Below, piece after piece: positions 1 through 64,000 of a stretch of 64,000 nt of DNA. Position numbers and translations under genes: made by a program. Source of the stretch: a bacterium (GTDB lineage Bacteria > Zhuqueibacterota > Zhuqueibacteria > Oceanimicrobiales > Oceanimicrobiaceae). The DNA is taken from positions 1 through 64,000 of the forward strand of contig JBHHXT010000003.1 of NCBI GenBank assembly GCA_046757165.1. Reading direction: 5' to 3'. The first letter of the stretch is position 1. Every line of letters begins with the position of its first letter. The notes beneath the pieces are model-generated. The model did not search any database. It was not told the DNA's origin and was given only the letters and a program-made list of their open reading frames with translations.

Positions 1-290
1 TGTCAACTACCGCACGATCTGCGTTCGGAATTTTCATGAATTTGCGTCTTAGTATCATATACTAACGCTCTCATCTAGTGCGCTACTTCTATTTATGATT
101 CAAAAACACAAACCGTGTAATATAGTACAAATTCTGATATGATGCAACTGTCGCTTTACGGCGCGGGCGAAAACGCACCCAAAGCTACCGAAACCGCATC
201 CGCCAGAATAATCGACCACAAGCGCGCCGTCGCATCGCAACCCCGCGACCTTCTCAAGCCGCTTGTTGGCGCGGGGTCTCCACCGGCTTC

Positions 291-1227
291 TGTCAAGGGT
301 CAAGTTAATTCCCCACTTTTTTCGGTTGATAAGCTTTACCTTTCTCCGTTCCCCCATTTAACTAACGGAGCGGAGAATCATGGCTTACAAACAAATCAGT
401 GCGATGGATATTTACGAGATTTTGACCCGTTGGCATGCCGGTTATAACAACACTCAGATCAGTGCTTCCCTGACCGTGGACCGTAAGACGGCTCGCCAGT
501 ACCTGCAAGCGGCTGAGCGAGCCGGGCTTTGCCGCGACAGAGCGTTACCGCCGAAACAACAAGTGCTGGAGCTGGTGCAGTCCTTTATTCGCCCCAAAGC
601 ATACCGGCAACCTAGCCGCGATGCTTTTTCTCCTTACACAGATGAAATTGTAGCAATGGTCACCGCCAGGACCGACCCGGTTAAGCCCAAGACCGCCTAC
701 GAAATCATTTGTGAACGCTACGGCGTTACAGCCAGCTATAGTTCGTTTAAGCGTTTCATCCGGCCTCATCTAGAGCAGGTGACAACTCAAACCACCTGCC
801 GGTTCGAAACCGAGCCGGGTGAAGAAATTCAAATCGACTACGGCGTGCCCAGGCGTCTGATTATCGACAATCTGAAGGCCGGCATCGGCACACACTTCAA
901 GCAGCTCATTCTCGAGGTGCTCTCCCCGCATGCCAAACTCAACTACCGCCGCGCCCTGGCGCTGGTGAATCTGCGGAAAAAGTATTATCCCGAACAACTC
1001 GATGAAGCGGCCAAGCTGGCACTCAAACACAACATTCATACCCCCAAACAATTCGAACGCTTGCTCAAAAACAACAACACGGGCGCTCAGGAACCTATTT
1101 TCATCTCTGATGAAACCCGGCAACTCGTGCGCGACCCGAGTTATTTCATCAAATAATTTCAAGGAGGCACCATGCAACTCCAAACCGAACTGTCACACCA
1201 ACTCAGACGTCTGAAGCTTTCCGGTCT
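291..1227 (+). mobile_element. Decayed IS21-family insertion sequence (left end, internally deleted istA, 5' stub of istB)
   Basis: Starts TGTCAAGGGTCAAGTTAATTCCCCAC (IS21-like TGT end with repeated TTCCCC(C)A sub-motif), followed by istA- and istB-like ORFs; no right end seen. Confidence 0.75.
380..1156 (+). pseudogene. istA: IS21 transposase IstA with internal in-frame deletions
   Basis: N-terminal HTH (VDRKTARQY); RFETEPGEEIQIDYG abuts VPRRLIIDNLKAG; 258 aa versus about 500 aa for typical IstA; third catalytic (Glu) region absent. Confidence 0.8.
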
Positions 1228-1563
1228 ATGTGCCAGAGCGATGCTAATGATTTCAAAGTCGTGAACCTTTAGTCCCGCTGGTTGGTATTTTGAGAGCAGT
1301 TCTCGGAAGACCTCAAAGGAGTGGTCGTTAGGAAACAAAACGGTAAGAAGGGAAAGATAGTCTTCTATGACTTCTAATGCGTCACCCATCGAAAGAGAAT
1401 TTTGACCACGGGTTGTGACAGCCAGGAATTCAGCAAAATTCTTTGAAGTAGTACACAGTTGACAGTCGGTCTTGCTGAGTATAAAACGAGATTTTGCAAA
1501 AAATTCTGAATCCTCGTCTATGGCATAAACCAGGATATTTGTGTCCACAAGCAGTTCATTCAT
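1159..1563 (-). pseudogene. PIN-domain (VapC-like) protein with C-terminus replaced by IS21 sequence
   Basis: LLVDTNILVYA, FAEF and HDFEIISIALAH PIN motifs; the final T-x-D/N motif is missing and the last ~22 aa read from the antisense istB stub; AT-rich. Confidence 0.75.
1172..1264 (+). pseudogene. istB: IstB helper ATPase, N-terminal stub
   Basis: AAGGAGG RBS at 1161, ATG 1172, MQLQTELSHQLRRLKLSG typical of an IstB start; runs into unrelated sequence at ~1227 and stops. Confidence 0.7.
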
Positions 1564-1647
1564 AAGCACGCTGACGAATATAGCAAAATGACTTTCAGAA
1601 TTCAACACAATGTTTCGGCATCCTTTCTCACAGCTAACGTTTTACTT

Positions 1648-3714
1648 TTAGGCCGCTTCAGTCACATTCTTGTTTCCGATATCAGCCAATTTAGCGTCAT
1701 CGTTCTGCTCCACCACCCCTTTCTCTCCCAACAGCAAGCTGCGGTACAGTTCAGCGAGCTGTGCACCAACCATTTGAATGTCGTACTGACCCTTGACCTT
1801 CTCTTGATTCGTGCGGCCGATTCGATGACGCAACCTATCATCGCGTAGCAGTCGCACGATATGCGCTGCGACGGCTTCGGAATCTCCGGGTTGAATCAGG
1901 GTGCCGTTTCGGTCGTGCTCGATCAGTTCTGGAATGCCGCCGACAGCGCTGGCGATGACCGGCAGCCCGGCTGCCATCGCCTCCAGAATGCTGACTGGCA
2001 ATCCTTCGTTGTAGGAGGTGAGGACAAAGACGCTGGCATGGCGCAAGATGTCAACCTTCGTTCGTTCATCTACCCATCCGGGAAAGTCGACATGACCCGA
2101 GATGTGCAATTGCTGGCAAAGCGTTTTGCAGGCAGCGAGCTCGCCATCGCCGCAAATGATGAACCTTGCCTGCGGGACGGTACGCAGTACCCGCGGCACG
2201 GCGTTGAGCAAGTCAAACACGCCCTTCTCGCGGCAGAGTTTGCCCATGAAGACCACCTGCCCGGACCCGGCACGTTTGTTCGGGCCTGCCTTCTGCGTGA
2301 AGTCGCTTGTGTTCACAGGATTGGGGATGACCGTGATGGACTCGATCCGGGCTATCTTTTGCAACCTGGCTTTCCAGCTCTCCGCTACCACAACCACCAC
2401 GTTCGGGCGCGCCAGCGTTTCCCGAATCCACGTTTTTTGACGGCCGGAGGCAGTGGTGTAGAATTGCTGAAATTCGCCACCGTGCACGTGCAGGATGACT
2501 TTTCTGCCCAATGCGCAACCCAGCCAGAGAAACAAGGACTTGCGATAGAAGCTGCGCCAGGAGGCAGAATGAATATGCACGATTTTGATGCCTGAAACGA
2601 GCACAAAGCCGACGAAGCGCAGAAGGGCGAGGACCAGCGCCATCGCCTTGACGAGTGAATTGCGAGTCGAGGAAGTCGGCAGGTATTTGATTCTGTGTGC
2701 TTCAAACAGGCCCTGGTGGGCATAGCAGGCGATCACCGCTGCAATGCCGCCGCGCGCATTTTTCAAGGGGTAGGGGCCGAGCATCAGGATTTCCGGTTTC
2801 GTAGCCATCTCATTCTCTCTACTCCTGACGCCGTTGCGCGGGTGGGTCGCTTTCCGCTGCAGGTGCTTCAGCAGGGGGAAGAACCCGCTGGTTTGCGCAC
2901 AGAGCACATTCACGGAGGCGGTGTCCACCACTTCGTGAACCTTCAACCGGTAAGGATCGGTTTTGACATCATTCCAACCGAAGTCGAGCGTGCGTGCGGA
3001 GTCATAGCCGCATTGTTGCAGCAGGGCGAGCTCTCGTTCGGTGTAGTCCCCGTTGGGGAAGGCAAAGTGTTTGACGGGCTGGTGGCAGATCGCTTCCAGG
3101 TGTGTTCTGGAGTCTCGCAATTCCTCCAGGCAGGTGCTGGCCTGACAGCGCGGCAGAATCGGATGAAACCGGGTGTGCGAGCCAAACTCAACATAGGGGG
3201 ACAGTTCTGCGATCTCGGCGGCATTGAGCGATTGCCGCGTGGGGTACTCCTTTTCCGGCTCGTAATCGACTTCTTTTTTCAAGGTTGCCAGAAACTGGTC
3301 GTGCGGCGTCTGTTTGAGTCTCTCCAGATCGCGCACGCCGGTTTTCCACCAGTAGTGGCGTTTGGTATCGATGATGTGGCTGCAAAGGAAGATGGTGGCA
3401 TGAACCCCGAACTGCCGCAGCAGATGTCGAAGCTCGTAATTGCCTTTGTGCCCGTCATCAAACGTGAAGACCAGGCCGTTTTGCGGCATGCGGGACCAAT
3501 CCCGGTTGCGGATGGCGTGCACCAGCTCACTGAGCGAGACGAAAGTGAAGTGGCGGGCGAGGTAGGTCAGGTGGCGTTCGAAGACAGCGGGCGCCGGATT
3601 GTGGTAGACGACGATGGTCACTCTGTTTTGCCCTCTCACCTTTCTCAGCAATGCCGGGGCAAATGAGAAGCGAAAGAAAAAGGCGAGCAATTCTTTGAGC
3701 ATGTTTGCGATCAT
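1648..3714 (-). CDS. Fused polysaccharide deacetylase (CE4/NodB) and GT4 glycosyltransferase
   Basis: TFDDG, GSHTRFHP and FAFPNG in the N-half; EGLPVSILEAMAAG GT4 motif in the C-half. Confidence 0.85.
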   Translation of the reverse strand: MIANMLKELLAFFFRFSFAPALLRKVRGQNRVTIVVYHNPAPAVFERHLTYLARHFTFVSLSELVHAIRNRDWSRMPQNGLVFTFDDGHKGNYELRHLLRQFGVHATIFLCSHIIDTKRHYWWKTGVRDLERLKQTPHDQFLATLKKEVDYEPEKEYPTRQSLNAAEIAELSPYVEFGSHTRFHPILPRCQASTCLEELRDSRTHLEAICHQPVKHFAFPNGDYTERELALLQQCGYDSARTLDFGWNDVKTDPYRLKVHEVVDTASVNVLCAQTSGFFPLLKHLQRKATHPRNGVRSRENEMATKPEILMLGPYPLKNARGGIAAVIACYAHQGLFEAHRIKYLPTSSTRNSLVKAMALVLALLRFVGFVLVSGIKIVHIHSASWRSFYRKSLFLWLGCALGRKVILHVHGGEFQQFYTTASGRQKTWIRETLARPNVVVVVAESWKARLQKIARIESITVIPNPVNTSDFTQKAGPNKRAGSGQVVFMGKLCREKGVFDLLNAVPRVLRTVPQARFIICGDGELAACKTLCQQLHISGHVDFPGWVDERTKVDILRHASVFVLTSYNEGLPVSILEAMAAGLPVIASAVGGIPELIEHDRNGTLIQPGDSEAVAAHIVRLLRDDRLRHRIGRTNQEKVKGQYDIQMVGAQLAELYRSLLLGEKGVVEQNDDAKLADIGNKNVTEAA

Positions 3715-3735
3715 GCGTTCGCAGTCCTTAATTCT

Positions 3736-4743
3736 CTACCGCTTCGCACCGGTCAGTAGCCAACGAATGGCCGCAAGACTCTGTTCTATTTTCGTGCGCG
3801 TCTCCGCGCGTGTGTCCGGTCTGAGCACGTACTCCGCTGCTGCCACGACCACTCTGAGCAAATGGCGGACAAAGATGAGCGCGCCGATATGCAAGACGCC
3901 ACCGCGGCCGTGGTGTTTGCGCCAGTAGTGCAAACTCGTCCGCTCGGTTTCGATCATGAACGTGACGGGCGCGTTGGAGGAGCTCCCCCTGCCATAGTGA
4001 ATAGCCCGGGCTTGCGGGTGGTACACCACCTGCCAGCCGCTCTCGTTCATGCGCTTGCAGTAGTCGAAGTCTTCCCAGTAAATGAAAAAGTCTTCGTCCA
4101 GCAGCCCCACCTGCTGCAACGCCGCGCGCCGGAGGACCCAAAAACAGCCAGATAGGACCTCCACCGGCTGGACCGTGTCCTGCCGCCCGTATTTGCCGTA
4201 CAACCCGTTCCAGAACGCAGAGCCCGGAAAGAGCCGGGCCAGGCCGAACGCGTGACAGAGGCTATTCCATCTGTTCGGATGGCCGTAGCAAGATCTCTGC
4301 ACCGTGCGGTCCGGATTGAGCAGCTGCGGCCCGACCATGCCAGCCTCAGGGTGCTCGTCAAGATAACCACGCAAGGTTTCGAAACAGCCCTCCAGGACCT
4401 CCACATCGGAGTTGACGAGCGCCAGGGTGCGCGCCTGACACTGCCGAATGGCGAGGTTGTTTGCCCGGGCAAACCCCTGATTGCTGTCATTGCAGATGAG
4501 CTTGACCTCAGGGAACTGGTCGTGGAGCATTTCCTGCGTGCCGTCAGATGAAGCATTGTCGACCACCCAGATTTCATGGTCAATGGCCGGCATGGTGGCG
4601 TAGATCGAGCGCAGACAGGTTTGCAGGAATGTTTTTGCATTCCAGCTTACGATAATGATAGCCAGCTCTACGCGAGTCGCGATGGCATTTTGGGGCGAGC
4701 TGACCGGTGCCGTTTCCACCGTCGTTTTTGTTTGATTCCTCAC
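3736..4743 (-). CDS. GT2 family glycosyltransferase
   Basis: IIIVSWN, VVDNASSDGT, NQGFARANN, LVNSDV, FFIYWEDFD; start moved to the GTG overlapping the upstream stop (alternative 4719). Confidence 0.85.
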   Translation of the reverse strand: MRNQTKTTVETAPVSSPQNAIATRVELAIIIVSWNAKTFLQTCLRSIYATMPAIDHEIWVVDNASSDGTQEMLHDQFPEVKLICNDSNQGFARANNLAIRQCQARTLALVNSDVEVLEGCFETLRGYLDEHPEAGMVGPQLLNPDRTVQRSCYGHPNRWNSLCHAFGLARLFPGSAFWNGLYGKYGRQDTVQPVEVLSGCFWVLRRAALQQVGLLDEDFFIYWEDFDYCKRMNESGWQVVYHPQARAIHYGRGSSSNAPVTFMIETERTSLHYWRKHHGRGGVLHIGALIFVRHLLRVVVAAAEYVLRPDTRAETRTKIEQSLAAIRWLLTGAKR

Positions 4744-6140
4744 AGTCCGCCCGTGGTGTGTCGGTGCGAGGGGGCGAGCTGAAGCTTGTATGTCGCGGCA
4801 AAGTGAAACATCAGCAAAAAGAAGCCGAAAAAGACCGCGGTCGACAGCGTGGCGATGAGCGTGGCGATGGGCAAGAAGAGCAGCAGCGCAAGCCCGAAGC
4901 ACACCAACGCCAGCCGCGCGTCCCGTTTGTCCAGGCGCAGGTACGCCACCTCCAGCCAGCCGAACAGCAAACCAAAGGCAAACAGTTGCAAGCACACGCC
5001 ATAAAAGAGCCCGAAGCTGGTGTACGCCTCGCCAATCGTCCCGATGCGAATGCCGAGCTCGTCTCCGAACTGCCGTCCCAGGACGTAGACGGCGCTTTTT
5101 TCGGTCATCAGTTTGTTTTTGTCCACGCCCACTACGGCCCAGACCTGTTTTGGCAGGATGGGTAAGAGCGCGCCGGTGAAGAATTGCTCGCCGTAGAAGT
5201 CGCCGCTTTCACGCACCTCGTTGACGACAAAAGTGTACTCGCGCCACTCTCTGAAGATGTTCATCACCACCAGCTCCGAGGTCGAAAGCTCTTTGAACGA
5301 GCGGCCACCGCGGAATTCGGCGTACAGCAGAGAAAGAACGACCAGGCCCAGCCCAAAAGTCGCCAGGTGTCTGATTCTCACTTTCTGCATTTTCAACGAC
5401 AGGAGTACTGCCGTGGCTATGGCAACGAAGGCATAGATTCTCTGACCATATATCATCAGGAGCAAACAACAGATGGCCGTGAGCACCAGGTAGACTTTGC
5501 GGTTGGTTTTGACCGCAGCAAAGGTGACTGCCAGCGGCACGGCCACCAACCACAACCTGGAAAACTTGAGCGGATACTCCCCGACGATCTTGTGAAAAGA
5601 GCCCCGGACAGCGTCGATGTTGGAATGAAGGATCGGGACATAGCCCAGCCGGAAGAGCACAAACACGGTGAAAATGGCCGCCAGTGCCATGATTCCCCAA
5701 AGCAGCAACGAAGCGCGCTGCTCATCCCAGAGAACCAGGCGATTTCTCTTCGGCCCCTTGAAAATGAAATGCGCCACCAGGATCCCGACCATCAGAGTCG
5801 CCATGCCCAGAGCCCACACAAAAAGCGGGAAAGCCAGCGCAATGTTCACGTTGGACAGATCTCCAAACAGTTTCTCGAACACGCGCAAGCCCGGGGGACC
5901 GAAAATGGGGCCGGCCAGGAAGAACATGAACAGAGCGGCTGATGGGGGAATCGCCGTGCTTTTACGCGCTATCCAGAGCACCAGAAGGAAGGTAAACAAA
6001 AACAGCAGTGCCGAGGCGCCATACAGGGGTTCGGCGATGAAAACATTCACCACGGCGCCGTCGAAGATGACGGTGACGATCGTCAGGAAGACGAAGAGAT
6101 AGACCGCCACGAGGGAATATGTAATGATCTTTTTGTTCAA
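4740..6140 (-). CDS. wzy: Wzy-like polysaccharide polymerase
   Basis: Many hydrophobic segments, large periplasmic loop, GEAYTSFG motif, EPS locus context. Confidence 0.7.
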   Translation of the reverse strand: MNKKIITYSLVAVYLFVFLTIVTVIFDGAVVNVFIAEPLYGASALLFLFTFLLVLWIARKSTAIPPSAALFMFFLAGPIFGPPGLRVFEKLFGDLSNVNIALAFPLFVWALGMATLMVGILVAHFIFKGPKRNRLVLWDEQRASLLLWGIMALAAIFTVFVLFRLGYVPILHSNIDAVRGSFHKIVGEYPLKFSRLWLVAVPLAVTFAAVKTNRKVYLVLTAICCLLLMIYGQRIYAFVAIATAVLLSLKMQKVRIRHLATFGLGLVVLSLLYAEFRGGRSFKELSTSELVVMNIFREWREYTFVVNEVRESGDFYGEQFFTGALLPILPKQVWAVVGVDKNKLMTEKSAVYVLGRQFGDELGIRIGTIGEAYTSFGLFYGVCLQLFAFGLLFGWLEVAYLRLDKRDARLALVCFGLALLLFLPIATLIATLSTAVFFGFFLLMFHFAATYKLQLAPSHRHTTGGL

Positions 6141-6184
6141 TTTATTGTTCTATTGTTCTATAAACAATTTGCGGCTTCGCCGCG

Positions 6185-7267
6185 TCATGGTTCCGCGTTT
6201 TTCTTCGCAACCAAAACCAATTCTTCTCCTGACCCGGGTCGGACTTTTGTGAGCAGGAGCTCAACAAGTTCAAGCGCTCGCGCCAGAAATCGGATGCGCC
6301 TCGATTCCCGACCATTGAGGCAAAAACTGCCTGTCCTTTTGATGGCCTCGCTGCCGTTGAAGGTGATGTCTTTCCACTGCAAAGTTGTCCAGGCGCGCAG
6401 CTCGCGAAAACCGGATTGCCGGGCCATTTCTACCAACGTCCTCGAGGAGAACAAAAACAAGTGTCGCGGCGGGTCCAGGTGGACCCAATCCTGCCCGTAG
6501 AGACGGTGGGCCCAGCTCTCGATATTGGGGGTGGCCAGCACCAGAAGACCGCCGGGCTTCAGAATTCGAAAGCAGGTCCGCAGGACGCGCGCGGGGTCGT
6601 GCATATGCTCAATCACATGGCTCATGGTAATCGCATCGAAGACCTCATCGGCAAAATTTTGCTCCCCGAGCCTGCCTGCCGACACCTCCAGACCGGCTGC
6701 CCGGGAGCGTGCCACGGCCGCAGGATCCACTTCGATGCCCTGCACCTGCCAGCCGAGCGCTTGCATGAGCCGGAGCCGCCTGCCGCTGCCACTGCCAATG
6801 TCAAGCAAGCGGCCGCCAGCATGGGCCGGCAGGAACATCACGTCCATATCGATGGCATTCCGTTGCAGCGGATGCAGGGTGATAAGCCAACCAAGCAAGT
6901 TGGCAGCGGTGTGCAATGGGCCGGGGCTGGCTGCGGCCGGATAACCATATTTCAGACCGAGGTAGCTGCGTTTGATCTTTTGGTAGAGTCTCTTGCCCCC
7001 GTTTTTGTCTCCCTGCTGTCCGTTGCCGTGGGTGTAGTAGTCTAGATAGGCCTTGCCGATTTCGGCCGGTAGCGGCATGGGATTGAGCCAGAGCAGGTCA
7101 CAGCTCGTGTTCGTGCAGCCAAAGATGGACCACTCGCCCGGGGCGTCGAAGAGCCGGTCTCGCAGGCCGGTGTAAAGCGGCTCGCCTTCTGCGCCGCACA
7201 CCCTGCAGTGCGGGACCGGAGTTGATTTGATCGTGTGCCTTTCTGTTTTAGCAAGCGTTGCTGCCAT
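6185..7267 (-). CDS. Class I SAM-dependent methyltransferase with N-terminal Cys cluster
   Basis: LLDIGSGSG motif I, SHVIEH, ILKPGG; CRVC...CTNTSC; start set at MAATLAK. Confidence 0.85.
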   Translation of the reverse strand: MAATLAKTERHTIKSTPVPHCRVCGAEGEPLYTGLRDRLFDAPGEWSIFGCTNTSCDLLWLNPMPLPAEIGKAYLDYYTHGNGQQGDKNGGKRLYQKIKRSYLGLKYGYPAAASPGPLHTAANLLGWLITLHPLQRNAIDMDVMFLPAHAGGRLLDIGSGSGRRLRLMQALGWQVQGIEVDPAAVARSRAAGLEVSAGRLGEQNFADEVFDAITMSHVIEHMHDPARVLRTCFRILKPGGLLVLATPNIESWAHRLYGQDWVHLDPPRHLFLFSSRTLVEMARQSGFRELRAWTTLQWKDITFNGSEAIKRTGSFCLNGRESRRIRFLARALELVELLLTKVRPGSGEELVLVAKKNAEP

Positions 7268-7280
7268 GTTCCTCAAACTC

Positions 7281-8831
7281 TCATTTGACCGGTGGAGTGG
7301 CGGGCAAGCCGGTGTGCAGCCACTGCCGTACAGTCGAGCGCTCATCGCGGTCGAGGACGAGAAACCACGAAGTAAAAAAGAAGCCCGCAAGCGTGAGGGT
7401 GAGAAAGACCCCTTTTGCGGCCATATTCAACGGGAGCATGGCTGCTGCAAGAACAATCAGACTGCCGCCGAGCACCATGGCCATGCGTTGCACCTCCTTC
7501 CGGGCTGCGGGCAAGAGCCGGCGCGAGAAATCCAGCAGCAGCACGGAGTCCAGCAGCACACGGATGAGCCACGCGAGCGCGGCGCCTGTGATGCCGAGTT
7601 TTCCGACCAGCCACCACAGCAGGAGCAGATAAAAGGGCAGCTCGACCAAATGAAACTTTGCGGTCAAATCCGGGCGGCCGATTCCTTGAATCAACGTGTA
7701 CGAGACCTGCGCGACGCTGTTGATGAAGACGCCCAGCGTCAGGCACTGCAGCACGATGGCGCTGTTGCGCGCGAACGCCTCCCCGACCCAGAGCTGCAAG
7801 ATCTCGTGGGCCAGGGTCGTGAGAACCAGGGCGACCGGGAAGACCAGAAGGTGAATCCATTTCATGCTCCTGGAGAAGAGCCGGGCAGTATGGCGTTTGT
7901 TTTGCGCAAAACTGGTGGAAAACGCCGGGAACATCACGCCGACGATCGCGCCGGGAATCACCCACAGGCGTGTCACCACTTCATAGGGGGTGACGTAGTA
8001 CGCGACGGCTGTGACGGAGACGAGTATGCCGATCAGAAAACGGTCCAGATACTCCATCAGCGGGCTGATGATATTGCTGACCGTCAGCCAGCCGCCAAAG
8101 CGGAGAATCGGCCCGACGTACGCGCCCCGCACCTCGAGGTGGGTGCGCAGGATGGGCAGGGTCCGCAAGCACAGCACGAGATAGACAAGCCAGGCCACAA
8201 TTCTTCCGGCAGCCAAAACCGCAACAATGTGGACGAGCTTGTTTGAAAAGGGCAAGACCGCCAGCGGACCGAGATAAGTCAGCAGCCCCAGATTGATTCG
8301 CACCGCGTTGATGAGCTCAAAGCGCTGCTTCGCTTCCAGAATGCCGCGCAGTCCGGCGGTGCTGACGACGATGGGAATCGAAAGGGCGAGCAGGTAAAAC
8401 GCCTGCAAGCACTCGGCCTGCAGCCCGACGGGAATTTTCAAGAGGCGCGTGACGAGCGGGGGGGAGAGCAGCGCCATCACCAGCGTCCCGAGAAGCCCGA
8501 ACAGCCACATGAGCCCCAATCCCGTCCACACCAGTCCCCGCAGCTCGGGTTGACGCTTGGTCGCGAGGTGCTCGGCGACCAGTTTGGTGAGCGCCCGGCC
8601 AATCCCGAGGTCGAACAAGCTGAAGTAGCCGATGACCATCCAGGCCAGGGTGAGCACGCCAAAACGGTCGAGGCCCAGTTGTTGGATCAGCAGTGGAATC
8701 GCGAAGATGGCGACGATCATGGGGGCGCCCCGCCCAACGAGATTGAGGAGCGTGTTGCGGGCCAGCAATCTGCCGCGCGTCAGCTCGCCGGCAGCCGACT
8801 CTTGTTCAGCTTTGTTTAGTTTCTTTTGCAT
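7281..8831 (-). CDS. wzx: Wzx flippase
   Basis: RNTLLNL...LG...FDLGIG and LDRFLIG MOP/PST-family motifs; highly hydrophobic. Confidence 0.9.
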   Translation of the reverse strand: MQKKLNKAEQESAAGELTRGRLLARNTLLNLVGRGAPMIVAIFAIPLLIQQLGLDRFGVLTLAWMVIGYFSLFDLGIGRALTKLVAEHLATKRQPELRGLVWTGLGLMWLFGLLGTLVMALLSPPLVTRLLKIPVGLQAECLQAFYLLALSIPIVVSTAGLRGILEAKQRFELINAVRINLGLLTYLGPLAVLPFSNKLVHIVAVLAAGRIVAWLVYLVLCLRTLPILRTHLEVRGAYVGPILRFGGWLTVSNIISPLMEYLDRFLIGILVSVTAVAYYVTPYEVVTRLWVIPGAIVGVMFPAFSTSFAQNKRHTARLFSRSMKWIHLLVFPVALVLTTLAHEILQLWVGEAFARNSAIVLQCLTLGVFINSVAQVSYTLIQGIGRPDLTAKFHLVELPFYLLLLWWLVGKLGITGAALAWLIRVLLDSVLLLDFSRRLLPAARKEVQRMAMVLGGSLIVLAAAMLPLNMAAKGVFLTLTLAGFFFTSWFLVLDRDERSTVRQWLHTGLPATPPVK

Positions 8832-8864
8832 TGCGTACAGAGTTTTTCCTGCAAGTGACCGGGC

Positions 8865-8897
8865 AACCTTGCGAAGGTTTCGAACCTTCGCAAGGTT
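8865..8897. repeat. REP-like nested palindrome
   Basis: AACCTTGCGAAGGTT-TCG-AACCTTCGCAAGGTT, perfect 15-bp inverted repeat; each arm is itself a hairpin. Confidence 0.8.
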
Positions 8898-8944
8898 TTA
8901 GATGGATTCAGATGAACTATGACCTGGCCGTTTCCAGGAACTCA

Positions 8945-9094
8945 CTAGTGATTGGCCGAAAACTCCGATTTTTGATGTCATTGCGAGCGTTTCTCAGCGA
9001 AGCAATCCCCGTCTCACGCACGGCAGGAGATGGCTTCGGCCAACAACGCCTCGCAAGGGACAGCGCGTTACACGAGTTTTCGGTCAATCAATAG
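8945..9094. mobile_element. MITE-like element 1 enclosing a GTCATTGCGAG-type palindrome
   Basis: Terminal IRs CTAGTGATTGGCCGAAAACTC / GAGTTTTCGGTCAATCAATAG (19 of 21 match); internal TGTCATTGCGAG...GCAATC...CTCGCAAGGGACA. Confidence 0.65.
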
Positions 9095-9333
9095 CTAAAC
9101 TAACATTTCTCACTTCGCCTGAGCAGGAGTGTAAAAATCAGTGAGCGCAGCGAACGTATTTTTACATACATTTAGCCTTGATTATTGCAAAAATACGCTT
9201 CGCTGATTTTTGCACTCCTGTTTTTCACTTTCTTCAACCGGAAAATAAGTTTTGGCGTTAAGTGAATATTTTAATATTTTGTCTGTAAGTGCCATAGTCA
9301 CAGTATCATCTGAAAGTGAGAAATGTCACTTAG
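9095..9333. mobile_element. MITE-like element 2
   Basis: Terminal IR cores ACATTTCTCACTT / AAGTGAGAAATGT with CTAA and TTAG ends; internal hairpin AGGAGTGTAAAAATCAG...CTGATTTTTGCACTCCT; AT-rich, no ORF. Confidence 0.6.
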
Positions 9334-9454
9334 CGCCTGGCTCAGTGGCGCGGTTTCAGGCAACTGAACATGCTGTTTAAACAGAACTTGCTACGAAGTT
9401 CCTGACATGAAACTTAGCTCCAGCGTCAGCGTTCACTGAAGCCAAATGTTAGCA
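9334..9454 (+). other. attC-like recombination site (left core lost)
   Basis: TGGCTCAGTGGCGC pairs with GCGTTCACTGAAGCCA leaving unpaired bases; ends in a GTTRRRY-like GTTAGCA. Confidence 0.45.
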
Positions 9455-9463
9455 TTTTTTTCT

Positions 9464-9894
9464 ACCACGAAGGGCACGAAGTACACGAAGACTTTAAAGT
9501 ACAAATCTTTTAATCCCACCGTTTTTGAGAAGCTCGACATTAAAATTCATCAGAAGACCTACTGAAACATTGGCTAATTTCATGTAGGTCAATAGCTGAG
9601 CTTCATGAATTGGTAGAAATTTCTCTACGCTTTTTAATTCGATGATGAGTTGCTTCTCGACAAACAGGTCTATTCTGTAACCACAATCTAAACGAACCCC
9701 TTTATATTCAACTGGTAGGGGAGCCTGAACTTGAAACGCAATATCGGTTAAGGCAAGTTCTCTGGCCAAGCACTGCTCATATGCCGACTCCAATAGAACT
9801 GGCCCTGGCGCACGGTGTACTTCAATCGCACAGCCAATTACACGATTTGAAAGCTCATCAAATTCCACTTCGTGCCCTTCGTGTACTTCGTGGT
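9464..9894. repeat. Inverted arms of 9-bp-period CACGAAG repeats flanking the GxxExxY gene
   Basis: ACCACGAAGGGCACGAAGTACACGAAG (9464-9490) and CTTCGTGCCCTTCGTGTACTTCGTGGT (9868-9894). Confidence 0.85.
9494..9868 (-). CDS. GxxExxY protein (PD-(D/E)XK nuclease-like)
   Basis: GPVLLESAY, YRIDLFVE, IIELKS, AQLLTY, GLLMNF; AT-rich. Confidence 0.9.
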   Translation of the reverse strand: MEFDELSNRVIGCAIEVHRAPGPVLLESAYEQCLARELALTDIAFQVQAPLPVEYKGVRLDCGYRIDLFVEKQLIIELKSVEKFLPIHEAQLLTYMKLANVSVGLLMNFNVELLKNGGIKRFVL

Positions 9895-9962
9895 TTAATT
9901 CTGTTCAGCTCTTCCACTTATTCCGTGATTATGAGCACTTTATTTCATTACTGCTAACTTAG

Positions 9963-11018
9963 CTAGCAAACCACCCCGGTTTTACACCTCTTCGCCTCGT
10001 TTGCGGTCCCACGGATGGCCACCTGGGCGCCATGGCGCTTCATGGATTCCGAAGCTGCCTCGAGCACTTGCACCACCTTCAGGCCCTCCCGTCCGCATGA
10101 GAAGGGTTTGCTGCCGGACCGGATGCAGTCGATAAAATGCTGACTCTGCAATTTCAAGGGCTCGACCTGTTTGATGTGCGGAACATGCACATCGCCGTAG
10201 TGATAGGAGTAATGAAACTCAGCGAAGGTGTCGTAGTGCGGCGGCACCTCGACACGCTTGTCGAAGATTTTGATTTTCTCGTGCGGCTCCGTATCATCAT
10301 AGACGACCATTTTCTTGCTGCCCACGATCGTCATGTGGCGGATTTTGTTCGGGTCGAGCCAACTGCTGTGAATGGTGGCGTATCCGCCGTTGGGGAAATC
10401 CAGCGTAATGTTGGTCACATCCTCGATGCCAGCGGACACGTGTGCCTTGCCCTGGCAGTTCACGGTTTTGGGCAGCTCGCCGAACAAGTACAGAATGATA
10501 GACAAATCGTGTGGCGCCAGGTCCCAGGCTACGTTGATGTCCTTCTGAAACAAACCAAGATTGCGGCGCTGGGAGCTGATATAGAAAACCTCGCCCAAAG
10601 TGCCCGAGTCGACAATGGTCTTTATCTTTTGGACCGCCGGACTATAGATGAAGGTGTGGCCGACCATGAGCTGCAAATCGCGCCTGTCCGCCATCTCGAT
10701 CAGCTCCAGGCACTCTGCCACCGATGACGCCATCGGTTTTTCGATGAAGGTGTGCTTGTTCGCCAGCAGACTTTTTCGGGCATATTCAAAATGCAGATGC
10801 ACCGGCACCGCCAGCGCAATCGCATCAATTTCAGCATCTGCGACCAAGTCTTCGAAGTCGATCGTGGCTTGCACTTCAGGGTAGAGTTGTGCCATTCGTG
10901 CCAGCCGATCCGGCTCCAGATCGCAGACGTACTTCACCTGGACTTCCGGCAAGGACCTGAAATTCCGAATCAGATTCGGGCCCCAATGGCCGCACCCCAC
11001 TACTGCTACTTCAATCAT
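9963..11018 (-). CDS. Gfo/Idh/MocA family oxidoreductase
   Basis: VVGCGHWG Rossmann motif, FIEKPM, DLAPHD. Confidence 0.9.
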   Translation of the reverse strand: MIEVAVVGCGHWGPNLIRNFRSLPEVQVKYVCDLEPDRLARMAQLYPEVQATIDFEDLVADAEIDAIALAVPVHLHFEYARKSLLANKHTFIEKPMASSVAECLELIEMADRRDLQLMVGHTFIYSPAVQKIKTIVDSGTLGEVFYISSQRRNLGLFQKDINVAWDLAPHDLSIILYLFGELPKTVNCQGKAHVSAGIEDVTNITLDFPNGGYATIHSSWLDPNKIRHMTIVGSKKMVVYDDTEPHEKIKIFDKRVEVPPHYDTFAEFHYSYHYGDVHVPHIKQVEPLKLQSQHFIDCIRSGSKPFSCGREGLKVVQVLEAASESMKRHGAQVAIRGTANEAKRCKTGVVC

Positions 11019-12244
11019 GTTAGCTCCCCTTGGCTATGCGTTTTGTCCGTTCCACGAAGGGTGAGTCTCGTTTCCTTGACGACCAGTGAAATGGTTTTGA
11101 GCAAAATCTTCAAATCTAAGAAGAAGGATCGTTTGCTTGCGTATGCAATGTCCATTCGAATCATATCCTTGAAGGTCGTTTCGTTCTTGCCGCTGACTTG
11201 CCAGAGACCCGTCATGCCGGGTACGCAGTCGAACCGGCGACGCTGCCAGCGCTGGAAGTGTTGCGCTTCGTAAGGCAGACAGGGCCGGGGCCCGACCAGG
11301 CTCATGTCTCCGCGCAAAACATTGAACAGTTGTGGCAGCTCGTCCAGGCAGGTCTGGCGCAGAATTCTACCCAGGGGAAAGATGCGCGGATCCTGGCGCT
11401 GGTCCAACTTCGTCATGGGTTTGTTTTCGTCGATGAGCGCTTTGAGGTACTCGCTGTGGACCTCCTTTTCAGCCCCCGCTTGCATGGTGCGAAACTTCAG
11501 GAAGGTGAACGGTTTACCCAGGTAGCCAAGCCGTGTTTGCCTGTACAGAATCGGTCCGGCCGAGCTCAGCTTGATCAGCAGTGAAATCACCACAAAAAGC
11601 GGTGAAAACACGATCAACGCTACTGTGGCGCCAACGATATCCAGGGCGCGTTTCCACGCGGTCATGGGCTGAATCAGCAACGGTTCCAGCCGCATTTCGG
11701 AACTGGTGTGAGTGGCTAACCTGCCATTGGGCTGGTCCAAACCGCCAGCGCTGTCGCCGTCCAAGCCTGGTGGCGTTTCCGTGCTGTTCGCAGGGGGTTC
11801 GAAGGAAGTACCTCGGCCAGGCGTCCCGTCATCAAGGATGCGTGGCAGGGCCTGGTTCGGATAGGCATAGACGGTGCAGTCGGGCCTGGAAGGACATGCG
11901 CCCAATTTGTCGCAAACTTCGTCCACGAGTTTCCATGCGCCTTTGGCACAGGTTTCAGGCAGCACTACACCGACCGTGCGTTTGTTCAGCCAGCCGAGAT
12001 GGTCGGTCAACCGTGCACGCCTGGCCACAGTTTTTACAAACCGCTTCAGGTGACCATGGTTCTGTTGCAGGGAAGTGAGATCGAACACAGCAAGCGAGAA
12101 GGGCTGCTCGTTTCGATCTGCGCGCGCGCGTTCCTGGGCAAGAATGTGCAGCAGTTGATTCCGGGAATAGAGATGATATTCGTCTGAAATCGGCTGCAGA
12201 CGCCAATGTCGATGCACACCCTTTTTCAGAAGGTCGACCATCAT
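11015..12244 (-). CDS. Priming sugar transferase (Bac_transf) with N-terminal degenerate GGDEF-like domain
   Basis: KRALDI, KFRTM, LDELPQLFNVLRGDMSLVGPRP, PGMTGLWQV; N-part ERARADR...FSLAVFDL...RLTD...VVLPET; start at ATGA overlap. Confidence 0.85.
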   Translation of the reverse strand: MMVDLLKKGVHRHWRLQPISDEYHLYSRNQLLHILAQERARADRNEQPFSLAVFDLTSLQQNHGHLKRFVKTVARRARLTDHLGWLNKRTVGVVLPETCAKGAWKLVDEVCDKLGACPSRPDCTVYAYPNQALPRILDDGTPGRGTSFEPPANSTETPPGLDGDSAGGLDQPNGRLATHTSSEMRLEPLLIQPMTAWKRALDIVGATVALIVFSPLFVVISLLIKLSSAGPILYRQTRLGYLGKPFTFLKFRTMQAGAEKEVHSEYLKALIDENKPMTKLDQRQDPRIFPLGRILRQTCLDELPQLFNVLRGDMSLVGPRPCLPYEAQHFQRWQRRRFDCVPGMTGLWQVSGKNETTFKDMIRMDIAYASKRSFFLDLKILLKTISLVVKETRLTLRGTDKTHSQGELT

Positions 12245-13020
12245 AATCTCTGATAGACTCCTCGAGGTAAATAGAATCTTCGTCTGTTCAACACGCACCC
12301 CAGCAGATTCGTATTCGATCTTTGGAGCTGGTCGATGGCCGTTTCGATGATTTCGCGGCGCGTTTGGTTGGCACCCACGACCAGAATGACCCCGTCACAC
12401 AGGGTGCTGAGCGCAAGGCCCTCGGTGTAGGACACCAGCGGTGGTAAATCGAGGAAGATCCAGTCGAATTTGCTCCGGTTGGTTGCAAGCGTTTTGGCGA
12501 GCTTCGGCGTCATTTTGTCTTCTGCCAGCGGCGAACCGGCGGTGACCAGATGGAGCTCGGAATCGGAAATGCGCTGGAAGACTTTCTCAAATGGGCTTTC
12601 TCCCCGTAACGCCTCGCTCAGCCCGGGCTGTAAAGCCTTTCCGAACGTCCGGTGCAGAGAGGGATGGCGGGACTGGGTGTCGAGCATGAGCACTTTGCTT
12701 TGTTGATTGGCGAGAACGTACCCAATCATCGCCAGCAGGGTGGAGGTGCCCTCCTGCGGCTGTGCGCTGGCAAAGCCGATGATCTTTTGGCCCTCTTCGT
12801 AAGTCAGAAGTTTGATGTTCTCGGCGGTTCGCTCGATGTCGCGCAGGAAAGCTGGCGGCACTTCGAAGTTCTCCGGGGAGATCGTGTGCTCCGCGTCGGC
12901 AATGCTGTCAGCATTGGAGATTTCGGAACGGCCGGTCTCTGCTTTTTCCCAGGGGAGCAAATCGGTGTCGATCTTCCCCTCCGCTTTTGCCTTTTTCAAG
13001 ACCTCGTGAATGTTCTGCAT
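12241..13020 (-). CDS. CpsD/CapB-family BY-kinase-like protein with degenerate Walker A
   Basis: SAQPQEGTST, VLMLD, IFLDLPP, DGVILVV, LGCVLN. Confidence 0.8.
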   Translation of the reverse strand: MQNIHEVLKKAKAEGKIDTDLLPWEKAETGRSEISNADSIADAEHTISPENFEVPPAFLRDIERTAENIKLLTYEEGQKIIGFASAQPQEGTSTLLAMIGYVLANQQSKVLMLDTQSRHPSLHRTFGKALQPGLSEALRGESPFEKVFQRISDSELHLVTAGSPLAEDKMTPKLAKTLATNRSKFDWIFLDLPPLVSYTEGLALSTLCDGVILVVGANQTRREIIETAIDQLQRSNTNLLGCVLNRRRFYLPRGVYQRL

Positions 13021-13044
13021 GATGATGTTCCTCCAAGTGCTGAT

Positions 13045-14085
13045 TCAGTTCAGGATGCCCAGCTTTCTGCTGATGAACATCGCGAGCACGAACGCAACTG
13101 CAAATAGGGTAAGGATAAAAAAGAATCCGAACAGCAGGCCGGCAAGGGACGGCCGACGCATGACGAGCAATCGGCGGTCTGACAAGAACCTGAGCATCGC
13201 CTCTTCGAAGCTTTCAACGTGTACTTTCTCGCGCACCTCGTCAGCCATCCGGCGGTGGACTCTGCTGGCCGCGGGCTCCCTGTCCCTGGAAGTCTCCAGG
13301 CTTGCTTCGCACACGATTTGAGCATCGATCCGGCTGACGTTTTTGGCGTAACCCAGCAAGAGCGCGTTGTCGCAGGCGATATTGATGCGCCTGGGCACGC
13401 CGTCGCTTATCGTCTGGATTTGGGCCACAGCACCATCGGTAAAGAGCTCGCCATTTCTGAACCCGGCGACGTGAAGCCGGGTGCGAATATATTCGGCTGT
13501 CTCTTTCCGGTCGAGTCGGCTCAGGTCATATTTCAAGTTGATTCGTTCACGCAATTGTCTAAGGTTGTGGCTGTTGAGCTTGTCTCCCAACTCAGGCTGC
13601 CCGACGAGCAGAATCTGAATGAACTTCTGCTCAGTTTCCTCGAAGTTGGAGAGCAGCCGGATCTCCTCCAGAATGTTTTCTCCCAGGTTCTGTGCTTCGT
13701 CCAGAATCAAGAGCGATTTGTGACCCGCGCGGTAGCTCTCGGTCAGGAATTCTTGCAGTTTGAAGATAAGCTCGGCCATGGTGTTGTTAGCGAACGCTAT
13801 GTTGAACTCCTTGCACATGTTTTGAATCAGGCCTTTCGGACTTAGAGCTGTGTGGTAGATCTTCGCGACAGCGAACTCCTTTGGCAAGCACTCGAGCAGC
13901 GCGTTGATCAGCGTTGTCTTGCCCGTACCGACGTCTCCGGTCAACACCACGTAGCCGTACTGCTGCGTGACAGCAAGAATGATCTGGGAAAGTGCCTCTT
14001 TGTGGTTTTGGCTGTAGTACAGGAACCTCGGATTCGGAGACAGAGTAAAGGGCTTTTCCCTTATGCTATAAAAATCTAGATACAT
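13045..14085 (-). CDS. ExeA/GspA-family AAA ATPase
   Basis: MYLDFY...PF...P, GDVGTGKT, LILDEAQ, LLVGQPEL, GVPRRIN; C-terminal TM segment. Confidence 0.85.
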   Translation of the reverse strand: MYLDFYSIREKPFTLSPNPRFLYYSQNHKEALSQIILAVTQQYGYVVLTGDVGTGKTTLINALLECLPKEFAVAKIYHTALSPKGLIQNMCKEFNIAFANNTMAELIFKLQEFLTESYRAGHKSLLILDEAQNLGENILEEIRLLSNFEETEQKFIQILLVGQPELGDKLNSHNLRQLRERINLKYDLSRLDRKETAEYIRTRLHVAGFRNGELFTDGAVAQIQTISDGVPRRINIACDNALLLGYAKNVSRIDAQIVCEASLETSRDREPAASRVHRRMADEVREKVHVESFEEAMLRFLSDRRLLVMRRPSLAGLLFGFFFILTLFAVAFVLAMFISRKLGILN

Positions 14086-14150
14086 GGTCGCGAGTTTGTC
14101 CGTGTTGAGTATCCGTATTCAGCTTATTTCGCGTGCTCTTCAATTCGGGT

Positions 14151-14345
14151 CTAATTCTGCTCGGGAAAGAGTTCATAAACCGAGACTTTGAGAACCGCTG
14201 CGACTTTTTCCTTGAATTCGTCTGTGGGTTCCACCCGTCCGTTTTCAACCATAGAAAGATAAGGGGCGCTACACTTCAGTTTACTCGCCAGCTCATACTG
14301 TTTGACCCCCATTTCCCATCGTTTTATTTTGAGCCTGTTCTTCAT
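14151..14345 (-). CDS. XRE-family HTH regulator
   Basis: QYELA...SAPYLSMVENG; GGAG RBS. Confidence 0.8.
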   Translation of the reverse strand: MKNRLKIKRWEMGVKQYELASKLKCSAPYLSMVENGRVEPTDEFKEKVAAVLKVSVYELFPEQN

Positions 14346-14377
14346 GGCTCCCTTTTTGATACGTGGCGCACTCCAGG

Positions 14378-15814
14378 CTACAATTCTCTGACTGAGCCGA
14401 GTGCTGGGACACCGGTGACTTCCTCCAGCTCCTGGGGGGTGCTGACCGACCGGTCGCTGAGTTCCACCAGAAAGGCGAGGCCGAATCCCGTCATCAACCC
14501 CAGGATCATGCCTAGTGAAAGGTTCAGCACTTTGCGCGGGCGGTCCGGCTTGCTGGGCACCACGGCCGGACTGATGATTTTTATTTTGACGCCACGCTCC
14601 AACTTTGCCAGCGACAGGCGGGCTTCTTCGCGCTGTTTCAAGAGCATGGAATAGACTTCGCGCTTGTCGTCGATGCCGCGGCTGATCTGCGCCATCTCGT
14701 ACTCTTTTTGGGCAAATTCCCCCACCTCCTGGTTGATGGTGTCGATGGATTTTTGCAGCGCGTTTTCCTCGGCACGCAATGCTTTGATGGCGGTTTCCTC
14801 CTCGCGAATAATCTGGGAGATTTCGCTTTTGATCTTGTTTTTGGTGGCCGTGATATTTTTTTCCAGGTCGACGATTTCTTGATAGGTCGGCTTGAAGCGC
14901 TGTGCCAATCGGTCCCTGCGTATCTCCATATCGAGCAGCTCGCCTTTCAGTTTGGCGATGTATTTTTCACGGCTCGGGCTGTCGCTGACTTCAGTCGACG
15001 GGATGCTGACATCCTTTGCCGCCAGGTCCAATTGCTCCGTGACCACTTTTAGTTTGGCTTCCTTGCCGATTCGCTTCGTGCGCACCGAGGTTAGCGTTTT
15101 TTCAAAATCAGCGAGCTTGCTCAGGAGGATTTCTAGCTGGGTTTTGGGCGAAATCAGGTTCTCGCGGTGCTTGAATTCGGCCTGGCTCTGCTCCAGTTGG
15201 CGCAGTTTCTCATCGGCGATGCGCATCTGTTCTTCAAAGAATTGGTACGTGTCCGATTCGTCGTAGATTTCTGAACGGTAGGTCAAGTAGGTGTCGATGA
15301 CTTTGTTGGCCGTCGCTGCCGCAAAGCCGGGGTTTTTGTCCTCATAGCCAACGGAGATGACGTTGCTGTTCCTGGCGATTTCGATGCTGAGCCTTTTTTG
15401 GAACTTCTCTACCGCCTTCTTGAATTTCCTTCGATCCTTTTCGCTCAGGGTTGATTCGTCCTCAGCGTTCACTTCTGCCAGCCCCTGCTCTTTGACCACG
15501 CGTGCCGCAACCGGATAACTGTTGAGTATTTCAAGCTCGGATTTCAGCCAATCATACTTCTCGAATTGCGACGGAAAATTCATGCGGAAAAGCAACGCTT
15601 TGTCTATGTGGCTTTCCCGTTCCAACAGCATCGTGGCCGTTGCTCTGAAAACCGGCGTCAGCAGGAAGGTGACCAGAGTGACGATGACCACGACCGCAAG
15701 GAAGGCAGTGGCAATGAGGCGTTGATGCTTGAACGCAATTTCTATGAAATGCTTGAGAGAATCGCGCCGCCTGGCGAAACCACCGTTAATGACGTTGTCC
15801 TTGAGTTGCTCCAT
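14378..15814 (-). CDS. GumC/Wzz-type polysaccharide co-polymerase
   Basis: Two TM segments flanking a coiled coil; SNVISV; P-x-x-P-x-x-P before the second TM. Confidence 0.85.
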   Translation of the reverse strand: MEQLKDNVINGGFARRRDSLKHFIEIAFKHQRLIATAFLAVVVIVTLVTFLLTPVFRATATMLLERESHIDKALLFRMNFPSQFEKYDWLKSELEILNSYPVAARVVKEQGLAEVNAEDESTLSEKDRRKFKKAVEKFQKRLSIEIARNSNVISVGYEDKNPGFAAATANKVIDTYLTYRSEIYDESDTYQFFEEQMRIADEKLRQLEQSQAEFKHRENLISPKTQLEILLSKLADFEKTLTSVRTKRIGKEAKLKVVTEQLDLAAKDVSIPSTEVSDSPSREKYIAKLKGELLDMEIRRDRLAQRFKPTYQEIVDLEKNITATKNKIKSEISQIIREEETAIKALRAEENALQKSIDTINQEVGEFAQKEYEMAQISRGIDDKREVYSMLLKQREEARLSLAKLERGVKIKIISPAVVPSKPDRPRKVLNLSLGMILGLMTGFGLAFLVELSDRSVSTPQELEEVTGVPALGSVREL

Positions 15815-15901
15815 GGTTCGAAATCCTAAACTCTAAATTCGAAAAGAACTGGGCCTGCAAAAAGCCTTGCCCAGGAGTGGCAGAAGATAACTCGTCCGCG
15901 C

Positions 15902-16651
15902 CTAACGGTCATAGAATAATACAGCGCGAAGATAGAGATCGAGCGGCGGCAAAAAGCCAGAATAGACCTGCCGCATGAAATCTGAAACGCTGGCCACAAA
16001 AGTCTTGGGAACATAGACGATATCATGCGGCTGGAGATAAACGTCGTTGCCGTAAATCTCCGACTCCTGCTTCGCCTTCAGCGGCTGCCGCACGTCTACT
16101 TTGAGCGCCTCCACCTTGTCCGATTGTCCACGTCGCAGCACCATGACGCTGCCGAGCCTGGCAGAGAGTTTGGGGCCGCCGGCGGTGGCCAGGGCCTGCA
16201 AGACCGTCATATTGCGCTGAACCGCGTACCCGCCCGGCGAGGTGACTTCCCCGAGCACATAAACCTGGTAGCCGCCAAATTCGCGCACGATAACGGTCAC
16301 CTCCGGTTCGATGACAAACTCTGCGTAAGTGTGAGTAATCACACTATCCAGTTGTGCCGGGGTCATGCCGGCGACCCGCATCTCGCCAACTTTTGCCAGG
16401 CTGACCCTGCCGTCGGGCCGGACCACCAGAGTCTCGTTGAATTGCGGGTTGCGAAAGAACTTGACTTCCACCACATCGCCAAAGCCCAGACGATATTCGG
16501 GCAACACGGAGGATGTCCGGGTGGAAGCGAAGAGCGGCCCTTTTCCAGTCATCCGTGCGGGACCGGCGGTCTGGACTCCCGGATGACTGGAACACGCCCA
16601 GATGGCGAGCGAGAGGTGGAGAAACGCAGTCGCTGCATGTCTTGCTTGCAT
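15902..16651 (-). CDS. wza: Wza-type polysaccharide export lipoprotein
   Basis: Lipobox-like IWAC, YRLGFGD, VRPDGRVSL, VYVLGEV SLBB motif. Confidence 0.85.
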   Translation of the reverse strand: MQARHAATAFLHLSLAIWACSSHPGVQTAGPARMTGKGPLFASTRTSSVLPEYRLGFGDVVEVKFFRNPQFNETLVVRPDGRVSLAKVGEMRVAGMTPAQLDSVITHTYAEFVIEPEVTVIVREFGGYQVYVLGEVTSPGGYAVQRNMTVLQALATAGGPKLSARLGSVMVLRRGQSDKVEALKVDVRQPLKAKQESEIYGNDVYLQPHDIVYVPKTFVASVSDFMRQVYSGFLPPLDLYLRAVLFYDR

Positions 16652-17115
16652 CTTCAGGCTCCTCTACGGTTAGGAACTATCTTAGACAAAAACGAGTGAC
16701 TTGGCGAGTGTCTTAGAAAGATGACGCGGTCATGAGCTCGAATCTTTCTATCCAATGAACAAACTACAGAGCAGGGCAGCAAGATACGCAAAAATAATAA
16801 GTTATTAAGTACCAAAACCAAAATAACTTCCTTCCGTTGCGATTCTGATAAGGAGTTTGTCTTTTTACTTGTGCCGCTGAAGAATATGTAACTTGAACCA
16901 GAGTGGAGAACCGTTAGGAGACTATTACCTAACCTATGAGAAAATCAAATGTGAATCGACTGAACCCTTCAGCTGTTTCCTCTGAAACTTCATATTGAGA
17001 TAACGTCCTCCCGCTATCACAACCATAGTCATCTACTCAGAAAGCCAGGGGTGTGCGGAGACGAATACCCGAACAACCTTCTCTTATTACAACAAAAAAA
17101 CACTTTTGTTCCATT

Positions 17116-19485
17116 TCATTTGATTGTCTCGTACATTCGGCCTTTGCTTTGTGTTTCCTGGCTGGAGATAAGTTGCTTCAGCTCCGATTCGAATTCCTTG
17201 ATCGAAGCATGCCGTTTGTCCGGATTCTTGGAAAGGGCCTTTGCAAGGAGGTTGTTCAACTGTGCAGGGAGGTCTGACCTGACGGTGCAGACGGGCCTGG
17301 GATCGTCGACCAGGATTTTCATCCTGACCGTGGCTGCCGAGTCTGCCCGGAATGGATTGAGGGTGGTTAGACTTTCATACAGCAAGGTGGCGAGTTGAAA
17401 AATGTCGCAGCTTTGGGTAAGCTTGACTCTCTGGATCTGCTCCGGCGAGGTATAGGCGAGCACCTCGACCTCCTCGATGCGGATTTCGTCGGTGTACCAC
17501 AGTTGCAGCATCCCGCCGTCTACCAGCTTGACGTCGTTGTGCGCCATCAGGAACACGTTGTCCGGCCTGAGGTTCCGGTGCCAGACCTGGCTTTGATGGT
17601 AGGTGGCCAGGACTTTGCAAATCCGGATGAACAACTCCAGGATCTCCCCGGCAGGAAGCTGTTTTTGTTTTGACAAATGCTGCCGCAGGCTTGTGCCCTC
17701 GATATATTCCCGCACGAAGTAGAGGCAGTCCGCTTGCTCACCCGCGTCATAAATCACACTGATGTTGGGTTGGTTGATGCGGTTCAGATTTCGGATCTCT
17801 TCGTAGAACTGCTTTTTGAGGGTGGCGAACTGTTTGAACGCCGTCAGGGCCTTGGTGTGGTAGGTTTTGATGATCACCGAACGTTCCAGTTGAGGGTCGT
17901 AGCCCCGATAGGTCGCTCCGAGAGAGTTCTGTTTCAGGGTTTCGGTGATTTCGTATTTGCCGTACTGCTTGCTTCTCGACGGCTGCGTATCTTTGGCCGG
18001 CCCGTTAGTCATAACTTCATAAACAACGTGCTCGTGCGGAAAAAAGGGCAATCGAAACGCCCCCAGCCGATTCAGCTTGACCTTGCTGACTTGATTGGAG
18101 ATTTCGTCGCTAACACGGATGATGTTCCCGCTGGTTGCCGCCTTGTCTGTGCCATTGGTGTTCGGTGTCAGAGTCAGATTGTGAATCTTGAAGGCTTTCC
18201 GGATTTCGCGTATGCCCTGATGTTCCAGGTCCTGGAAGGGGATGGGGCTGCAGTGCAGGGTGGCGCGCAGCTCGATCAGCTCGAATTCTTCCACGACCTG
18301 ATTATAACGCTCGAGCTTGTCGAGAATGTCGATCGCCTCGTGCAGCATTTTTGCCGGATTGGTGCCCAGGGCAACCATGCCATCCCTGGTGGTGTACAGG
18401 GTCATGCCATGGGTTTTGACGAGGTCGTTTGAGATGAGCTGGATGAATGTTTGGAAAGGCAGCCTGGAGGTCTCAGGGCTGTGGTCGAAATTGCTGATTT
18501 CGAAGATAGCAAGGGTGTTGGTCTCACGCTCCAGTTGGGTCTTGCTGGCGTTCGGGGTCTCGTTTGCGGTGGTGCGCGAGGGCGTCTGAATTCTCTCCAG
18601 CAAGTCTCTTGTCAAACTGAAGCCGGGTTGAATTTCCAGCGGCAGGTTTGCTGTTTCGGTAACTTCGTCAATTTCCTCGATGGTTTTTTCGAGCAGAAAG
18701 AACTCGTATTCGTCATCCTGGGGTTTTGCTGATCCTCTGCGTAGGGCCAGAAACAGGTTTCTGGTGTCGAGATAGGAGTCGAATTCTCTGATCCTGGCAA
18801 TAGGCCCCTGGATATCTCTGTGTTTCAAACAATATTGTGCATAGGCTGGAGAGAGGATGAAGTACTGGCCAATTTCCTCTGCGCTCGCCTTTTTTTCAAG
18901 CAGCGTATGACAAATGGCTTCCAGGTAGAGCGCGTTCTTATTCGATTTGAGATAGAGCTCTCTGAGAATTTGCAGCGTTTCATCAAATCTCTTGTCACGC
19001 CAGGCAGTACTCAGAAACAGAGAGAGCAGCTCAGGGTTGTCGATACAGTCCAGCAGAGTTTGCCGGATTTCCGGCACCGTGATGGTCTCGGTTGTCTCCT
19101 GAAAGATCTTTTCTAACGCCGTCCGAATCTGGTCTTCAAATGGCGGTGAGAAACTCAGCGAGCGGCGGAAGACGCGCAACGCGGGTTCCGTGGTGACTTC
19201 TTTTTTCAGGAACAGCGTTGCCAGGTTCAGATGCAGATTCTCGTCATCAGGCTCGTTGTTTATCGCTTTGCCATAGACTTTGAGCGCCTCTTCGGAGGTG
19301 CACTCTGTTCTGGCGAGAGCGATGGCGTAGTTCAGCAGCAATTCCCGGTCATCGGAATGTTGGCTGACCAGTTGCCAGAACTTCTCCACGGCCTTTTCGT
19401 TTTCGCCGTTTTCCAGATAGGCCCGGGCGAGGGCCTTGACCAGCTCGACGACTTTTTTGTCTTTCAGGTGTTCAGAATTGGTCAT
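17116..19485 (-). CDS. TPR + degenerate cyclase-like domain + Ser/Thr pseudokinase (copy B)
   Basis: Kinase-like C-terminus with VIIK but HRN for HRD and DGG for DFG; paralog of 38410-40890. Confidence 0.8.
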   Translation of the reverse strand: MTNSEHLKDKKVVELVKALARAYLENGENEKAVEKFWQLVSQHSDDRELLLNYAIALARTECTSEEALKVYGKAINNEPDDENLHLNLATLFLKKEVTTEPALRVFRRSLSFSPPFEDQIRTALEKIFQETTETITVPEIRQTLLDCIDNPELLSLFLSTAWRDKRFDETLQILRELYLKSNKNALYLEAICHTLLEKKASAEEIGQYFILSPAYAQYCLKHRDIQGPIARIREFDSYLDTRNLFLALRRGSAKPQDDEYEFFLLEKTIEEIDEVTETANLPLEIQPGFSLTRDLLERIQTPSRTTANETPNASKTQLERETNTLAIFEISNFDHSPETSRLPFQTFIQLISNDLVKTHGMTLYTTRDGMVALGTNPAKMLHEAIDILDKLERYNQVVEEFELIELRATLHCSPIPFQDLEHQGIREIRKAFKIHNLTLTPNTNGTDKAATSGNIIRVSDEISNQVSKVKLNRLGAFRLPFFPHEHVVYEVMTNGPAKDTQPSRSKQYGKYEITETLKQNSLGATYRGYDPQLERSVIIKTYHTKALTAFKQFATLKKQFYEEIRNLNRINQPNISVIYDAGEQADCLYFVREYIEGTSLRQHLSKQKQLPAGEILELFIRICKVLATYHQSQVWHRNLRPDNVFLMAHNDVKLVDGGMLQLWYTDEIRIEEVEVLAYTSPEQIQRVKLTQSCDIFQLATLLYESLTTLNPFRADSAATVRMKILVDDPRPVCTVRSDLPAQLNNLLAKALSKNPDKRHASIKEFESELKQLISSQETQSKGRMYETIK

Positions 19486-21320
19486 GACGCTGCGCCACTT
19501 TGCAATTTCTTGATCTTGTTACTCAGCTCCCGTTCCATAATCGCAATCGCATTGCCGTCTGTCCGCCCTTCTGTGAGATAGTAATTGGCGACAATAGAAT
19601 TGATCTCCGCCCGCTTGGGGGTGAGGAGGTGCAACTTCAAAACCATTTCGAAGATCTTGATCGCCTGCTTATCCCGGCGATCTTCGAGTAAGTAGAGGTT
19701 GGCCAGGACCGGGTAGAGCTTGACTTTTTCCGGTTTCTTGTCGAGAGATTTCTCATAATTTTCAGCGGCTTTGGCATAGTTTCCCTGTAATAAGTACAGG
19801 CGTGCTCGGGTCGTTGGCGAAAATATGAGCGCGCCAGCCACCGGCAGAAGCAAGACAGAAAGCGTCGCCCCGATCCATAAAAAGACATTGCTTCCGGACT
19901 CTTGTGAGATTTGGCTTTGGTTATTGTTTTTCTGGAGGTTGAATTGTGCGTCAGCCAGCTTATTGTTGATATTCTCGTAGTCCGGATCCAGGAGCTTTAC
20001 TTTTTCAAAGGCCAGCACTGCCTGCAGCCAGTCGCCGTTTTGGAGCGCGAACAGCCCGTCGCGATACAGGGTGTCCACCGCGGTGGATTGTTGCGTCAAG
20101 GCGTGTCTGATGCTGATGAGCTGCGCTTCGATATCCCTGAAGCCCGGGCTCAGGGTCTCCAGCTCCTTGAAAGATGCCAACGCCTGGTCCCACCTTTTGG
20201 CCGCCATCTGAGCTGTGCCCTGCTCATAGAGCTCGGTTAGCTGCGATTCTCGTGCTTGCGCCCTGGACCGTCCCTGTTTGACCTGGCGCACCAGCCTGGC
20301 GACATCCTTGTAGCCGGGGTCGATGTTCTGAACGCTGGCGAAGTGGTTGAGCGCCTGGCGCCAGTTTTGGCTCCGCAGAGCGGCAACACCGTTTTGGTAG
20401 GTGCGCTCCAGCTCATCCTCCTGAACCGCGTTGTCTGCCAGGTCGCGGAGTCGCTGCAGCCTGGCCTGGGCATCGCGAAAGTTGGCATCCGCTTTGACGA
20501 TTTGTTCCAGCAATTTGATCGCTTCCTGCCAATTCTTCTCCTGTGCAAGCTTTGCGGCGCGGTCGTAAAGCGCGTTTGTGTTTCGGCTTTGCCGGTTCGC
20601 CTGCAAAGCCGTCTTTGCTTCCCGCACTTTGGCCTGAACCTCGCGGAAGCTCGGGTCCGATTGTATAACTTCGTTGAATGCCGCCAGTGCCTGCTCATAG
20701 CGTTCATTATTGAAATAGGACAGGCCGCGGTGGTAGACCTCGTTGAGTGATTTCTTGTCTGTCGCCTCCCTGAGCAACCGGTCGAACTCGCGTGCGTTTT
20801 GAGGCCAAAGGTCTCTGCCTTGCTCCAGCTCGATCACGGCCTGGGCAAACTGGCCGCGCAGCATATAGATTTGACCGAGCTCGTAGGCGATGCGTCCTTT
20901 CAAAGCGCGGTTGTTCGCCAGATCTTTTGCTCCTTTGAGCGCCTCCCGGGCGCGCTCGATGTTGCCCACAGTTGCATGCAGCGTGCCGAGCTCAAACAGG
21001 ATCCTGGTTTTGATATCGTTGTTCAGGGCATAGGGATTGGTGAAGTATGCTTTGTTGAGGGCGACTTCTGCTTCGGGATACAACCCCTTGGTTTTGTATG
21101 CCAGCCCCAGGTAGAAATATGCTTCGACGTAGTTCGGATCGAGCTGCGTGCTGCGCTCAAATGCGTCGATTCTATCGTCGACTGCGGTTGCGTCCAGTCC
21201 TTTTTGAAACCAGTCGGATGCTGATGTTTGGCTGTGGAGGGACGGGATGAAAACCCCTGTGACGATAGCAAAAGCGGCGACCGAACTCAACCGGTTCAAC
21301 AGTGATAGACCGTTTGTCAT
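19482..21320 (-). CDS. Exported TPR protein with TM anchor and cytoplasmic TPR-like tail
   Basis: Signal peptide, TPR repeats (P-x-Y/F-x-D/E-A/V/I), TM near aa 480-500; tail paralogous to 40907-41317. Confidence 0.8.
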   Translation of the reverse strand: MTNGLSLLNRLSSVAAFAIVTGVFIPSLHSQTSASDWFQKGLDATAVDDRIDAFERSTQLDPNYVEAYFYLGLAYKTKGLYPEAEVALNKAYFTNPYALNNDIKTRILFELGTLHATVGNIERAREALKGAKDLANNRALKGRIAYELGQIYMLRGQFAQAVIELEQGRDLWPQNAREFDRLLREATDKKSLNEVYHRGLSYFNNERYEQALAAFNEVIQSDPSFREVQAKVREAKTALQANRQSRNTNALYDRAAKLAQEKNWQEAIKLLEQIVKADANFRDAQARLQRLRDLADNAVQEDELERTYQNGVAALRSQNWRQALNHFASVQNIDPGYKDVARLVRQVKQGRSRAQARESQLTELYEQGTAQMAAKRWDQALASFKELETLSPGFRDIEAQLISIRHALTQQSTAVDTLYRDGLFALQNGDWLQAVLAFEKVKLLDPDYENINNKLADAQFNLQKNNNQSQISQESGSNVFLWIGATLSVLLLPVAGALIFSPTTRARLYLLQGNYAKAAENYEKSLDKKPEKVKLYPVLANLYLLEDRRDKQAIKIFEMVLKLHLLTPKRAEINSIVANYYLTEGRTDGNAIAIMERELSNKIKKLQSGAAS

Positions 21321-21385
21321 GACACCTTCTTAATTGTTGCTTCTCGAGATACCTGAGGGTCGATCGTGGACCCTCGAGTCAGTGA

Positions 21386-23881
21386 TCAGGCTTTGCTTGC
21401 GCGAGCCTGGTTTTGTGCTATCTTCCTTTCACGCGCACTTTTGGTTCTGTAAGTGATAAACCCGACCGCAAGGAACAGCAATCCCACGGTAGCCGCCAGG
21501 ATATTGTATGCGGCAGAGCTTGGAGGGGCGTAGGCTGCGTACCCCGTGTGCTGCGCGTTGCCATACGCCTGGCCCCACACCACGTGGTTCTCGCTGATCC
21601 GTGAGTTGCTCTGGATCGTGTAGATGTGCCCATCTTTACGCCGGAAAATGAGATCGAGATGGCCGTTGCCTTCCAGGTCAGCCACCAGGAATGGGGAAAC
21701 GACCGGGTTGCCCTCGTTTTGAAACCGAGCAATGATCTTGCCGCTGCGACCGTTGAAGATGAAAACCGAGCCGCCAACACTGCCCATCACCACGTCGTTG
21801 CCGCCATCCTTATCCAGGTCCACGAGCGTTGTGGGCGTGGTGAAGAAGTCATCGCCATCGGCGTAGTACTCCCAGGCCACTTTCTTGCGTTGCCTGGAAT
21901 CTGCTGCGCCATGCAACACCTTCAAGGAGCGATTGGAGATCAAGACGATATCCTCAAACTCGTCATCGTTCAAGTTTCCAGACACCGGCGCAAGCGCCTC
22001 GTCGATGAAATTGAATTCGTTGTGCAGCTTTTCATGCCACAGCCGGTTGAACGTGTTGCTTTCGATGGCGAGGTGGCTTCCGCTGGTCGAGGCGAGCACC
22101 AGGTCGATCAGGCCATTTCCGTTCACGTCTGTCATCGCGATGGGATAGCGCAGCATGTGCTCCTTCGTGCCGTCGTCCGTCGCCGTGCTGACCGCCTGGT
22201 TGAAATCAAACACGCTTCGGACCGCGCCGGCACCGCCATCGATGATGAGCAGCTTGCCTTCATCGGTCCCCACAAATACTTCGGCCCTGCCATCACCATC
22301 CCAGTCCATAGAGGAGGGCACGGCGTCGATGGTCAGCCCGGTCTCGAGGCGCTTCCAGACCATCTGAAAGACATCGCCGTAACCAATATGCACCTGACCC
22401 GTGCGCGTGCAGATGGCGACATCGGGCAGGTCATCGCCGTTGAGGTCATTGACCACGGCCGGCCCGCTGACCATGTCTCCCAGGATAGGACTCAGCCAGA
22501 TTTCCGCGCCGTTGCTGCCATCGAGCGCGCGCAGACGGCCGTCCTGCCCGACGACAACCACGTCCTGCAAGCGATTCTTGTTCAGATCGGCCAGCACGAT
22601 CGGAATGTGCGGCATGATGCGGACCTGGTCGTTCTGCCAAACCGTGTTCTTGGTGCTCCCTTCCAGGGCCTTCAGTCGACCGGCGGCGTCAGTGAAAACA
22701 ACGTTGACCCTGCCATCACCGGTGAGATCCGCGGCCGCAAGATTCGCCTGCGAGTGGCTCCGGTCGCGGGCAAAGGCGAGCTGCTTTGACGCGGCTTCAT
22801 CCTGGTACCAGGTTTCCTCAACGACTTTGAGCTTGTCCGGCTTGTTGGTGACCGCCAGGCGGGTTTGACAGGAGATTCCCAGCAAAACGAGCGTCGAGAG
22901 CGCGAACACCACGGATGACATCATCGCGAGTGTGTAGGCATGACGGACCCACCAGGTGCCGGCTTTTTTCGGCGGTTTCAGATCCGGATTGGCCCGACTG
23001 ATCATGCGAAGGATCGTGCTCTTCTGGTCGCTGACGATTTCGATTTCATCCCCCTCATAGACCGGATACTCGTCCTCCGGCTGCAATTTGACCTGGTTGA
23101 CGTACGTCCGGGTCTTGCTGCGTTTGTCACTGACATAGAATTTGTTCTTCCGGTAGCTGACCGTGGCATGCCGGCGTGAGATGCTGGGATCGAGCGCCCC
23201 TTTCTCGGTGTTGCGAATGACAATGTCATTGAGCGTGTTGTCACGGCCGATTTTGGTGTCTCCGAGGTTGAGGGGATATTTTTTGCCGATGTAGGGCCCA
23301 TAGACGGCGACCAGGGAATAGGCGGATTGCGCGCGGCTGTTCTGTTTTGTTTGCGGGGCCGCTGAATCGAGCGGGGGAGCCTCTGGCAACGCCTCGATTT
23401 CATAAAACTCGCTGGTCTGCGCCTCAGCAGGCGTGGTTTCGACCGAAACGGTGTCGGTGATGGAAGACTTGCGCCCGTCCGGCTTCGCCGAGGGGTAGTG
23501 GTAGGCGTTGCCGAAATCATCCTCGCCAATGACCTCGATTTCCTCTGACTGAGAATCGAAGGTGTAGGGTTTGTTGTCGAAAGTAATGGTGAGCCCGCCC
23601 ACCGACAGCTCATCCCCATGGACAAACTGCAAGCGATAGCGCAGCGGACGACCATTGATCAGAATGGGCGGTGTTTCGCTCAGAGGCTCCAGATAGAAAC
23701 TGTTGTTTTGCCGTTCGATTCTGAGCTGCTTGCTGGCGAGGGGTTGACTCCGAAGAGCGATGTCGTTGTCCGGCGCTGCCCCCAGCGTGTAAACCGACTT
23801 CGACCTCTCGAGTTCGATGACTTGCACGATTTCAGATTTTTTCTTGATGATAAGCTTTGGCATAGCGGGAACCTTCATCAT
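21386..23881 (-). CDS. Tandem FHA - TM - FG-GAP beta-propeller - TM protein (copy B)
   Basis: IGRD...ISRRHA FHA motif; about 8 D-x-D/N-x-D/N-G-type repeats; two TM segments. Confidence 0.85.
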   Translation of the reverse strand: MMKVPAMPKLIIKKKSEIVQVIELERSKSVYTLGAAPDNDIALRSQPLASKQLRIERQNNSFYLEPLSETPPILINGRPLRYRLQFVHGDELSVGGLTITFDNKPYTFDSQSEEIEVIGEDDFGNAYHYPSAKPDGRKSSITDTVSVETTPAEAQTSEFYEIEALPEAPPLDSAAPQTKQNSRAQSAYSLVAVYGPYIGKKYPLNLGDTKIGRDNTLNDIVIRNTEKGALDPSISRRHATVSYRKNKFYVSDKRSKTRTYVNQVKLQPEDEYPVYEGDEIEIVSDQKSTILRMISRANPDLKPPKKAGTWWVRHAYTLAMMSSVVFALSTLVLLGISCQTRLAVTNKPDKLKVVEETWYQDEAASKQLAFARDRSHSQANLAAADLTGDGRVNVVFTDAAGRLKALEGSTKNTVWQNDQVRIMPHIPIVLADLNKNRLQDVVVVGQDGRLRALDGSNGAEIWLSPILGDMVSGPAVVNDLNGDDLPDVAICTRTGQVHIGYGDVFQMVWKRLETGLTIDAVPSSMDWDGDGRAEVFVGTDEGKLLIIDGGAGAVRSVFDFNQAVSTATDDGTKEHMLRYPIAMTDVNGNGLIDLVLASTSGSHLAIESNTFNRLWHEKLHNEFNFIDEALAPVSGNLNDDEFEDIVLISNRSLKVLHGAADSRQRKKVAWEYYADGDDFFTTPTTLVDLDKDGGNDVVMGSVGGSVFIFNGRSGKIIARFQNEGNPVVSPFLVADLEGNGHLDLIFRRKDGHIYTIQSNSRISENHVVWGQAYGNAQHTGYAAYAPPSSAAYNILAATVGLLFLAVGFITYRTKSARERKIAQNQARASKA

Positions 23882-26448
23882 TTCTTGGGTAGATTGAACT
23901 CGATCAGATTCAAAGCCGCTGCGCTGATCACTACAGACTGCTCCCGGTACTCATAGCCATTCTTGCTGGTGCGAAAAAGATAGAGCCCGGGTGCGAGGCT
24001 GCCGTTGACCGTCCCTTCCTGATCGGTAATGTCAAACCGCTCGGGTGTGGCCGCGGGATTGTCCAGGGATTTGAGCCTGACTTCGACATTGCTGAGCGGG
24101 GCGTGTGTTTCTTTGTCGAGGATGACAACCGAGTAGCGGCCGTTGGCCGGCTCCATTCTGGCGGTCACAATCCTGTCCCTGGCCGAAACCTTGATGCGCA
24201 CATCTTTGTAGCCCGCTTTTGAAAAGGTCGCATAGTACTCCTGTGGCGCGAGATTGACCACAAAAGGCGTGCGCCTGCCGGCTAAGACGGTTTTCTTGCC
24301 GCGCACCAACCTGGTGACAGCGGCTTTCAAATCTTTGCTCTTGCCATCGGTTGCGTCATAGGCCACAAACCTGACCTTGCGAGTCAATGACGCAAACATC
24401 TTTTCAGGCGTCTTGTTATTGACCATCACCGTGAGGGTGCGTGGGTTGTAGCCTTTTTTCTCGAGCACAATTTTGTGCCTGGCCGCGGTCAAAAAAACGC
24501 GACTCTTGCCGGTCGTGCCGACAGGATTCGGGTTGTTGTCGAGGTAAATGGCCGCGTTCTCCGGCGTCGAATGGATGACGACATACTTCCCGAAACGGCC
24601 GCGCACTTTGTAATGTAGCGTTGGGTTCGTGACCTTTTCAAACGACCACAACCGCCGGTCGTCGATCTCCTCCAGCATCTCTTCGGTATCGAGCGCAAAG
24701 CCGGTCAGCTCGCTGAAGCCGGCTTTGGCGAGCTCGAGCTCGCAGCGCTCCCCGACTTCCCAGGTCACCGAGCAGGGGGTTGTCTGGCCATACTTGACAT
24801 TGTTGATGTAAACCTGAGCGCCCGATGGCTCAGATGCAATCTCCAGTGTTGTCTTGAAGCGAAAAGTGTACGGAGCGTTGCCGTTGCGCATCTGTTCCCC
24901 CTTGACTTCCGCCTGGCCTTTTCCCGGAACGAACAAAGATTTCACAATCGGCCGGTAGGGCTCGAGCTTGAGCTTGAGCTCGTAGACCCCGGGCTCGATC
25001 TTGTCGATGGTCAACGGGGTGACGCCTTTGATAAGCTTGTCATTCAAGTAGACCCGGGCGCCATTTGGCACAGAGACGACTTTTATGGCAGGGGGCAAGA
25101 TGAAGTCGTACACGCCCGCGCCAAGCCCTGTCCATTGAAAGAATACATCCAGAAGCAGAAACAAGGCCACGACTGCGCCGGTGATCCACAATGTTCGCTT
25201 CAGGCCACTGCGATTTTCGCGTGTGGAGAGTCGTACGACGTCGATGACCGTCTTTATCTCATCCCCCACCTCGAAGTAATCCGGTGGCTTGACCAGAGAC
25301 GTGGCAGTCGTGGGTTGTGGCAGGGAGGCCAGATTCTCTGTTTTGACTTCGTGCTTAGAGCGGCTGGTGTGCTCGCCATTCGCGACCTCGGTTTGCGAGG
25401 TGGAATTGTTCTGAACTCCCTGTGGAGCCGGGGATTTTTTTCCCACATCATCGAGCACCACATCAGAGAGTTCATCGGAATGTGCCAGTCCAAATTTCTT
25501 CACAGGCGGACTGAGGGGGCCCACAGGCTCTGTGCACACCCGGACAAAAGTGCCAAGCTCCGTGTCGATGGCTGCGGCATCGCTGTTCAACACCAGGTAC
25601 GTGACCAGATCGATATAAAACTGGTTGGCATTTTGATACCGTTTTTGCGGAGATTTCTCCAGGGCCTTGCTCATGACTTGCTGCAGCGGTTTGGGTACTC
25701 GAGCTGAGTGTTTGAGTTTGAGTCGGCCATTCCGCAGCGTTTCGATAATCATGTGCTGTTCCCGGTGGGAGAAGAACCGTCTGCCTTCCAGCAGCTCGTA
25801 CAAAACCAGACCGAGGGAAAAAATGTCCGAGCGCCTGTCCATCGTCAACGCCGCGTTGACATGTTCCGGCGACATGTACTGGACTTTGCCTTGCAGCATG
25901 AGCGAATCTTTTTCCTCGATCGCCGCCTTCTGGGCGCCCGCAATGCCAAAGTCGATGAGCTTGACGCCGCCGGATTTGGAAATCATGATGTTGCTCGGCG
26001 AGACGTCCTGGTGCACGAGGTTGAGCGGCTCGTGATTTTCCGTATTGCTGCAGTTGTGGGCATAATCGAGCGCCTTACAGATTTCTGCCACGATGTGGAC
26101 GGCCAGATGTTGCGGCAACGCGCGCTCCTTCGCTTTGCTTTGCTTTAACAAGGTGCTCAGGTCCAGGCCATCGATGTACTCCATGACGATGTAGAATTGT
26201 CCCGAGTCCGTCCGCACCAGATCGAAAATGTGAACAATGTTCTGGTGGTTCATCTTCGCGACGTGACGGGCTTCCTTCTGGAACTGCTCGATATACCAGG
26301 CGTCCTGCAAGAGATCGCGATTGATTTCCTTGACGGCGATGTCTTTGGCCAGCACGCTGTCGTAGCCCTTGTAGATGGTGCCAAATCCCCCGCGCTTGAT
26401 CACCGTGATGAGCTGATAGCGGTTGTTGAGTAGCTTGAGCGCCTGCAT
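23878..26448 (-). CDS. Membrane Ser/Thr kinase with PEGA repeats (copy B)
   Basis: RGGFGTIY, IAVKE, HQDVSPSN, DFG, YMSPE; TM; S-x-P-x-GA-x-VY...G-x-TP PEGA repeats. Confidence 0.9.
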   Translation of the reverse strand: MQALKLLNNRYQLITVIKRGGFGTIYKGYDSVLAKDIAVKEINRDLLQDAWYIEQFQKEARHVAKMNHQNIVHIFDLVRTDSGQFYIVMEYIDGLDLSTLLKQSKAKERALPQHLAVHIVAEICKALDYAHNCSNTENHEPLNLVHQDVSPSNIMISKSGGVKLIDFGIAGAQKAAIEEKDSLMLQGKVQYMSPEHVNAALTMDRRSDIFSLGLVLYELLEGRRFFSHREQHMIIETLRNGRLKLKHSARVPKPLQQVMSKALEKSPQKRYQNANQFYIDLVTYLVLNSDAAAIDTELGTFVRVCTEPVGPLSPPVKKFGLAHSDELSDVVLDDVGKKSPAPQGVQNNSTSQTEVANGEHTSRSKHEVKTENLASLPQPTTATSLVKPPDYFEVGDEIKTVIDVVRLSTRENRSGLKRTLWITGAVVALFLLLDVFFQWTGLGAGVYDFILPPAIKVVSVPNGARVYLNDKLIKGVTPLTIDKIEPGVYELKLKLEPYRPIVKSLFVPGKGQAEVKGEQMRNGNAPYTFRFKTTLEIASEPSGAQVYINNVKYGQTTPCSVTWEVGERCELELAKAGFSELTGFALDTEEMLEEIDDRRLWSFEKVTNPTLHYKVRGRFGKYVVIHSTPENAAIYLDNNPNPVGTTGKSRVFLTAARHKIVLEKKGYNPRTLTVMVNNKTPEKMFASLTRKVRFVAYDATDGKSKDLKAAVTRLVRGKKTVLAGRRTPFVVNLAPQEYYATFSKAGYKDVRIKVSARDRIVTARMEPANGRYSVVILDKETHAPLSNVEVRLKSLDNPAATPERFDITDQEGTVNGSLAPGLYLFRTSKNGYEYREQSVVISAAALNLIEFNLPKK

Positions 26449-26515
26449 AGATTACGCTGAATTAACCCTCGATGATGTGATATATTTGCGATTCCCTTCC
26501 ACTCTGATTAACCTC

Positions 26516-27715
26516 TTAGTTGTTGATATATGCCACTTCTTTCCTGTCCAGCAGTCTCGGGAAATAAGGCGGTGTCCGTTCTTTCAGCCTTAGATCATAG
26601 ACGTGGTTGCGCAGGTAACCATTTGCGACCGTGCCACCGACGACCACGCCGGACGGTCGGTCCTGATAGACGGCCAGCGAGCCGAACATGGTCAGAGTGC
26701 CTTTGGGGCCTCCTGTGCTGTACCCGTCGACCTTGAACTCGTTCAGGGCCATCATGGCCGCGTCGATTTCAACATTGGTGAAATCCTTCTTCACCCGGAT
26801 GTTGTGCTTGGCGATCAAGCCAAGATAGTCATTTGAGCCTTGCATGCTTCTGGGATCGTTGAGGTAAACGATCGAGCTGTCGACTACGATGTCGTGCTCG
26901 GCCAGGATGGTGACCTGCCCGCCAACCACGCCCTTGATGTGAATATTGTTGGTCCCGGTCAGCATGATCGTCCCGTTTCTAGCACTGATCAGGGAGTTGC
27001 CGGAGGCCGCGCCTTGCGTCCAATCATAGGAGCTGTCGGCTTTGAAAGTCAGGTGCAGGTCGGCGCCGGCAAAGAGATGACCGCCGGCAGTGATGACCTG
27101 CTCGAGTGGCACCAGGGCGGCGTTGTTCGGCAAATGGATTGCGTCGATGCCGAATTCGACGCCGCCGAAGGCCCTCGCTTCAGTGGTCATGACGTCGACG
27201 ATGTTGAAGCCGCTGGCGGTAGAGGAGACTTTGCTGAAAAAAACGGGATTGCCGTCGATGGTGATGGAGGTATTGGCATGAATCGCTCCCACCAGCGTAT
27301 CGCCCGTGGTGTAAATGATATCCGAAAGCCAGGTTGCGCCGTCAACAAAGTAATAATAATAGGAATAGGCTGGCCGCATCATCACAATTGTGGTAGAATC
27401 GGCGACGCCGTCATAGGTACAGACGATGGTCATGAGACTCTTCTTGGCTTCGGTCGTCGAGTCAGCGGTAATGTCTTGCAACATCAACTCGCAACTGACG
27501 TCGCCGAATGAGAAGGTTCCGGCAGCATTGGTTGACTTTATCGCCTTTGAAATGACAACGTTGCTGATGCTTTCTTTGGCATTGCGAGCGATGATTTTCT
27601 TGTATTGCTCCACAAGCGCCCGTGAGGAGCGTTGCTGGCTGGAGGTCACATTGAACATCATACCGCCGAAAATGGTGGAGAAGCCCAAAACGATGATCAA
27701 AAGCGCTCTACCCAT
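26516..27715 (-). CDS. PilX-like minor pilin with large C-terminal domain
   Basis: MGRALLIIVL hydrophobic N-terminus, IARNA...S helix, GAIHAN, YDLRL...PPYFP C-terminus. Confidence 0.6.
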   Translation of the reverse strand: MGRALLIIVLGFSTIFGGMMFNVTSSQQRSSRALVEQYKKIIARNAKESISNVVISKAIKSTNAAGTFSFGDVSCELMLQDITADSTTEAKKSLMTIVCTYDGVADSTTIVMMRPAYSYYYYFVDGATWLSDIIYTTGDTLVGAIHANTSITIDGNPVFFSKVSSTASGFNIVDVMTTEARAFGGVEFGIDAIHLPNNAALVPLEQVITAGGHLFAGADLHLTFKADSSYDWTQGAASGNSLISARNGTIMLTGTNNIHIKGVVGGQVTILAEHDIVVDSSIVYLNDPRSMQGSNDYLGLIAKHNIRVKKDFTNVEIDAAMMALNEFKVDGYSTGGPKGTLTMFGSLAVYQDRPSGVVVGGTVANGYLRNHVYDLRLKERTPPYFPRLLDRKEVAYINN

Positions 27716-27733
27716 TTCGATTCCCCTAATTGT

Positions 27734-28324
27734 TTAATCAAAATCCGTGTCGCTGATCTTTACCAGATTCTGCGGCACAATCCGTTTGTTCCAAACAACC
27801 CGCGGATACTTCTCGTCGTAGGCGTACAGACTCTCCACGGTCAGCGAGACGTCCAGCATCCTCACCTCCGAGAGGTCTGCGGGGACCGCGGCAAGCTCGT
27901 CGAGCAGCCGGACCGAAAAGCCGACCACGCCGGCGGGCGTGTCCACGGTGTTGACGCCGTCGACCACGCGGTAGAGAATGAAATCGTTGGGGTTCTGGGT
28001 CGCAGCAGCATCAGTATCAGATGGAAGACTGGTGTAGTAGCGCACGAGCTCGGGTGCGCCGTCTTCATTGAGATCGGCCCAAAACGTGATGTCCGAGCTG
28101 TCCGGATTGGCGACGATGGGCGGTAGCGACACCGGCAGACCGGAGCCCATCTTGCGGAAATCACTCTCGATGATTTCCATCAAAGATGCGGTGGATTCTT
28201 GCGCCATCAGCTCGTAGGTCTTTTCCTGCGCGTGCTCGACCAGCCCGCCGTAAAAGCGCATCACACTCAGAAGGAAAAGGCCGCCGATGGCAATACTGCC
28301 GGTCAAGGCAAACATATCGTTCAT
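27734..28324 (-). CDS. PilW-like minor pilin
   Basis: N-terminal hydrophobic helix, DFRKMGS (pilin-like D-x-R-x-x-G), C-terminal IVPQNL. Confidence 0.6.
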   Translation of the reverse strand: MNDMFALTGSIAIGGLFLLSVMRFYGGLVEHAQEKTYELMAQESTASLMEIIESDFRKMGSGLPVSLPPIVANPDSSDITFWADLNEDGAPELVRYYTSLPSDTDAAATQNPNDFILYRVVDGVNTVDTPAGVVGFSVRLLDELAAVPADLSEVRMLDVSLTVESLYAYDEKYPRVVWNKRIVPQNLVKISDTDFD

Positions 28325-28335
28325 GACATCACCCC

Positions 28336-28818
28336 CTAATTCTTTTTGTAAGCAAAAACGTATTGCGCCTGCACCAGATTGGGCAGATACACTGTGTCGA
28401 CCCGGACGGTCAACTTTTTGTAGAAGGTCTGATAGGCCACCGGTAGGCTCAGATCTGCCTCGTCGACATAATTGACCTGAACAGAAACCTCCATCGGCCC
28501 GATAGCAGTCGTGACTGTTCTGGTCAGACCATTAAAATCATCGACGTCATCCACGTTGGGATAGCCTTCGGCACCTCCCGCGCCAAGGGAAAGCGTGAGT
28601 TGGGCCGGGGAGGTGACTGTGCTGTTGATCGTACTTTCATCAAACGCTTTCAGCTTTGCTTCTTCGACAAATCGCTGCGCTAAGCTGAGCGCGACAAACT
28701 CCGCCTGTTGGCCATAGATAGCGTCAGCATGTGTCATGCTGAGGCGATTGACCGTCACGGTGGTTAGAGAAAAAGTCATCAGTGCTGCGATGGTTAGCAA
28801 AAGTTCACGATGTCCCAT
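28336..28818 (-). CDS. PilV-like minor pilin
   Basis: MGHRELLLTI; A-x-x-LA-x-x-x-x-EE helix; DDVDDFNG; KKLTVRV. Confidence 0.6.
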   Translation of the reverse strand: MGHRELLLTIAALMTFSLTTVTVNRLSMTHADAIYGQQAEFVALSLAQRFVEEAKLKAFDESTINSTVTSPAQLTLSLGAGGAEGYPNVDDVDDFNGLTRTVTTAIGPMEVSVQVNYVDEADLSLPVAYQTFYKKLTVRVDTVYLPNLVQAQYVFAYKKN

Positions 28819-28820
28819 GA

Positions 28821-30056
28821 TTACCTCCTGCGACGACTGCTCCGGCCGTTGCGGGCTTTGTTGCCGTTGGCCGATTTCAACTGTCGCACTTTTCTCCTGA
28901 ATTCCTGACGTTTTTTTTCAATGTTGACTCTTTTGTTCGCTGCCCGCGCCGCGATTCGTTCTGCAACCGTGGGCAGGACGCTGGCTTGCAGGATAATGAT
29001 CAGCTCCCGTTTGGTGACCTGTTTGGAGTTGTACCCGAATAGATAGCGCAAGCCAAAAAACCACGGCGGCAGGTCCTTCAAGATTGGGATGCCGCGCCGG
29101 GTGCTGCTGACCTGGTTGGAAAACAACCCGGCGATAATCGTCTCCTCACCGTTGAGCAGCAGGACCTGGGTGTTGCTTTCGGTGATCGCTTTGGTCACTG
29201 CAACCGGGTCGGGGTTGACGCTGCTGCGCTCTGCGTCGATGTCCAGATGAATAAAAAGCGAGTCCGGCCGGCCGATGACCTGTGGGGTCACGGTCAAGAT
29301 GATGCCGGATTCATATTCGGTAAAGCGCGTGTTGCCGGCAAAATCCCGCGTGGTCAAGAAGAAGTTGGTGCCCACTTTGATCTTGCCTTCCTCGCCGTCG
29401 AGCACTTTGATCTGTGGGTTGGCGATGACTTCCCCTTTGTCCAGCGACTCGAAGGTGCGCAGCAGGGCAAACACATCCCAGGTTTGCACCCGGTTGCGTA
29501 ATTCAACGTTGAACAGATCCTTTGTCACTTCATTCGCAAATTTGCTATTGACCCGCACGCGCCCGTCCTTGAGCAAAGACCAGTCGATGCCGGCCTCGGC
29601 CAGGGTGGCATAATCCGCCTCGAAAAACACCGCGTGGATTTCAATTTCGCGCGTTGAGGTGTCGATCAGATCTTCCGGTTCCGGCTTCTGGCCGGCACCG
29701 GTCGCAGACTCGAGCAAGGGCACGACTTCGTAGTATCGCTGTTTCTCGTTATATTTCATCAGGTTGGAGCGCAGAATGTATTCCAGCGCCCGTTTCCAGT
29801 ACATGTTGTTGACCATGACGCTGATCGGCTTGCTGCTTTCTTCGGTGTCGATGATGGTCTTGCCTTCGAACTTCATGGAATACTGACTGAGTATGTCGAG
29901 CGCGGTCTTTAGCGGCAGACTGCGATCAAGGGTGACGCGCTCGTCGGAACGAATGAGGCGCGCCGGAAAGGTCTCTTGTGCCAGGGTGTTTTCTATGTTG
30001 AAATAAACACAAAGCATGGCTATCATCAGGATGCTTAAACGATTTTTTGCTGTCAT
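28821..30056 (-). CDS. Short secretin (PilQ/GspD family)
   Basis: IEIHAVFFE, ANPQIKVLDGEEG, GIILTVTP, GEETIIAGL, GIPILKDLP, ELIII. Confidence 0.85.
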   Translation of the reverse strand: MTAKNRLSILMIAMLCVYFNIENTLAQETFPARLIRSDERVTLDRSLPLKTALDILSQYSMKFEGKTIIDTEESSKPISVMVNNMYWKRALEYILRSNLMKYNEKQRYYEVVPLLESATGAGQKPEPEDLIDTSTREIEIHAVFFEADYATLAEAGIDWSLLKDGRVRVNSKFANEVTKDLFNVELRNRVQTWDVFALLRTFESLDKGEVIANPQIKVLDGEEGKIKVGTNFFLTTRDFAGNTRFTEYESGIILTVTPQVIGRPDSLFIHLDIDAERSSVNPDPVAVTKAITESNTQVLLLNGEETIIAGLFSNQVSSTRRGIPILKDLPPWFFGLRYLFGYNSKQVTKRELIIILQASVLPTVAERIAARAANKRVNIEKKRQEFRRKVRQLKSANGNKARNGRSSRRRR

Positions 30057-30095
30057 TATTAAGACTACTTCCGAATCTGTGCGACTTCTCCGAAT

Positions 30096-31010
30096 CTAAT
30101 TTCTCTCATTAATGGTCAGAATGATTCTCTCCGTCTTGCCGAATTTGGTCAACATAAATTCTGCCTCGTTGCGTTGTTGATTGATCCTGACCAGTCGGCC
30201 GAGGTAGACAGAGTCGCCAACTTTCAACTCCTTGACGGTGCCCGATTCATCTGCCATGAAGACCGAGCCGGACGTCACGGCCTTCAAAGAGGCTTTCTGG
30301 ACGTCAATTTCCCCGGGCTTTCGTTTGGGAAGCTGCGGTTTAGGCCGGGGTTTGGGCGGTGTTTTCTTGACTTCAACGATAGGCTTCGGCACAACCAGGG
30401 CTTTAAAAATATCGTACTGGCGTGGCAGTGCATTCGTCTGCATTCCGGAGAAATCTGCCAGGTCCTCAGTCATCTCTGATTGGCTGTCAACAGAAAACCC
30501 GTTCAACTTCATCGCGAACTTGACATAGTCGAAATCATCTTGTCGACGGGTCAGGGTGATGGTGTCAATGATATACAAGATAGGCTCATAGGTCAGATGC
30601 CAGATCAATTGAACGATATCGTTGTACGGTCCCTCGCCCGCCAGGGTGTAGGTGAATTTGGTGACCAGGTCTGTTTTATCTTTCGAATTCAGCACAAAAT
30701 CATAGTAGATATTCAGATTGTACGTCGAGACGATCCAGTTGATGTAGGAGAGCGTGAACGACGGCTCGTCTGCTGAGATGATTCGTTTCGGAGACTGCTG
30801 CCAGTGTTTGCTCAACTCTTCGTGGATGCTCTCGACATCGGTCAGGCGCCGCACCTCGTTTTGCGACTGGGACAGCAGCTCGCTCACTTTTTTCTCCTGG
30901 TCGATGGCGCTCACGAGCTTATTGGCATCTCTCAAATACATAAACGTGCCAACGATCAAAATCAAGATCCAGATGATGGCTAAAGTCAGGCTGTTTCGTC
31001 TTGCAAACAC
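30096..31010 (-). CDS. PilO-like protein with PilP-like C-terminus
   Basis: N-terminal TM and coiled coil, GEGPYNDI PilO-like segment, Pro-rich linker, LKVGD...GRLVRI. Confidence 0.6.
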   Translation of the reverse strand: MFARRNSLTLAIIWILILIVGTFMYLRDANKLVSAIDQEKKVSELLSQSQNEVRRLTDVESIHEELSKHWQQSPKRIISADEPSFTLSYINWIVSTYNLNIYYDFVLNSKDKTDLVTKFTYTLAGEGPYNDIVQLIWHLTYEPILYIIDTITLTRRQDDFDYVKFAMKLNGFSVDSQSEMTEDLADFSGMQTNALPRQYDIFKALVVPKPIVEVKKTPPKPRPKPQLPKRKPGEIDVQKASLKAVTSGSVFMADESGTVKELKVGDSVYLGRLVRINQQRNEAEFMLTKFGKTERIILTINERN

Positions 31011-31038
31011 GGTTTTCCTCTAGGTTGCCGGGTCAGGG

Positions 31039-33099
31039 TTATGGACGTTTCTTGTATTTGATGATCGTGTTATCGATGCCAGACTCGCTTGCCAGCAGCT
31101 CCGACAACTTTTGCGCATCGTTGTACCGGATGAAGGCTCCGACCACAAGCGCGTACTTGCTTTCTTTCGCGCGTGGATTGCGCCTGGAAATCTTGACGGC
31201 GTACCCTCTCTTCTTGAATTTCTTGGATTCGAGCGCGGCCGCTTTGCTCGAGTCGAACGAGCCGATTTGCAGACCAAAGACGTAGACGCTGTCACGACCG
31301 TTGGCAGCGGAGGCAATCTTGCTCTCGGGTTTCTTGCTGGCGCCACCTTGCTGGCCATTGGTCACCAAATCTTGCGGGGCCATCTTTGTGGCAGCTCTCC
31401 TGACGTGCGCGACCCCGTTCGTTGACTTGCTGGCTCCGTTGCCGGCTGTGGTGCCGGCCAGAGCCACCTGTTGAGCTGGCGGTTGCTCCTGCTGCGATTT
31501 TCCGCTCCTGCTGCGCAGGAAAGTCATGAGGTCAAAGGCCTCTTTTTTTTCTGGCGCGTCGAGCTCCTTTTCCAGGTTGAAGAGAAAGACATTTGTTTCT
31601 TCGTACCCCGAGCGGGTGACCTTCTTCAAATTCGCGCCGCCGATGGAGGTGGCCAGGTGCGGGATCTTGTCTCGCCGTTTAGCCATGCCCGTCAGGCTGA
31701 TCTGATTGTCGCTTTTCTTCAGCTCGGTGAGCCAGATGCTGCCGGTCGCTGGCACGTTGCGGTTCAGGAGCTGGAGAAACTTCATGGTCTCATCGTAGCC
31801 GGTGCTGAAGCTGTCGACCAGAGCAATCTTTCTTTCCATGGCGACGATTTGATCATCGAAGGAATGCACTCTCTCTGTCAGCGACTTATTGTCGTCGATC
31901 TGAGTTTGCATGTTTTTGATGCGGGTGGTGATCTTTCTGAGTTCGATGTTTTTCACCACCAGGGCCCACGTGAACGAGAAAGCTGATGCGGCCAACAAAA
32001 ACATGAAGATATAGCCGTGCACCGCCAGCTTCGGCATGGTTTGCCGCTCCAGAATGTATTCGGGCAGCAGGTTCTTGTTTTTAGCCTTGTACGAACGCTT
32101 GAGGAGTGCTTTCCAGGCCAGCGCGATGGGTACAGCGTAGCGCGAAAATAGCAGACCCCGGTCCTTGAACCGCAGGTCTGACTGAATCTTCTTGGAGTTC
32201 AGGTAGCCGGTGACCGCCGAAGGGAATTTTTGCCGAAAGTAGTATTTCGCCTTCAGGCGGGAAGAATGGCCGGCCACCAGAATCTTGTTCAATTCCGGAA
32301 TAAAGTAGTGGTCCTGTGCGAAGATCATCTTGCTGTAGATGACCTCCAGCACGTCTTTGGACATGCTTCCCTTGTGCACGATGGGCGTGATATGATAGAT
32401 GTCACGACCCTTTAAGAAGATGACGCGAGAAAAATCCTGCTCGATGTAGATGATGGCGGTAATCTCGTCCTTGTCAAATTTGTAAATTTCCTTGACCAGG
32501 TCTACCAGCGCCAGCTCGTTGGTGTCCATCAGCACCAGATTGAGATTACTCGCTCTGAACTGGTTGACTTCCTCAATGAGATCGATAATGGGTGGGTGGT
32601 GCTCGTAATCGACCTGCAGGATCTTGCTATCGCTGATATCGATATAATTCGTGCGCCTGGCTTCCTCGTTGTCTCCGCGCCAGATTTCCATCCGTTCTTT
32701 CAAGCGCTTCTTGCGGTTTTGCGGCGCATGCTCTTCTTCGATAACATCATACTTGACGGTCAGGTGCGGTGAATTGATGGCCACGTTGGCCTTGATATGC
32801 TGAAACTTGTCGAGCAAGGAATAGATCTGGCTGACAGTCTTGTCATGTTCGGGCTCATTTGACTCTTCGCTATGCGCCTCGTCAGGGTCGAGTTTTGGCT
32901 CTTGAATCTCGAAGGCATTCTCCAGGTCGTTGAGAGAATCCGGCCCGGTTTTGCCCGGGTTGCGAATGCGGTCCAGGGGGGCATCCAGCTTGATGGACTC
33001 CAGCGCTTTGATGCGCGCCTTCCCGCGAACCAGGCTGAGAAACGCTGCTCTCACCTCGTTGCCGTTGATCGTAATGCCGATTGCGTGTCTGATCTTCAC
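31039..33099 (-). CDS. PilM-like / PilN-like / SPOR fusion
   Basis: IGITING actin-like start, NLLP before the TM, IWLTEL...LTG PilN core, C-terminal LQIGSF...Y-x-LVVGAF SPOR pattern. Confidence 0.7.
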   Translation of the reverse strand: MKIRHAIGITINGNEVRAAFLSLVRGKARIKALESIKLDAPLDRIRNPGKTGPDSLNDLENAFEIQEPKLDPDEAHSEESNEPEHDKTVSQIYSLLDKFQHIKANVAINSPHLTVKYDVIEEEHAPQNRKKRLKERMEIWRGDNEEARRTNYIDISDSKILQVDYEHHPPIIDLIEEVNQFRASNLNLVLMDTNELALVDLVKEIYKFDKDEITAIIYIEQDFSRVIFLKGRDIYHITPIVHKGSMSKDVLEVIYSKMIFAQDHYFIPELNKILVAGHSSRLKAKYYFRQKFPSAVTGYLNSKKIQSDLRFKDRGLLFSRYAVPIALAWKALLKRSYKAKNKNLLPEYILERQTMPKLAVHGYIFMFLLAASAFSFTWALVVKNIELRKITTRIKNMQTQIDDNKSLTERVHSFDDQIVAMERKIALVDSFSTGYDETMKFLQLLNRNVPATGSIWLTELKKSDNQISLTGMAKRRDKIPHLATSIGGANLKKVTRSGYEETNVFLFNLEKELDAPEKKEAFDLMTFLRSRSGKSQQEQPPAQQVALAGTTAGNGASKSTNGVAHVRRAATKMAPQDLVTNGQQGGASKKPESKIASAANGRDSVYVFGLQIGSFDSSKAAALESKKFKKRGYAVKISRRNPRAKESKYALVVGAFIRYNDAQKLSELLASESGIDNTIIKYKKRP

Positions 33100-33179
33100 C
33101 TGTTTTGCCCCTCGTTGCCGTTGATCGTAGTTCCGATTCCGTCTCTGTTCTTTACCTGTATGCCCCTGATGATCAGCGG

Positions 33180-34412
33180 CTAGTAATTGTATTGTACCAG
33201 TTCCTCAAATCGCTTCTTGTTGTTGGCGTTGATGTACGCTTCAAAATAGGAGATCTTGTTCTCAGAGTACAGCCTGGCTAAATCCTGTTCCATGGTGTTC
33301 ATGCCCTGCTCGCGGGACTGTTGAATGACCTGATAAATTTCTCCGAGATTGTCGTTGCGAATCGCCGTCCGGATCGCGTTATTGCTCAGGAGAACCTCCT
33401 TGGCCAGCACCCGTTTGCCATCTTCACTTGCCACCAGCTTTTGTGAAATGACGCAGCTTAGCACATCGGCCAATCTTGTGCGAATACGGTGCTGATCGCC
33501 GGAGGGGACCTCGCCCAGAATGCGATCGACGCTCTCGACCGCCGAGGGGGTGTGCAACGTGGAGAACACTTTGTGACCGCTATCCACCACTTCCAGGACG
33601 GTCATGATGGTCTCGGCGTCGCGCATCTCACCGATCATGATGATGTCGGGATCCTGGCGCAAGGCTTGAATCGTGCCTTCCTTGAACGTGTGCACGTCAC
33701 GGCCGATCTCCCGGTGCTTGACAATCGACTTGATGGGTTGATGCACGTACTCGACCGGGTCCGCGATGATGACGATGTGCGCCTCCATCGTGCGATTGTT
33801 GGCGTCGATAATGGAATCCAGCGTGGTACTTTTGCCCGAGCCGGTGATACCGGTCACCAGAATCAAGCCGGATTTCTGGTACTTCAGGCTGAGGACTTTG
33901 GCCACTTCTTCGTGAAAGCCAAGTTTTGGAAAACTGATAACACTGTTGTTGACCCGGCGCATGTTGACCGCCAGATGGGTCAGGTCGAAATAGACGGTGG
34001 CGCGAAAGCGTGTCCAGCTATTGACCTCCTTATCGAAGACACGGTACGAAAAATCCATGTTGCGCTGCATGAAAAGCTGCTTGCGCTCCTCATCGGTCAG
34101 CAGGTTCAGGATGAGCATATCCGTTTCTTCGACCTCATAGACCGGCAGGGAGTTGTCCGGGCCTTTGGTGCCAAAGCACCGAAACCAGACCTGGTTGTGG
34201 CATCCCGGCCCGCCCAGGTCGATGTCCGACGCCTGCAATTGCTTCATCCGCATGAGAAAGGCATCAAAATGATTTTTGAGCGCAAGTTTGGTCTCTTCCG
34301 GCTGGTCTTCGAGTAAGTCGGAGATGTACTGCCACCGCTTGTGCGCGACCGGATGCGCTTTGATTTGGCTGCCTAAACTTGCGACGAGTTCTTTGCTTGT
34401 TTTGAAATCCAT
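33180..34412 (-). CDS. pilT: PilT/PilU-family retraction ATPase
   Basis: GITGSGKSTT, ALRQDPDIIMIGEMRD, GHKVFSTLHT, AIRTAIR, GMNTMEQ. Confidence 0.85.
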   Translation of the reverse strand: MDFKTSKELVASLGSQIKAHPVAHKRWQYISDLLEDQPEETKLALKNHFDAFLMRMKQLQASDIDLGGPGCHNQVWFRCFGTKGPDNSLPVYEVEETDMLILNLLTDEERKQLFMQRNMDFSYRVFDKEVNSWTRFRATVYFDLTHLAVNMRRVNNSVISFPKLGFHEEVAKVLSLKYQKSGLILVTGITGSGKSTTLDSIIDANNRTMEAHIVIIADPVEYVHQPIKSIVKHREIGRDVHTFKEGTIQALRQDPDIIMIGEMRDAETIMTVLEVVDSGHKVFSTLHTPSAVESVDRILGEVPSGDQHRIRTRLADVLSCVISQKLVASEDGKRVLAKEVLLSNNAIRTAIRNDNLGEIYQVIQQSREQGMNTMEQDLARLYSENKISYFEAYINANNKKRFEELVQYNY

Positions 34413-34433
34413 CGGTCTCTTGTCATAGTGCCA

Positions 34434-34471
34434 AAAAGGTTAGCTTCTGAAACTCCTGAGGCTAACCTTTT
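34434..34471 (-). terminator. Intrinsic-terminator-like hairpin between pilB and pilT
   Basis: AAAAGGTTAGC...GCTAACCTTTT 11-bp stem with a T-run on either strand. Confidence 0.55.
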
Positions 34472-34596
34472 CCGTCCTGGTACCCGAGGCTGTCCCAAAA
34501 GCTGCTGAACCACATGAGTTGCTCAAGCTCGGGAGATTCCGGCCTTGTGCCGGAATGACACTTTGTGGTTTGTCTTTATTTGATTGTTTAGCGTTC

Positions 34597-36429
34597 TTAC
34601 GTTTCTACTGTCGCTGCAATGATTTCACTCATGGTTGTTTGCCCTGCCATGATTCGTTTTCTGCCGGAGTCTCGCAGGGACAACATGCCTGTGCTTTCGG
34701 CCAGGCTTCTTACGGCTTCATCGTCGATGTCGTTTTTGGCGGCCAGAATGATCTTGCGTAATTCCCGGTTGAACAGAAGCGCTTCGCTGATCGCCACGCG
34801 GCCTCGATAGCCATCGAAGCATTGGTCGCAGCCCACCGGAGTGTAAAACTGCGTATTGGCGGCTTCCTCTTTGGAAAAATTCAGCCGGAGCAACTGGTCC
34901 GGATTGGGATCGTCGTTTGCCACCTTGCAATGGTCACACAGCTTTCTGACCAGACGCTGCGCCATCACCAGGTTGATGGCGTTGGCGATGAGAAAGGGCT
35001 CGACACCAAGCATGTAGAGCCGTGAGACGGCACTGGGCGCGTCGTTAGTATGCAAGGTCGAAAAGGTCAAGTGCCCGGTGTTGGCCAGGGAAATGGCAAT
35101 TTCGGCTGACTTCAGGTCGCGAATCTCACCGACCATCACGATATCCGGGTCGTGCCGCAGGATGGATCTGAGCGCCTGGTCAAAATTCAGCTTGGGATTG
35201 AGCTTGATCTGCCGGGCGCCGGCAATGAGATATTCCACCGGCTCTTCGACGGTGAGAACGTTCTTGCTCGGGTCCGTCACATGGCTCAGCGCTGCGACCA
35301 GCGTCGTGCTTTTGCCGCTGCCGGTTGGTCCGGTGAGGATGACCATCCCTTGCGGCTGCTCGATCGCTTTCTTGAAATCGTTGAGCGCTTGCTGCTGCAA
35401 CCCTATTTTCTCCAGCTCCGTGATTACTTTTCTGTCGTCCAGGATGCGGACGACCACGCTCTCAAACCGGCGATCGAACTCGACCCCGACGACGGGGAGG
35501 ACCGACACCCGGAACCGAATGTAGAAGCCGTCGATCTTGCGCTGAATATAGCCGTCCTGGGCAATGGAGCGGTCAAAGCGGTCGATGTTGATGGCGCGGT
35601 CCTTGACGACCGCTATCAGCGCTTCCGGCTTGATCTCGGTTTGCGTGTACCAGTGCAGAAGCTTGCCGTCGATGCGGAAGTAAATGTCGGTCTTGTTGCC
35701 GTCTTTTGGAATCATGTGGACGTCGCTGGCGCCGCGCCGCACCGATTCCACCAGCATGCCCTCCACCAGGTTCACCAGGCGGCTCTTGTTGATCTCAGCA
35801 TCCAGGGCCTCTTCGTCGACCTTACGATTTTCGTCCTCAAAGACCTCAATTTCTTCCGCCTCATCGAAGACCTTCTGCAGGAATTCGTTGTTGGAATAAA
35901 AGATCTCGTGAATCAGGCGCTCGATGTCTTCCAGTCTCGAGTAGGCGATATCGATGTCTGCGATCTCGAGCTTTCTGGCAGCCTCATAAAGCTCCTGATT
36001 GGTCGGATCGCCGGTGACCAGAACCAGCACATCGCGCTTGTAATCGTGCCATTGGAACGGCAGGATCTTGTTGGCCAAAAGTTCATTCGAAATCGCCTCA
36101 GGCATCCCGTAGACGATTTCTTTGATAAACTCGATGCGGTCGCGGTCGATGCCGGTCGGGGAGAGATCGATGACGGGAAAGCCATATAACTTGGATATTT
36201 CAACATAGATGAGATGCCGGTCGACCTTCAACTCGTCGATCAGGATGTCGAGGAGCTTGCGTTTGGCATTTCGGGGTTCACGACTCTGGATATCCGCCGC
36301 CTTTTGCAGCATCTCTTCGTTGACGACGCCCCGGGCGACCAGCGCCTGTGACAAACGCCCGAGACTTTTGGTTCCCGGCCTGAGATTGATCTCTGCTGTA
36401 ATCGTGGTTTTTTCTGCTTTTCTAACCAT
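34597..36429 (-). CDS. pilB: PilB/GspE assembly ATPase
   Basis: GPTGSGKSTT, LRHDPDIVMVGEIRD, TLHTND, CDHC...CDQC Zn motif, MshEN-like N-terminus. Confidence 0.9.
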   Translation of the reverse strand: MVRKAEKTTITAEINLRPGTKSLGRLSQALVARGVVNEEMLQKAADIQSREPRNAKRKLLDILIDELKVDRHLIYVEISKLYGFPVIDLSPTGIDRDRIEFIKEIVYGMPEAISNELLANKILPFQWHDYKRDVLVLVTGDPTNQELYEAARKLEIADIDIAYSRLEDIERLIHEIFYSNNEFLQKVFDEAEEIEVFEDENRKVDEEALDAEINKSRLVNLVEGMLVESVRRGASDVHMIPKDGNKTDIYFRIDGKLLHWYTQTEIKPEALIAVVKDRAINIDRFDRSIAQDGYIQRKIDGFYIRFRVSVLPVVGVEFDRRFESVVVRILDDRKVITELEKIGLQQQALNDFKKAIEQPQGMVILTGPTGSGKSTTLVAALSHVTDPSKNVLTVEEPVEYLIAGARQIKLNPKLNFDQALRSILRHDPDIVMVGEIRDLKSAEIAISLANTGHLTFSTLHTNDAPSAVSRLYMLGVEPFLIANAINLVMAQRLVRKLCDHCKVANDDPNPDQLLRLNFSKEEAANTQFYTPVGCDQCFDGYRGRVAISEALLFNRELRKIILAAKNDIDDEAVRSLAESTGMLSLRDSGRKRIMAGQTTMSEIIAATVET

Positions 36430-36442
36430 AGTTCACTTCAGT

Positions 36443-37786
36443 TCACTTCGATAGCGGTGATGGAGGACTCACAAATCCGATTTCAGATGACACCAGGGTC
36501 AAGCCGACCACCAGTAAGGTGATAAATATCGAAACCATGACATTGATCATGTCGACCAGCTTGCTCATTTTATGTTTGGTTTCTGTTTCATAATAGTTTG
36601 CCAGTTGCAGCGCCGTCTCCCGCAGGGTTCCGGATTCCTCCCCGGACCGCAGTCGTCGGACGGCGGTCATCGTAAAGCAGTTGGCGCGGATGAGACATTC
36701 AACGAAGCTCTTGCCCTCTCTCAACATGCTCGGGATGACGTGCCCGGTGATTTGCTTTTCAATGTATTTGTTCCGGCATGATTCTGCCGCAATACGAATG
36801 GCGGTGATGTTCTCGCCCGAGCTGCTGTAGAGCGAGTAAAAGACGCGCGCAAAAATCTCGATGCTCGTCTTGTGCAGGATCGAACCTACAACGGGTACGC
36901 GTATCACAGTCCGGTCGAAAGTATATCTGCCTTTTTCCGTTCTGAGCCAATTGAAAAATAGCACGAGTGGGGTGATGAACAAGATGAAAAGTATGCCGTA
37001 GTAGTCCTGCAAAAAGTGGCTCAAGTCCATGGTTGCACGCGTCATCGGCGGGATATCAATGCTATACTTGGTCAGAATGTCTGTCATTTTGGGAAAAATG
37101 TACATGACATAGAACACCACGGCCGCGAGCATTCCCAGAGTGACAAACATGGGCATAAACAGGATGGTGCGCAGATTACTTCGAAATTCTTCATCCCGCT
37201 CCAGGAACCTTGCCGTGCTTTCGTAGATCGCTGCCATATTCCCGCTGGTGGAGGCCACGGCCATCATGTGTGCTGCAAACTTGCCGAACACGTCGACGTG
37301 TTTGCTGTAGACCATGTGACCTTCATTGCCGGCTTTCAGGTCCTTCTGGACATCGCGAATGGTCTCACGCAGCCGCCTGTTTTCGGTGTCATCGCCGACG
37401 AGCGTTAAAATCTCATCGTAAGGAAATTTCTCCCGCAACAGGTCCGAGCAGATTCGAATGAACAAGATCAAATCCTTGGTCGGGACCTTGAGTTTGAAGT
37501 TGAACACTTTCTTGCGGACGTAGAAAACCCGGTAGCCCATCTTGATCAGGGCATTCTGCAGCTCCTCTTTTGAAAACGCTTTTTGTTCACCAAAAAGCGG
37601 CTTCTCCCGTCCGCGCTGAACTTTGTAAGCAAAGAGCGTTTTCTTTTCAATGGCATCAATGCGAACGCCTTTGCTTTTGACCAGCCTTTTGACTTTTTCT
37701 TTGACCGTCTTGTCGTCCGGACTGAAGACGACGCCTTGAATCGGTTTTCCTGTGACGTTGACGCCGGTGTATCGGTATTCGGGCAT
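36443..37786 (-). CDS. pilC: PilC/GspF platform protein
   Basis: MPEYRYTG start, two T2SSF-like repeats, IPPMT, GEESGTL. Confidence 0.85.
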   Translation of the reverse strand: MPEYRYTGVNVTGKPIQGVVFSPDDKTVKEKVKRLVKSKGVRIDAIEKKTLFAYKVQRGREKPLFGEQKAFSKEELQNALIKMGYRVFYVRKKVFNFKLKVPTKDLILFIRICSDLLREKFPYDEILTLVGDDTENRRLRETIRDVQKDLKAGNEGHMVYSKHVDVFGKFAAHMMAVASTSGNMAAIYESTARFLERDEEFRSNLRTILFMPMFVTLGMLAAVVFYVMYIFPKMTDILTKYSIDIPPMTRATMDLSHFLQDYYGILFILFITPLVLFFNWLRTEKGRYTFDRTVIRVPVVGSILHKTSIEIFARVFYSLYSSSGENITAIRIAAESCRNKYIEKQITGHVIPSMLREGKSFVECLIRANCFTMTAVRRLRSGEESGTLRETALQLANYYETETKHKMSKLVDMINVMVSIFITLLVVGLTLVSSEIGFVSPPSPLSK

Positions 37787-37821
37787 GAAAATCGCTCTGA
37801 TTATGAATTCAATTTACACAA

Positions 37822-37850
37822 GTTGGGGTTGGACTGCGTCCAACCCCAGC
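37822..37850 (-). terminator. Stem-loop 3' of the putative major pilin gene
   Basis: TGGGGTTGGAC-TGC-GTCCAACCCCA 11-bp perfect stem. Confidence 0.6.
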
Positions 37851-37863
37851 CTGCCATGGTCGC

Positions 37864-38277
37864 TTATCTGTTGGTAATCGCGGTGGTGACCCCGTCTCGC
37901 GTTACGGTCGCGTCGATGGTGACGTTGACTGCATCTCCGTCCTGGTCTTCGACGCCCACAAAACGAAAAACCACTTGCGTCGCCGTGCCGGCCGTTTGGA
38001 TTGAATAGGTGCCATCCTCGGTGGTGGCGGGCCAGGTCAATTGCGCGGTCATGTCAGTGCCCGTTGCCAGGGCCACAAATGAGTTGCCGCCGCCGCCCGC
38101 CAGCACGGGTTTGCGGTACCAGTCACGTGCTCTTTCAGAAAGCGTCAGGATGCCTTGCATGCCGGCGTCCTGGTTGGCCCGGCCGGCGCTGGTGGTGACC
38201 ATGTTGATGCCAACCGCGATTGAAATCCCAACAATGATGGTGCTGAGAACGATGAGTAAAAGTTGCTGTTGTCCCAT
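37864..38277 (-). CDS. Putative major pilin with non-canonical N-terminus (MGQQQLLL)
   Basis: 137 aa, ~20-aa hydrophobic N-helix, first gene of the pilus block, AAGGAG RBS, downstream hairpin. Confidence 0.7.
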   Translation of the reverse strand: MGQQQLLLIVLSTIIVGISIAVGINMVTTSAGRANQDAGMQGILTLSERARDWYRKPVLAGGGGNSFVALATGTDMTAQLTWPATTEDGTYSIQTAGTATQVVFRFVGVEDQDGDAVNVTIDATVTRDGVTTAITNR

Positions 38278-38353
38278 GAGATGTTACTCCTTAATTTGAC
38301 GTTACTCCAATTTGTTGGCGAATTGTATGAGATTCCCCCGGGTTGTTCGGCTG

Positions 38354-38382
38354 TCACCTCCTTTCCGGCCCGCGGGTGCCGG
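38354..38382 (-). promoter_or_regulatory. Leader hairpin followed by an orphan extended Shine-Dalgarno
   Basis: Minus strand CCGGCACCCGCGGGCCGG then AAAGGAGGTGA, with no start codon at normal spacing. Confidence 0.5.
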
Positions 38383-38409
38383 TGCTGGTTCGCTGTTTCA
38401 TGGTAGTTG

Positions 38410-40890
38410 TCAGTATGAATCGCGCGCCTGCGCGATCTGAAAATTGAAATTCGAAAACAAGATTCGTTCAAAATTTTTCTTCAAAAGGTTGACCACTTGC
38501 TCCGCTGTTTGAAAACGGTTATCCGGTTGCTTTTCCAGACATTTCAGCACCAGGGCATCACAGAATCTCGGCACCTGGCTGTTGAGTGTCGACGGCGGCG
38601 GCGGGACGATGTTCAGGATGGCCTCGGCCAGACTCGGATAATTGCCCCCCATAAACGGGTGCTTGAGCGTCAACACCTGGTACATGATGACGCCCAGCGA
38701 AAAAATATCGCTGCGATTATCACCGCGTTGTCCGTGCAGTTGCTCCGGTGACAAATACAGGCGCTCGCTCTCGTCCTGTAAATTGTCATACTCATCAAAA
38801 AGCGTCCCAGGAATGAGAAAGTCCATCAGCTTGGGCTCCTCGTTACCTCCAAGCATGATGTTGTTTGGCTTCAGGTTCAAATGAAAGAATCCCAACCGGT
38901 GGCTATAAACCAGGCCCTTGAACACCTGGTAGATGGCTTTGATGAAGCGCTCGCCATTGAAATTGCCATTCTTGAACATGGCCGTGAAGGGCACCCCCTC
39001 GACGAATTCACGCGCGATATAAGTCAGATCCTGGTCTTCGTCCACTTCGTAAATGGTGACAATATTCGGGTGGTTGAGCTGCCCGAGCGCTGATGCAATC
39101 TGATAAAACTCCCGTTTCTGCGGGTTGTTGACCGGCAGCGAATTGAAGACTTCCGACTGGATGACTTTCAAGATGACAAATCGCTGTAAGTTGGTATCCT
39201 TTGCTTTGTACACTTTGATCGCGCCCTTACCCCCCAGTTCCGCCAGCAGCTCGAACCGACCCAATTTTTTGATGTACCCGAATTTGAGCTCATCAATTGG
39301 ATTGCGCCAGGCCACTTCAAACAGGCTCAGATTCTCCTGCAAGTATTTCAATTTGAACTGCCCGATGGCATTGACCTTGAACCGGTTGGAGCTCTTGATC
39401 TCACGGTAGGCTTTGGCGCTCAGAAAAATGCGGTCGGTTTTCTGGAACACTTTGCCGTACATGGGCTTGTCCTGTACCGAGAGATCGGGTTCACTAACGA
39501 TTCCGATTTTCAGCCCCGTACTCAGGTCGCGCAGCGTCTGTTCACTGTTGTGAAGCAACCCCTCGCGCGCATGATGAACCCCGATGGCGAGATGGACTTG
39601 CTCTTGCGGTTCGTTGACAAAATTGTAGCGATTCAAGATGTTGAGCAGGTCCACACAGAGAGATACCCCCTGAATGATGTCGTTGGTGAAAATCAGCAGT
39701 CCGTTGGCGGTTGCCCACACGTGATTGACCTGGTACTTCTCGAGACAATCGGTGAGCACCGCGAAGAACTTTTTGCGTATTTGATTGACTTGCTCCATGC
39801 CAAAATCTTCACATATCTGGTCAAAATTGCTCAGCTCGATGGTGACCAGAATTTCTGTGTCCGCCGCAATGTCTAAATGCTCGCTGGCCTCTTCCTCGCT
39901 GGAGAAGATGGCCGCGCCCTCTTTCTGAAAGTCGTCGTAGGTCAGCGTAGAGCGCGATGCACCGGCCCGTCTGCTCATGGTCTCAAACGGGCTGAGCCGG
40001 TTGAGGACTTCGCCGCTGAGATTGAAAGGTGGCGCGCCACCACGAGCTTGTCCCCCCTGCTCCTGAGTCTCTTCCAGGGAGTGGTAAGCGTAGATACTCT
40101 CGGTTTCAACGGTTTCAGCGCTTTCAAAGCTGCCCCAGTACTCCTTCTCGAACAGGAACCGCTTCAGCTCCAGATAAAAGCTGAGATCTTGCAGGGTGTC
40201 GAATTTCTTTGTTTGGTGCAAGTATTCCATCACCAGGTGGCGGTCGATGAAGCTAAACCGCTGCGGTTGATTCCGGGTCTCGCCATTGAACTTCTTTTCC
40301 AAGTAGGTCATACAAAGCTGTCCCGTCAGCACATAAGGGTTTTCCGTTGTGTCGATGAGCTTCTTGAGCAAGTTGATCGTCTCGTGGAACTGCGCCGTTT
40401 GCCACGAGCACCGCAGATGCAAGTCCACGGCTTGCGGGACATAGCCGGACTTGTTGAGAAGCCTGGCCGTCACGTGTCGGCATTTGTCATATTGCTGCTG
40501 GCGGAAATAAGCCATAGAGAGATGGTGCGCGATTTTGTCAAACTGCGCGCTCTCGCTCCGGAGCGCCATTTCATACACCTGCAGGGCGCCCGCATCATCT
40601 CGCCCTTCCTTCAGGAATGATCTTGCCAGCACCTCATAGATTTCTGCGTTGTTCGGCTCATACTGGATCGCCTTCTGGTAGATAGCAAGCGCTTTTTCGT
40701 CGAACTTTTTCAGGCCGATGAGCGCTTTGCTGAGCTGCGTGTAGATGTGCTTGTTTGCCACCCTGAACTGCAGCAATTGATTATAGCGCTTGACGGCCTC
40801 GCCGTACAACCCCTTCTCCAGATAGGCATCGCCCAGCGCCATGATCATGATCAGCAAATCCTTGTTGTTTCTTGCGTCAATCGTCGGCAT
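38410..40890 (-). CDS. TPR + degenerate class III cyclase-like domain + Ser/Thr pseudokinase (copy A)
   Basis: TIELSNF...ANGLL...LAIGVH cyclase-like pattern lacking catalytic Asp; kinase VILK, HLNLKPNN, DFL, YLSPE. Confidence 0.8.
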   Translation of the reverse strand: MPTIDARNNKDLLIMIMALGDAYLEKGLYGEAVKRYNQLLQFRVANKHIYTQLSKALIGLKKFDEKALAIYQKAIQYEPNNAEIYEVLARSFLKEGRDDAGALQVYEMALRSESAQFDKIAHHLSMAYFRQQQYDKCRHVTARLLNKSGYVPQAVDLHLRCSWQTAQFHETINLLKKLIDTTENPYVLTGQLCMTYLEKKFNGETRNQPQRFSFIDRHLVMEYLHQTKKFDTLQDLSFYLELKRFLFEKEYWGSFESAETVETESIYAYHSLEETQEQGGQARGGAPPFNLSGEVLNRLSPFETMSRRAGASRSTLTYDDFQKEGAAIFSSEEEASEHLDIAADTEILVTIELSNFDQICEDFGMEQVNQIRKKFFAVLTDCLEKYQVNHVWATANGLLIFTNDIIQGVSLCVDLLNILNRYNFVNEPQEQVHLAIGVHHAREGLLHNSEQTLRDLSTGLKIGIVSEPDLSVQDKPMYGKVFQKTDRIFLSAKAYREIKSSNRFKVNAIGQFKLKYLQENLSLFEVAWRNPIDELKFGYIKKLGRFELLAELGGKGAIKVYKAKDTNLQRFVILKVIQSEVFNSLPVNNPQKREFYQIASALGQLNHPNIVTIYEVDEDQDLTYIAREFVEGVPFTAMFKNGNFNGERFIKAIYQVFKGLVYSHRLGFFHLNLKPNNIMLGGNEEPKLMDFLIPGTLFDEYDNLQDESERLYLSPEQLHGQRGDNRSDIFSLGVIMYQVLTLKHPFMGGNYPSLAEAILNIVPPPPSTLNSQVPRFCDALVLKCLEKQPDNRFQTAEQVVNLLKKNFERILFSNFNFQIAQARDSY

Positions 40891-40906
40891 TGCAAAATTC
40901 GGCTCG

Positions 40907-41317
40907 TTAAAGAGCGAAGCTCTTCATTCGTTTTAACTCCTTGTCTACCGCCCGTTCGATAAGCTTGATCGCCTCCGCATCCTTTCTGCCCTCGATGATG
41001 TAGTGCTTGGCGACCAGCGTGTACAGCTCGTCCCGCCACTCAAATGGGATCTTGAATCGCAGGATAAGCTCGAATACTTTCATGGCGCGCCTGTCGCGAC
41101 GATTCTCGAGATAATAGATTCTTGCCAACTTTCGGTACACCTGCAACTTCTCCGGGCTCTGCTGCACCAGAGATTCCAGTATTCGGCCTGCTTTGCGGTC
41201 ATTGCCTCGCCAGAGCCAGATACTCGCCCGCAATTCCGGCGAAAGCCAGATAATGCCGAAAATCAGGCTCGAGACCAGCAAAACAATGGGCAAAACGAAC
41301 AGCTCCATCTTCGTCAT
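40907..41317 (-). CDS. Small TM + TPR-like protein
   Basis: N-terminal TM; LA-x-x-Y-x-LE-x-RRD-x-x-A-x-K-x-FE pattern shared with the tail of 19482-21320. Confidence 0.75.
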   Translation of the reverse strand: MTKMELFVLPIVLLVSSLIFGIIWLSPELRASIWLWRGNDRKAGRILESLVQQSPEKLQVYRKLARIYYLENRRDRRAMKVFELILRFKIPFEWRDELYTLVAKHYIIEGRKDAEAIKLIERAVDKELKRMKSFAL

Positions 41318-41392
41318 TCCGTTTCCACCGAAGAGTTTTCAGTGGCGTTTATTATTCTCCCCTCCAGCGCAGGTCCAACCACCAGGCAGCCC

Positions 41393-42751
41393 CTATTGTA
41401 GAACAGGTAGCTGCACTCCCGACACTTTGCGAATCACATTGTTGGAGGAATCAATTAAGAAAATCGAAAAGTCCCCGCTGATGAGTGGCGTGTCATCCAG
41501 GCGATAGGGATGAATTCTGTCAATTACGGTCCCTCTTTCATCGAGCTGTGCTGTTTGATAGTCTTTCAGGCTATTGAAAAACACCACAGCCAGAACGGCA
41601 TCATCGCTCAGTGTGGAGCGAGTAATTGGCTGCGTCTGCGAAGCGATGAGGCTGCTCGAGTTTGCAGCGTTCGCCGGCAGCGCAACTTTCGTCTGGCGCG
41701 ACCCGCCGGAGCGTGAAGCGGCCATCCGTGCTTTGGGATTGAAGTTTTGTAACGCCATGCCCAGCATAAAACAGAGCAACCCGGTGAGCAAAACCAGGCC
41801 GGGAACCATAAACCTACGTCGATGAATAGTCGTCATGAGCGAATGCTGATTGGTTTGAAGTTGTGGTTCACTGTAGTTGTCATGGATGAATCTGTCTATT
41901 TTCTGACTTAGTTTATTCTCTTCTTCCGCAATGGTGGTCGAGAGTCCCTGCCGCCTGGTGTCCTTGCTATCCTGGCTGACGCGGGCGATGGCAACAGTAA
42001 TGTTGTCCGAGCCGTCTCGCCGCATCGCTTTCTGTATCAGCTTGCGCGTGAGGGCGTCGAGCGAGCCGTGGTTGCGCTCGAAGAGTCTCTTGATATCCCT
42101 GGGGCCTACCGAATTGTGCAGACCATCGGTGCACAGAATATAGGTGTCGTCTTTCTTGTACTTCTCACAATGGATATCTATTTTCACCGTGGGCCCCGTG
42201 CCCAAGGCGCGCGTGATGACATTTTTTTGTGCAAATGTTTCGATCTGCTCTTCATTGATTTCCTTGTCTTCGATCAGCTCGTTGAGCCAGGAGTGGTCTT
42301 CGGTGAGTTGAAAGACCTCCTGGTCGCTGACGCGGAAGATTCTGCTGTCCCCGACGTGCACCATGGTCGCAAATGACTTATCGAGCGAGAGTGCGACCAC
42401 CGTTGTGCCCATGCCACGCAACTTGCTGAACTGAGTCGAGATATTGTAGATTCTCCGGTTGGCCAGGCGTACCGCTGCGATGAGCCGGCAGGACGAACGC
42501 GCCAGAGTGAGCTCCTGCTCGTACAAGAAGTGCTTGACCAGCTCATCATCCATATGCTGGTAAATGTCCTGAATGGTCTCGACCGCGATCTTGCTGGCCA
42601 GACCGCCGGCAACTTGTCCCCCCATGCCGTCACAAACGATCACCAGGTTTTCGTCCTTCGAGATGTAATAGCTGTCCTCGTTGGCTTTCCGGACTTTGCC
42701 GACGTCGCTGTAGACCGCTGTTGTGGTTGTGATCCGTTTTTCTTTCAGCAT
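41393..42751 (-). CDS. PP2C (Stp1/PrpC-type) Ser/Thr phosphatase with TM
   Basis: R-x-x-NEDS, CDGMGG, HVGDSR, NVITRALG, CTDGL, DNIT; TM near aa 315-335. Confidence 0.9.
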   Translation of the reverse strand: MLKEKRITTTTAVYSDVGKVRKANEDSYYISKDENLVIVCDGMGGQVAGGLASKIAVETIQDIYQHMDDELVKHFLYEQELTLARSSCRLIAAVRLANRRIYNISTQFSKLRGMGTTVVALSLDKSFATMVHVGDSRIFRVSDQEVFQLTEDHSWLNELIEDKEINEEQIETFAQKNVITRALGTGPTVKIDIHCEKYKKDDTYILCTDGLHNSVGPRDIKRLFERNHGSLDALTRKLIQKAMRRDGSDNITVAIARVSQDSKDTRRQGLSTTIAEEENKLSQKIDRFIHDNYSEPQLQTNQHSLMTTIHRRRFMVPGLVLLTGLLCFMLGMALQNFNPKARMAASRSGGSRQTKVALPANAANSSSLIASQTQPITRSTLSDDAVLAVVFFNSLKDYQTAQLDERGTVIDRIHPYRLDDTPLISGDFSIFLIDSSNNVIRKVSGVQLPVLQ

Positions 42752-42767
42752 GGTTTATCAGCGCAGC

Positions 42768-45530
42768 TCAATAATAGCTCAGCTTGCTTCTGGTTCGCCT
42801 GACACCGAACTGCAACCCCACCACCAACAAAATGGCGACCAAAGCCGAAGCCATGTAAGCGAAATAAATGCCACTGTTTCGTTTCAGGGCTGAGGCAGCG
42901 TTCGTGTGTTTGCTGTTGCCAAACGCCTGTCCCCAGACCACCCGTTCGGGCGTGCGACTGTTGCTGTTGAGTTTATAGAAGCGCCCATCTTCTCTCAATA
43001 CCAAAATATCGAGGGTGTGGTCATTATCAAGGTCACCGATCAGAGGCTGGCTAACCAGTTTTGACTCACCTGCCGGATGGGTGATCAGCGTTCTTCCGGT
43101 GGCGCCGTCGAGAATATAGAGCGTGCCACGTTGGCCGGTGACCAGGACATCCAGCGTGCCGTTTTTGTCGAAATCGGCCAGAATGGGCTGGCCGATGAAG
43201 AGGTCGTTGGATGGGGTCCGGAATTCCCACCAGACCATTTTCCTATCCCGGCCTGCACCCGTACCCTCGAGAGCAATCAGCCTGCCCGCGGAAGTCTGGC
43301 TCACGACGTCCGCCAGGTTGTCGCCGTCCAGATCTCCCAGCACGATCCCCTGCGATCCGGCCCCGGCTTCAGTTGCCAGACTATCGTTGAGCGAATACCA
43401 CATTCTGTGCAGACTGGCGCCGTCGAGCGCCAGAATATTTCCCTGTTCAGAATGGATGGCCAGGTCTGGGAGAGTATCTCCATCGAGATCCGCCACGGCA
43501 ACCGGGCCTCGAACTTGGTTGTTCTGGTCAAAACTGCCAATGGCTTTGTTGAGTTCTTCGTTCACATTCAGTTCTTTCGTGATTTTTTGCTCGACTGCGT
43601 CGATCAGGAGCACTTTGCCGGTTTCGGTGCCGATCAGCAGGGTCGTTAACCCGTCCCCTGTTCTATCGGCGACGCTGATGATCGAAAGAACCGGCACCTG
43701 CAAATCCATCTTGACCCAGCGCAGGGTTCCCAGATTGGAAAGCCCGATGTAGACCGCGTTCTCGACCGAGGCGACCGCCACATCTTTCAGACCGTCACCG
43801 TTGAAATCGGCGACGACCGGAGGCCCGGTAAGGGGGCCTGCCAGGATTGGGCTTTTCCAGATTTCCAGCCCCCATTTGCCGTCGATGGCGTGCACGCGGT
43901 CGTCGGTTGATATGACGACGAGATCTGGCAGTCCTTTGCCATACAAGTCTTCGACCACGACCGGGAACTCCTGAATGGCTTTGAAATCATAGTTTGTCCA
44001 CAACGGGTCCTTGGACCGCCCGTTGATGCAGTTCAGAAGCCCCTTGTTGTTGACGTAGATCAAGTCCACAGTTTCATCGCCGTTGACATCCGCAATGGCT
44101 GGATGAATGGCAAAACTGACCCTCTCCCGGGGCTCGAATTTTGAATCGATGTCGCTCGCACCCCACACGGCCTCAGAGAGTTGCAATTCACTCGGCCGAC
44201 TGGTAATCAAACGTCTGTTTGCAAACGATTCTCCAAAGACAACAAGCGCCAGCAAGATCAGCAGAGCCGAGACCGCGTTGAACAACGGCAGTCTGTAGCG
44301 TACCGTCCATCCCCCCGCCTTGCGCGGGAAGGAGTAGTCCCAGTCCCCCTCTTCAACCATCCTGAGAATATGACTTTTGCCGTCGCTCTTGATTTCAATT
44401 TCATCTCCCGCGCGGATTTGCACCTCGTGGTTGATCTCGAGCATGCGCTGGTTGAGCCAGGTTCGACTTTTGCTCCGCTTGTCCGAAAGATACCAGCGGT
44501 TATTCTTGAATCTTAGCGTCGCATGTCGTCTCGAGATCGATTGGTCGAACTTGCCCCTGGAATTCTTTTTGAGGACGATATCGTTGAGTTTTCTGTCGCG
44601 ACCAATTCGGGTTTCGGGTTCCTTTATTTTGAATTTCCGGCCCAAATAGTAGCCGTAAATGCCCAGAAGATACGCGGCCTGCGTTTCTAGTGGGCTGCCG
44701 GTCACCGCTTCCTCGGGCTTTTCGGTATCGGTGTAGAGGTCGACGGTAATGCCGCTGTTTGTGCCTTCGGGTTCCAGCGTTTCAGGGACGAGGTCACCGC
44801 CGATCAGAAAGTCCTCCGCGGCAGCGTCTGCCAGGCTCGTGCCGCCGTCCGGGTATCCGGGGCCGGGCTGTTCTTTCAAGTCGAGTACACCGTCTGGGTG
44901 GCCATACCCGTTAGCGCCTTTTTGGCCGGAGGTATGGCTTGCCGGATACTGTTCAGCATGTGACGTCGCCGGATGGTCGCTCATCCCGGGTTGGCCAGAC
45001 CGGCTGGTCGTTGCCCCATTCTCCGTGTGCCATGACGATAGCTTGAGCTGAGTCGCCGGCGGTTCACGGTTGGTTGCCAGCCAGTCGTTGAGCTGGACCA
45101 GGGATGGCACGCCGACCATTCGCTCAGCGATATTGGGGCGTGGTCCCTGGGGACTGCTCGTGCTCCTCACCGGGCGCGCAGGCTGAGCGGCCGGTGTAAC
45201 ACCAACAACCGGCAGTTCGATACCAGGGCCTGTCTCCGAGCCCAAAAAGACGATGGTATGTTTTCCTAACTTGACTTCGTCGTAATCGTGAAGGGGTGTT
45301 CGCTGCGAGATTTTGTGGCCATTGACAAATGTACCCCACTGGCTCTGCAGATCCCGCACATAGTATTGTCCGTTTTGTTGTTCAAACTGAAGATGGAAAA
45401 AAGATATAACTTCATCATTGATGATTATGTCGTTTCCTCTCTCACATCCGACAGTGAATGCCTCCATCTCGTCGGGAACTGCCAGTTTTTTTACCACCTG
45501 GCTCCCCTTTTTTATCACCAATTTCGGCAT
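42768..45530 (-). CDS. Tandem FHA - TM - FG-GAP beta-propeller - TM protein (copy A)
   Basis: Two FHA-like domains (second has IGRD...ISRRHA), ADVNGD / ADFNGDG / GDLDGD repeats, two TM segments. Confidence 0.85.
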   Translation of the reverse strand: MPKLVIKKGSQVVKKLAVPDEMEAFTVGCERGNDIIINDEVISFFHLQFEQQNGQYYVRDLQSQWGTFVNGHKISQRTPLHDYDEVKLGKHTIVFLGSETGPGIELPVVGVTPAAQPARPVRSTSSPQGPRPNIAERMVGVPSLVQLNDWLATNREPPATQLKLSSWHTENGATTSRSGQPGMSDHPATSHAEQYPASHTSGQKGANGYGHPDGVLDLKEQPGPGYPDGGTSLADAAAEDFLIGGDLVPETLEPEGTNSGITVDLYTDTEKPEEAVTGSPLETQAAYLLGIYGYYLGRKFKIKEPETRIGRDRKLNDIVLKKNSRGKFDQSISRRHATLRFKNNRWYLSDKRSKSRTWLNQRMLEINHEVQIRAGDEIEIKSDGKSHILRMVEEGDWDYSFPRKAGGWTVRYRLPLFNAVSALLILLALVVFGESFANRRLITSRPSELQLSEAVWGASDIDSKFEPRERVSFAIHPAIADVNGDETVDLIYVNNKGLLNCINGRSKDPLWTNYDFKAIQEFPVVVEDLYGKGLPDLVVISTDDRVHAIDGKWGLEIWKSPILAGPLTGPPVVADFNGDGLKDVAVASVENAVYIGLSNLGTLRWVKMDLQVPVLSIISVADRTGDGLTTLLIGTETGKVLLIDAVEQKITKELNVNEELNKAIGSFDQNNQVRGPVAVADLDGDTLPDLAIHSEQGNILALDGASLHRMWYSLNDSLATEAGAGSQGIVLGDLDGDNLADVVSQTSAGRLIALEGTGAGRDRKMVWWEFRTPSNDLFIGQPILADFDKNGTLDVLVTGQRGTLYILDGATGRTLITHPAGESKLVSQPLIGDLDNDHTLDILVLREDGRFYKLNSNSRTPERVVWGQAFGNSKHTNAASALKRNSGIYFAYMASALVAILLVVGLQFGVRRTRSKLSYY

Positions 45531-45541
45531 TTACTTAAAGC

Positions 45542-48118
45542 TTAGTTTGAAGGAAAGATTTCAAAAACTAAGTTCGTTGTATCGCCAGCCCGCGCGATAA
45601 CCGTCCGGCTCAGTTCGTTGTACCCCGCTTTCTTGACTTTGAGCACGTAGTTGCCCGCTGGCAGCCTGCCAATTCCTTCCCCGTTGACATCGGTTTGGTC
45701 GAGGAACGTCTCCTTTGAGCGTATCGGTTCTGTGGCGGTATAGTAGATGTCCGCCCCCGGGATGGGCACTTCGGTCAAGGCATCCCGTACCGATATTTCA
45801 ACCATCGTCTTCAGTGGGGGCATCTCGACAACCACAGAGTGGGCCGCTCCTCCAACCCTGATTTGCTTTCGTTCATACCCCGGCTTCGAGAAAATCGCAG
45901 TCAGGGAATAGGCCGGCAGAACGATCTTGAAGGGTGTTTGTTTGCCTCCCCTGCCCAGGTCCCGGTTGTTATGTCTAATGCTGATGAGCGTCGCACCGAT
46001 ATCCCCTCGTTCGCGGGTACTGCTATCGCGAGCCGAGAATCGAACGCTGCGTGAAAGCACGACATTGACGCGCTCACTTGAAGCCTCATCCACCACCACC
46101 GTGAGTGTTTTGCTGATAAAGTTGTCCTTTCGCATTTCCAATTTGTGACGGCCCATTGGAAGCAAGAGCCCGTCACGATTTCCGGCCATGCCAATCATCT
46201 GGCCTGTCTTGCGGTCAACGATCTCTACCCCGGATGGCACCGATTCGATGAACACCCGTTTCCTGAAAATTCCGGTGATAGCATACTTCCTGTAAGTATC
46301 ATTATATACGATCAACTCCCACAATCTGCGGTCATCGACTTCATCGAGTCCTGAAATTGTGTCGAGAGAATATTCGGCGAGTTTTTCGAACCCTGAACGC
46401 TCCAGTTCGATGGCGAGCGGGTGGCCAACTTCCCAGGTAATGGCGCACGGCGTGCGCTGGTTCAGGCGAATGCCGTTGATATAGACCTGAGCGCCCGGCG
46501 GTTCGGAAGCAATTTCAACCTCGGTGGTAAACCGGAACAAATAGGTTTGATTCCTATCCCCTTCGGCTTCGCCCTGGACGCGAATGTCGCCCTCTCTCGG
46601 CACGAACAGGGATTTGACAATGGGTTTGTAGCCGGCCAGACTGAGTTCCAGTTTATGCACCCCCGGAGCGATCTCATCGATAGCAAGCGGTGTCGTGCCC
46701 GCTACTTTCTTGTCGTCGAGAAAGAGCGTGGCATTCTCGGGCACGGTGGTGATTTCGATCGCGGGCGGAAAAACAACGTCATAGAGCCAGAGTCCAGCCC
46801 GGGTCCAGTGGTTCATGGTATCGAGAGCAAGGAACCCGGCAACGGCAATCATTAGGCCGATACAGGCTTGCACAATCCGTTTTTTGTTGTTTCTCGCTGA
46901 GATTCGCAGGACATCGATGACGGTCTTCAAATCCTCTTCGCCCTCGCCCTCGAATTCCATGGTTGAAAAATCTGTTGGAAATTGTTGCTGTGCCGGCCGC
47001 GTTCTATCCGGATACGATGGGCTCGCGTGCTTTGGCTGCAGGCGAGCCTCTGGCGGCAGCACAGGGGTTGGGTTGGCCATCTGCCAGTTGACCGAAGAGG
47101 CCAGGCCCGGGTCCTGTGACGTAAGCGGGCTGGATTCGAGCTTTTCTGGTGTGGTCGTGCTATAGTTTGGCGGAGTGATCGGAGGCGTCTGCACGGTAAA
47201 CTGGTCGGCGAGATGTGCCGCCAGGTCGTCCATGAGCTCACCCGTCTCGTTGCTGGCGATCAGGTACTGCAGCAAATCGATGTACATGTGGTTGGCGCTC
47301 TGGTAGCGCTTCGACAGGTCGATTTCCAGGGCCCGCAACAAAATCTTGACCAGGGCGTGGGGAAGTCTCTTTCCTTTCAGGGCCTTTTTGAACCACTTCG
47401 GATTCTTGCCCGCTGCGATCACCTCCTCCTGCGAGGTAAACAACCGTTCGCCGGTAATGGCTTCGAACAGCACCAGGCCCAGGGAAAACAAATCCGAGCG
47501 GTGGTCGGGGTGATTGCCCATGATGAGCTGTTCCGGTGCCATGTAAGGAATTTTGCCGCGCAGCTTGCTGTCCTTTTTGGCCTTGTGATGGCGCCGCACC
47601 GACGCAATGCCAAAGTCGATGAGTTTGACCGCGCCATAGCGGGAAATCATGATGTTGGACGGAGAGATATCCTGATGCACCAGGTTTAGCGGCTTGTTGG
47701 TGAAGGCATCACGTCGTTGATGCGCATATTCGAGCGCCATGCAGATTTCCGACACGATGTAGATCCCGAGGTGCGCCGGCATTTTCTGGTTGTATTTTCT
47801 GGCGTGACGGTTGATTTTTTCCAAATCGATACCGTCGATATACTCCATGATGATATAGAGATGTCTGTCGGTGGTCTTTTTGAGCTCGTAGATGTGAACG
47901 ATGTTGTTGTGGCTCAGCTTGGCGATGTTGAGCGCCTCTTCCTGGAACATGTCGAGGTACTTCGGATCATCTAACAGGTTTGGCGCGATCTCCTTGATGG
48001 CGACGGGTTTGTTGAGCTTTCTGTCCATTCCGTAGTAAACAATTCCGAAGCCACCTTTCTTAATCTCGCGAACGATCTCGTATTTCTCATCTAACATCCG
48101 ATTGCCATGAAGCGTCAT
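45542..48118 (-). CDS. Membrane Ser/Thr kinase with PEGA repeats (copy A)
   Basis: KGGFGIVY, VAIKE, HQDISPSN, DFG, YMAPE; TM; PEGA repeats. Confidence 0.9.
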   Translation of the reverse strand: MTLHGNRMLDEKYEIVREIKKGGFGIVYYGMDRKLNKPVAIKEIAPNLLDDPKYLDMFQEEALNIAKLSHNNIVHIYELKKTTDRHLYIIMEYIDGIDLEKINRHARKYNQKMPAHLGIYIVSEICMALEYAHQRRDAFTNKPLNLVHQDISPSNIMISRYGAVKLIDFGIASVRRHHKAKKDSKLRGKIPYMAPEQLIMGNHPDHRSDLFSLGLVLFEAITGERLFTSQEEVIAAGKNPKWFKKALKGKRLPHALVKILLRALEIDLSKRYQSANHMYIDLLQYLIASNETGELMDDLAAHLADQFTVQTPPITPPNYSTTTPEKLESSPLTSQDPGLASSVNWQMANPTPVLPPEARLQPKHASPSYPDRTRPAQQQFPTDFSTMEFEGEGEEDLKTVIDVLRISARNNKKRIVQACIGLMIAVAGFLALDTMNHWTRAGLWLYDVVFPPAIEITTVPENATLFLDDKKVAGTTPLAIDEIAPGVHKLELSLAGYKPIVKSLFVPREGDIRVQGEAEGDRNQTYLFRFTTEVEIASEPPGAQVYINGIRLNQRTPCAITWEVGHPLAIELERSGFEKLAEYSLDTISGLDEVDDRRLWELIVYNDTYRKYAITGIFRKRVFIESVPSGVEIVDRKTGQMIGMAGNRDGLLLPMGRHKLEMRKDNFISKTLTVVVDEASSERVNVVLSRSVRFSARDSSTRERGDIGATLISIRHNNRDLGRGGKQTPFKIVLPAYSLTAIFSKPGYERKQIRVGGAAHSVVVEMPPLKTMVEISVRDALTEVPIPGADIYYTATEPIRSKETFLDQTDVNGEGIGRLPAGNYVLKVKKAGYNELSRTVIARAGDTTNLVFEIFPSN

Positions 48119-48209
48119 CCTAGCCGTCGACCTTTTGGAGAGTTTTCCTGATTAATAGACAGAAGGAAAGAAAATCCATTGTAAAAACCGCTTGATTTGT
48201 GTGACCATT

Positions 48210-48225
48210 AGCAATTAGTATGCCA
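48210..48225 (-). promoter_or_regulatory. Sigma-54 (-24/-12) promoter
   Basis: Minus strand TGGCATACTAATTGCT (GG-N10-GC), ~90 bp upstream of kinase A. Confidence 0.75.
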
Positions 48226-48434
48226 CTCGAATGTTATGTGCTCAAATCGCGATATGTTGCGGCATTTCAACCGGTTGCTTTCACCGGGCTCCTGGAGATC
48301 AGGCAGGGAATGCCTGTGTCCTTTTGATTCAGGTGTACGATTACTGGACAGCACTCTGGACAGGAATGAGGTCAAAATTTACCTAAATAATAAATTTATT
48401 TAAGATTAGTAATGCTGCCGGTGCGCTTTTTTTC

Positions 48435-48463
48435 TTGCATTTCAAGGGCTTTTGTCCTATCTT
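48435..48463 (+). promoter_or_regulatory. Sigma-70-like promoter for the rsbU-mla run
   Basis: TTGCAT-17 bp-TATCTT. Confidence 0.45.
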
Positions 48464-48508
48464 TTAATAAACTTTCAACCTGGGCACCCTTTTTCAACGC
48501 AACAACCT

Positions 48509-49840
48509 ATGCTTGAAGATAAGCAAGACGTCACGCTGGCCGCACGCGACCCGCTCAACGATCCACAAGATGAACTTGCTTATTTGCGCTCCAAAGTCGC
48601 CGATCTATCCAGCCTGATCGAAGTCAGCATCATTATCAACACGACCCTGGAGTTGGAACGCTTAATGGCTCTGGTCATGGAGAAAGCCCAGAGCGTGATG
48701 AAAGCTGAAGCAAGCTCTGTCATGTTGATCAATGAGCAGAGTCATGTGCTGGAATGCGAAGTGGCGCTCGGCAAAGTCGGAGACAAAGTCAAGAAGATTC
48801 AGCTTCAGATGGGTGAGGGCATTGCGGGCTGGGTAGCACAACACGGCGAAGCACTCATCATTCCCGACGTCTCAGTTGATTCCCGGTTCTCTGCCAAAGC
48901 CGACGACTCGACGGGCTTTCATACGAAATCTATCCTGGCCGCCCCATTGGTGGTGAAAGACAAGATTATCGGTGTGGCCGAGGTGGTCAACCGTATCGAT
49001 GGGCTGGCATTCAATCAGGAAGATCTGGAGCTGTTTTCCACATTTTGCCGGCAGGTCGCCATGGCGATCGAAAACGCGCGCATGCACAAGCTGGAGCTCG
49101 AGAAGCAGAAGCTGGAGCAGGAGCTCGAGTCGGCAAGAATCATTCAGCAAAGCTTCATGCCACAGGCATTTCCGTCGCCCGAGCGCGAGTTTTCGATTTC
49201 AGCCAAGAGTCTTCCGGCGGCTTCCGTCGGGGGTGATTTTTTTGATTTTTATGAATTTGACAACGGTTCTATCGGCATCGCCGTTGGCGACGTGACGGGC
49301 AAGGGCATCCCGGCCGCTCTTTATATGGCGAGGCTGGTCAGCGATTTGCGTTTGTTTACGCAAAAGTACAGGAACCCGGCCAGGGTGGTGCACGAGCTCA
49401 ACGAGCTGCTTGCTGACCGCAGTCGGCGGGGAATGTTTGTTACTTTTCAATATGGCATTTTCGACCCGGAACAGCGGAGATTTACGTTTGCCAATGCTGG
49501 CCATCTCCCTTTTGTTAGAATTCATTCATCGCAAGACAGAGTTGAAGTCTTGACCGGCGGGAAAGGCATTCCCCTCGGGATCATGTCAGACATGAATATC
49601 GAGGAAGCGTCTGTCGTGCTAGAAAAGGGCGACTGCATCGTATCGATAACAGACGGCATCATTGAAGCCAAAAATAGTTCAGGCGAGGCCTACTCACTGC
49701 GGCGCACTTTGGAGGTGCTGGCGAAACCTCAGACGCGCGCTGCCGCTGTAGTCGACTGTCTCCTACAAGATGTGCAGGCTTTCACTGCGGACACCGCGCA
49801 GCATGATGACTTAACCATCTTAGCCTTGAAATGGAACTGA
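48509..49840 (+). CDS. GAF + SpoIIE (RsbU-like) phosphatase
   Basis: GAF (GEGIAGWV, SILAAPL); VGGDFFD, GDVTGKG, NAGH, TDGIIEA, DDLT. Confidence 0.9.
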   Translation: MLEDKQDVTLAARDPLNDPQDELAYLRSKVADLSSLIEVSIIINTTLELERLMALVMEKAQSVMKAEASSVMLINEQSHVLECEVALGKVGDKVKKIQLQMGEGIAGWVAQHGEALIIPDVSVDSRFSAKADDSTGFHTKSILAAPLVVKDKIIGVAEVVNRIDGLAFNQEDLELFSTFCRQVAMAIENARMHKLELEKQKLEQELESARIIQQSFMPQAFPSPEREFSISAKSLPAASVGGDFFDFYEFDNGSIGIAVGDVTGKGIPAALYMARLVSDLRLFTQKYRNPARVVHELNELLADRSRRGMFVTFQYGIFDPEQRRFTFANAGHLPFVRIHSSQDRVEVLTGGKGIPLGIMSDMNIEEASVVLEKGDCIVSITDGIIEAKNSSGEAYSLRRTLEVLAKPQTRAAAVVDCLLQDVQAFTADTAQHDDLTILALKWN

Positions 49841-49899
49841 AATCCGGCATCCTTTCGCGCAGTCCCAATCCAATATCATCGATTTAGGAGTGAGCATTC

Positions 49900-50322
49900 G
49901 TGAACGAGATCATCATCAAACTGCCCAGTGATCCTCGATTCCTGAAGATCGTTCGAGGCGGCATTGCGCACCTCGGCGAGCTATGTGGATTCTCCGACGA
50001 GGAGTGCAATGCGGTCACGATAGCAGTCGATGAGGCGATTTCCAATATCATCAAGCATACCTACAACGGCGACAGAGAGCAACTCATCGTGGTGAATTTC
50101 AAGCTCCTGGAGGACCGCCTGGAAGTTGTCCTGCGCGATTTTGGCAAAAAAGTCGATCCAAAGACCATCAAGTCTCGCAACCTGGACGACATCAGACCCG
50201 GGGGACTGGGGGTGCATTTGATCAAGACAACCATGGATGTGGTCAATTATGATACTTCTCTGGAGGTAGGCAATCAATTAATTATGGCTAAGTACTTACC
50301 CGGAAGAAAAGAGGCGAGTTGA
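49900..50322 (+). CDS. RsbW-like anti-sigma factor kinase
   Basis: AVDEAISNIIKH, RDFG, GGLGVHLI. Confidence 0.85.
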   Translation: MNEIIIKLPSDPRFLKIVRGGIAHLGELCGFSDEECNAVTIAVDEAISNIIKHTYNGDREQLIVVNFKLLEDRLEVVLRDFGKKVDPKTIKSRNLDDIRPGGLGVHLIKTTMDVVNYDTSLEVGNQLIMAKYLPGRKEAS

Positions 50323-50657
50323 TGTTGTTACTTAAGGTCCGCAAAGAAGATAACTGTTCTATTGTACAAATTGAGGGCGAAGTGGATCTATATTCATCCC
50401 CTGAACTGCGCAAGAAATTGATGGAATTAACCGGTGCCGAGGAGAAAGCGATCGTGGTCGACCTGCGAAAAGTCAGGTACATGGACAGTTCAGGCGTCGC
50501 CACCCTGGTAGAAACGTTGCAGCAGGTGGGCAAATATGGCGGTAAGTTGAAATTGGCCAATCTGCGCGATGCGGTCAAAGACGTTTTCGAGCTGAGCCGC
50601 CTCGACAAGGTGTTTGACATCTTCGAAACCGTTCAACAAGCAAAGCAGACCGGTTAA
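50319..50657 (+). CDS. STAS anti-anti-sigma factor (RsbV/SpoIIAA-like)
   Basis: GEVD, YMDSSG with phosphorylatable Ser. Confidence 0.9.
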   Translation: MMLLLKVRKEDNCSIVQIEGEVDLYSSPELRKKLMELTGAEEKAIVVDLRKVRYMDSSGVATLVETLQQVGKYGGKLKLANLRDAVKDVFELSRLDKVFDIFETVQQAKQTG

Positions 50658-50663
50658 TCGGGC

Positions 50664-51467
50664 ATGGAGTACGTTGCGAAAATCTTCGGCAACATTGGAC
50701 GCTACGCTCTGGACTTATTGGCGCAACTGAGCCGAGTGGCACACCTGGCAGGACAGACGTTCTATTGGATATTTGTCGGGCCGTTCAAAGGCAAAAGCTG
50801 GCGATGGCAAAGCACGGTCGAGCAGATGGTGCGGATTGGCTATCAATCCATCCCCATCGTGACGTTGATCTCTTTCTTTGTGGGTCTGATCATTGCCATG
50901 CAATCGGCGTATCAACTGGAGCAACTGGGCGCCACGATTTATGTGGCCAACCTGGTGGCCGTTTCGATCACCCGCGAGCTGGCGCCGTTGCTGACCGCCA
51001 TCGTCATCGCCGGACGCAGCGGCTCCGCAATCACCGCTGAGATCGGCACCATGAAGGTTTCGGAGGAGATCGATGCCCTGAAAACCATGGGGTTCAACCC
51101 GATCAGGTTTCTGGTGGTGCCGAAAACCATCGCGATGATTGTCATGCTGCCGACCTTGACGATTATGGCCGACTTCATCGGAATCTCTGGCGGGTATATG
51201 ATTTCGATGGCAACCCTGGATATTACCAGCGTGCGATACATCAACCAGACGATGTCCGCACTCTTTTTCCGAGATCTGGCAAGCGGCCTGGTGAAAAGTT
51301 TTTTCTTTGCCATCATCATTGCCAAGATTGGCTGCTATGAAGGGTTTAATGTGGAGGGTGGGGCAGAGGGCGTCGGAAAGTCGACCACCCGCTCTGTGGT
51401 CGCCTCTATCTTCTTGATCATCGCGGCCGATGTTTTTTTCACTGCGCTCTTCTTCTCGACGTTTTGA
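50664..51467 (+). CDS. mlaE: MlaE-family ABC permease
   Basis: RELAPLLTAIVIAGRSGS, EIGTMKVSEEIDAL, GVGKSTT. Confidence 0.9.
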   Translation: MEYVAKIFGNIGRYALDLLAQLSRVAHLAGQTFYWIFVGPFKGKSWRWQSTVEQMVRIGYQSIPIVTLISFFVGLIIAMQSAYQLEQLGATIYVANLVAVSITRELAPLLTAIVIAGRSGSAITAEIGTMKVSEEIDALKTMGFNPIRFLVVPKTIAMIVMLPTLTIMADFIGISGGYMISMATLDITSVRYINQTMSALFFRDLASGLVKSFFFAIIIAKIGCYEGFNVEGGAEGVGKSTTRSVVASIFLIIAADVFFTALFFSTF

Positions 51468-51468
51468 T

Positions 51469-52257
51469 ATGGCAGAACCGATTATCGAAATAAAGGATTT
51501 GGTGGTCAAGTATGGCGCCCGAACCGTCTTGGACGGGGTCGACTTGACGATTCATAAGGGGGAGTCCATCGCCATCCTGGGCAAATCTGGCTGCGGGAAG
51601 AGCACGCTGCTCAGGCATATCATCGGTCTGTCCAGGCCCGCTGCAGGACAAATTCTGATCAAGGGAATAGACATCACGTTCATGCAGGAGGATGAGAAGA
51701 CCGAGGTCCTGAAAAAAATCGGCATGCTCTTCCAGTCCGCCGCCTTGTTCAACTCCATGACGGTTGGGGATAATGTCGCCTTACCTCTAAGGGAGCATAC
51801 GGTGCTCGAAGAAAGCACCATCAGAATCATGACCAACATGAAGCTGGGGATGGTGGGGCTTGCGGGGTTTGAAAAATTTCGGCCCTCGCAGCTTTCAGGG
51901 GGCATGAAAAAGCGGGCGGGACTGGCGCGGGCCCTGGCTATGGATCCTGAGATTCTATTCTGCGATGAGCCCTCTGCTGGCCTGGACCCGGTCGTGGCGG
52001 CTGGCCTTGACCAACTGATCGTGCAGTTGAAGAAGGCGTACAAAATGACTATCGTGACCGTGACACACGAAATGGCGTCGGTGGAGATCATCGCCGATCG
52101 CATCGCGATGATGCACGATGGCAAGATTCTGGCAGTCGGCAAACCACAGGAGCTCAAAAGCATGCGCAATCCTGTGATTCAACAATTCTTCAACCGGGAG
52201 CCGGATGATGAGGAAATAGACAGAGAACGCTATGTGCTTTCGCTGACAGGCGGCTGA
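51469..52257 (+). CDS. mlaF: MlaF-family ABC ATPase
   Basis: GKSGCGKS, LSGGMKKRAGLARA, DEPSAGLDP. Confidence 0.9.
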   Translation: MAEPIIEIKDLVVKYGARTVLDGVDLTIHKGESIAILGKSGCGKSTLLRHIIGLSRPAAGQILIKGIDITFMQEDEKTEVLKKIGMLFQSAALFNSMTVGDNVALPLREHTVLEESTIRIMTNMKLGMVGLAGFEKFRPSQLSGGMKKRAGLARALAMDPEILFCDEPSAGLDPVVAAGLDQLIVQLKKAYKMTIVTVTHEMASVEIIADRIAMMHDGKILAVGKPQELKSMRNPVIQQFFNREPDDEEIDRERYVLSLTGG

Positions 52258-52366
52258 GCACAAAAAGATCCTTTCAGGACGACAGAAAAATAGCATGAAT
52301 AACCTTAATCCGACAAGCTCGAGGCCAACAGCAACAGCCAACAGCTAACCACGGAGATCTTTGATT

Positions 52367-53269
52367 ATGGAGTATACTTCTAGTGAAGTCAAGGTTGGCG
52401 CGATGCTGGTGGTCGGCTTCGGCCTGTTTGTTGCTTTCTTGATCGCCATTTTTGGCGTCACCTGGAACGAAAACACGAATGAATATCAAACCTGTTTGAA
52501 ACAGATTCCCGGGATTGTTGAAGGGTCTTTAGTAAAATATGGCGGCATGGATGTCGGCGTTGTCACGGAGATTGCCCTGCCAGGCAGCGAGGATGAAGAA
52601 GCGCTAATTCGGCTGAAACTCGAAGTTGATGGCAAGACGCCCGTGCGAATGAACTCGCTGGCCTTTGTCACCTCCATCGGCATCATGTCTGACCAGCATA
52701 TCGAAATCTCGCCCGGGTCACCTGATAGCCCCATCATGCCATCGGGCGGCACCTTGCAAAGCAAGGAAATCGTGAGTTTCATGCAGATGGCTGAGCCATT
52801 CAGCGAAATGAGCAACAAATTGCAAGTGCTGATTGAACGCACGAGCGAGATACTTAACGAGGAGAACCAGGCACACCTGGCCTCAACGATGGCGAGCATT
52901 GACCGGCTGGTCACGGACGGGGGAGACAGATTTGTCGAACTGGTAGACAATCTGGATACCCTGACCCGCAATCTCGCCGAGGTCAGCCAGAGCCTGAACG
53001 CCCTGATGGCCGACAATAAGGACAACTTTGACGAAACCCTGGCTCATCTCGAAACCACCACCAGAGAGACCAGCGCGCTGATCAGTGACGTGCGTAGAGC
53101 ATTAGGCGAGTTTGAAAGCATGATTTCAGCCAATGGTGCGAGCTTCGTTGAAATCATGGAGAATTTTCAATATACCTCCCAGAATCTGGAGGAATTTACG
53201 AGAATCGTTAAGGAACGTCCGTGGTTGCTTGTCCGAAAAGCCGCACCCCCGGAAAGGAAATTTCCTTAG
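52367..53269 (+). CDS. mlaD: MlaD/MCE-domain protein
   Basis: EVKVG then TM, GS-x-VKYGGMDVG-x-V, IEISPG, helical C-terminus. Confidence 0.85.
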   Translation: MEYTSSEVKVGAMLVVGFGLFVAFLIAIFGVTWNENTNEYQTCLKQIPGIVEGSLVKYGGMDVGVVTEIALPGSEDEEALIRLKLEVDGKTPVRMNSLAFVTSIGIMSDQHIEISPGSPDSPIMPSGGTLQSKEIVSFMQMAEPFSEMSNKLQVLIERTSEILNEENQAHLASTMASIDRLVTDGGDRFVELVDNLDTLTRNLAEVSQSLNALMADNKDNFDETLAHLETTTRETSALISDVRRALGEFESMISANGASFVEIMENFQYTSQNLEEFTRIVKERPWLLVRKAAPPERKFP

Positions 53270-53292
53270 TCATCAAAGCTCAGGGGCGTTTA

Positions 53293-53916
53293 ATGAAAAA
53301 ACACGCATCAGTGGCATTGAGTTTACTGGTTTCATTTATCCTTACGGCATGCGGCAGCATTCCGCCGACCTATTATTATCGCGTGCACTACCCGGCGCAC
53401 AGCTCCAACAACCGAAGTCCACATCTTCTCAAGACGCTTGCAGTCGCGCAATTCAGCGCGGATGTCCTGTACCAGGGAGATAAGATCGTCTTTCGGGCTT
53501 CGCCGTACGAGGCGCAGTTCTACCATTATCGTCGGTGGGTTGCCCCTCCCAAGAAGATTGTCACTGAAAAAGTGGTGAGACAATACCGGCAAGCAAGTCT
53601 GTTTGAAAAGGTTGTTCGGATTCCGTCGACGGTTCCAATCGACTATGTTCTCAAAGGCCATATCCAGGCTTTTGAAGAATGGGATGAAAGCAGCAGCTGG
53701 TATGGCATCGTGACCATCGAGTTTGCGCTGCACGAGGCGAACAGCGATTCCATCGTCTGGGAGAAAGTCATAACCGAGAGGACTCCGGCCGGCAAAAAGG
53801 AGCCGGTCGAAGTCGTCAAAGCGATCAGCGAAAGTCTCAACAAAGTCGTGACACGCTCAATAGCAGATATCAGAGAAGCGTTGAAAGCTAGTAAGACCGT
53901 TGAGCGAAATAATTAG
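53293..53916 (+). CDS. PqiC-like ABC-transport auxiliary lipoprotein
   Basis: Lipobox LTAC, YY, Y-x-x-RW-x-x-PP, LKG-x-I-x-x-FE. Confidence 0.8.
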   Translation: MKKHASVALSLLVSFILTACGSIPPTYYYRVHYPAHSSNNRSPHLLKTLAVAQFSADVLYQGDKIVFRASPYEAQFYHYRRWVAPPKKIVTEKVVRQYRQASLFEKVVRIPSTVPIDYVLKGHIQAFEEWDESSSWYGIVTIEFALHEANSDSIVWEKVITERTPAGKKEPVEVVKAISESLNKVVTRSIADIREALKASKTVERNN

Positions 53917-53924
53917 GGTGTGCT

Positions 53925-53941
53925 TTGGCACCTTTGTTGAT
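53925..53941 (+). promoter_or_regulatory. Possible sigma-54 site (variant -12)
   Basis: TTGGCACCTTTGTTGAT; good -24 element but GA instead of GC at -12. Confidence 0.35.
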
Positions 53942-53967
53942 AGTTGGCAAACCACATAGGGGAAACG

Positions 53968-55317
53968 ATGGGGAGCTTATCTTCATTAGAGATCTTGGTT
54001 GTTGAAGATAATGACGGGGTCCGCAATGCCATCTTCTATCTGCTTCGAAAATCCGGATTTGCGGTCGAGGCAGTGGATAACGGCCTGGCAGCGCTAGCGA
54101 GACTGCAGCAGCAGTATTTTGATCTGGTGATTTCCGACTACAAGATGAAAAAGATGGATGGCATTCAATTGCTGGGGGAGATCAAGAAGAATTGGCCTGC
54201 GACGGAGGTGATTATCATCACGGCCTTTGGCACCATTTCGCGCGGTGTGGAGGCGATAAAGCTGGGGGCGTTTGATTACATCACCAAACCGTTTGACAAT
54301 CAGGAATTGCTCAGGATTGTGAAGCGGTTCGTGGAGAAGCGCGAGGCCGGGACGCAGGCGCGGGAACGGACACAAAAACTGCGGCAGTTGGCTGAGTTTG
54401 ACGCAATTGTGGGGACCTCGCACAAAATGGTTGAGTTGTTGGAAGTGGTGGTGCGCATCGCCAGCAGAGACAGCACGATCCTCATCACTGGCGAGAGCGG
54501 GACGGGCAAAGAGCTGGTCGCCAAATCTATCCATGCGTTGAGTCCCCGTAAGCATAAGCCGTTTGTTGCAATCAACTGCGGCGCCATACCGGAGAACTTG
54601 CAGGAGAGTGAGCTCTTTGGCCATAAGAAGGGGGCGTTCACGAGCGCCGACAAAGACAAACAAGGCTTGTTTGAAGTGGCCGATGGTGGCACGGTGTTCC
54701 TCGACGAAGTTGCTGAAATGGCCGCCTCCACCCAGGTCAAGCTGCTCCGCTTCTTGCAGGACGGTGAGGTGCGGAGGATTGGCGACAGCTTTCCACGAAA
54801 GGTGTGTGTGCGCGTGATCGTCGCGACCAACAAAAACCTGGAAAGTGAGGTCAAGGCCGGAACGTTCAGAGCAGATTTGTATTACAGAATCAATGTGATT
54901 CCGGTGCATGTGCCGCCTCTGCGGGAGCGCAGGGAAGACATCCCGTTGCTGGTGAACCACTTCGTTCAAAAATACAACGATACCAACAATACTCTGGTCA
55001 AGTCCGTTTCAAAGAGGGCTTGTTCCATGCTGATGAATTACGATTGGCCCGGAAATGTGCGCGAACTGGAGAACGTGATTCATCGCTGTGTGGCGCTGGC
55101 GGCAAGTGAGGAGATTACCCCTGAGCTTCTCCCGGATGAAATCCGGAAGAGGGCGGCCGAAATAGCCCCCGACACTAGCGCTGGCAAGAAAAACCTGGCA
55201 GACATTGAGCATGAAGTCATCCTTGCGACGTTGAAACGCATGAAGGGCAACAAACAAAAAACCGCCAAAGAGCTCGGAATTTCCAAAACGACTTTGTGGA
55301 GAAAACTAAAAGTCTGA
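53968..55317 (+). CDS. NtrC-family sigma-54 response regulator
   Basis: REC domain, GESGTGKE, ESELFGH, GAFTSA, WPGNVREL, Fis-type HTH. Confidence 0.95.
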   Translation: MGSLSSLEILVVEDNDGVRNAIFYLLRKSGFAVEAVDNGLAALARLQQQYFDLVISDYKMKKMDGIQLLGEIKKNWPATEVIIITAFGTISRGVEAIKLGAFDYITKPFDNQELLRIVKRFVEKREAGTQARERTQKLRQLAEFDAIVGTSHKMVELLEVVVRIASRDSTILITGESGTGKELVAKSIHALSPRKHKPFVAINCGAIPENLQESELFGHKKGAFTSADKDKQGLFEVADGGTVFLDEVAEMAASTQVKLLRFLQDGEVRRIGDSFPRKVCVRVIVATNKNLESEVKAGTFRADLYYRINVIPVHVPPLRERREDIPLLVNHFVQKYNDTNNTLVKSVSKRACSMLMNYDWPGNVRELENVIHRCVALAASEEITPELLPDEIRKRAAEIAPDTSAGKKNLADIEHEVILATLKRMKGNKQKTAKELGISKTTLWRKLKV

Positions 55318-55349
55318 GTTTGTGACGCGGTCAGGAAAGGAGGAGTCTA

Positions 55350-56057
55350 GTGGCTGAGAGAAGTGAAGTGAGTCAAGGCAGGGCGCTTGTCTTTCGAGCC
55401 TTTCTCATTTTGATCATGATGGTCATTGTGTTTACGGTTTCTTATAGATTCTTTGACCTCGGGAAAGTGCATGAAAATCCCAGGTTATCTCATCTGGAAA
55501 AATCGCTCCAGGACATTCGGGCGGCCATGAACGTCGACAGCGTGCGGCAATACAATATTCAAAAGATTATGAAAATAATCAACCGATACAACAAAGACAT
55601 GCCATCCGGGATGAAATACGAAATTGCCGATGAAATCTACGCCATGAGCGTGAAATATACCAACCTGGACGTGGATCTGATTTGTGCCACCATCACCCAC
55701 GAAAGCGGCGGCACGTGGGAACCTGAAGTCGAATCAGAATCCGGGGCGATGGGGTTGATGCAGATCATGCCTGCCACCAGCCTGTGGATCGCCCATTACG
55801 AAGGCATTACCTGGACCTCGTCGGAAGATGTGCTGTTCAATCCGATTTACAACATCCGAATCGGTTGTCGTGAGCTCTCGACGTTTATCGACATGTACGA
55901 TCTCGAAGGCGGGTTGGCGGCGTATAACGGCGGCGAGAAACGTGCGGCGATCTGGCTCGCCAACAATAAGGCCAAGGGGCTTCTCTGGGCCGAAACCAGC
56001 AACTACATTCCTCACATTCTCCTCCTGTATAACGAGTTTAAGGAAATTACGCTGTAA
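55350..56057 (+). CDS. SLT-domain lytic transglycosylase with N-terminal TM
   Basis: HES, GAMGLMQIMP, NIRIG, AAYNGG, ET-x-x-Y. Confidence 0.9.
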   Translation: MAERSEVSQGRALVFRAFLILIMMVIVFTVSYRFFDLGKVHENPRLSHLEKSLQDIRAAMNVDSVRQYNIQKIMKIINRYNKDMPSGMKYEIADEIYAMSVKYTNLDVDLICATITHESGGTWEPEVESESGAMGLMQIMPATSLWIAHYEGITWTSSEDVLFNPIYNIRIGCRELSTFIDMYDLEGGLAAYNGGEKRAAIWLANNKAKGLLWAETSNYIPHILLLYNEFKEITL

Positions 56058-56124
56058 CAATTTGTAGATGACGAAATCGAAAGATATCTTGACTTTGTCT
56101 TATTATTATTTAATTTCATGAGCT

Positions 56125-56949
56125 GTGCAGCCCAACCATGAATCATCTAAGTCTGCAAAACTCATGCATGCTTCTCCGAAAAGCCCACATCTGACTGAAT
56201 CGCGGGAGTGGTCAAAGCATCGGGCCTACTTCTCCGACCTCTGCCAGGCAATCAATTCCAAGAGTGAGATAGAAGATATATGCCTTGAAATTCATCAGCA
56301 CATCCAGCACATCTTACGGGTTGATGTCTTCAAGTGTGCTCTGCTGGATGAGCATTCCGGGGTGGCAGCATGGGTGTATGGCGCCGGACAAACGGACCTC
56401 TCCAATGTGGCCCCCTCGCTCACTGCAGATGATTGGTTCAGAGAGGCTGCTGCCAGCAGGGACATGATTTGCAAAGAGCAGAAATACGGGCAGGAGATCA
56501 TTTGTCCGATGATTTGCGACAATCGTGTCCTGGGCGCCATCGTCATTGAAGCCCATCGCCCCGGATCATGGGCAGAGCAGGAGCTGGCGCTCCTGGCGAT
56601 TATTGCCAGCTACCTGGCCCTGGTTCTGCATCATCACTCCCTGGTGGTCGAACTCGAGAACGTTCAGCAAGAACAAGTCCAGTTCGAAGAGATTGTCCGC
56701 AAGAATAAGAAGCTGCTATCCATCATCGAGCTGGCACGCTCGATCGCCCATGAGCTCAACCAGCCGTTGACGGGCATTTCCGGCTATTGCACGCTGATCA
56801 AGGAGCAAATCAGCGCCGACCATGAGATCGTGCGGGACATTGATGAGATTCAGCGACAGGCTGAACGATTGGAAGAATTGGTGTACAGATTTCAAAACGT
56901 GGCCCATGTAGAATATAGCGAGAACCAGAGAAAGAGCCCACCGTTCTAA
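56125..56949 (+). CDS. GAF + HisKA protein lacking an HATPase domain
   Basis: GAF-like segment, then AHELNQPL H-box; ends ~60 aa later; start may be 56164. Confidence 0.75.
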   Translation: MQPNHESSKSAKLMHASPKSPHLTESREWSKHRAYFSDLCQAINSKSEIEDICLEIHQHIQHILRVDVFKCALLDEHSGVAAWVYGAGQTDLSNVAPSLTADDWFREAAASRDMICKEQKYGQEIICPMICDNRVLGAIVIEAHRPGSWAEQELALLAIIASYLALVLHHHSLVVELENVQQEQVQFEEIVRKNKKLLSIIELARSIAHELNQPLTGISGYCTLIKEQISADHEIVRDIDEIQRQAERLEELVYRFQNVAHVEYSENQRKSPPF

Positions 56950-56989
56950 TGACGATTTTTTCAGTAAACAAAGTCTCATTGAGATTTCG

Positions 56990-58141
56990 ATGGCAGAGAC
57001 ACACAAGCATATCTTGATCGTCGATGATGAGGAAGTCATTCGAGACATCTGCGCGCGCAGCCTGGAATCCCGCGGCTACCAGGTGGAGCTGGCCGAAAAC
57101 GGTCTGAAGGCGCAGGAGCGGTTGCGAGAAAAGGCGATCGACGTCGTGTTCACAGATTTCAGGATGCCGTTGATGGATGGTATCGAGTTGCTGGGGGCCA
57201 TTAAGCGGGATTATCCGCATGTGGAGGTGGTGATCATGACGGCGTTTGCCACCATCGAAAGTGCGATTTATGCCATGAAAAATGGCGCTTATGATTTCAT
57301 CCTCAAGCCGGTCAAACCCGAGCTGATCCGAGTCGTGGCCGAGAAGTGTTTTGAGAGAATCCAGTTGAGCGAAGAGAACAAGGCCCTGCGGCTGGCGAAT
57401 CAAAAGCTGGTCGACCTGCAAAACATGAAGAACAAGTTTATCGCCGTCACCAGCCACGAACTAAGAACGCCGGTCAGTCATCTGAAGGGATTCATCGGCA
57501 TCCTGACCGACGACAGCATTCGCAGTCAGCTTTCGGCACGCGAAGAAGCGCAGTGTAAGCAGGTGATCATGGAAGCCATTTCCGACCTCGAGGAAATGGT
57601 CATGGAAATGCACAATCTCATCGACCTTGAAGATGGCAAGTTGATGTTACGATCCGAGTCCGTCGATATCAACCTGCTGAGCCGGAACTGTGTAAGCGCC
57701 TACAACTTGAGCGCAAAAAAACGGCACCACGTCCTGGACCTGACCGCGTGCGAGCAAGGCCTGATGGTATTTGTTGACCGAAGCCAGATCAAGGGCGTCA
57801 TCAACGAGCTCATTCAAAACGCGATCAAGTTTACTCCAGACCGGGGAAAGATCAACGTTACCACCCGCAAGGAAGGCGACTATGCTGTCATCAGCGTGAA
57901 GGATAACGGCATCGGCATCGAAGAGAGTGAGCAGGGCAAAATATTCGAGAAATTCTATGAGATTCAGGACAGCAACTATCACAGCTCCAGCAAAGAGAAG
58001 TTCCTGGGTGGCGGATTGGGTCTGGGATTGCCGATGGTGCGCGCCATTGTGGAAGCGCATGGCGGCAGCGTAAGAGTCAACAGCAAGAAGGGCAGTGGCA
58101 GTGAGTTTATGGTTTATTTGCCACTAAATGGCAAGCAGTAG
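56990..58141 (+). CDS. REC-HisKA-HATPase hybrid histidine kinase
   Basis: LIVDDE, SHELRTP, NAIKFT, DNGIGI, GLGLGL. Confidence 0.9.
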   Translation: MAETHKHILIVDDEEVIRDICARSLESRGYQVELAENGLKAQERLREKAIDVVFTDFRMPLMDGIELLGAIKRDYPHVEVVIMTAFATIESAIYAMKNGAYDFILKPVKPELIRVVAEKCFERIQLSEENKALRLANQKLVDLQNMKNKFIAVTSHELRTPVSHLKGFIGILTDDSIRSQLSAREEAQCKQVIMEAISDLEEMVMEMHNLIDLEDGKLMLRSESVDINLLSRNCVSAYNLSAKKRHHVLDLTACEQGLMVFVDRSQIKGVINELIQNAIKFTPDRGKINVTTRKEGDYAVISVKDNGIGIEESEQGKIFEKFYEIQDSNYHSSSKEKFLGGGLGLGLPMVRAIVEAHGGSVRVNSKKGSGSEFMVYLPLNGKQ

Positions 58142-58247
58142 CAAGAAGGGGCAGAGTATTCTGATCTGGTATAAAGAATGACAGAGCGGGTAATGATCCG
58201 ACACCGTTTGTAACGGTGTGTCTTTGCAAGTCCAGGTTCTGTCCCCT

Positions 58248-60074
58248 TCAGTTGTAATACCTCCCTCTATAGTCTTTGATGTCCGCTTTGTCCCGAATCT
58301 CGGAGTACCAGCTGCTAAAAATCAGGCTCTCTCTGCGCTGTTTCATTTGCGCGGCCAGTCGGGCTTTTTGGGACGCGAAATCTTGCTCGTCGAATTTGTC
58401 CTTTTCGATCAATTTGAGAACGTAAACCCCTCTCGTTCCTTCTACGGGCGCGGAGATGTCGCCAGTCTCGTCGAGGGCGAAGGCCGCGCCAATAAACTTG
58501 ATGTCTCGTCCGACACCCGGCACTGAGCCCGCGCGGTTGAACGGCGTGGGTTCCTTCACCTGCAGGCTGTCCCGGGCCGCTGCCTCCCGGAATGATATTC
58601 CAGTTTGAATCTCCTGATAGACATGCTGCGCTCGCTCACCCGCCTTTTCCATTCGTCTGTCAGAAAGCAGTTTGTTTTTGATGACGGTTTTCACCTCTTC
58701 TAAAGGTTTGATGTTTTCCGGTTTCATCTCAGAAATACGATAGACCAGGTACCCTTTATCGATCTCGACGACGGGGCTGACGTCGCCGACCTCGTTGGCG
58801 AAGGTGAAATTCGCTACCTTTTGATTACGGCCAATTCCTGGAACGAAAAGACCTTTGACGAAGAGTCCTGTGGTGAGTACGGTATCGGCTACCTCATTTG
58901 CCAGGTCGGCGAAGGGCGTGGTTTGGGCTTCGGCCGCCAGATACTGCGCGTCATCCCGGGCCTTGTTGACCGTTTTCCTGGAAGGCTCGAATTTGAACAG
59001 GATATGGCTGGCTTTGAGCTCTTCCTTGTCGCCTTTGCGTTTGTCTTCGATCTTGATCAGATGCAAGCCGAGGGCGGATTTGACCGGTCCGACGATGTCG
59101 CCCTGTTCGGCACCAAAGAGGTCGTCCTCGAAGGACTTGAACATCACCAGGTCGCCCCTGGCAAAATAATCTAAGCTGCCACCTTTCTGGTTGGTTGCCG
59201 CGTCGTCCGAGTACATCTCGGCCAGGTCAGCAAAATCATCGCCTGCTCGGGCTTTTTCCAGCACGCGATTGGCGCGCTCGTAGATTTCCACCGTGTCCGC
59301 GGCCGTCGGTGCGGTTGAGAAGATCACGTACTCGATGGCGCGTTGTTCTGGCTGGCGATAATCCTCTTTGTGTTCTTTATAGTAGCGTTCGATCATCTCA
59401 TCGGTGATGTCGATGTTCTCTGCGCTAAAGTCGCGCGGATTGATGAAGATGTACTCGACTTTCACGTTCTGGTTTCGGTTCAAGTATTCACGTCTGACCT
59501 CATCCTCGGTGACTCGAACGCTGGCCCGGAGTCTTTGCTCGAGTTTCTCTCTTGGCAGGAAATCTCGCATATATCTCTCGATCGGCCGCCATTGGTCGGC
59601 GGTGTTGAGGTCATGGATTGCCTGCTTGTATTTTGCTTCATCAAACTGCTGCTGTTCGTTTTGAAACGCAGGTAGGCTTTTCAAAAAATCCGGCGGCGCC
59701 TCGAACAGGCGGTAGAGGATTTCTGCATCGGCTGCGGTGATGTCTTTTTCTTTGAACGTCTGCGCAAGCAACACCTGCTGCACCATGGAATTCCACACTT
59801 GATTTCGAATGAATTCGATCTGGTTGTCCTGTAGCTCCGCGCCGGTCTGGCTGCGGTATTGCTGCATCTGGCTGGTGAAGTTCTCATCAAAATCTTGTAG
59901 CGAGATCTCGACGCCGTTGATGACGCCGATGGCATTGGGATGTTTGCCGGTGATAATATCCATGATATTTGCTCCCCCAACCAACCCACCGACTGTCATG
60001 CTCAGGACAAACAGGACCAGTAATACGAAGAGGATTACGGCTGCCCTGTCCCTCATTTGAGTCATTACTGCCAT
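58248..60074 (-). CDS. ppiD: PpiD/SurA-like peptidyl-prolyl isomerase
   Basis: N-terminal TM, SurA_N-like region, rotamase motifs (F-x-DLA-x-x-YSDD, GGSL, GPVKS-x-x-G-x-H, SHIL). Confidence 0.8.
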   Translation of the reverse strand: MAVMTQMRDRAAVILFVLLVLFVLSMTVGGLVGGANIMDIITGKHPNAIGVINGVEISLQDFDENFTSQMQQYRSQTGAELQDNQIEFIRNQVWNSMVQQVLLAQTFKEKDITAADAEILYRLFEAPPDFLKSLPAFQNEQQQFDEAKYKQAIHDLNTADQWRPIERYMRDFLPREKLEQRLRASVRVTEDEVRREYLNRNQNVKVEYIFINPRDFSAENIDITDEMIERYYKEHKEDYRQPEQRAIEYVIFSTAPTAADTVEIYERANRVLEKARAGDDFADLAEMYSDDAATNQKGGSLDYFARGDLVMFKSFEDDLFGAEQGDIVGPVKSALGLHLIKIEDKRKGDKEELKASHILFKFEPSRKTVNKARDDAQYLAAEAQTTPFADLANEVADTVLTTGLFVKGLFVPGIGRNQKVANFTFANEVGDVSPVVEIDKGYLVYRISEMKPENIKPLEEVKTVIKNKLLSDRRMEKAGERAQHVYQEIQTGISFREAAARDSLQVKEPTPFNRAGSVPGVGRDIKFIGAAFALDETGDISAPVEGTRGVYVLKLIEKDKFDEQDFASQKARLAAQMKQRRESLIFSSWYSEIRDKADIKDYRGRYYN

Positions 60075-60117
60075 ATTAGACCATCTCCTTCAAGTGCATA
60101 ATTTTTGAAACGGAGAG

Positions 60118-60146
60118 AATATAATTCCATTTCGGTTAGGATGCAA
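60118..60146 (-). promoter_or_regulatory. Sigma-70-like promoter for ppiD
   Basis: TTGCAT-17 bp-TATATT on the minus strand. Confidence 0.45.
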
Positions 60147-60166
60147 GGTCTTTTTGGTAATTGACC

Positions 60167-60195
60167 TTGACATTTTGGCATAGCCTGATTATATT
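60167..60195 (+). promoter_or_regulatory. Sigma-70-like promoter for uvrB
   Basis: TTGACA-17 bp-TATATT. Confidence 0.6.
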
Positions 60196-60228
60196 TTCAT
60201 AAAATGTAACAGGATGTGACGTACCAGA

Positions 60229-62238
60229 ATGGCCCAATTTGACTTAGTCTCCGACTTTCAGCCCACGGGCGATCAACCCGACGCCATCGATGAGCTCTGC
60301 CAGCGAATTCTGAAGGGGGATAAATACCAAACTCTTCTCGGCGTTACCGGTAGCGGCAAGACCTTCACCATGGCCAACGTGATCGCCAGAATGGGGAAGC
60401 CAACCCTGGTCATCTCGCACAACAAGACACTGGCCGCGCAGTTGTACGGCGAGTTCAAGAGCTTTTTCCCGAAAAATGCTGTTGAGTACTTCATCAGCTA
60501 CTATGACTATTACCAGCCGGAAGCGTACGTTCCCACCACAGATACTTATATCGAAAAGGACACCTCGATTAACGACGAAATCGACCGGCTGCGTCTAAAG
60601 GCCACGAGCTCGCTCTTGTCCCGGGACGATGTGATAATCATCGCCTCTGTTTCCTGTATCTACGGCCTGGGCGACCCGGAAGATTACCAGCATGAGTTGT
60701 TGATCTTGAGTCGGGGGCAGACTATCGAGCGCAATGAGATTTTAGCCAGGCTGGTCGAAAGCCACTATCTGCGCAATGATTTTGAGTTTGCACGCGGAAC
60801 CTTCCGCGTGCGCGGCGATGTCGTCGAGATTTTCCCTGCTTATGAGCAGGAGGCGCTCCGCATCGAGATGTTTGGGGATGAAATCGAGCGCATCAGTATC
60901 GTCGATACGCTCACCGGCGAGATTCTTTCGGCGCAAGAAACGGCCGCCATCTATCCGGCCAAACATTTTGTCACGCCGCAGCACAAAGTCGAGCGCGCCA
61001 TTTTGACCATCCGCGAGGAGCTGGAGGAGCGTCTCAAATACTTTCGGGACAACGACAAGCTGCTGGAGGCGCAGCGGCTCGAGATGAGAACCAAGTACGA
61101 CCTGGAGATGCTGCAGGAGTTGGGCACCTGCAGCGGCGTGGAGAATTACTCCAGACATTTGTCCGGACGGCAGCCCGGGCAACGACCGTACACATTGCTC
61201 GACTATTTCCCGCAGGGGTTCATGACCATCGTGGATGAATCGCATGCAACCATTCCGCAGATAAACGGCATGTACCACGGGGACCGCTCACGTAAGGAGA
61301 CGCTGGTCGAGCACGGCTTTAGATTGCCGTCGGCGCTGGATAATCGCCCGCTGACCTTTGATGAATTCATGCGCATGATGAACCAGATGGTTTTCGTCTC
61401 TGCCACGCCAGCCGACTTCGAGCTCGAAAAATGCCAGGGCGTGGTCGTCGAGCAGATCATCCGCCCGACGGGTCTGATGGATCCTGAAATCGTCGTCAAA
61501 CCGGTCAAACAGCAGATAGATGATCTGATCGCGGAGATACGGGAGTGCACCGCTCGCCGGGAGCGCGTGCTGGTCACCACCTTGACCAAGAGAATGGCAG
61601 AAGACCTGACGGACTATCTCGCCGGCATGGACATTCGCGTGCGCTATTTGCACTCCGAGATCAACGCGCTCGACCGGGTGGAGATTCTGCGCGACCTGCG
61701 TCTGTCTGAGTTTGATGTTTTGGTCGGCGTGAACTTGCTGCGTGAAGGTCTCGATCTGCCGGAGGTGTCGCTGGTGGCTGTTCTGGATGCCGACAAGGAA
61801 GGCTTCCTGCGCTCGGAGCGCTCTTTGATGCAAATCGCCGGCCGTGCCGCCCGTAACGTGGCCGGAAAGGTGATTTTTTATGCCGACAGAATTACGCAGT
61901 CGATGCAACGCACAATCGATGAAACAAACCGGCGTCGAACCCTGCAGGCCAAATACAATGAGGTGAACACCATCGAACCGAAGTCGATTTACAAGTCTTA
62001 CGAACAAGTGATGAGCTCCACTCGAGTGGCAGACGTTCGAGCGCAGAAGTGGGGCCAGGCCAGGCGTGTCGAAGGTTCACACTGGAAAAAGCTCTCTCCG
62101 CTTGAAAAAGAGGAGCTGCTCGACCGGTTGGAGAAGGAAATGCTCGATGCCGCCCGCAAGCTCGATTTTGAACGCGCTGCTGAGCTGCGCGATGAAATCG
62201 ACCGTCTGACCGGAAAAAAGAAATTTGCCTGGAGCTGA
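60229..62238 (+). CDS. uvrB: Excinuclease ABC subunit B
   Basis: [23 protein letters not shown]-terminal UVR domain FERAAELRD. Confidence 0.97.
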
Positions 62239-62912
62239 TGACAGATAGACCCCCAAAGTATGTGGCGATCATCGGCGACCTGGTCGGCTCGCGCGCGATG
62301 GCGCCGGACGAGCGCAACCAGGTTCAGAAGAGATTCCAGGTGGCGCTCGACCGGGTCAATGTGGCGTTCAAAGACGAGCTTGCCGCGCTTTTTCTGATCA
62401 CGGCCGGCGATGAAACACAGGGCATTTTGCACCGGCCGGACTGCTCCTACGAGATTTTGCGCCAAATTCAGTTTGAGCTCTGGCCGGCCCGCATCGTCTT
62501 TGGTGTCGGGTATGGTCCGATGACGACGCCACTGAAAGAATATGCCGTCGGCGCCGATGGTCCGGCCTTCTATCGGGCACGCCAGGCGCTGGAACAAGCC
62601 AGGGCAGAACGCAAGGCGTATGGAAAGTCCATCCGCCGCGAGGTCCTGTTCGATTCGGACGAGTCTTTCAAAGATGAGGTGGTCAACGCGCTTTTCCTGG
62701 CCATATCCGTCTTGCGCGGTCAGTGGACGCAAAAGCAGTGGCAGATTTTGCGATTGGTGCAGCAAGGCGCCACCCCATCCGATATTTCGACCTCCCTGGC
62801 TGTTCCGAGGTCCAACATCAGTCGCACGCTGCACGCCAGCTATTATCGCGAATTTGAGCGCATCGTCGCAGCGTTGCAAAGTTATCTCAAGCACGGAATT
62901 GAGGAAAGATGA
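62238..62912 (+). CDS. satD: SatD-family protein
   Basis: IIGDLVGSR, TAGDETQG, DGPAFYRAR, C-terminal HTH-like segment. Confidence 0.8.
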   Translation: MTDRPPKYVAIIGDLVGSRAMAPDERNQVQKRFQVALDRVNVAFKDELAALFLITAGDETQGILHRPDCSYEILRQIQFELWPARIVFGVGYGPMTTPLKEYAVGADGPAFYRARQALEQARAERKAYGKSIRREVLFDSDESFKDEVVNALFLAISVLRGQWTQKQWQILRLVQQGATPSDISTSLAVPRSNISRTLHASYYREFERIVAALQSYLKHGIEER

Positions 62913-62999
62913 TTAAGTCACTCAGTTATCAATGAGATGATAATTTTATATGAGTTATCAAAAAAGTGGTAATTTCAGTCGAACCTGTGCGCTTGTGAC

Positions 63000-63386
63000 A
63001 TGACGTTCCAGATGACCCTGCCAGCCATTCCGGCACATGTACTGGTGAAATTCGGAGTTTACCTGGCGGTGGTATTGGTGGCGCACTGGCCGAGCAACTG
63101 GCTCATTCGGAAGATCATCAAGCGCTGGAAGCCGGATGAGGAGGACCTGCAGGACAACATGGGGGCATTTATCGGAACTCTGGAAAGAGTCTTGACGATC
63201 TTGCTGGTTGGATTGGGGGCGCTGACCGCCGTCGGTCTGGTGGTCACCATGAAATCGATTGCACGCTACGACAAGTTGCGAACAGAAAAACCATTCGCAG
63301 AATATTTTCTCGCCGGCACCATGTTGAGCATGCTGCTGGGCCTCATTCTGGGACTCATTGCCCAGAGGTCGGTTGGAGCGATTTAG
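63000..63386 (+). CDS. DUF3307-like membrane protein
   Basis: G-x-x-IG-x-LER, KSIARY, EYFLAGTMLS. Confidence 0.75.
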   Translation: MTFQMTLPAIPAHVLVKFGVYLAVVLVAHWPSNWLIRKIIKRWKPDEEDLQDNMGAFIGTLERVLTILLVGLGALTAVGLVVTMKSIARYDKLRTEKPFAEYFLAGTMLSMLLGLILGLIAQRSVGAI

Positions 63387-63654
63387 GGGCATGTGCAAGA
63401 ATAACTTGGTAAATTGCTGTGGCCGGATTTCTATAAACCTGTTACCCTTAACGGGGTTGACGTTCAGTGTGTCACGCGATGCGACCATCAGTCAGGACAG
63501 CCAATAGAGGCAACAACCGCGGAGCGGTGACATGTTTGTAGTGTGTCCGGTTGAACTAACTATCAAACCCTGATAGGGATGACATGTCAAGGGCATTTAC
63601 TGAAGATTACCAACTTGTTTCTACGCAAGCTCTAAAGAGAGAATGAAAGAGGTT

Positions 63655-64000
63655 ATGGCCAGACTGAACATTCTCGTGATCGGAGGAGGAGGCCGGGAAC
63701 ATGCGCTGGTGTGGAAGATCAACCAGAGTCCGCTGGTAGAAAAAATCTTCTGTGCGCCAGGAAATCCTGGCATTGGTGAGATAGCAGAGTGTGTGGAGCT
63801 CTCTGCAAGTGATTTGAGTGGTCTGCTCAACTTCGTGCACAAACATGAAATCGACCTGACGGTAGTCGGGCCGGAAGCGCCCCTGGTTGAGGGTATCGTG
63901 GATAGCTTTACGGCCCGGGGTCTCAATATCTTCGGTCCATCGAAACGGGCGGCCGAAATCGAGGGCAGCAAAGTGTTTGCGAAGTCCCTGTTGAACGACT
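63655..64000 (+). CDS. purD: Phosphoribosylamine-glycine ligase, 5' part (runs off window)
   Basis: ILVIGGGGREHAL, APGNPG, VGPEAPL, EGSK; not in the ORF track because it is truncated. Confidence 0.95.
   Translation, partial: MARLNILVIGGGGREHALVWKINQSPLVEKIFCAPGNPGIGEIAECVELSASDLSGLLNFVHKHEIDLTVVGPEAPLVEGIVDSFTARGLNIFGPSKRAAEIEGSKVFAKSLLND

Follow-up and report, generated by a model that had tools for sequence, protein, structure and literature searches.

A candidate phosphorylation switch encoded with a leaderless-pilin type IV pilus in one family of KSB1 bacteria

The window, a stretch of 64,000 nucleotides of bacterial DNA, carries a minus-strand run of 19 genes (48118 to 17116) in which the genes of a type IV pilus lie between two signalling cassettes, A and B, with intergenic gaps of -4 to 184 nt. 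All 19 genes listed in a first-pass annotation of this DNA were found, co-oriented and in the order proposed, confirming that the run is real. Pfam and NCBIfam matches back the kinases with PEGA domains, the twin-FHA proteins with FG-GAP repeats, PP2C, the TPR proteins, PilC (T2SSF), PilB (T2SSE), PilN with SPOR, and the secretin (Table 1). We estimate a probability of about one half that, in one KSB1 family, an older trans-envelope Ser/Thr module was coupled to the retractable type IV pilus, such that kinase A would phosphorylate Thr11 of PilB and FHA_A would read the mark.

Table 1. Features of the 19-gene run in the order of its reading direction (coordinates of the window).
Feature	Position	Strand	Properties
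Predicted sigma-54 promoter (-24/-12)	48210..48226	-	Heads whole run
Kinase A	45542..48118	-	Hanks-type non-RD kinase (HQD), juxtamembrane T399-V-I-D402, one TM (415-433)
FHA_A	42768..45530	-	Degenerate FHA1, intact FHA2 (GR...SRRH), TM, periplasmic FG-GAP beta-propeller, second TM
PP2C phosphatase	41393..42751	-	TM (316-334), C-terminal periplasmic part; sole PP2C of run
TM-TPR A	40907..41317	-	Membrane anchor, cytoplasmic TPR
PsK_A	38410..40890	-	TPR, degenerate class III cyclase domain (about 340-530), pseudokinase (HLN, Gly loop absent)
Conserved RNA element	38335..38382	-	Before pilin: hairpin, AGGAGGUGA, strand pairing with hairpin loop (H-type pseudoknot)
Major pilin	37864..38277	-	Leaderless; start M-G-Q-Q-Q-L-L-L; in-frame stop two codons upstream
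Strong hairpin 3' of pilin	37817..37855	-	z -3.1
PilC platform protein	36443..37786	-	T2SSF 111.5 bits (Pfam)
PilB assembly ATPase	34597..36429	-	T2SSE 344.6 bits (Pfam); degenerate MshEN-like domain
PilT-family retraction ATPase	33180..34412	-	TIGR01420 315.7 bits (cut-off 319.1), far above other families
PilM-like (position only)/PilN/SPOR fusion	31039..33099	-	Cytoplasmic domain, PilN, SPOR
PilO-like protein, C-terminal extension	30096..31010	-	Pfam PilO in 5/24 members, best E 6.9e-5
Secretin (PilQ-like, short)	28821..30056	-	PF00263 97.7 bits
Three minor pilin-like genes	28336-28818, 27734-28324, 26516-27715	-	Leaderless; N-terminal hydrophobic segments; start sites across homologues
Kinase B	23878..26448	-	HQD; juxtamembrane T400-V-I-D; TM; PEGA x3
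FHA_B	21386..23881	-	Degenerate FHA1, intact FHA2, TM, propeller, TM
TPR-TM B	19482..21320	-	Signal/anchor, periplasmic TPR array, TM (481-499), cytoplasmic TPR
PsK_B	17116..19485	-	TPR, degenerate cyclase, pseudokinase (HRN, DGG)

The cassette is a five-gene KSB1 module, made up of a receptor kinase with PEGA domains, a twin-FHA/beta-propeller protein, a PP2C phosphatase, a TPR membrane protein and a TPR-pseudocyclase-pseudokinase. Cassettes A and B are paralogous, as had been proposed, with identities of 37% for the kinases, 35% for the FHA proteins and 24% for the pseudokinases. TM-TPR A is 37% identical to the C-terminus of TPR-TM B, and its TPR is related to the one at the N-terminus of the pseudokinases (E 7e-7). 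The Gly loop, K42, E61, H148, D150 and DFG are invariant in 27/27 kinases, and by these motifs the membrane Hanks kinases should be active. FHA2 has canonical pThr-binding residues in 79 of 82 proteins, and the Gly-Arg of FHA1 is kept in 4 of the 82. The phosphatase matches the Stp1 family at 232.7 bits (cut-off 230), and a pattern search found all four metal-ligand motifs in 53/64 homologues. With kinase catalytic residues, an intact PP2C and one intact FHA domain per FHA protein, the cassettes fit, by motif, the Thr-phosphorylation circuit suggested earlier, and the presence of one PP2C in the run agrees with a single phosphatase for both. Periplasmic sensor-like parts were recognized in the kinases (in kinase A, three PEGA domains and CarboxypepD_reg), the FHA propeller and TPR-TM B, but TM-TPR A (136 aa) has no periplasmic part.

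The genes initially described as pseudokinases do encode a pseudokinase domain, but a class III cyclase-fold domain between it and the TPR had been overlooked. The cyclase-homology fold was modelled with a pLDDT of 91 and matches Ma1120 (Foldseek E 1.5e-9, TM 0.73; VIA Z 19.1, rmsd 2.3, 158 aligned). Despite this fold, a working class III nucleotidyl cyclase was rejected because catalytic metal and transition-state residues are missing. By eye against real cyclases, the first metal Asp is missing in 26/26 rows, the second is Asn in type A and retained in type B, and the transition-state N-x-x-x-R motif is absent in the rows displayed. Activity of PsK_A and PsK_B as Hanks kinases was likewise rejected, as they have neither the HRD Asp nor the Gly-rich loop. 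This Asp was found in 0/61 PsK pseudokinase domains, a count from which the search pattern had dropped 6 of 67 candidates, and 2 of 68 database representatives retain it. The closest solved fold to the pseudokinase domain is PknB.

The enclosed machine has PilB, PilC, PilT, a secretin and a major pilin of pilin fold, as expected of a type IVa pilus. The model of the major pilin matched pilin clusters of the Atlas with TM scores of 0.61-0.68 (predicted models on both sides), and its start lies directly after a Shine-Dalgarno site. A class III leader peptide of the kind cleaved by PilD, with Glu5, was not found in the pilins of the run. In the first minor pilin, the fifth residue from the initiator Met is mostly Glu or Gln, and Gly2 is not conserved; none of the three minor pilin-like genes matched a Pfam or NCBIfam family. 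Prepilin peptidase (PF01478) was matched twice in the genome, on other contigs, and by hand count was not found in 24/67 pilMN-positive genomes. The best NCBIfam match of PilB is type_IV_pilB, under the family cut-off. From the labels pilMN-SPOR and pilO/P, we retain PilN (PDB 3jc8, E 1.5e-9; Pfam PilN in 12/23 members), SPOR and, weakly, PilO, but neither the PilM nor the PilP part had a sequence match.

The module occurs in 56/133 genomes of the KSB1 phylum, mostly on its own. In other families it lies beside the homologous leaderless-pilin pilus at 0/19 loci, so that pilus clusters without cassettes are the rule outside the family but not within it, an outcome that the first-pass annotation had named as counting against its proposal, and the cassette cannot be regarded as a pilus-dedicated invention. 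Family f8 has the module in 8/8 genomes and pilMN in 1/8. Since most genomes use the module with no pilus attached to it, its ancestral output was something else. The two cassettes do bracket the pilus in the window, but contig C12 of the same genome carries a third, complete cassette, distant from any pilus gene, and there are partial copies on contigs C315, C17, C34 and C51.

Inside the family, the link between pilus and module looks real. The order of leaderless-pilin pilus and cassettes is kept across many genera, as are short gaps, with orthologues 45-80% identical, and this recurrence argues that the A-pilus(-B) arrangement is not due to chance. The pilin has PsK_A as its immediate neighbour at 10 loci of related genomes and at 2 from metagenomes. 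Among 27 type-A/B loci, pil genes were present at 19, a contig edge intervened at 7 and one was a true exception; at the other module loci, pil genes were found at 0/52. All pilus-side correlations stem from one clade and therefore count as one evolutionary event. Two input channels, as originally envisaged, are not required, because G003 has no cassette B beside its pilus and G014 keeps only the pseudokinase of that cassette. An A-like FHA/PP2C pair in G002 lies directly against cassette B, without the pilus in between. The earlier interpretation is thus supported in part, for the Thr circuit (by motif), the shared phosphatase, a probable single promoter and PilB changes that fit phosphorylation control (both described below), but not for a pilus-dedicated cassette or required dual inputs. 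Its proposal that the circuit acts on pilus assembly, retraction or surface sensing would be a possible outcome.

The predicted sigma-54 site is one of two matches in the window, which alone is chance level, and one of only 32 strict sites in the 6.09-Mb genome, which encodes RpoN. In relatives, such a site precedes type-A kinases by 42-233 nt at 13/13 loci, compared with 0/13 pilins of the family, 0/57 pilB, 1/51 pilC and 1/48 pilT genes, and one promoter, the predicted sigma-54 site, probably stands at the head of the run. A site also precedes 15/42 stand-alone kinases, including the C12 copy, and is therefore ancestral to the module. The RNA element before the pilin had no Rfam match at E<=5. 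A hairpin folded in the gap after the pilin at 10/10 related loci, and another is present in the pilB-pilT gap.

In the family, PilB carries a specific N-terminal tail, I10-T11-A-E13-I14 (T11 codon 36397-36399). The pattern [ILM]-T-x-E-I was found in 15/19 PilBs of the family and 0/14 outside, and the tail in 32/39 database homologues (28 by strict pattern, 4 by eye), with the Thr constant and its neighbours varying. Of the PilBs beside metagenomic pilins, 1/26 has the tail, at the sole PilB locus with cassette A. The full tail is missing in 4/19 family PilBs, though G002, G017 and G018 have PsK_A. These family-specific changes fit control by phosphorylation. The tail also has a beta-strand-like alternation, with Ile rather than Asp at +3, and therefore may be a plain docking strand.

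Further threonine motifs were noted in the module and in PilC. The juxtamembrane T[VI]ID (T-x-x-D) is kept in 72/75 kinases. It is missing in G021, which lacks an FHA gene in its cassette, and in G001/G018, where FHA2 belongs to the sole 3/82 that are non-canonical. The PsK_A linker motif L-T317-Y-D-D is present in 16/16 type-A proteins and 0/45 others; T-x-x-D/E is also the helix N-capping box, and the model begins a helix at residue 318. PilC T27 and T328 occupy positions that are mostly Asp/Glu in homologues outside the family, and these swaps, chosen after the fact, are 2 of only 9 such switches.

In the mechanism we propose, sigma-54 would drive a single long transcript spanning kinase A, the pilus genes and cassette B, its pilin segment being protected or excised via the 5' pseudoknot and 3' hairpin. 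Upon an envelope or contact signal, the periplasmic PEGA, propeller and TPR domains would cluster the membrane receptors, and the non-RD kinase would autophosphorylate T399, where FHA2 of the propeller protein could dock to form a complex. The soluble pseudocyclase-pseudokinase might be an adaptor or allosteric partner, recruited to the membrane by TPR-TPR contact with the TM-TPR protein. Kinase A would have acquired two new substrates in the family, PsK_A T317 and PilB T11, and capture of phospho-PilB by FHA_A at the membrane would gate loading of the extension motor onto PilC. The single PP2C would reset both cassettes, with cassette B as an accessory second input. The fuller picture falls a little short of even odds: a type IV pilus with an in-operon Ser/Thr complex in which the kinase writes pThr on the new PilB tail, the two-pass FHA/propeller protein reads it and the double-dead pseudocyclase-pseudokinase scaffolds, the circuit having replaced the two-component regulators found flanking this leaderless-pilin pilus in related families. 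With such a replacement, capture of the motor by the new circuit would therefore be traceable stepwise within one family.

The ancestral sigma-54 site, shared with the C12 copy, would also suit a rather unlikely alternative, in which an insertion placed the pilus operon downstream of the module's promoter to give a shared regulon and no more, the PilB tail is a strand for structure or docking, and the kinases hit other targets (the envelope, the divergent Rsb/Mla operon or the downstream polysaccharide genes). This divergent operon is found upstream of the run and likewise of a single cassette in G115 and G021, and sister families without detected pilMN (G021, G022) have A-like and B-like genes, both as this reading expects. 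It leaves unexplained, however, why PsK_A and PilB gained invariant Thr motifs solely in the family, and why cassette A keeps its place right in front of the pilin even as cassette B erodes.

Less probable still is that the pilus serves as input: the periplasmic domains or the PilB tail would sense filament tension, the pilin pool or the state of the motor, and the module would signal onward, for example to exopolysaccharide synthesis or sigma-54 activators. PilB reportedly acts as a signalling protein for EPS in Myxococcus (PMC5544727), a precedent for this idea. Sensor-like domains on the periplasmic side of the module number three or four. In both the window and G004, cassette B is followed by a polysaccharide export/Wzz cluster, and in G003, by inspection, similar-looking genes come after the pilus genes. 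The downstream neighbour differs among relatives, however, and the sequence gives no signalling direction, the same phosphosites being compatible with either. A frozen accident, with chance neighbours in the family ancestor, separate transcripts and unrelated functions, appears very improbable. Pilus and module are indeed unlinked in all other families examined, the RNA element could be where a separate pilin transcript begins, and the hairpins after the pilin and pilB would fit separate transcripts, but order and short gaps persist at the orthologue identities given above (e.g. the last minor pilin and kinase B are 9-24 nt apart at 5/9 loci). We retain phosphorylation of PilB by the module as the preferred reading.

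The run resembles the type VI secretion pathway of PpkA, PppA and Fha, in which a membrane Hanks kinase, PP2C and FHA protein are encoded with an envelope machine; in Agrobacterium, PpkA phosphorylates TssL Thr14 and Fha binds pThr14 (PMC3953482), PilB T11 being likewise a candidate switch near the N-terminus of a core component. It differs in that the enclosed genes encode a type IV pilus and not a T6SS core, the FHA protein is a receptor that crosses the membrane twice and carries a periplasmic propeller plus two FHA domains, the TPR-TM and pseudocyclase-pseudokinase partners have no T6SS counterpart, and there are two paralogous cassettes of a module that is elsewhere mostly stand-alone. 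The actinomycete Esr pathway, linked to Esx secretion, also combines a beta-propeller sensor, Ser/Thr kinase, phosphatase and FHA protein, in paralogous copies of which one is stand-alone and one, proposed to act post-translationally, lies within a secretion locus (PMC13622651). Its host is monoderm. Propeller and FHA are fused in one membrane protein here, and the MoxR, vWA and transglutaminase components of Esr were not found among the 19 genes by Pfam/NCBIfam.

The mycobacterial PknB/PstP/FhaA/MviN circuit similarly has an active kinase phosphorylating a pseudokinase-bearing protein, leading to FHA recruitment (PMC12599244). That circuit controls cell wall synthesis, and has neither pilus nor cyclase-fold domain. 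PknB is an RD kinase with PASTA domains, in contrast to the HQD kinase with PEGA domains here. Ser/Thr phosphorylation and an FHA protein also govern type IV filaments in Sulfolobus, where ArnA (FHA), ArnB and PP2A act on the archaellum and Aap pili (bioRxiv 10.64898/2026.08.11.744115; PMC4858521). The Arn network is archaeal, soluble and vWA-based, and according to a census ArnA/ArnB are never within T4P loci.

As in the type IVa pili of Pseudomonas, Myxococcus and Thermus, PilB, PilC, PilT, PilN, a PilO-like protein and the secretin are clustered, whereas leaderless pilins, the PilM-like/PilN/SPOR fusion and a cluster without prepilin peptidase set this pilus apart. PilF is reportedly phosphorylated in Thermus. 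In passages of a review, PilB control is ascribed to cyclic nucleotides, His kinases and small cofactors, His kinases being the only kinases named (PMC11656802). Literature searches did not find a bacterial type IV pilus with an operon-encoded Hanks kinase/FHA/PP2C circuit. Together with the motifs, the gene context suggests that control of the pilus by the module in this KSB1 family is a candidate phosphorylation switch. If true, a T6SS-style threonine switch would apply to another class of envelope machine as well, and PilB T11, kinase T399 and PsK_A T317 would be the residues pinpointed, reachable with soluble recombinant domains of this uncultured organism. Apart from signalling, leaderless pilins and a pseudoknot RNA element new to Rfam are of note, and, apart from the pilus, so is a widespread, previously undescribed five-gene module with a pseudocyclase-pseudokinase fusion.

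Domain scans of the 19 long co-oriented ORFs (gaps of -4 to 184 nt) agreed with the gene list of the first-pass annotation, in which cassettes A and B flank the type IV pilus genes. As it had stated, the cassettes are paralogous, and deeply so, with 37% identity between the kinases, 35% between the FHA proteins and 24% between the pseudokinases. The closest named relatives mostly carry the label candidate division KSB1 / Zhuqueibacterota, and the source genome most probably falls in that group. The synteny of cassettes and pilus is kept within its family (f1). Outside f1, 19 pilus loci were examined, 17 of them with the pilin end in view, and none holds the module (kinase-PEGA, twin-FHA/beta-propeller, PP2C, TPR-membrane and pseudokinase genes).

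The complete order A-pilus-B was present in the related genomes G004, G011 and G017. Cassette B has no TPR-TM match in G008, retains only the pseudokinase in G014, is absent next to the pilus in G003 and is interrupted by a contig end in G012. The pilin gene is immediately preceded by the gene for the cassette A pseudokinase protein (PsK_A) at 10 loci from genomes and 2 from metagenomes. Since this adjacency is kept while B erodes, A is the fixed partner and B is dispensable. Kinase B lies directly 3' of the secretin gene in loci L107, L040 and L102, and the minor pilins follow pilB in G002 and G018, as in other families, so the order of the pilus genes has changed inside f1.

Coordinates of features in the window (G000:C3:1-64000), elsewhere in the source genome (G000) and at other loci
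Feature	Position	Strand	Remark
Cassette-pilus run	window 48118 to 17116	-	19 ORFs
Divergent operon facing cassette A	window 48452-58141	+	GAF-SpoIIE phosphatase, anti-sigma kinase, STAS, MlaE/F/D, lipoprotein, sigma-54 activator, lytic transglycosylase, His kinases
Second sigma-54-like site	window 53925-53941
Receiver-sigma-54 activator	window 53944-55317		in divergent operon
RNA element before pilin	window 38335-38382	-
PilB residues 24-34	window 36330-36360	-
pilB-pilT gap	window 34413-34596	-
Downstream cluster	window 1648-16651	-	polysaccharide export, Wzz-like, AAA (ExeA-like), glycosyltransferase-like; same orientation, 464 nt beyond cassette B
Five-gene operon	G000:C12:28194-33840	+	divergent, beside type-C cassette
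Five-gene operon	L036:2362-7843
Secretin-like, FHA-TM-TPR and kinase genes	G000:C73:16534-20796	-	contig end
Second leaderless pilin-like gene	G000:C312:132-524	-	away from cluster
Gene resembling large minor pilin in its C-terminal part	G000:C85:16498-18222	+	away from cluster
f10 locus	L041:7334-10211
f10 locus	L059:7558-8862
f10 locus	L063:7066-9856
f10 locus	L223:857-3680

A third full copy of the module (type C; TPR-TM, kinase, FHA, PP2C, TPR-TM, pseudokinase) adjoins amino-acid biosynthesis genes on contig C12 of the source genome, and further contigs carry partial copies. Relatives of the cassette A FHA protein were detected in 29 of 41 genomes, all 20 of the f1 genomes among them. Among 133 phylum genomes, 56 had the module marker and 67 had pilMN, the fused PilM-like/PilN/SPOR gene. 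Family f8 has the module in 8/8 genomes and the pilus in 1/8; for families f7, f9 and f11 combined, the counts are 1/36 for the module and 26/36 for the pilus. A scan of all species genomes yielded 79 module loci, and pil genes were found in none of the 52 that were of neither type A nor type B, of which only 25 had flanks of 2 kb or more on each side; kinase, PP2C and pseudokinase occurred together in 33 of the 52. An origin of the module as a pilus-dedicated device was rejected on the module loci without a pilus and the pilus loci without the module. The module is generic, and its coupling to a pilus is confined to one uncultured family. Inspection of N-termini by eye revealed response-regulator-like ORFs in or beside several pilus clusters of other families.

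The kinases have a single TM segment and periplasmic PEGA repeats. In the 27 aligned sequences all catalytic residues are invariant, the catalytic motif is of the non-RD type (HQD), and no activation-loop Thr is conserved. About 100 variable residues are followed by an acidic patch and the motif T-[VI]-I-D right before the TM segment (72 of 75 full-length kinases; T399 in kinase A). The sequence pT-x-x-D is a classic FHA ligand. Each FHA protein contains two FHA domains; FHA2 is canonical in 79 of 82 cases, and FHA1 retains Gly-Arg in only 4 of 82. The cassette of G021 has no FHA gene, and its kinase has no juxtamembrane T-[VI]-I-D. In G001 and G018 the Thr of kinase A is lost, and both genomes are among the three with a non-canonical FHA2 domain; the third, G002, has no kinase upstream. 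The remaining exception to the kinase motif, at L131, still reads T-I-F-D. This joint loss of the kinase Thr motif and of FHA or FHA2 amounts to two independent events and is suggestive and no more. Judging from these sequence features, we consider it highly probable (about 0.9) that the module works as a Thr-phosphorylation circuit, as the first-pass annotation had proposed.

In the 61 pseudokinases examined (six candidates fell outside the search pattern), the catalytic Asp is missing throughout. The pseudokinases also have no Gly loop, but since they retain the beta-3 Lys and the DFG Asp, they may still bind nucleotide. A profile search returned 62 representatives at E<=1e-10, most of them with the same architecture. 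Because a whole-protein fold search with PsK_A returned kinases alone, its middle domain was folded separately. The resulting model has the class III nucleotidyl cyclase fold (pLDDT 91; Foldseek E 1.5e-9; VIA Z 19.1, rmsd 2.3 over 158 residues). Sequence searches with this domain gave only weak matches (PDB, E 0.53; Pfam Guanylate_cyc, 5 of 26), and the first metal Asp of the cyclases is absent in 26 of 26 rows. The gene immediately upstream encodes the TM-TPR protein, whose cytoplasmic TPR is similar to the N-terminal TPR region of the pseudokinases (E 7e-7), suggesting a route by which they might reach the membrane.

The otherwise variable linker of PsK_A contains the motif [LI]-T-[YF]-[ED]-D (Thr at position 317) in 16 of 16 type-A sequences. 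None of the 45 other sequences has it, the A-like protein of G021 among them. The N-terminal tail of PilB carries [ILM]-T-x-E-I (Thr at position 11) in 15 of 19 f1 sequences, in 0 of 14 from other families and in 32 of 39 database homologues. Of 26 PilBs encoded beside metagenomic pilins, a single one has the motif, and its locus is the sole one of these with cassette A. Thr was never replaced by Ser in either motif, as would be expected of FHA ligands. In G002, G018 and G017, the earliest branches of the PsK_A tree, the PilB tail is shorter or lacking, which suggests that it was gained stepwise. No convincing family-specific Thr site was found in PilT, PilO or pilin, and we gave little weight to T27 and T328 of PilC, where outside homologues mostly have Asp or Glu, as they belong to a set of 9 such switches. 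We counted against the phosphosite reading that T-x-x-D/E also serves as a helix-capping box, that a model helix begins at PsK_A residue 318, that the PilB tail has a beta-strand-like alternation, and that all of the Thr-motif evidence comes from one clade. We give direct control of PilB by the module even odds. Residues 24-34 of PilB hold the MshEN-like c-di-GMP motif; c-di-GMP binding is doubtful, since RLS replaces RLG in 31 of 39 homologues.

A predicted sigma-54 site lies upstream of 13/13 type-A kinases (15 rows minus two that are stand-alone kinases by tree) and of 15/42 stand-alone kinases. The corresponding count for type-B kinases is 1/13, that one being non-canonical, and the site precedes 0/13 f1 pilins, 0/57 pilB, 1/51 pilC and 1/48 pilT genes. 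The number of matches in the window alone is at chance level; the evidence for the site is its conservation. The source genome encodes RpoN and has only 32 strict sigma-54 sites genome-wide, and the divergent operon contains a receiver-sigma-54 activator. We consider co-expression of module and pilus from this predicted promoter likely. Scans for sigma-70 promoters were of no use (promoter-like sites: 13 against 8.9 and 17 against 9.1), and the predictions of a terminator scan were at shuffle level. The pilB-pilT gap, -11 to 275 nt long in relatives, contains several hairpins, one of them terminator-like with flanking A and U runs.

The major pilin, which has a pilin fold according to model comparison, begins with M-G-Q-Q-Q, and an in-frame stop lies two codons upstream; the three minor pilins are likewise leaderless. 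PF01478 had no match in 24 of the 67 pilMN-positive genomes, and PF06750 had none in the five of these 24 that were re-tested. The source genome has two peptidase genes, both outside the pilus cluster.

The pilin gene is preceded by a pseudoknot-like RNA element and followed by a hairpin. The element consists of a hairpin, AGGAGGUGA, which is the complement of the 16S rRNA 3' end, and a strand pairing with the hairpin loop; no start codon is in range of AGGAGGUGA. In a search of the related loci examined and the source genome, a single copy of the element was present in the window and in each of the 12 related type-A loci, with GGAGGUG invariant. Rfam gave no match. Loops and strands form 6.0 of 7 pairs with their own partners vs 5.4 when swapped, and 0 of 2000 permutations reach the own score, although the sequences are related and the result is not a probability. 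The short motif of the element was also seen ahead of 4 pilins of other families, at a distance of 79-106 nt (control genes, 0-2 of 25-61). If one long transcript is made, the 5' element and the 3' hairpin would provide for an excess of pilin mRNA; the element could equally mark a separate pilin transcript.

In trees, A (with G021), B and C form separate old clades, and their deep order is unresolved. A recent tandem duplication giving rise to A and B was not supported, as A groups with G021 (97) and the deep branching is open (69); a topology with A and B forced together was borderline rejected (p-AU 0.049; 25 chosen rows, LG+G4). The divergent operon facing cassette A is kept across f1, and this Rsb/Mla operon likewise lies opposite the single cassettes of G115 and G021. 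A polA-like gene, named from its N-terminus, ends cassette B in G012 and G018, and such a gene also closes the single cassettes of G115 and G158. The simplest reading of these gene orders is that the pilus operon was inserted into a pre-existing module locus.

The architecture, the module and the locus were not found described in the literature covered; most subscription journals lie outside this coverage, and supplementary gene tables could mention them. The main text of the KSB1 phylum paper does not mention pili or pilus (PMC11683472), nor does a pseudokinase review mention cyclase, TPR, PEGA, pili or KSB1 (PMC12599244). Closest in working is the T6SS threonine pathway, in which PpkA phosphorylates TssL Thr14 and Fha binds it (PMC3953482); the cassette-pilus locus is not a member of it. 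Neither does the locus belong to the actinomycete Esr system, which is a parallel in having stand-alone and machine-linked copies (PMC13622651). In archaea, type IV filaments are controlled by the ArnA/PP2A network, which is encoded outside the filament loci (PMC4858521; bioRxiv 10.64898/2026.08.11.744115).

At four loci of family f10, the pilins are directly preceded by a GAF/sigma-54 activator together with a membrane Ser/Thr kinase that is unrelated to those of the module, which may represent a second, independent pairing of this pilus with a Ser/Thr kinase; the kinases of L063 and L223 have HND/HHD instead of HRD. The locus on contig C73 may be another filament locus, of Tad-like type, in which the kinase family of the module is the partner; its kinase has HGN instead of HQD and retains T-V-I-D. 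The five-gene operon beside the type-C cassette, also seen at L013, L037, L038 and L039, had no Pfam match and is a candidate partner of the stand-alone module. FHA-propeller and PP2C pairs with 28-31% identity occur at L154 and L157, in records labelled Clostridia and Elusimicrobia, and the module may thus reach beyond KSB1.

Follow-up and report, generated by a model that had tools for sequence, protein, structure and literature searches.

How might a type IV pilus be assembled when its subunits carry no prepilin leader and its locus encodes no prepilin peptidase? The question is raised by a ten-gene operon (pilA, pilC, pilB, pilT, pilMN, pilO, pilQ, and three minor pilin genes) found in the window, the 64,000-nucleotide stretch of bacterial DNA analyzed here. 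An earlier note on this DNA had proposed either a minimal Met-Gly leader or a peptidase-independent class of pilins. We conclude that the product of the operon is probably a complete type IVa-like pilus capable of retraction, the subunits of which have no class III leader and are polymerized without prepilin-peptidase cleavage. This and our other inferences on assembly draw on genes, models, and one membrane proteome.

Table 1. Genes of the predicted pilus operon, with positions in the window.
Product	Position	Strand	Basis or features
PilA-like major pilin, 137 aa	37864..38277	-	Starts Met-Gly-Gln-Gln-Gln; no leader, Glu5, or Pro22
PilC platform protein	36443..37786	-	PF00482, E 3e-32
PilB extension ATPase	34597..36429	-	PF00437 and MshEN
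PilT retraction ATPase	33180..34412	-	TIGR01420; Walker motifs, His box, AIRTAIR motif
PilM-PilN-like fusion with C-terminal SPOR domain	31039..33099	-	Pfam PilN and SPOR
PilO-like (possibly PilO-PilP) alignment protein	30096..31010	-	Position and N-terminal membrane anchor
PilQ secretin, short, 411 aa	28821..30056	-	PF00263, E 8e-28
PilV/GspI-like minor pilin	28336..28818	-	Starts Met-Gly-His-Arg-Glu; HHalign, Atlas structure
PilW/GspJ-like minor pilin	27734..28324	-	Starts Met-Asn-Asp-Met-Phe; HHalign, Atlas structure
PilX/GspK-like tip pilin with beta-solenoid insert (ComZ-like)	26516..27715	-	Starts Met-Gly-Arg; AlphaFold, Foldseek, HHalign

The core machinery is present, with the PF00437, PF00482, and PF00263 domains above their cut-offs and the ATPase motifs intact. 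For PilB, which retains Walker A, Walker B, and the His box, the top NCBIfam model is TIGR02538 PilB (430 bits, below the cut-off of 676); for PilT it is TIGR01420, matched over its full length at 315.7 bits against a cut-off of 319.1. Archaeal-type and Tad/Flp pilins, which have a class III signal of their own and a TadA/FlaI-type ATPase, were rejected because the ATPases score best as PilB and PilT, and Pilin_N reaches an E value of 0.047 at best, in two of 53 members. The PilB proteins of the family form a separate clade (SH-aLRT 97) in a quick tree of 33 rows, in which three upstream PilB paralogs were wrongly labeled by the score cut. The small N-terminal domain of PilC is apparently duplicated, as each half of its N-terminal region matches the one such domain present in four canonical PilC proteins (HHalign 96.8% and 96.1%). 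The secretin has TIGR02515 PilQ as its top NCBIfam model, below cut-off. Within the alignment complex, the PilN (PF05137, residues 441–486) and SPOR (608–680) domains of the fusion are above cut-off, whereas the putative PilM, PilO, and PilP parts have no family match and are named by position, together with length in the case of PilM and an N-terminal membrane anchor in the case of the PilO-like protein. The latter gave no match in a Pfam scan and is kept at the same place in 35 of 78 related loci. PilT, PilB, the secretin, and the three-subunit tip set are preserved across phyla. Response regulators are the only genes that recur beside the ten in the 78 loci, as judged from the first residues of the neighbor clusters. 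A promoter and terminator scan near pilA found none, and a look-up of RNA runs listed none for this locus.

The four pilins begin as the earlier note had quoted them: MGQQQLLLIVL for the major pilin, and MGHRELLLTIA, MNDMFALTGS, and MGRALLIIVL for the PilV-, PilW-, and PilX-like subunits. Its reading that they lack a class III leader is borne out, in that none matches N_methyl (Pfam) or a prepilin model (NCBIfam), and the family listings of 53, 24, 19, and 21 aligned members do not include N_methyl. A check for upstream in-frame starts, named beforehand in the note as a refuting condition, left the Met starts standing. Each of the four ATGs is the earliest ATG, GTG, or TTG downstream of the preceding in-frame stop, which lies two codons upstream for pilA, six for the PilX-like gene, and 33 for the PilV-like gene, and a purine-rich, Shine-Dalgarno-like run stands ahead of each. 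In the 78 loci, 118 of 122 pilA-like ORFs begin Met-Gly-x-Gln-Gln, the exceptions being two truncated by the end of the locus and two starting MANKE. The start codon itself varies over these 118 (ATG in 110, TTG in five, GTG in three), and an in-frame stop lies at most 10 codons upstream in 100 of them. Upstream starts with normal leaders were rejected; an in-frame upstream ATG, GTG, or TTG occurs in six of the 118 copies, with no leader motif seen in any. The claim that Glu5 is missing holds for the major pilin but not literally for the PilV-like subunit, which has Glu as residue 5 counted from Met. That column is Glu or Gln in all 24 aligned homologs; in alignment to canonical pilins it falls at +2, and Leu8 occupies the Glu5 position.

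Models and Atlas matches give all four proteins a pilin fold (long α1 helix and globular head), in agreement with their designation as pilins, and they match canonical PilA, PilV, PilW, and PilX one to one. The second refuting condition named in the note, predicted structures unlike pilins, thus left that designation standing. Folds and profile matches exclude non-pilin membrane proteins. The AlphaFold model of the major pilin (pLDDT 94.5) has a helix at residues 2–55 and a beta sheet, and its best structural matches are type IVa pilins (6xxd, Z 9.6, rmsd 4.1, 114 aligned; 5v23, Z 9.5, rmsd 2.4, 88 aligned). With Foldseek by itself, nothing matched at E ≤ 0.001, the best being full-length PAK pilin at E 0.019, and PDB sequence searches reached E 0.011 at best, with nothing useful for the minor pilins. 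By profile the major pilin, which has 2305 homolog clusters, aligns to canonical PilA (HHalign 93.9%). The PilV-like protein aligns to eight canonical PilV-like mature pilins (HHalign 95.0%, other pairings ≤6.2%), and its Atlas structure matches a cluster with 63% N_methyl (TM 0.84). Two comparisons of the PilW-like protein to canonical PilW-like pilins gave 94.9% and 85.2%, and its Atlas structure matches PilW/PpdB clusters (TM 0.75–0.79). The tip pilin model (pLDDT 88.5) matches Thermus ComZ (6qvi; Foldseek E 1.6e-7; Z 14.7, rmsd 10.2, 303 aligned) and GspK (Z 9.2, rmsd 2.9, 88 aligned), and its profile aligns to canonical PilX-like pilins (94.4%). These HHalign values depend on template size: with three-sequence templates the PilV-like and PilX-like proteins score 11.6% and 4.3%, and with larger ones both exceed 94%. 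A complex prediction of the three minor pilins scored 0.69, against 0.64 for the control, and carries no weight here.

In register with canonical pilins, residue 4 corresponds to +1 in 10 of 12 PilA, 8 of 8 PilV-like, and 6 of 6 PilX-like comparisons. The same offset of three appears in most structural alignments (28=25, 4=1); the register derives from residues 6 onward, a gap within the first five is possible, and 6xxd gives 2=1. Gly2 of the PilA, PilV-like, and PilX-like proteins aligns to −2 and not to the PilD −1 site, and the PilW-like subunit of this genome has no Gly near its start. Equating Met1 with canonical +1, and Gln5 with Glu5, was rejected because the profile and structure alignments are offset by three; the correspondence is a functional analogy only. 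Among 143 representative major pilins (50% identity), residue 2 is Gly in 140 and Ala in the other three, Gln4 is found in 135, and Gln5 in 141. None has an acid within residues 1–20, two have a charge within residues 1–8, and all 143 have Leu, Ile, Phe, or Thr at the position aligned to Glu5. In type IVa pili, Glu5 marks the major and inner minor pilins but not the tip subunit; here the aligned position is Asp in 14 of 19 PilW-like proteins, and Arg or Lys follows Gly in 27 of 27 PilX-like proteins. Exactly one acid is present in 28 of 29 PilV/PilW pairs, two in the remaining pair, and none in no pair, a pattern that clusters by phylogeny and perhaps reflects one or two events.

The absence of a PilD-like gene from the window, as the earlier note had it, is confirmed: the 34 window proteins scanned, from 13 kb rightward, gave no A24 match, and a search of the whole genome placed A24 matches on two other contigs, C30 and C71, and nowhere else. 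The genome, however, is not peptidase-free, for these two contigs each carry an intact-looking PilD gene. The C71 gene sits inside a T2SS with canonical pseudopilins. The C30 gene belongs to an ortholog of the pair, pilD and a response regulator, found at the head of canonical pilus operons; it is apparently the remnant of a decaying ordinary pilus, whose pilM, pilQ, and split pilT are on C158. A24 peptidases also occur in 14 of 14 other genomes of the same family, which counts against peptidase independence.

It is thus the related genomes, and not this one, that support a peptidase-independent pilin class. PF01478 is missing from 30 of the 50 carrier genomes reached through loci. Most of the peptidase-negative genomes are MAGs. 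In samples centered on genomes G032 and G036, which come without completeness figures, no A24 match was found in 70 of 78 carriers (class) and 75 of 87 (phylum), or 118 of 132 in their union, which comprises Ignavibacteria, Balneolales, and kin. In the window's own phylum, at a completeness of at least 90%, 23 of 59 carriers have no A24 match (22 of 58 minus the unpublished genome G304); 22 of these 23 yielded the family PilB in 19 and an N_methyl pilin in none. PilD presence tracks canonical substrates, with N_methyl pilins in 16 of 20 A24-positive genomes versus one of 30 A24-negative ones. Counting against independence, all eight A24-positive genomes of the Ignavibacteria-centered class sample are carriers (8/78 versus 0/73 non-carriers). 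In five near-closed or high-completeness carriers, neither a protein query nor PF06750 or PF06550 found PilD; the sole weak match is an unrelated membrane protein ORF, and no PF06750 methylase domain is above cut-off. All 78 loci lack pilD, and no peptidase-like neighbor recurs among them in a reading of the clusters' first residues, so a locus-linked alternative peptidase was rejected. The A24 peptidase by which type IV filaments are recognized is, then, present in this genome but not a feature of the family. Because most carriers of the cluster have no peptidase gene, the predicted pilus is probably built without the enzyme, and we consider an assembly independent of prepilin peptidase to be likely.

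A cultured carrier provides expression data. The genome paper of Melioribacter roseus noted pilT, pilQ, pilB, and pilC, did not find pilA or pilD, and concluded that the pilus set is probably incomplete (PMC3534657). That completely sequenced genome encodes a family member, MROS_0599, which was not recognized there as a pilin and whose missing leader was not remarked; it is an abundant membrane protein in the published membrane proteome. The major pilin stands at about 10 times PilB by emPAI and was seen in membrane fractions only, and peptide deformylase is expressed as well. Published data show expression of the major pilin and of the machinery in an organism for which pilD was reported missing. 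The major pilin is frequently multi-copy. The genome paper of I. album does not mention pili.

How could uncut subunits polymerize? On the mechanism proposed here, the hydrophilic leader of ordinary prepilins retains them in the membrane up to the moment of PilD cleavage, after which Glu5 would neutralize the new N-terminal amine. In this family, the leader appears to be reduced to three uncharged residues (Met-Gly-x); with these, and with residues 1–20 of the major pilin free of acids, PilB and PilC could extract the subunit uncut. The amine would need hiding or blocking, most likely by a retained initiator N-formyl-Met. Retention is plausible because the signal anchor starts at residue 6 and chains with a signal anchor can be shielded from deformylation by bound SRP (PMC5454389). 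On the other hand, pilins are N-in proteins, a class for which deformylation may follow insertion, and few proteins overall keep the formyl group (PMC5454389). Hydrogen bonds of Gln4 and Gln5 would substitute for the Glu5 salt bridge, and one charge pair would be kept at the tip, between Arg/Lys of the PilX-like subunit and the acid of a PilV-like or PilW-like one. Gly2 is much more conserved than this mechanism requires, which counts against it. We favor formyl-Met as the particular N-terminal state only tentatively; more tentative still is the full picture of a pilus that dispenses with the entire maturation step, in which formyl-Met-bearing primary products polymerize with a neutral Gln cap in the core and a side-chain pair at the tip.

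Gly2 is preferred by methionine aminopeptidase as well as by PilD. Deformylase and methionine aminopeptidase might then leave a free, perhaps acetylated, Gly, its amine tolerated or capped by Gln4/Gln5; this would be a variant of formyl-Met retention that differs only in N-terminal chemistry. It would account for the Gly/Ala at residue 2, and removal of Met from the short PilW-like form would bring its conserved Asp exactly to +5. N-in pilins are accessible to deformylase (PMC5454389), which M. roseus expresses. Yet a charged amine would be left in major pilins without an acid in their first 20 residues, and Ser, Thr, or Ala would serve equally at residue 2 but are almost absent there. Moreover, five of 19 PilW-like proteins have Asn, Asp, or Lys as their second residue and two of 24 PilV-like ones have Asn, residues that the aminopeptidase is not expected to process, and we regard the free-Gly state as doubtful. 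An improbable further route would have a non-A24 protease remove Met-Gly or Met-Gly-x, with the exposed Gln cyclizing to pyroglutamate and giving a neutral N terminus. Gln4 does align to canonical +1, and for the mitochondrial T2SS a different peptidase has likewise been suggested (PMC8134430). Bacteroidetes are reported to cyclize the N-terminal Gln of signal-peptidase substrates (PMC5837995, PMC10653852), but this Q-rule concerns exported proteins and is said not to span the whole FCB group. The minor pilins lack a Gln at the corresponding position, no peptidase-like gene recurs in the loci, and the five carriers gave no SPP-family match.

The earlier note's other option, the minimal Met-Gly leader, would here call for an ordinary PilD acting from another place in the genome, and it is the least likely of these readings. 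The near-invariant Gly2 would suit it, as would the two PilD genes here and the A24 peptidases of all 14 family relatives, and MSH loci without a peptidase lie in genomes that have one (PMC6668835). But Gly2 falls at −2, the PilW-like pilin has no Gly there, both PilDs of this genome are otherwise explained, and most carriers, M. roseus included, have no A24 match. It is also quite improbable that no extended filament forms any longer, with the pilin-fold proteins either remaining in the inner membrane or building only a short piston in the periplasm that serves secretion or DNA import. Uncut prepilins fail to assemble in model systems (PMC10191384), the M. roseus pilin was seen only with membranes, and we found no paper reporting pili in these taxa. 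Against this, PilT, PilB, the secretin, and the tip set are intact across phyla, the excess and multiple copies of the major pilin are as in filament subunits, and even a short pseudopilus would be a case of assembly without the peptidase.

The predicted pilus shares machine parts including PilT, the pilin fold, and the PilA/V/W/X set with type IVa pili of diderms (Thermus, Pseudomonas), and its tip subunit resembles Thermus ComZ. It differs from them in a major pilin without class III leader, Gly at −1, Glu at +5, or Pro22 and with three extra N-terminal residues, in the apparently duplicated PilC N-domain and separate PilB clade, and in the absence of PilD from the locus and most carrier genomes. 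The nearest canonical type IVa operons are leader-bearing and from the same phylum (loci L089–L091 and L098–L102). MSHA loci likewise lack a prepilin peptidase, but their genomes always hold that of another system (PMC6668835), whereas most carrier genomes here have none; MSHA pili also lack PilT (PMC10191384), which is present here. The mitochondrial T2SS-derived system (miT2SS) is another type IV filament machine without a GspO homolog (PMC8134430). Its GspG still has both the polar anchor and Glu+5, and a different protease is assumed to cut it (PMC8134430), whereas here the signal itself is lost, in free-living bacteria with a predicted retractile pilus.

According to a recent review, every type IV pilin has a class III signal and must be processed by a prepilin peptidase before it can assemble (PMC10191384), and our search of literature outside subscription journals found no description of a leaderless pilin class. 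Pilin finders depend on that signal, and the family was overlooked as "hypothetical", the label that NCBI gives (JGI calls some members "Tfp pilus assembly protein PilE"); the pilin having been missed in this way, the M. roseus pilus set was called incomplete. Roughly half the genomes sampled from two phyla have the family (59/113 and 87/201), and estimates of pili, and with them of adhesion, twitching, and DNA uptake, change for Ignavibacteria, Balneolales, Calditrichota, and KSB1. Candidate functions are adhesion, twitching, and, by way of the ComZ-like tip, DNA uptake; ComEC was found in five of five carriers tested and in 10 of 14 controls, and its presence in controls leaves it without bearing on function. 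A cultured, harmless carrier makes it possible to test the role of the leader and N-methylation, and whether Glu5 drives assembly or merely cancels charge, and the family may provide a pilin whose assembly needs no processing enzyme. If formyl-Met retention with a Gln cap is correct, leader cleavage, methylation, and Glu5 would form one dispensable module for charge management.

The four pilin genes start where they were called. Each of their ATGs is the earliest possible start past the preceding in-frame stop and has a purine-rich run 5' of it, which bears out the earlier note's view, formed from the sequence alone, that these pilins have no prepilin leader. In GTDB genomes whose titles read KSB1, Ignavibacteria, Calditrichaeota, Zixibacteria, Balneolales, Kryptonia and Bacteroidota, 78 related loci hold 122 pilA-like ORFs, of which 118 begin Met-Gly-x-Gln-Gln. 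The first codon of these 118 is ATG in 110, TTG in 5 and GTG in 3, an in-frame stop lies at most 10 codons upstream in 100, and the codons after the start vary synonymously. It is a large family: at 90% identity two queries gave 2305 and 5568 clusters, and at 50% identity there are 1717 representatives (E ≤ 1e-10). In the best 150 representatives, 143 start Met/Leu-Gly/Ala; the other seven comprise fusions, fragments and a single longer gene call. These 143 major pilins carry Gly2 in 140, Gln4 in 135 and Gln5 in 141; none has an acidic residue within positions 1-20, two have a charge within residues 1-8, and one has a proline within 15-30. Several copies per genome are common (up to 10), and the source genome holds an orphan second one. 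The pilin head domain also occurs as tandem repeats (2-5 copies) or fused to different domains, in proteins with ordinary-looking signal peptides (P0121, P0122, P0123, P0160, P0182, P0186 and P0256).

Pilus operon, its neighbors and related features. Positions without a handle are those of the window; G000, source genome; G256, a 5-contig genome; C numbers, contigs; L086 and L088, Balneola loci.
Feature	Position	Strand	Content
Pilus operon	38277 to 26516	-	ten consecutive genes: 137-aa pilin, pilC, pilB, pilT, pilM/N-like fusion with SPOR domain, pilO-like, secretin, three pilin-like genes
Three pilin-like genes at operon end			160, 196 and 399 aa
PilC	36443-37786		small N-terminal domain apparently twice
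Signaling block	38410-48118	-	paralogous to the other block
Signaling block	17116-26448	-	paralogous to the other block
Polysaccharide export genes, downstream of operon	13045-16651	-	Wza-like, Wzz/GNVR; AAA_22 ATPase
Ordinary-pilus remains, as we read them	G000:C158:2474-8817		pilM, PilP-like gene, secretin, pilT in two reading frames
pilD and response regulator	G000:C30:1996-3254		
Orphan second leaderless major pilin	G000:C312:132-524		TTG start, Thr3, remote from pilus genes
574-aa protein	G000:C85:16498-18222		PilX-like solenoid region
Family PilB in two pieces	G256:C2:397905-399709		
Balneola pilin paralogs	L086:10509-10874; L088:10507-10872		start Met-Ala-Asn-Lys-Glu

Structure prediction agrees with the assignment of these proteins as pilins, which the earlier note had drawn from sequence. 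The major pilin is modeled (pLDDT 94.5) as a 54-residue helix with a beta-sheet head; compared with 48,161 chains, it fits type IVa pilins best (Z 9.6, 9.5, 9.1 and 8.4), although its best Foldseek match reaches only E 0.019. For the 399-aa protein (pLDDT 88.5), Foldseek finds Thermus ComZ at E 1.6e-7, and structural superposition gives Z 14.7 (rmsd 10.2, 303 aligned) for ComZ and Z 9.2 (rmsd 2.9, 88 aligned) for GspK. Profiles of the four families pair one-to-one with canonical mature pilins, most of which come from operons of this phylum that encode leader-bearing pilins (L089-L091, L098-L102): PilA at 93.9%, PilV-like at 95.0%, PilW-like at 85.2% (94.9% in another comparison) and PilX-like at 94.4%, every other pairing of pilin families reaching at most 6.2%. 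The PilA, PilV, PilW and PilX labels of the compared pilins are presumed from gene order and the usual nomenclature. Atlas structure matches for the two middle subunits agree with the PilV- and PilW-like pairing. The solenoid region of the PilX-like family is shared with a 574-aa protein encoded elsewhere in the source genome (E 1.6e-48), the N-terminal half of which is different.

PilB and PilT retain their Walker and His-box motifs, and the system is divergent, since NCBIfam matches of PilB, PilC and PilQ fall below the cut-offs and that of PilT marginally below. The order pilA-pilC-pilB-pilT-pilMN-pilO-pilQ recurs among the related loci, with the three minor pilins shifting together as a block, and in a quick tree of 33 rows the PilBs of these operons form a single clade separate from ten canonical PilBs (SH-aLRT 97). 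In PilC of the leaderless-pilin family (median 449 aa, n=48) the small N-terminal domain is apparently doubled, against one copy in four canonical PilC proteins; this duplication may be linked to the handling of uncut pilins. One Ignavibacteria-type group (L027, L030, L034, L035, L060, L069, L070 and L074) carries just 5' of pilA a second PilB paralog, which forms its own clade with some long-branched copies. The two-piece PilB of G256 reflects either a frameshift or an assembly error.

Residue 4 falls at canonical +1 (the first residue after the PilD cut) in 10/12 PilA, 8/8 PilV-like and 6/6 PilX-like comparisons, and most structural alignments concur, although the alignments begin only at residue 6-9, so that a gap among the first five residues is conceivable. 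This register places Met-Gly-x at -3 to -1, Gly2 at -2 and Leu8 at the Glu5 position. The reported lack of Glu5 stands for the major pilin but not for the whole set, as residue 5 of the PilV-like protein is Glu. That residue is Glu or Gln in 24/24 homologs, while canonical +5 is occupied by Asp in 14/19 PilW-like proteins. In 29 PilV/PilW pairs, 20 combine Gln with Asp, eight (the window's type) have an acid in the PilV-like protein and none in the PilW-like one, one has both and none has neither; the PilX-like proteins carry Arg or Lys after Gly in 27/27. This tree-clustered pattern of terminal charges may reflect one or two events. A basic residue adjoins Glu at residue 5 in both Balneola paralogs and in six of the eight Glu-bearing PilV-like pilins, so that the start stays neutral.

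The absence of a prepilin peptidase, noted earlier for the window, extends to the 78 related loci, none of which contains pilD, but not to the source genome (6.1 Mb, 531 contigs, completeness score 99.98%; the window is its contig C3), which encodes two A24 (PF01478) peptidases with catalytic motifs on contigs C71 and C30. The C71 gene lies in a T2SS cluster beside the only matches to N_methyl, the class III leader model, in the genome. In L089-L091, canonical pilus operons are headed by a pair of genes whose best match is the C30 pilD with its adjoining response regulator (42-44% and 42-50% identity). A search for pilB, pilC or pilins matching the C158 and C30 pilus genes found none in the source genome, and we read these genes as the residue of a decaying ordinary pilus. 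With two such enzymes present, it is the relatives that decide the question. By pilin identity (66%), the nearest named relative is L011, a candidate division KSB1 genome.

Among 50 carriers of the leaderless-pilin family, chosen with long contigs favored from the 78 loci, 30 have no PF01478 match; N_methyl pilins occur in 16 of the 20 A24-positive and one of the 30 A24-negative genomes. The pilin is present in 78/151 genomes of a class sample centered on an Ignavibacteriaceae genome and in 87/201 of a phylum sample centered on a Balneolaceae genome (95% completeness being the requested filter for both), and A24 is lacking in 70/78 and 75/87 carriers, or 118/132 when these overlapping samples are combined. 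In the phylum of the source genome (≥90% completeness), 59/113 genomes are carriers, after three weak matches to canonical pilins were removed from 62, and 23/59 lack A24, ten of these taken from a family tally (22/58 leaving out the unpublished G304). Those 22 encode the family PilB in 19 and an N_methyl pilin in none. Protein query, PF06750 and PF06550 found no PilD in five carriers, among them a single-chromosome record and 3- and 5-contig assemblies, and the A24 search matched 12/14 control genomes, archaea included. Against a peptidase-free reading, A24 is present in 14/14 family relatives of the source genome and, in the class sample, is confined to carriers (8/78 versus 0/73). All these counts are descriptive, as the sampled genomes are related and not independent.

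The system is expressed in Melioribacter roseus, whose MROS_0599 belongs to the family and whose genome paper (PMC3534657) reports pilT, pilQ, pilB and pilC but neither pilA nor pilD. In the supplementary tables of a membrane proteome (PMC5492636; data set PXD003662), MROS_0599 appears in 6/6 membrane samples with emPAI 1.68-2.20 and PilB (MROS_0597) with 0.08-0.17; PilC, PilT, PilQ, MROS_0594 and MROS_0595 were each found in at least one sample. The rows consulted list emPAI values but not peptides, and pili go unmentioned in the main text.

In canonical pilins PilD removes the leader, and the N-terminal amine of each subunit is paired with Glu5 of its neighbor (PMC10191384). Here leader, acid and usually peptidase are missing together, as would be expected of an N-terminus that bears no charge in need of handling. 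In all four pilins the hydrophobic stretch begins at residue 4-6, making them likely SRP substrates, and SRP binding blocks deformylation (PMC5454389). We therefore favor uncut subunits, a reading we hold with good confidence; cleavage giving a pyroglutamate N-terminus is improbable. As to what the N-terminus then carries, a retained formyl-Met is our tentative preference. N-in proteins may be deformylated later, though one named N-in protein keeps its formyl group (PMC5454389). A free or acetylated Gly is the somewhat less likely outcome. The fixed Arg/Lys of the tip subunit, matched by a single acid on one or other of the two following subunits, may be a side chain that replaces a blocked amine. 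PilT implies that the pilus retracts, and the predicted ComZ-like tip may point to a role in DNA uptake or in adhesion.

Both signaling blocks flanking the operon encode a Ser/Thr kinase with PEGA domains, an FHA plus FG-GAP protein and a TPR-kinase, with a PP2C phosphatase on one side only. Comparable genes lie next to the pilin in a few closely related genomes, so the pilus may be under phosphorylation control.

The leaderless system resembles a type IVa pilus in its working but departs from that type in two defining traits: class III signal and prepilin peptidase. MSHA loci lack a peptidase that the rest of the genome supplies (PMC6668835), and the mitochondrial T2SS lacks GspO yet retains the class III signal and Glu+5 (PMC8134430). 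One Ignavibacteriales pilin is listed as passing PilFind (PMC7399161). Our search of the open-access literature, subscription journals being outside its scope, found no description of a leaderless pilin class. Overall, the leaderless pilin system is real, conserved and expressed, and constitutes a new type IV pilus variant. From its genes, models and one membrane proteome, it probably assembles without a prepilin peptidase, and both filament formation and the chemistry of the N-terminus are testable in a cultured organism, M. roseus.
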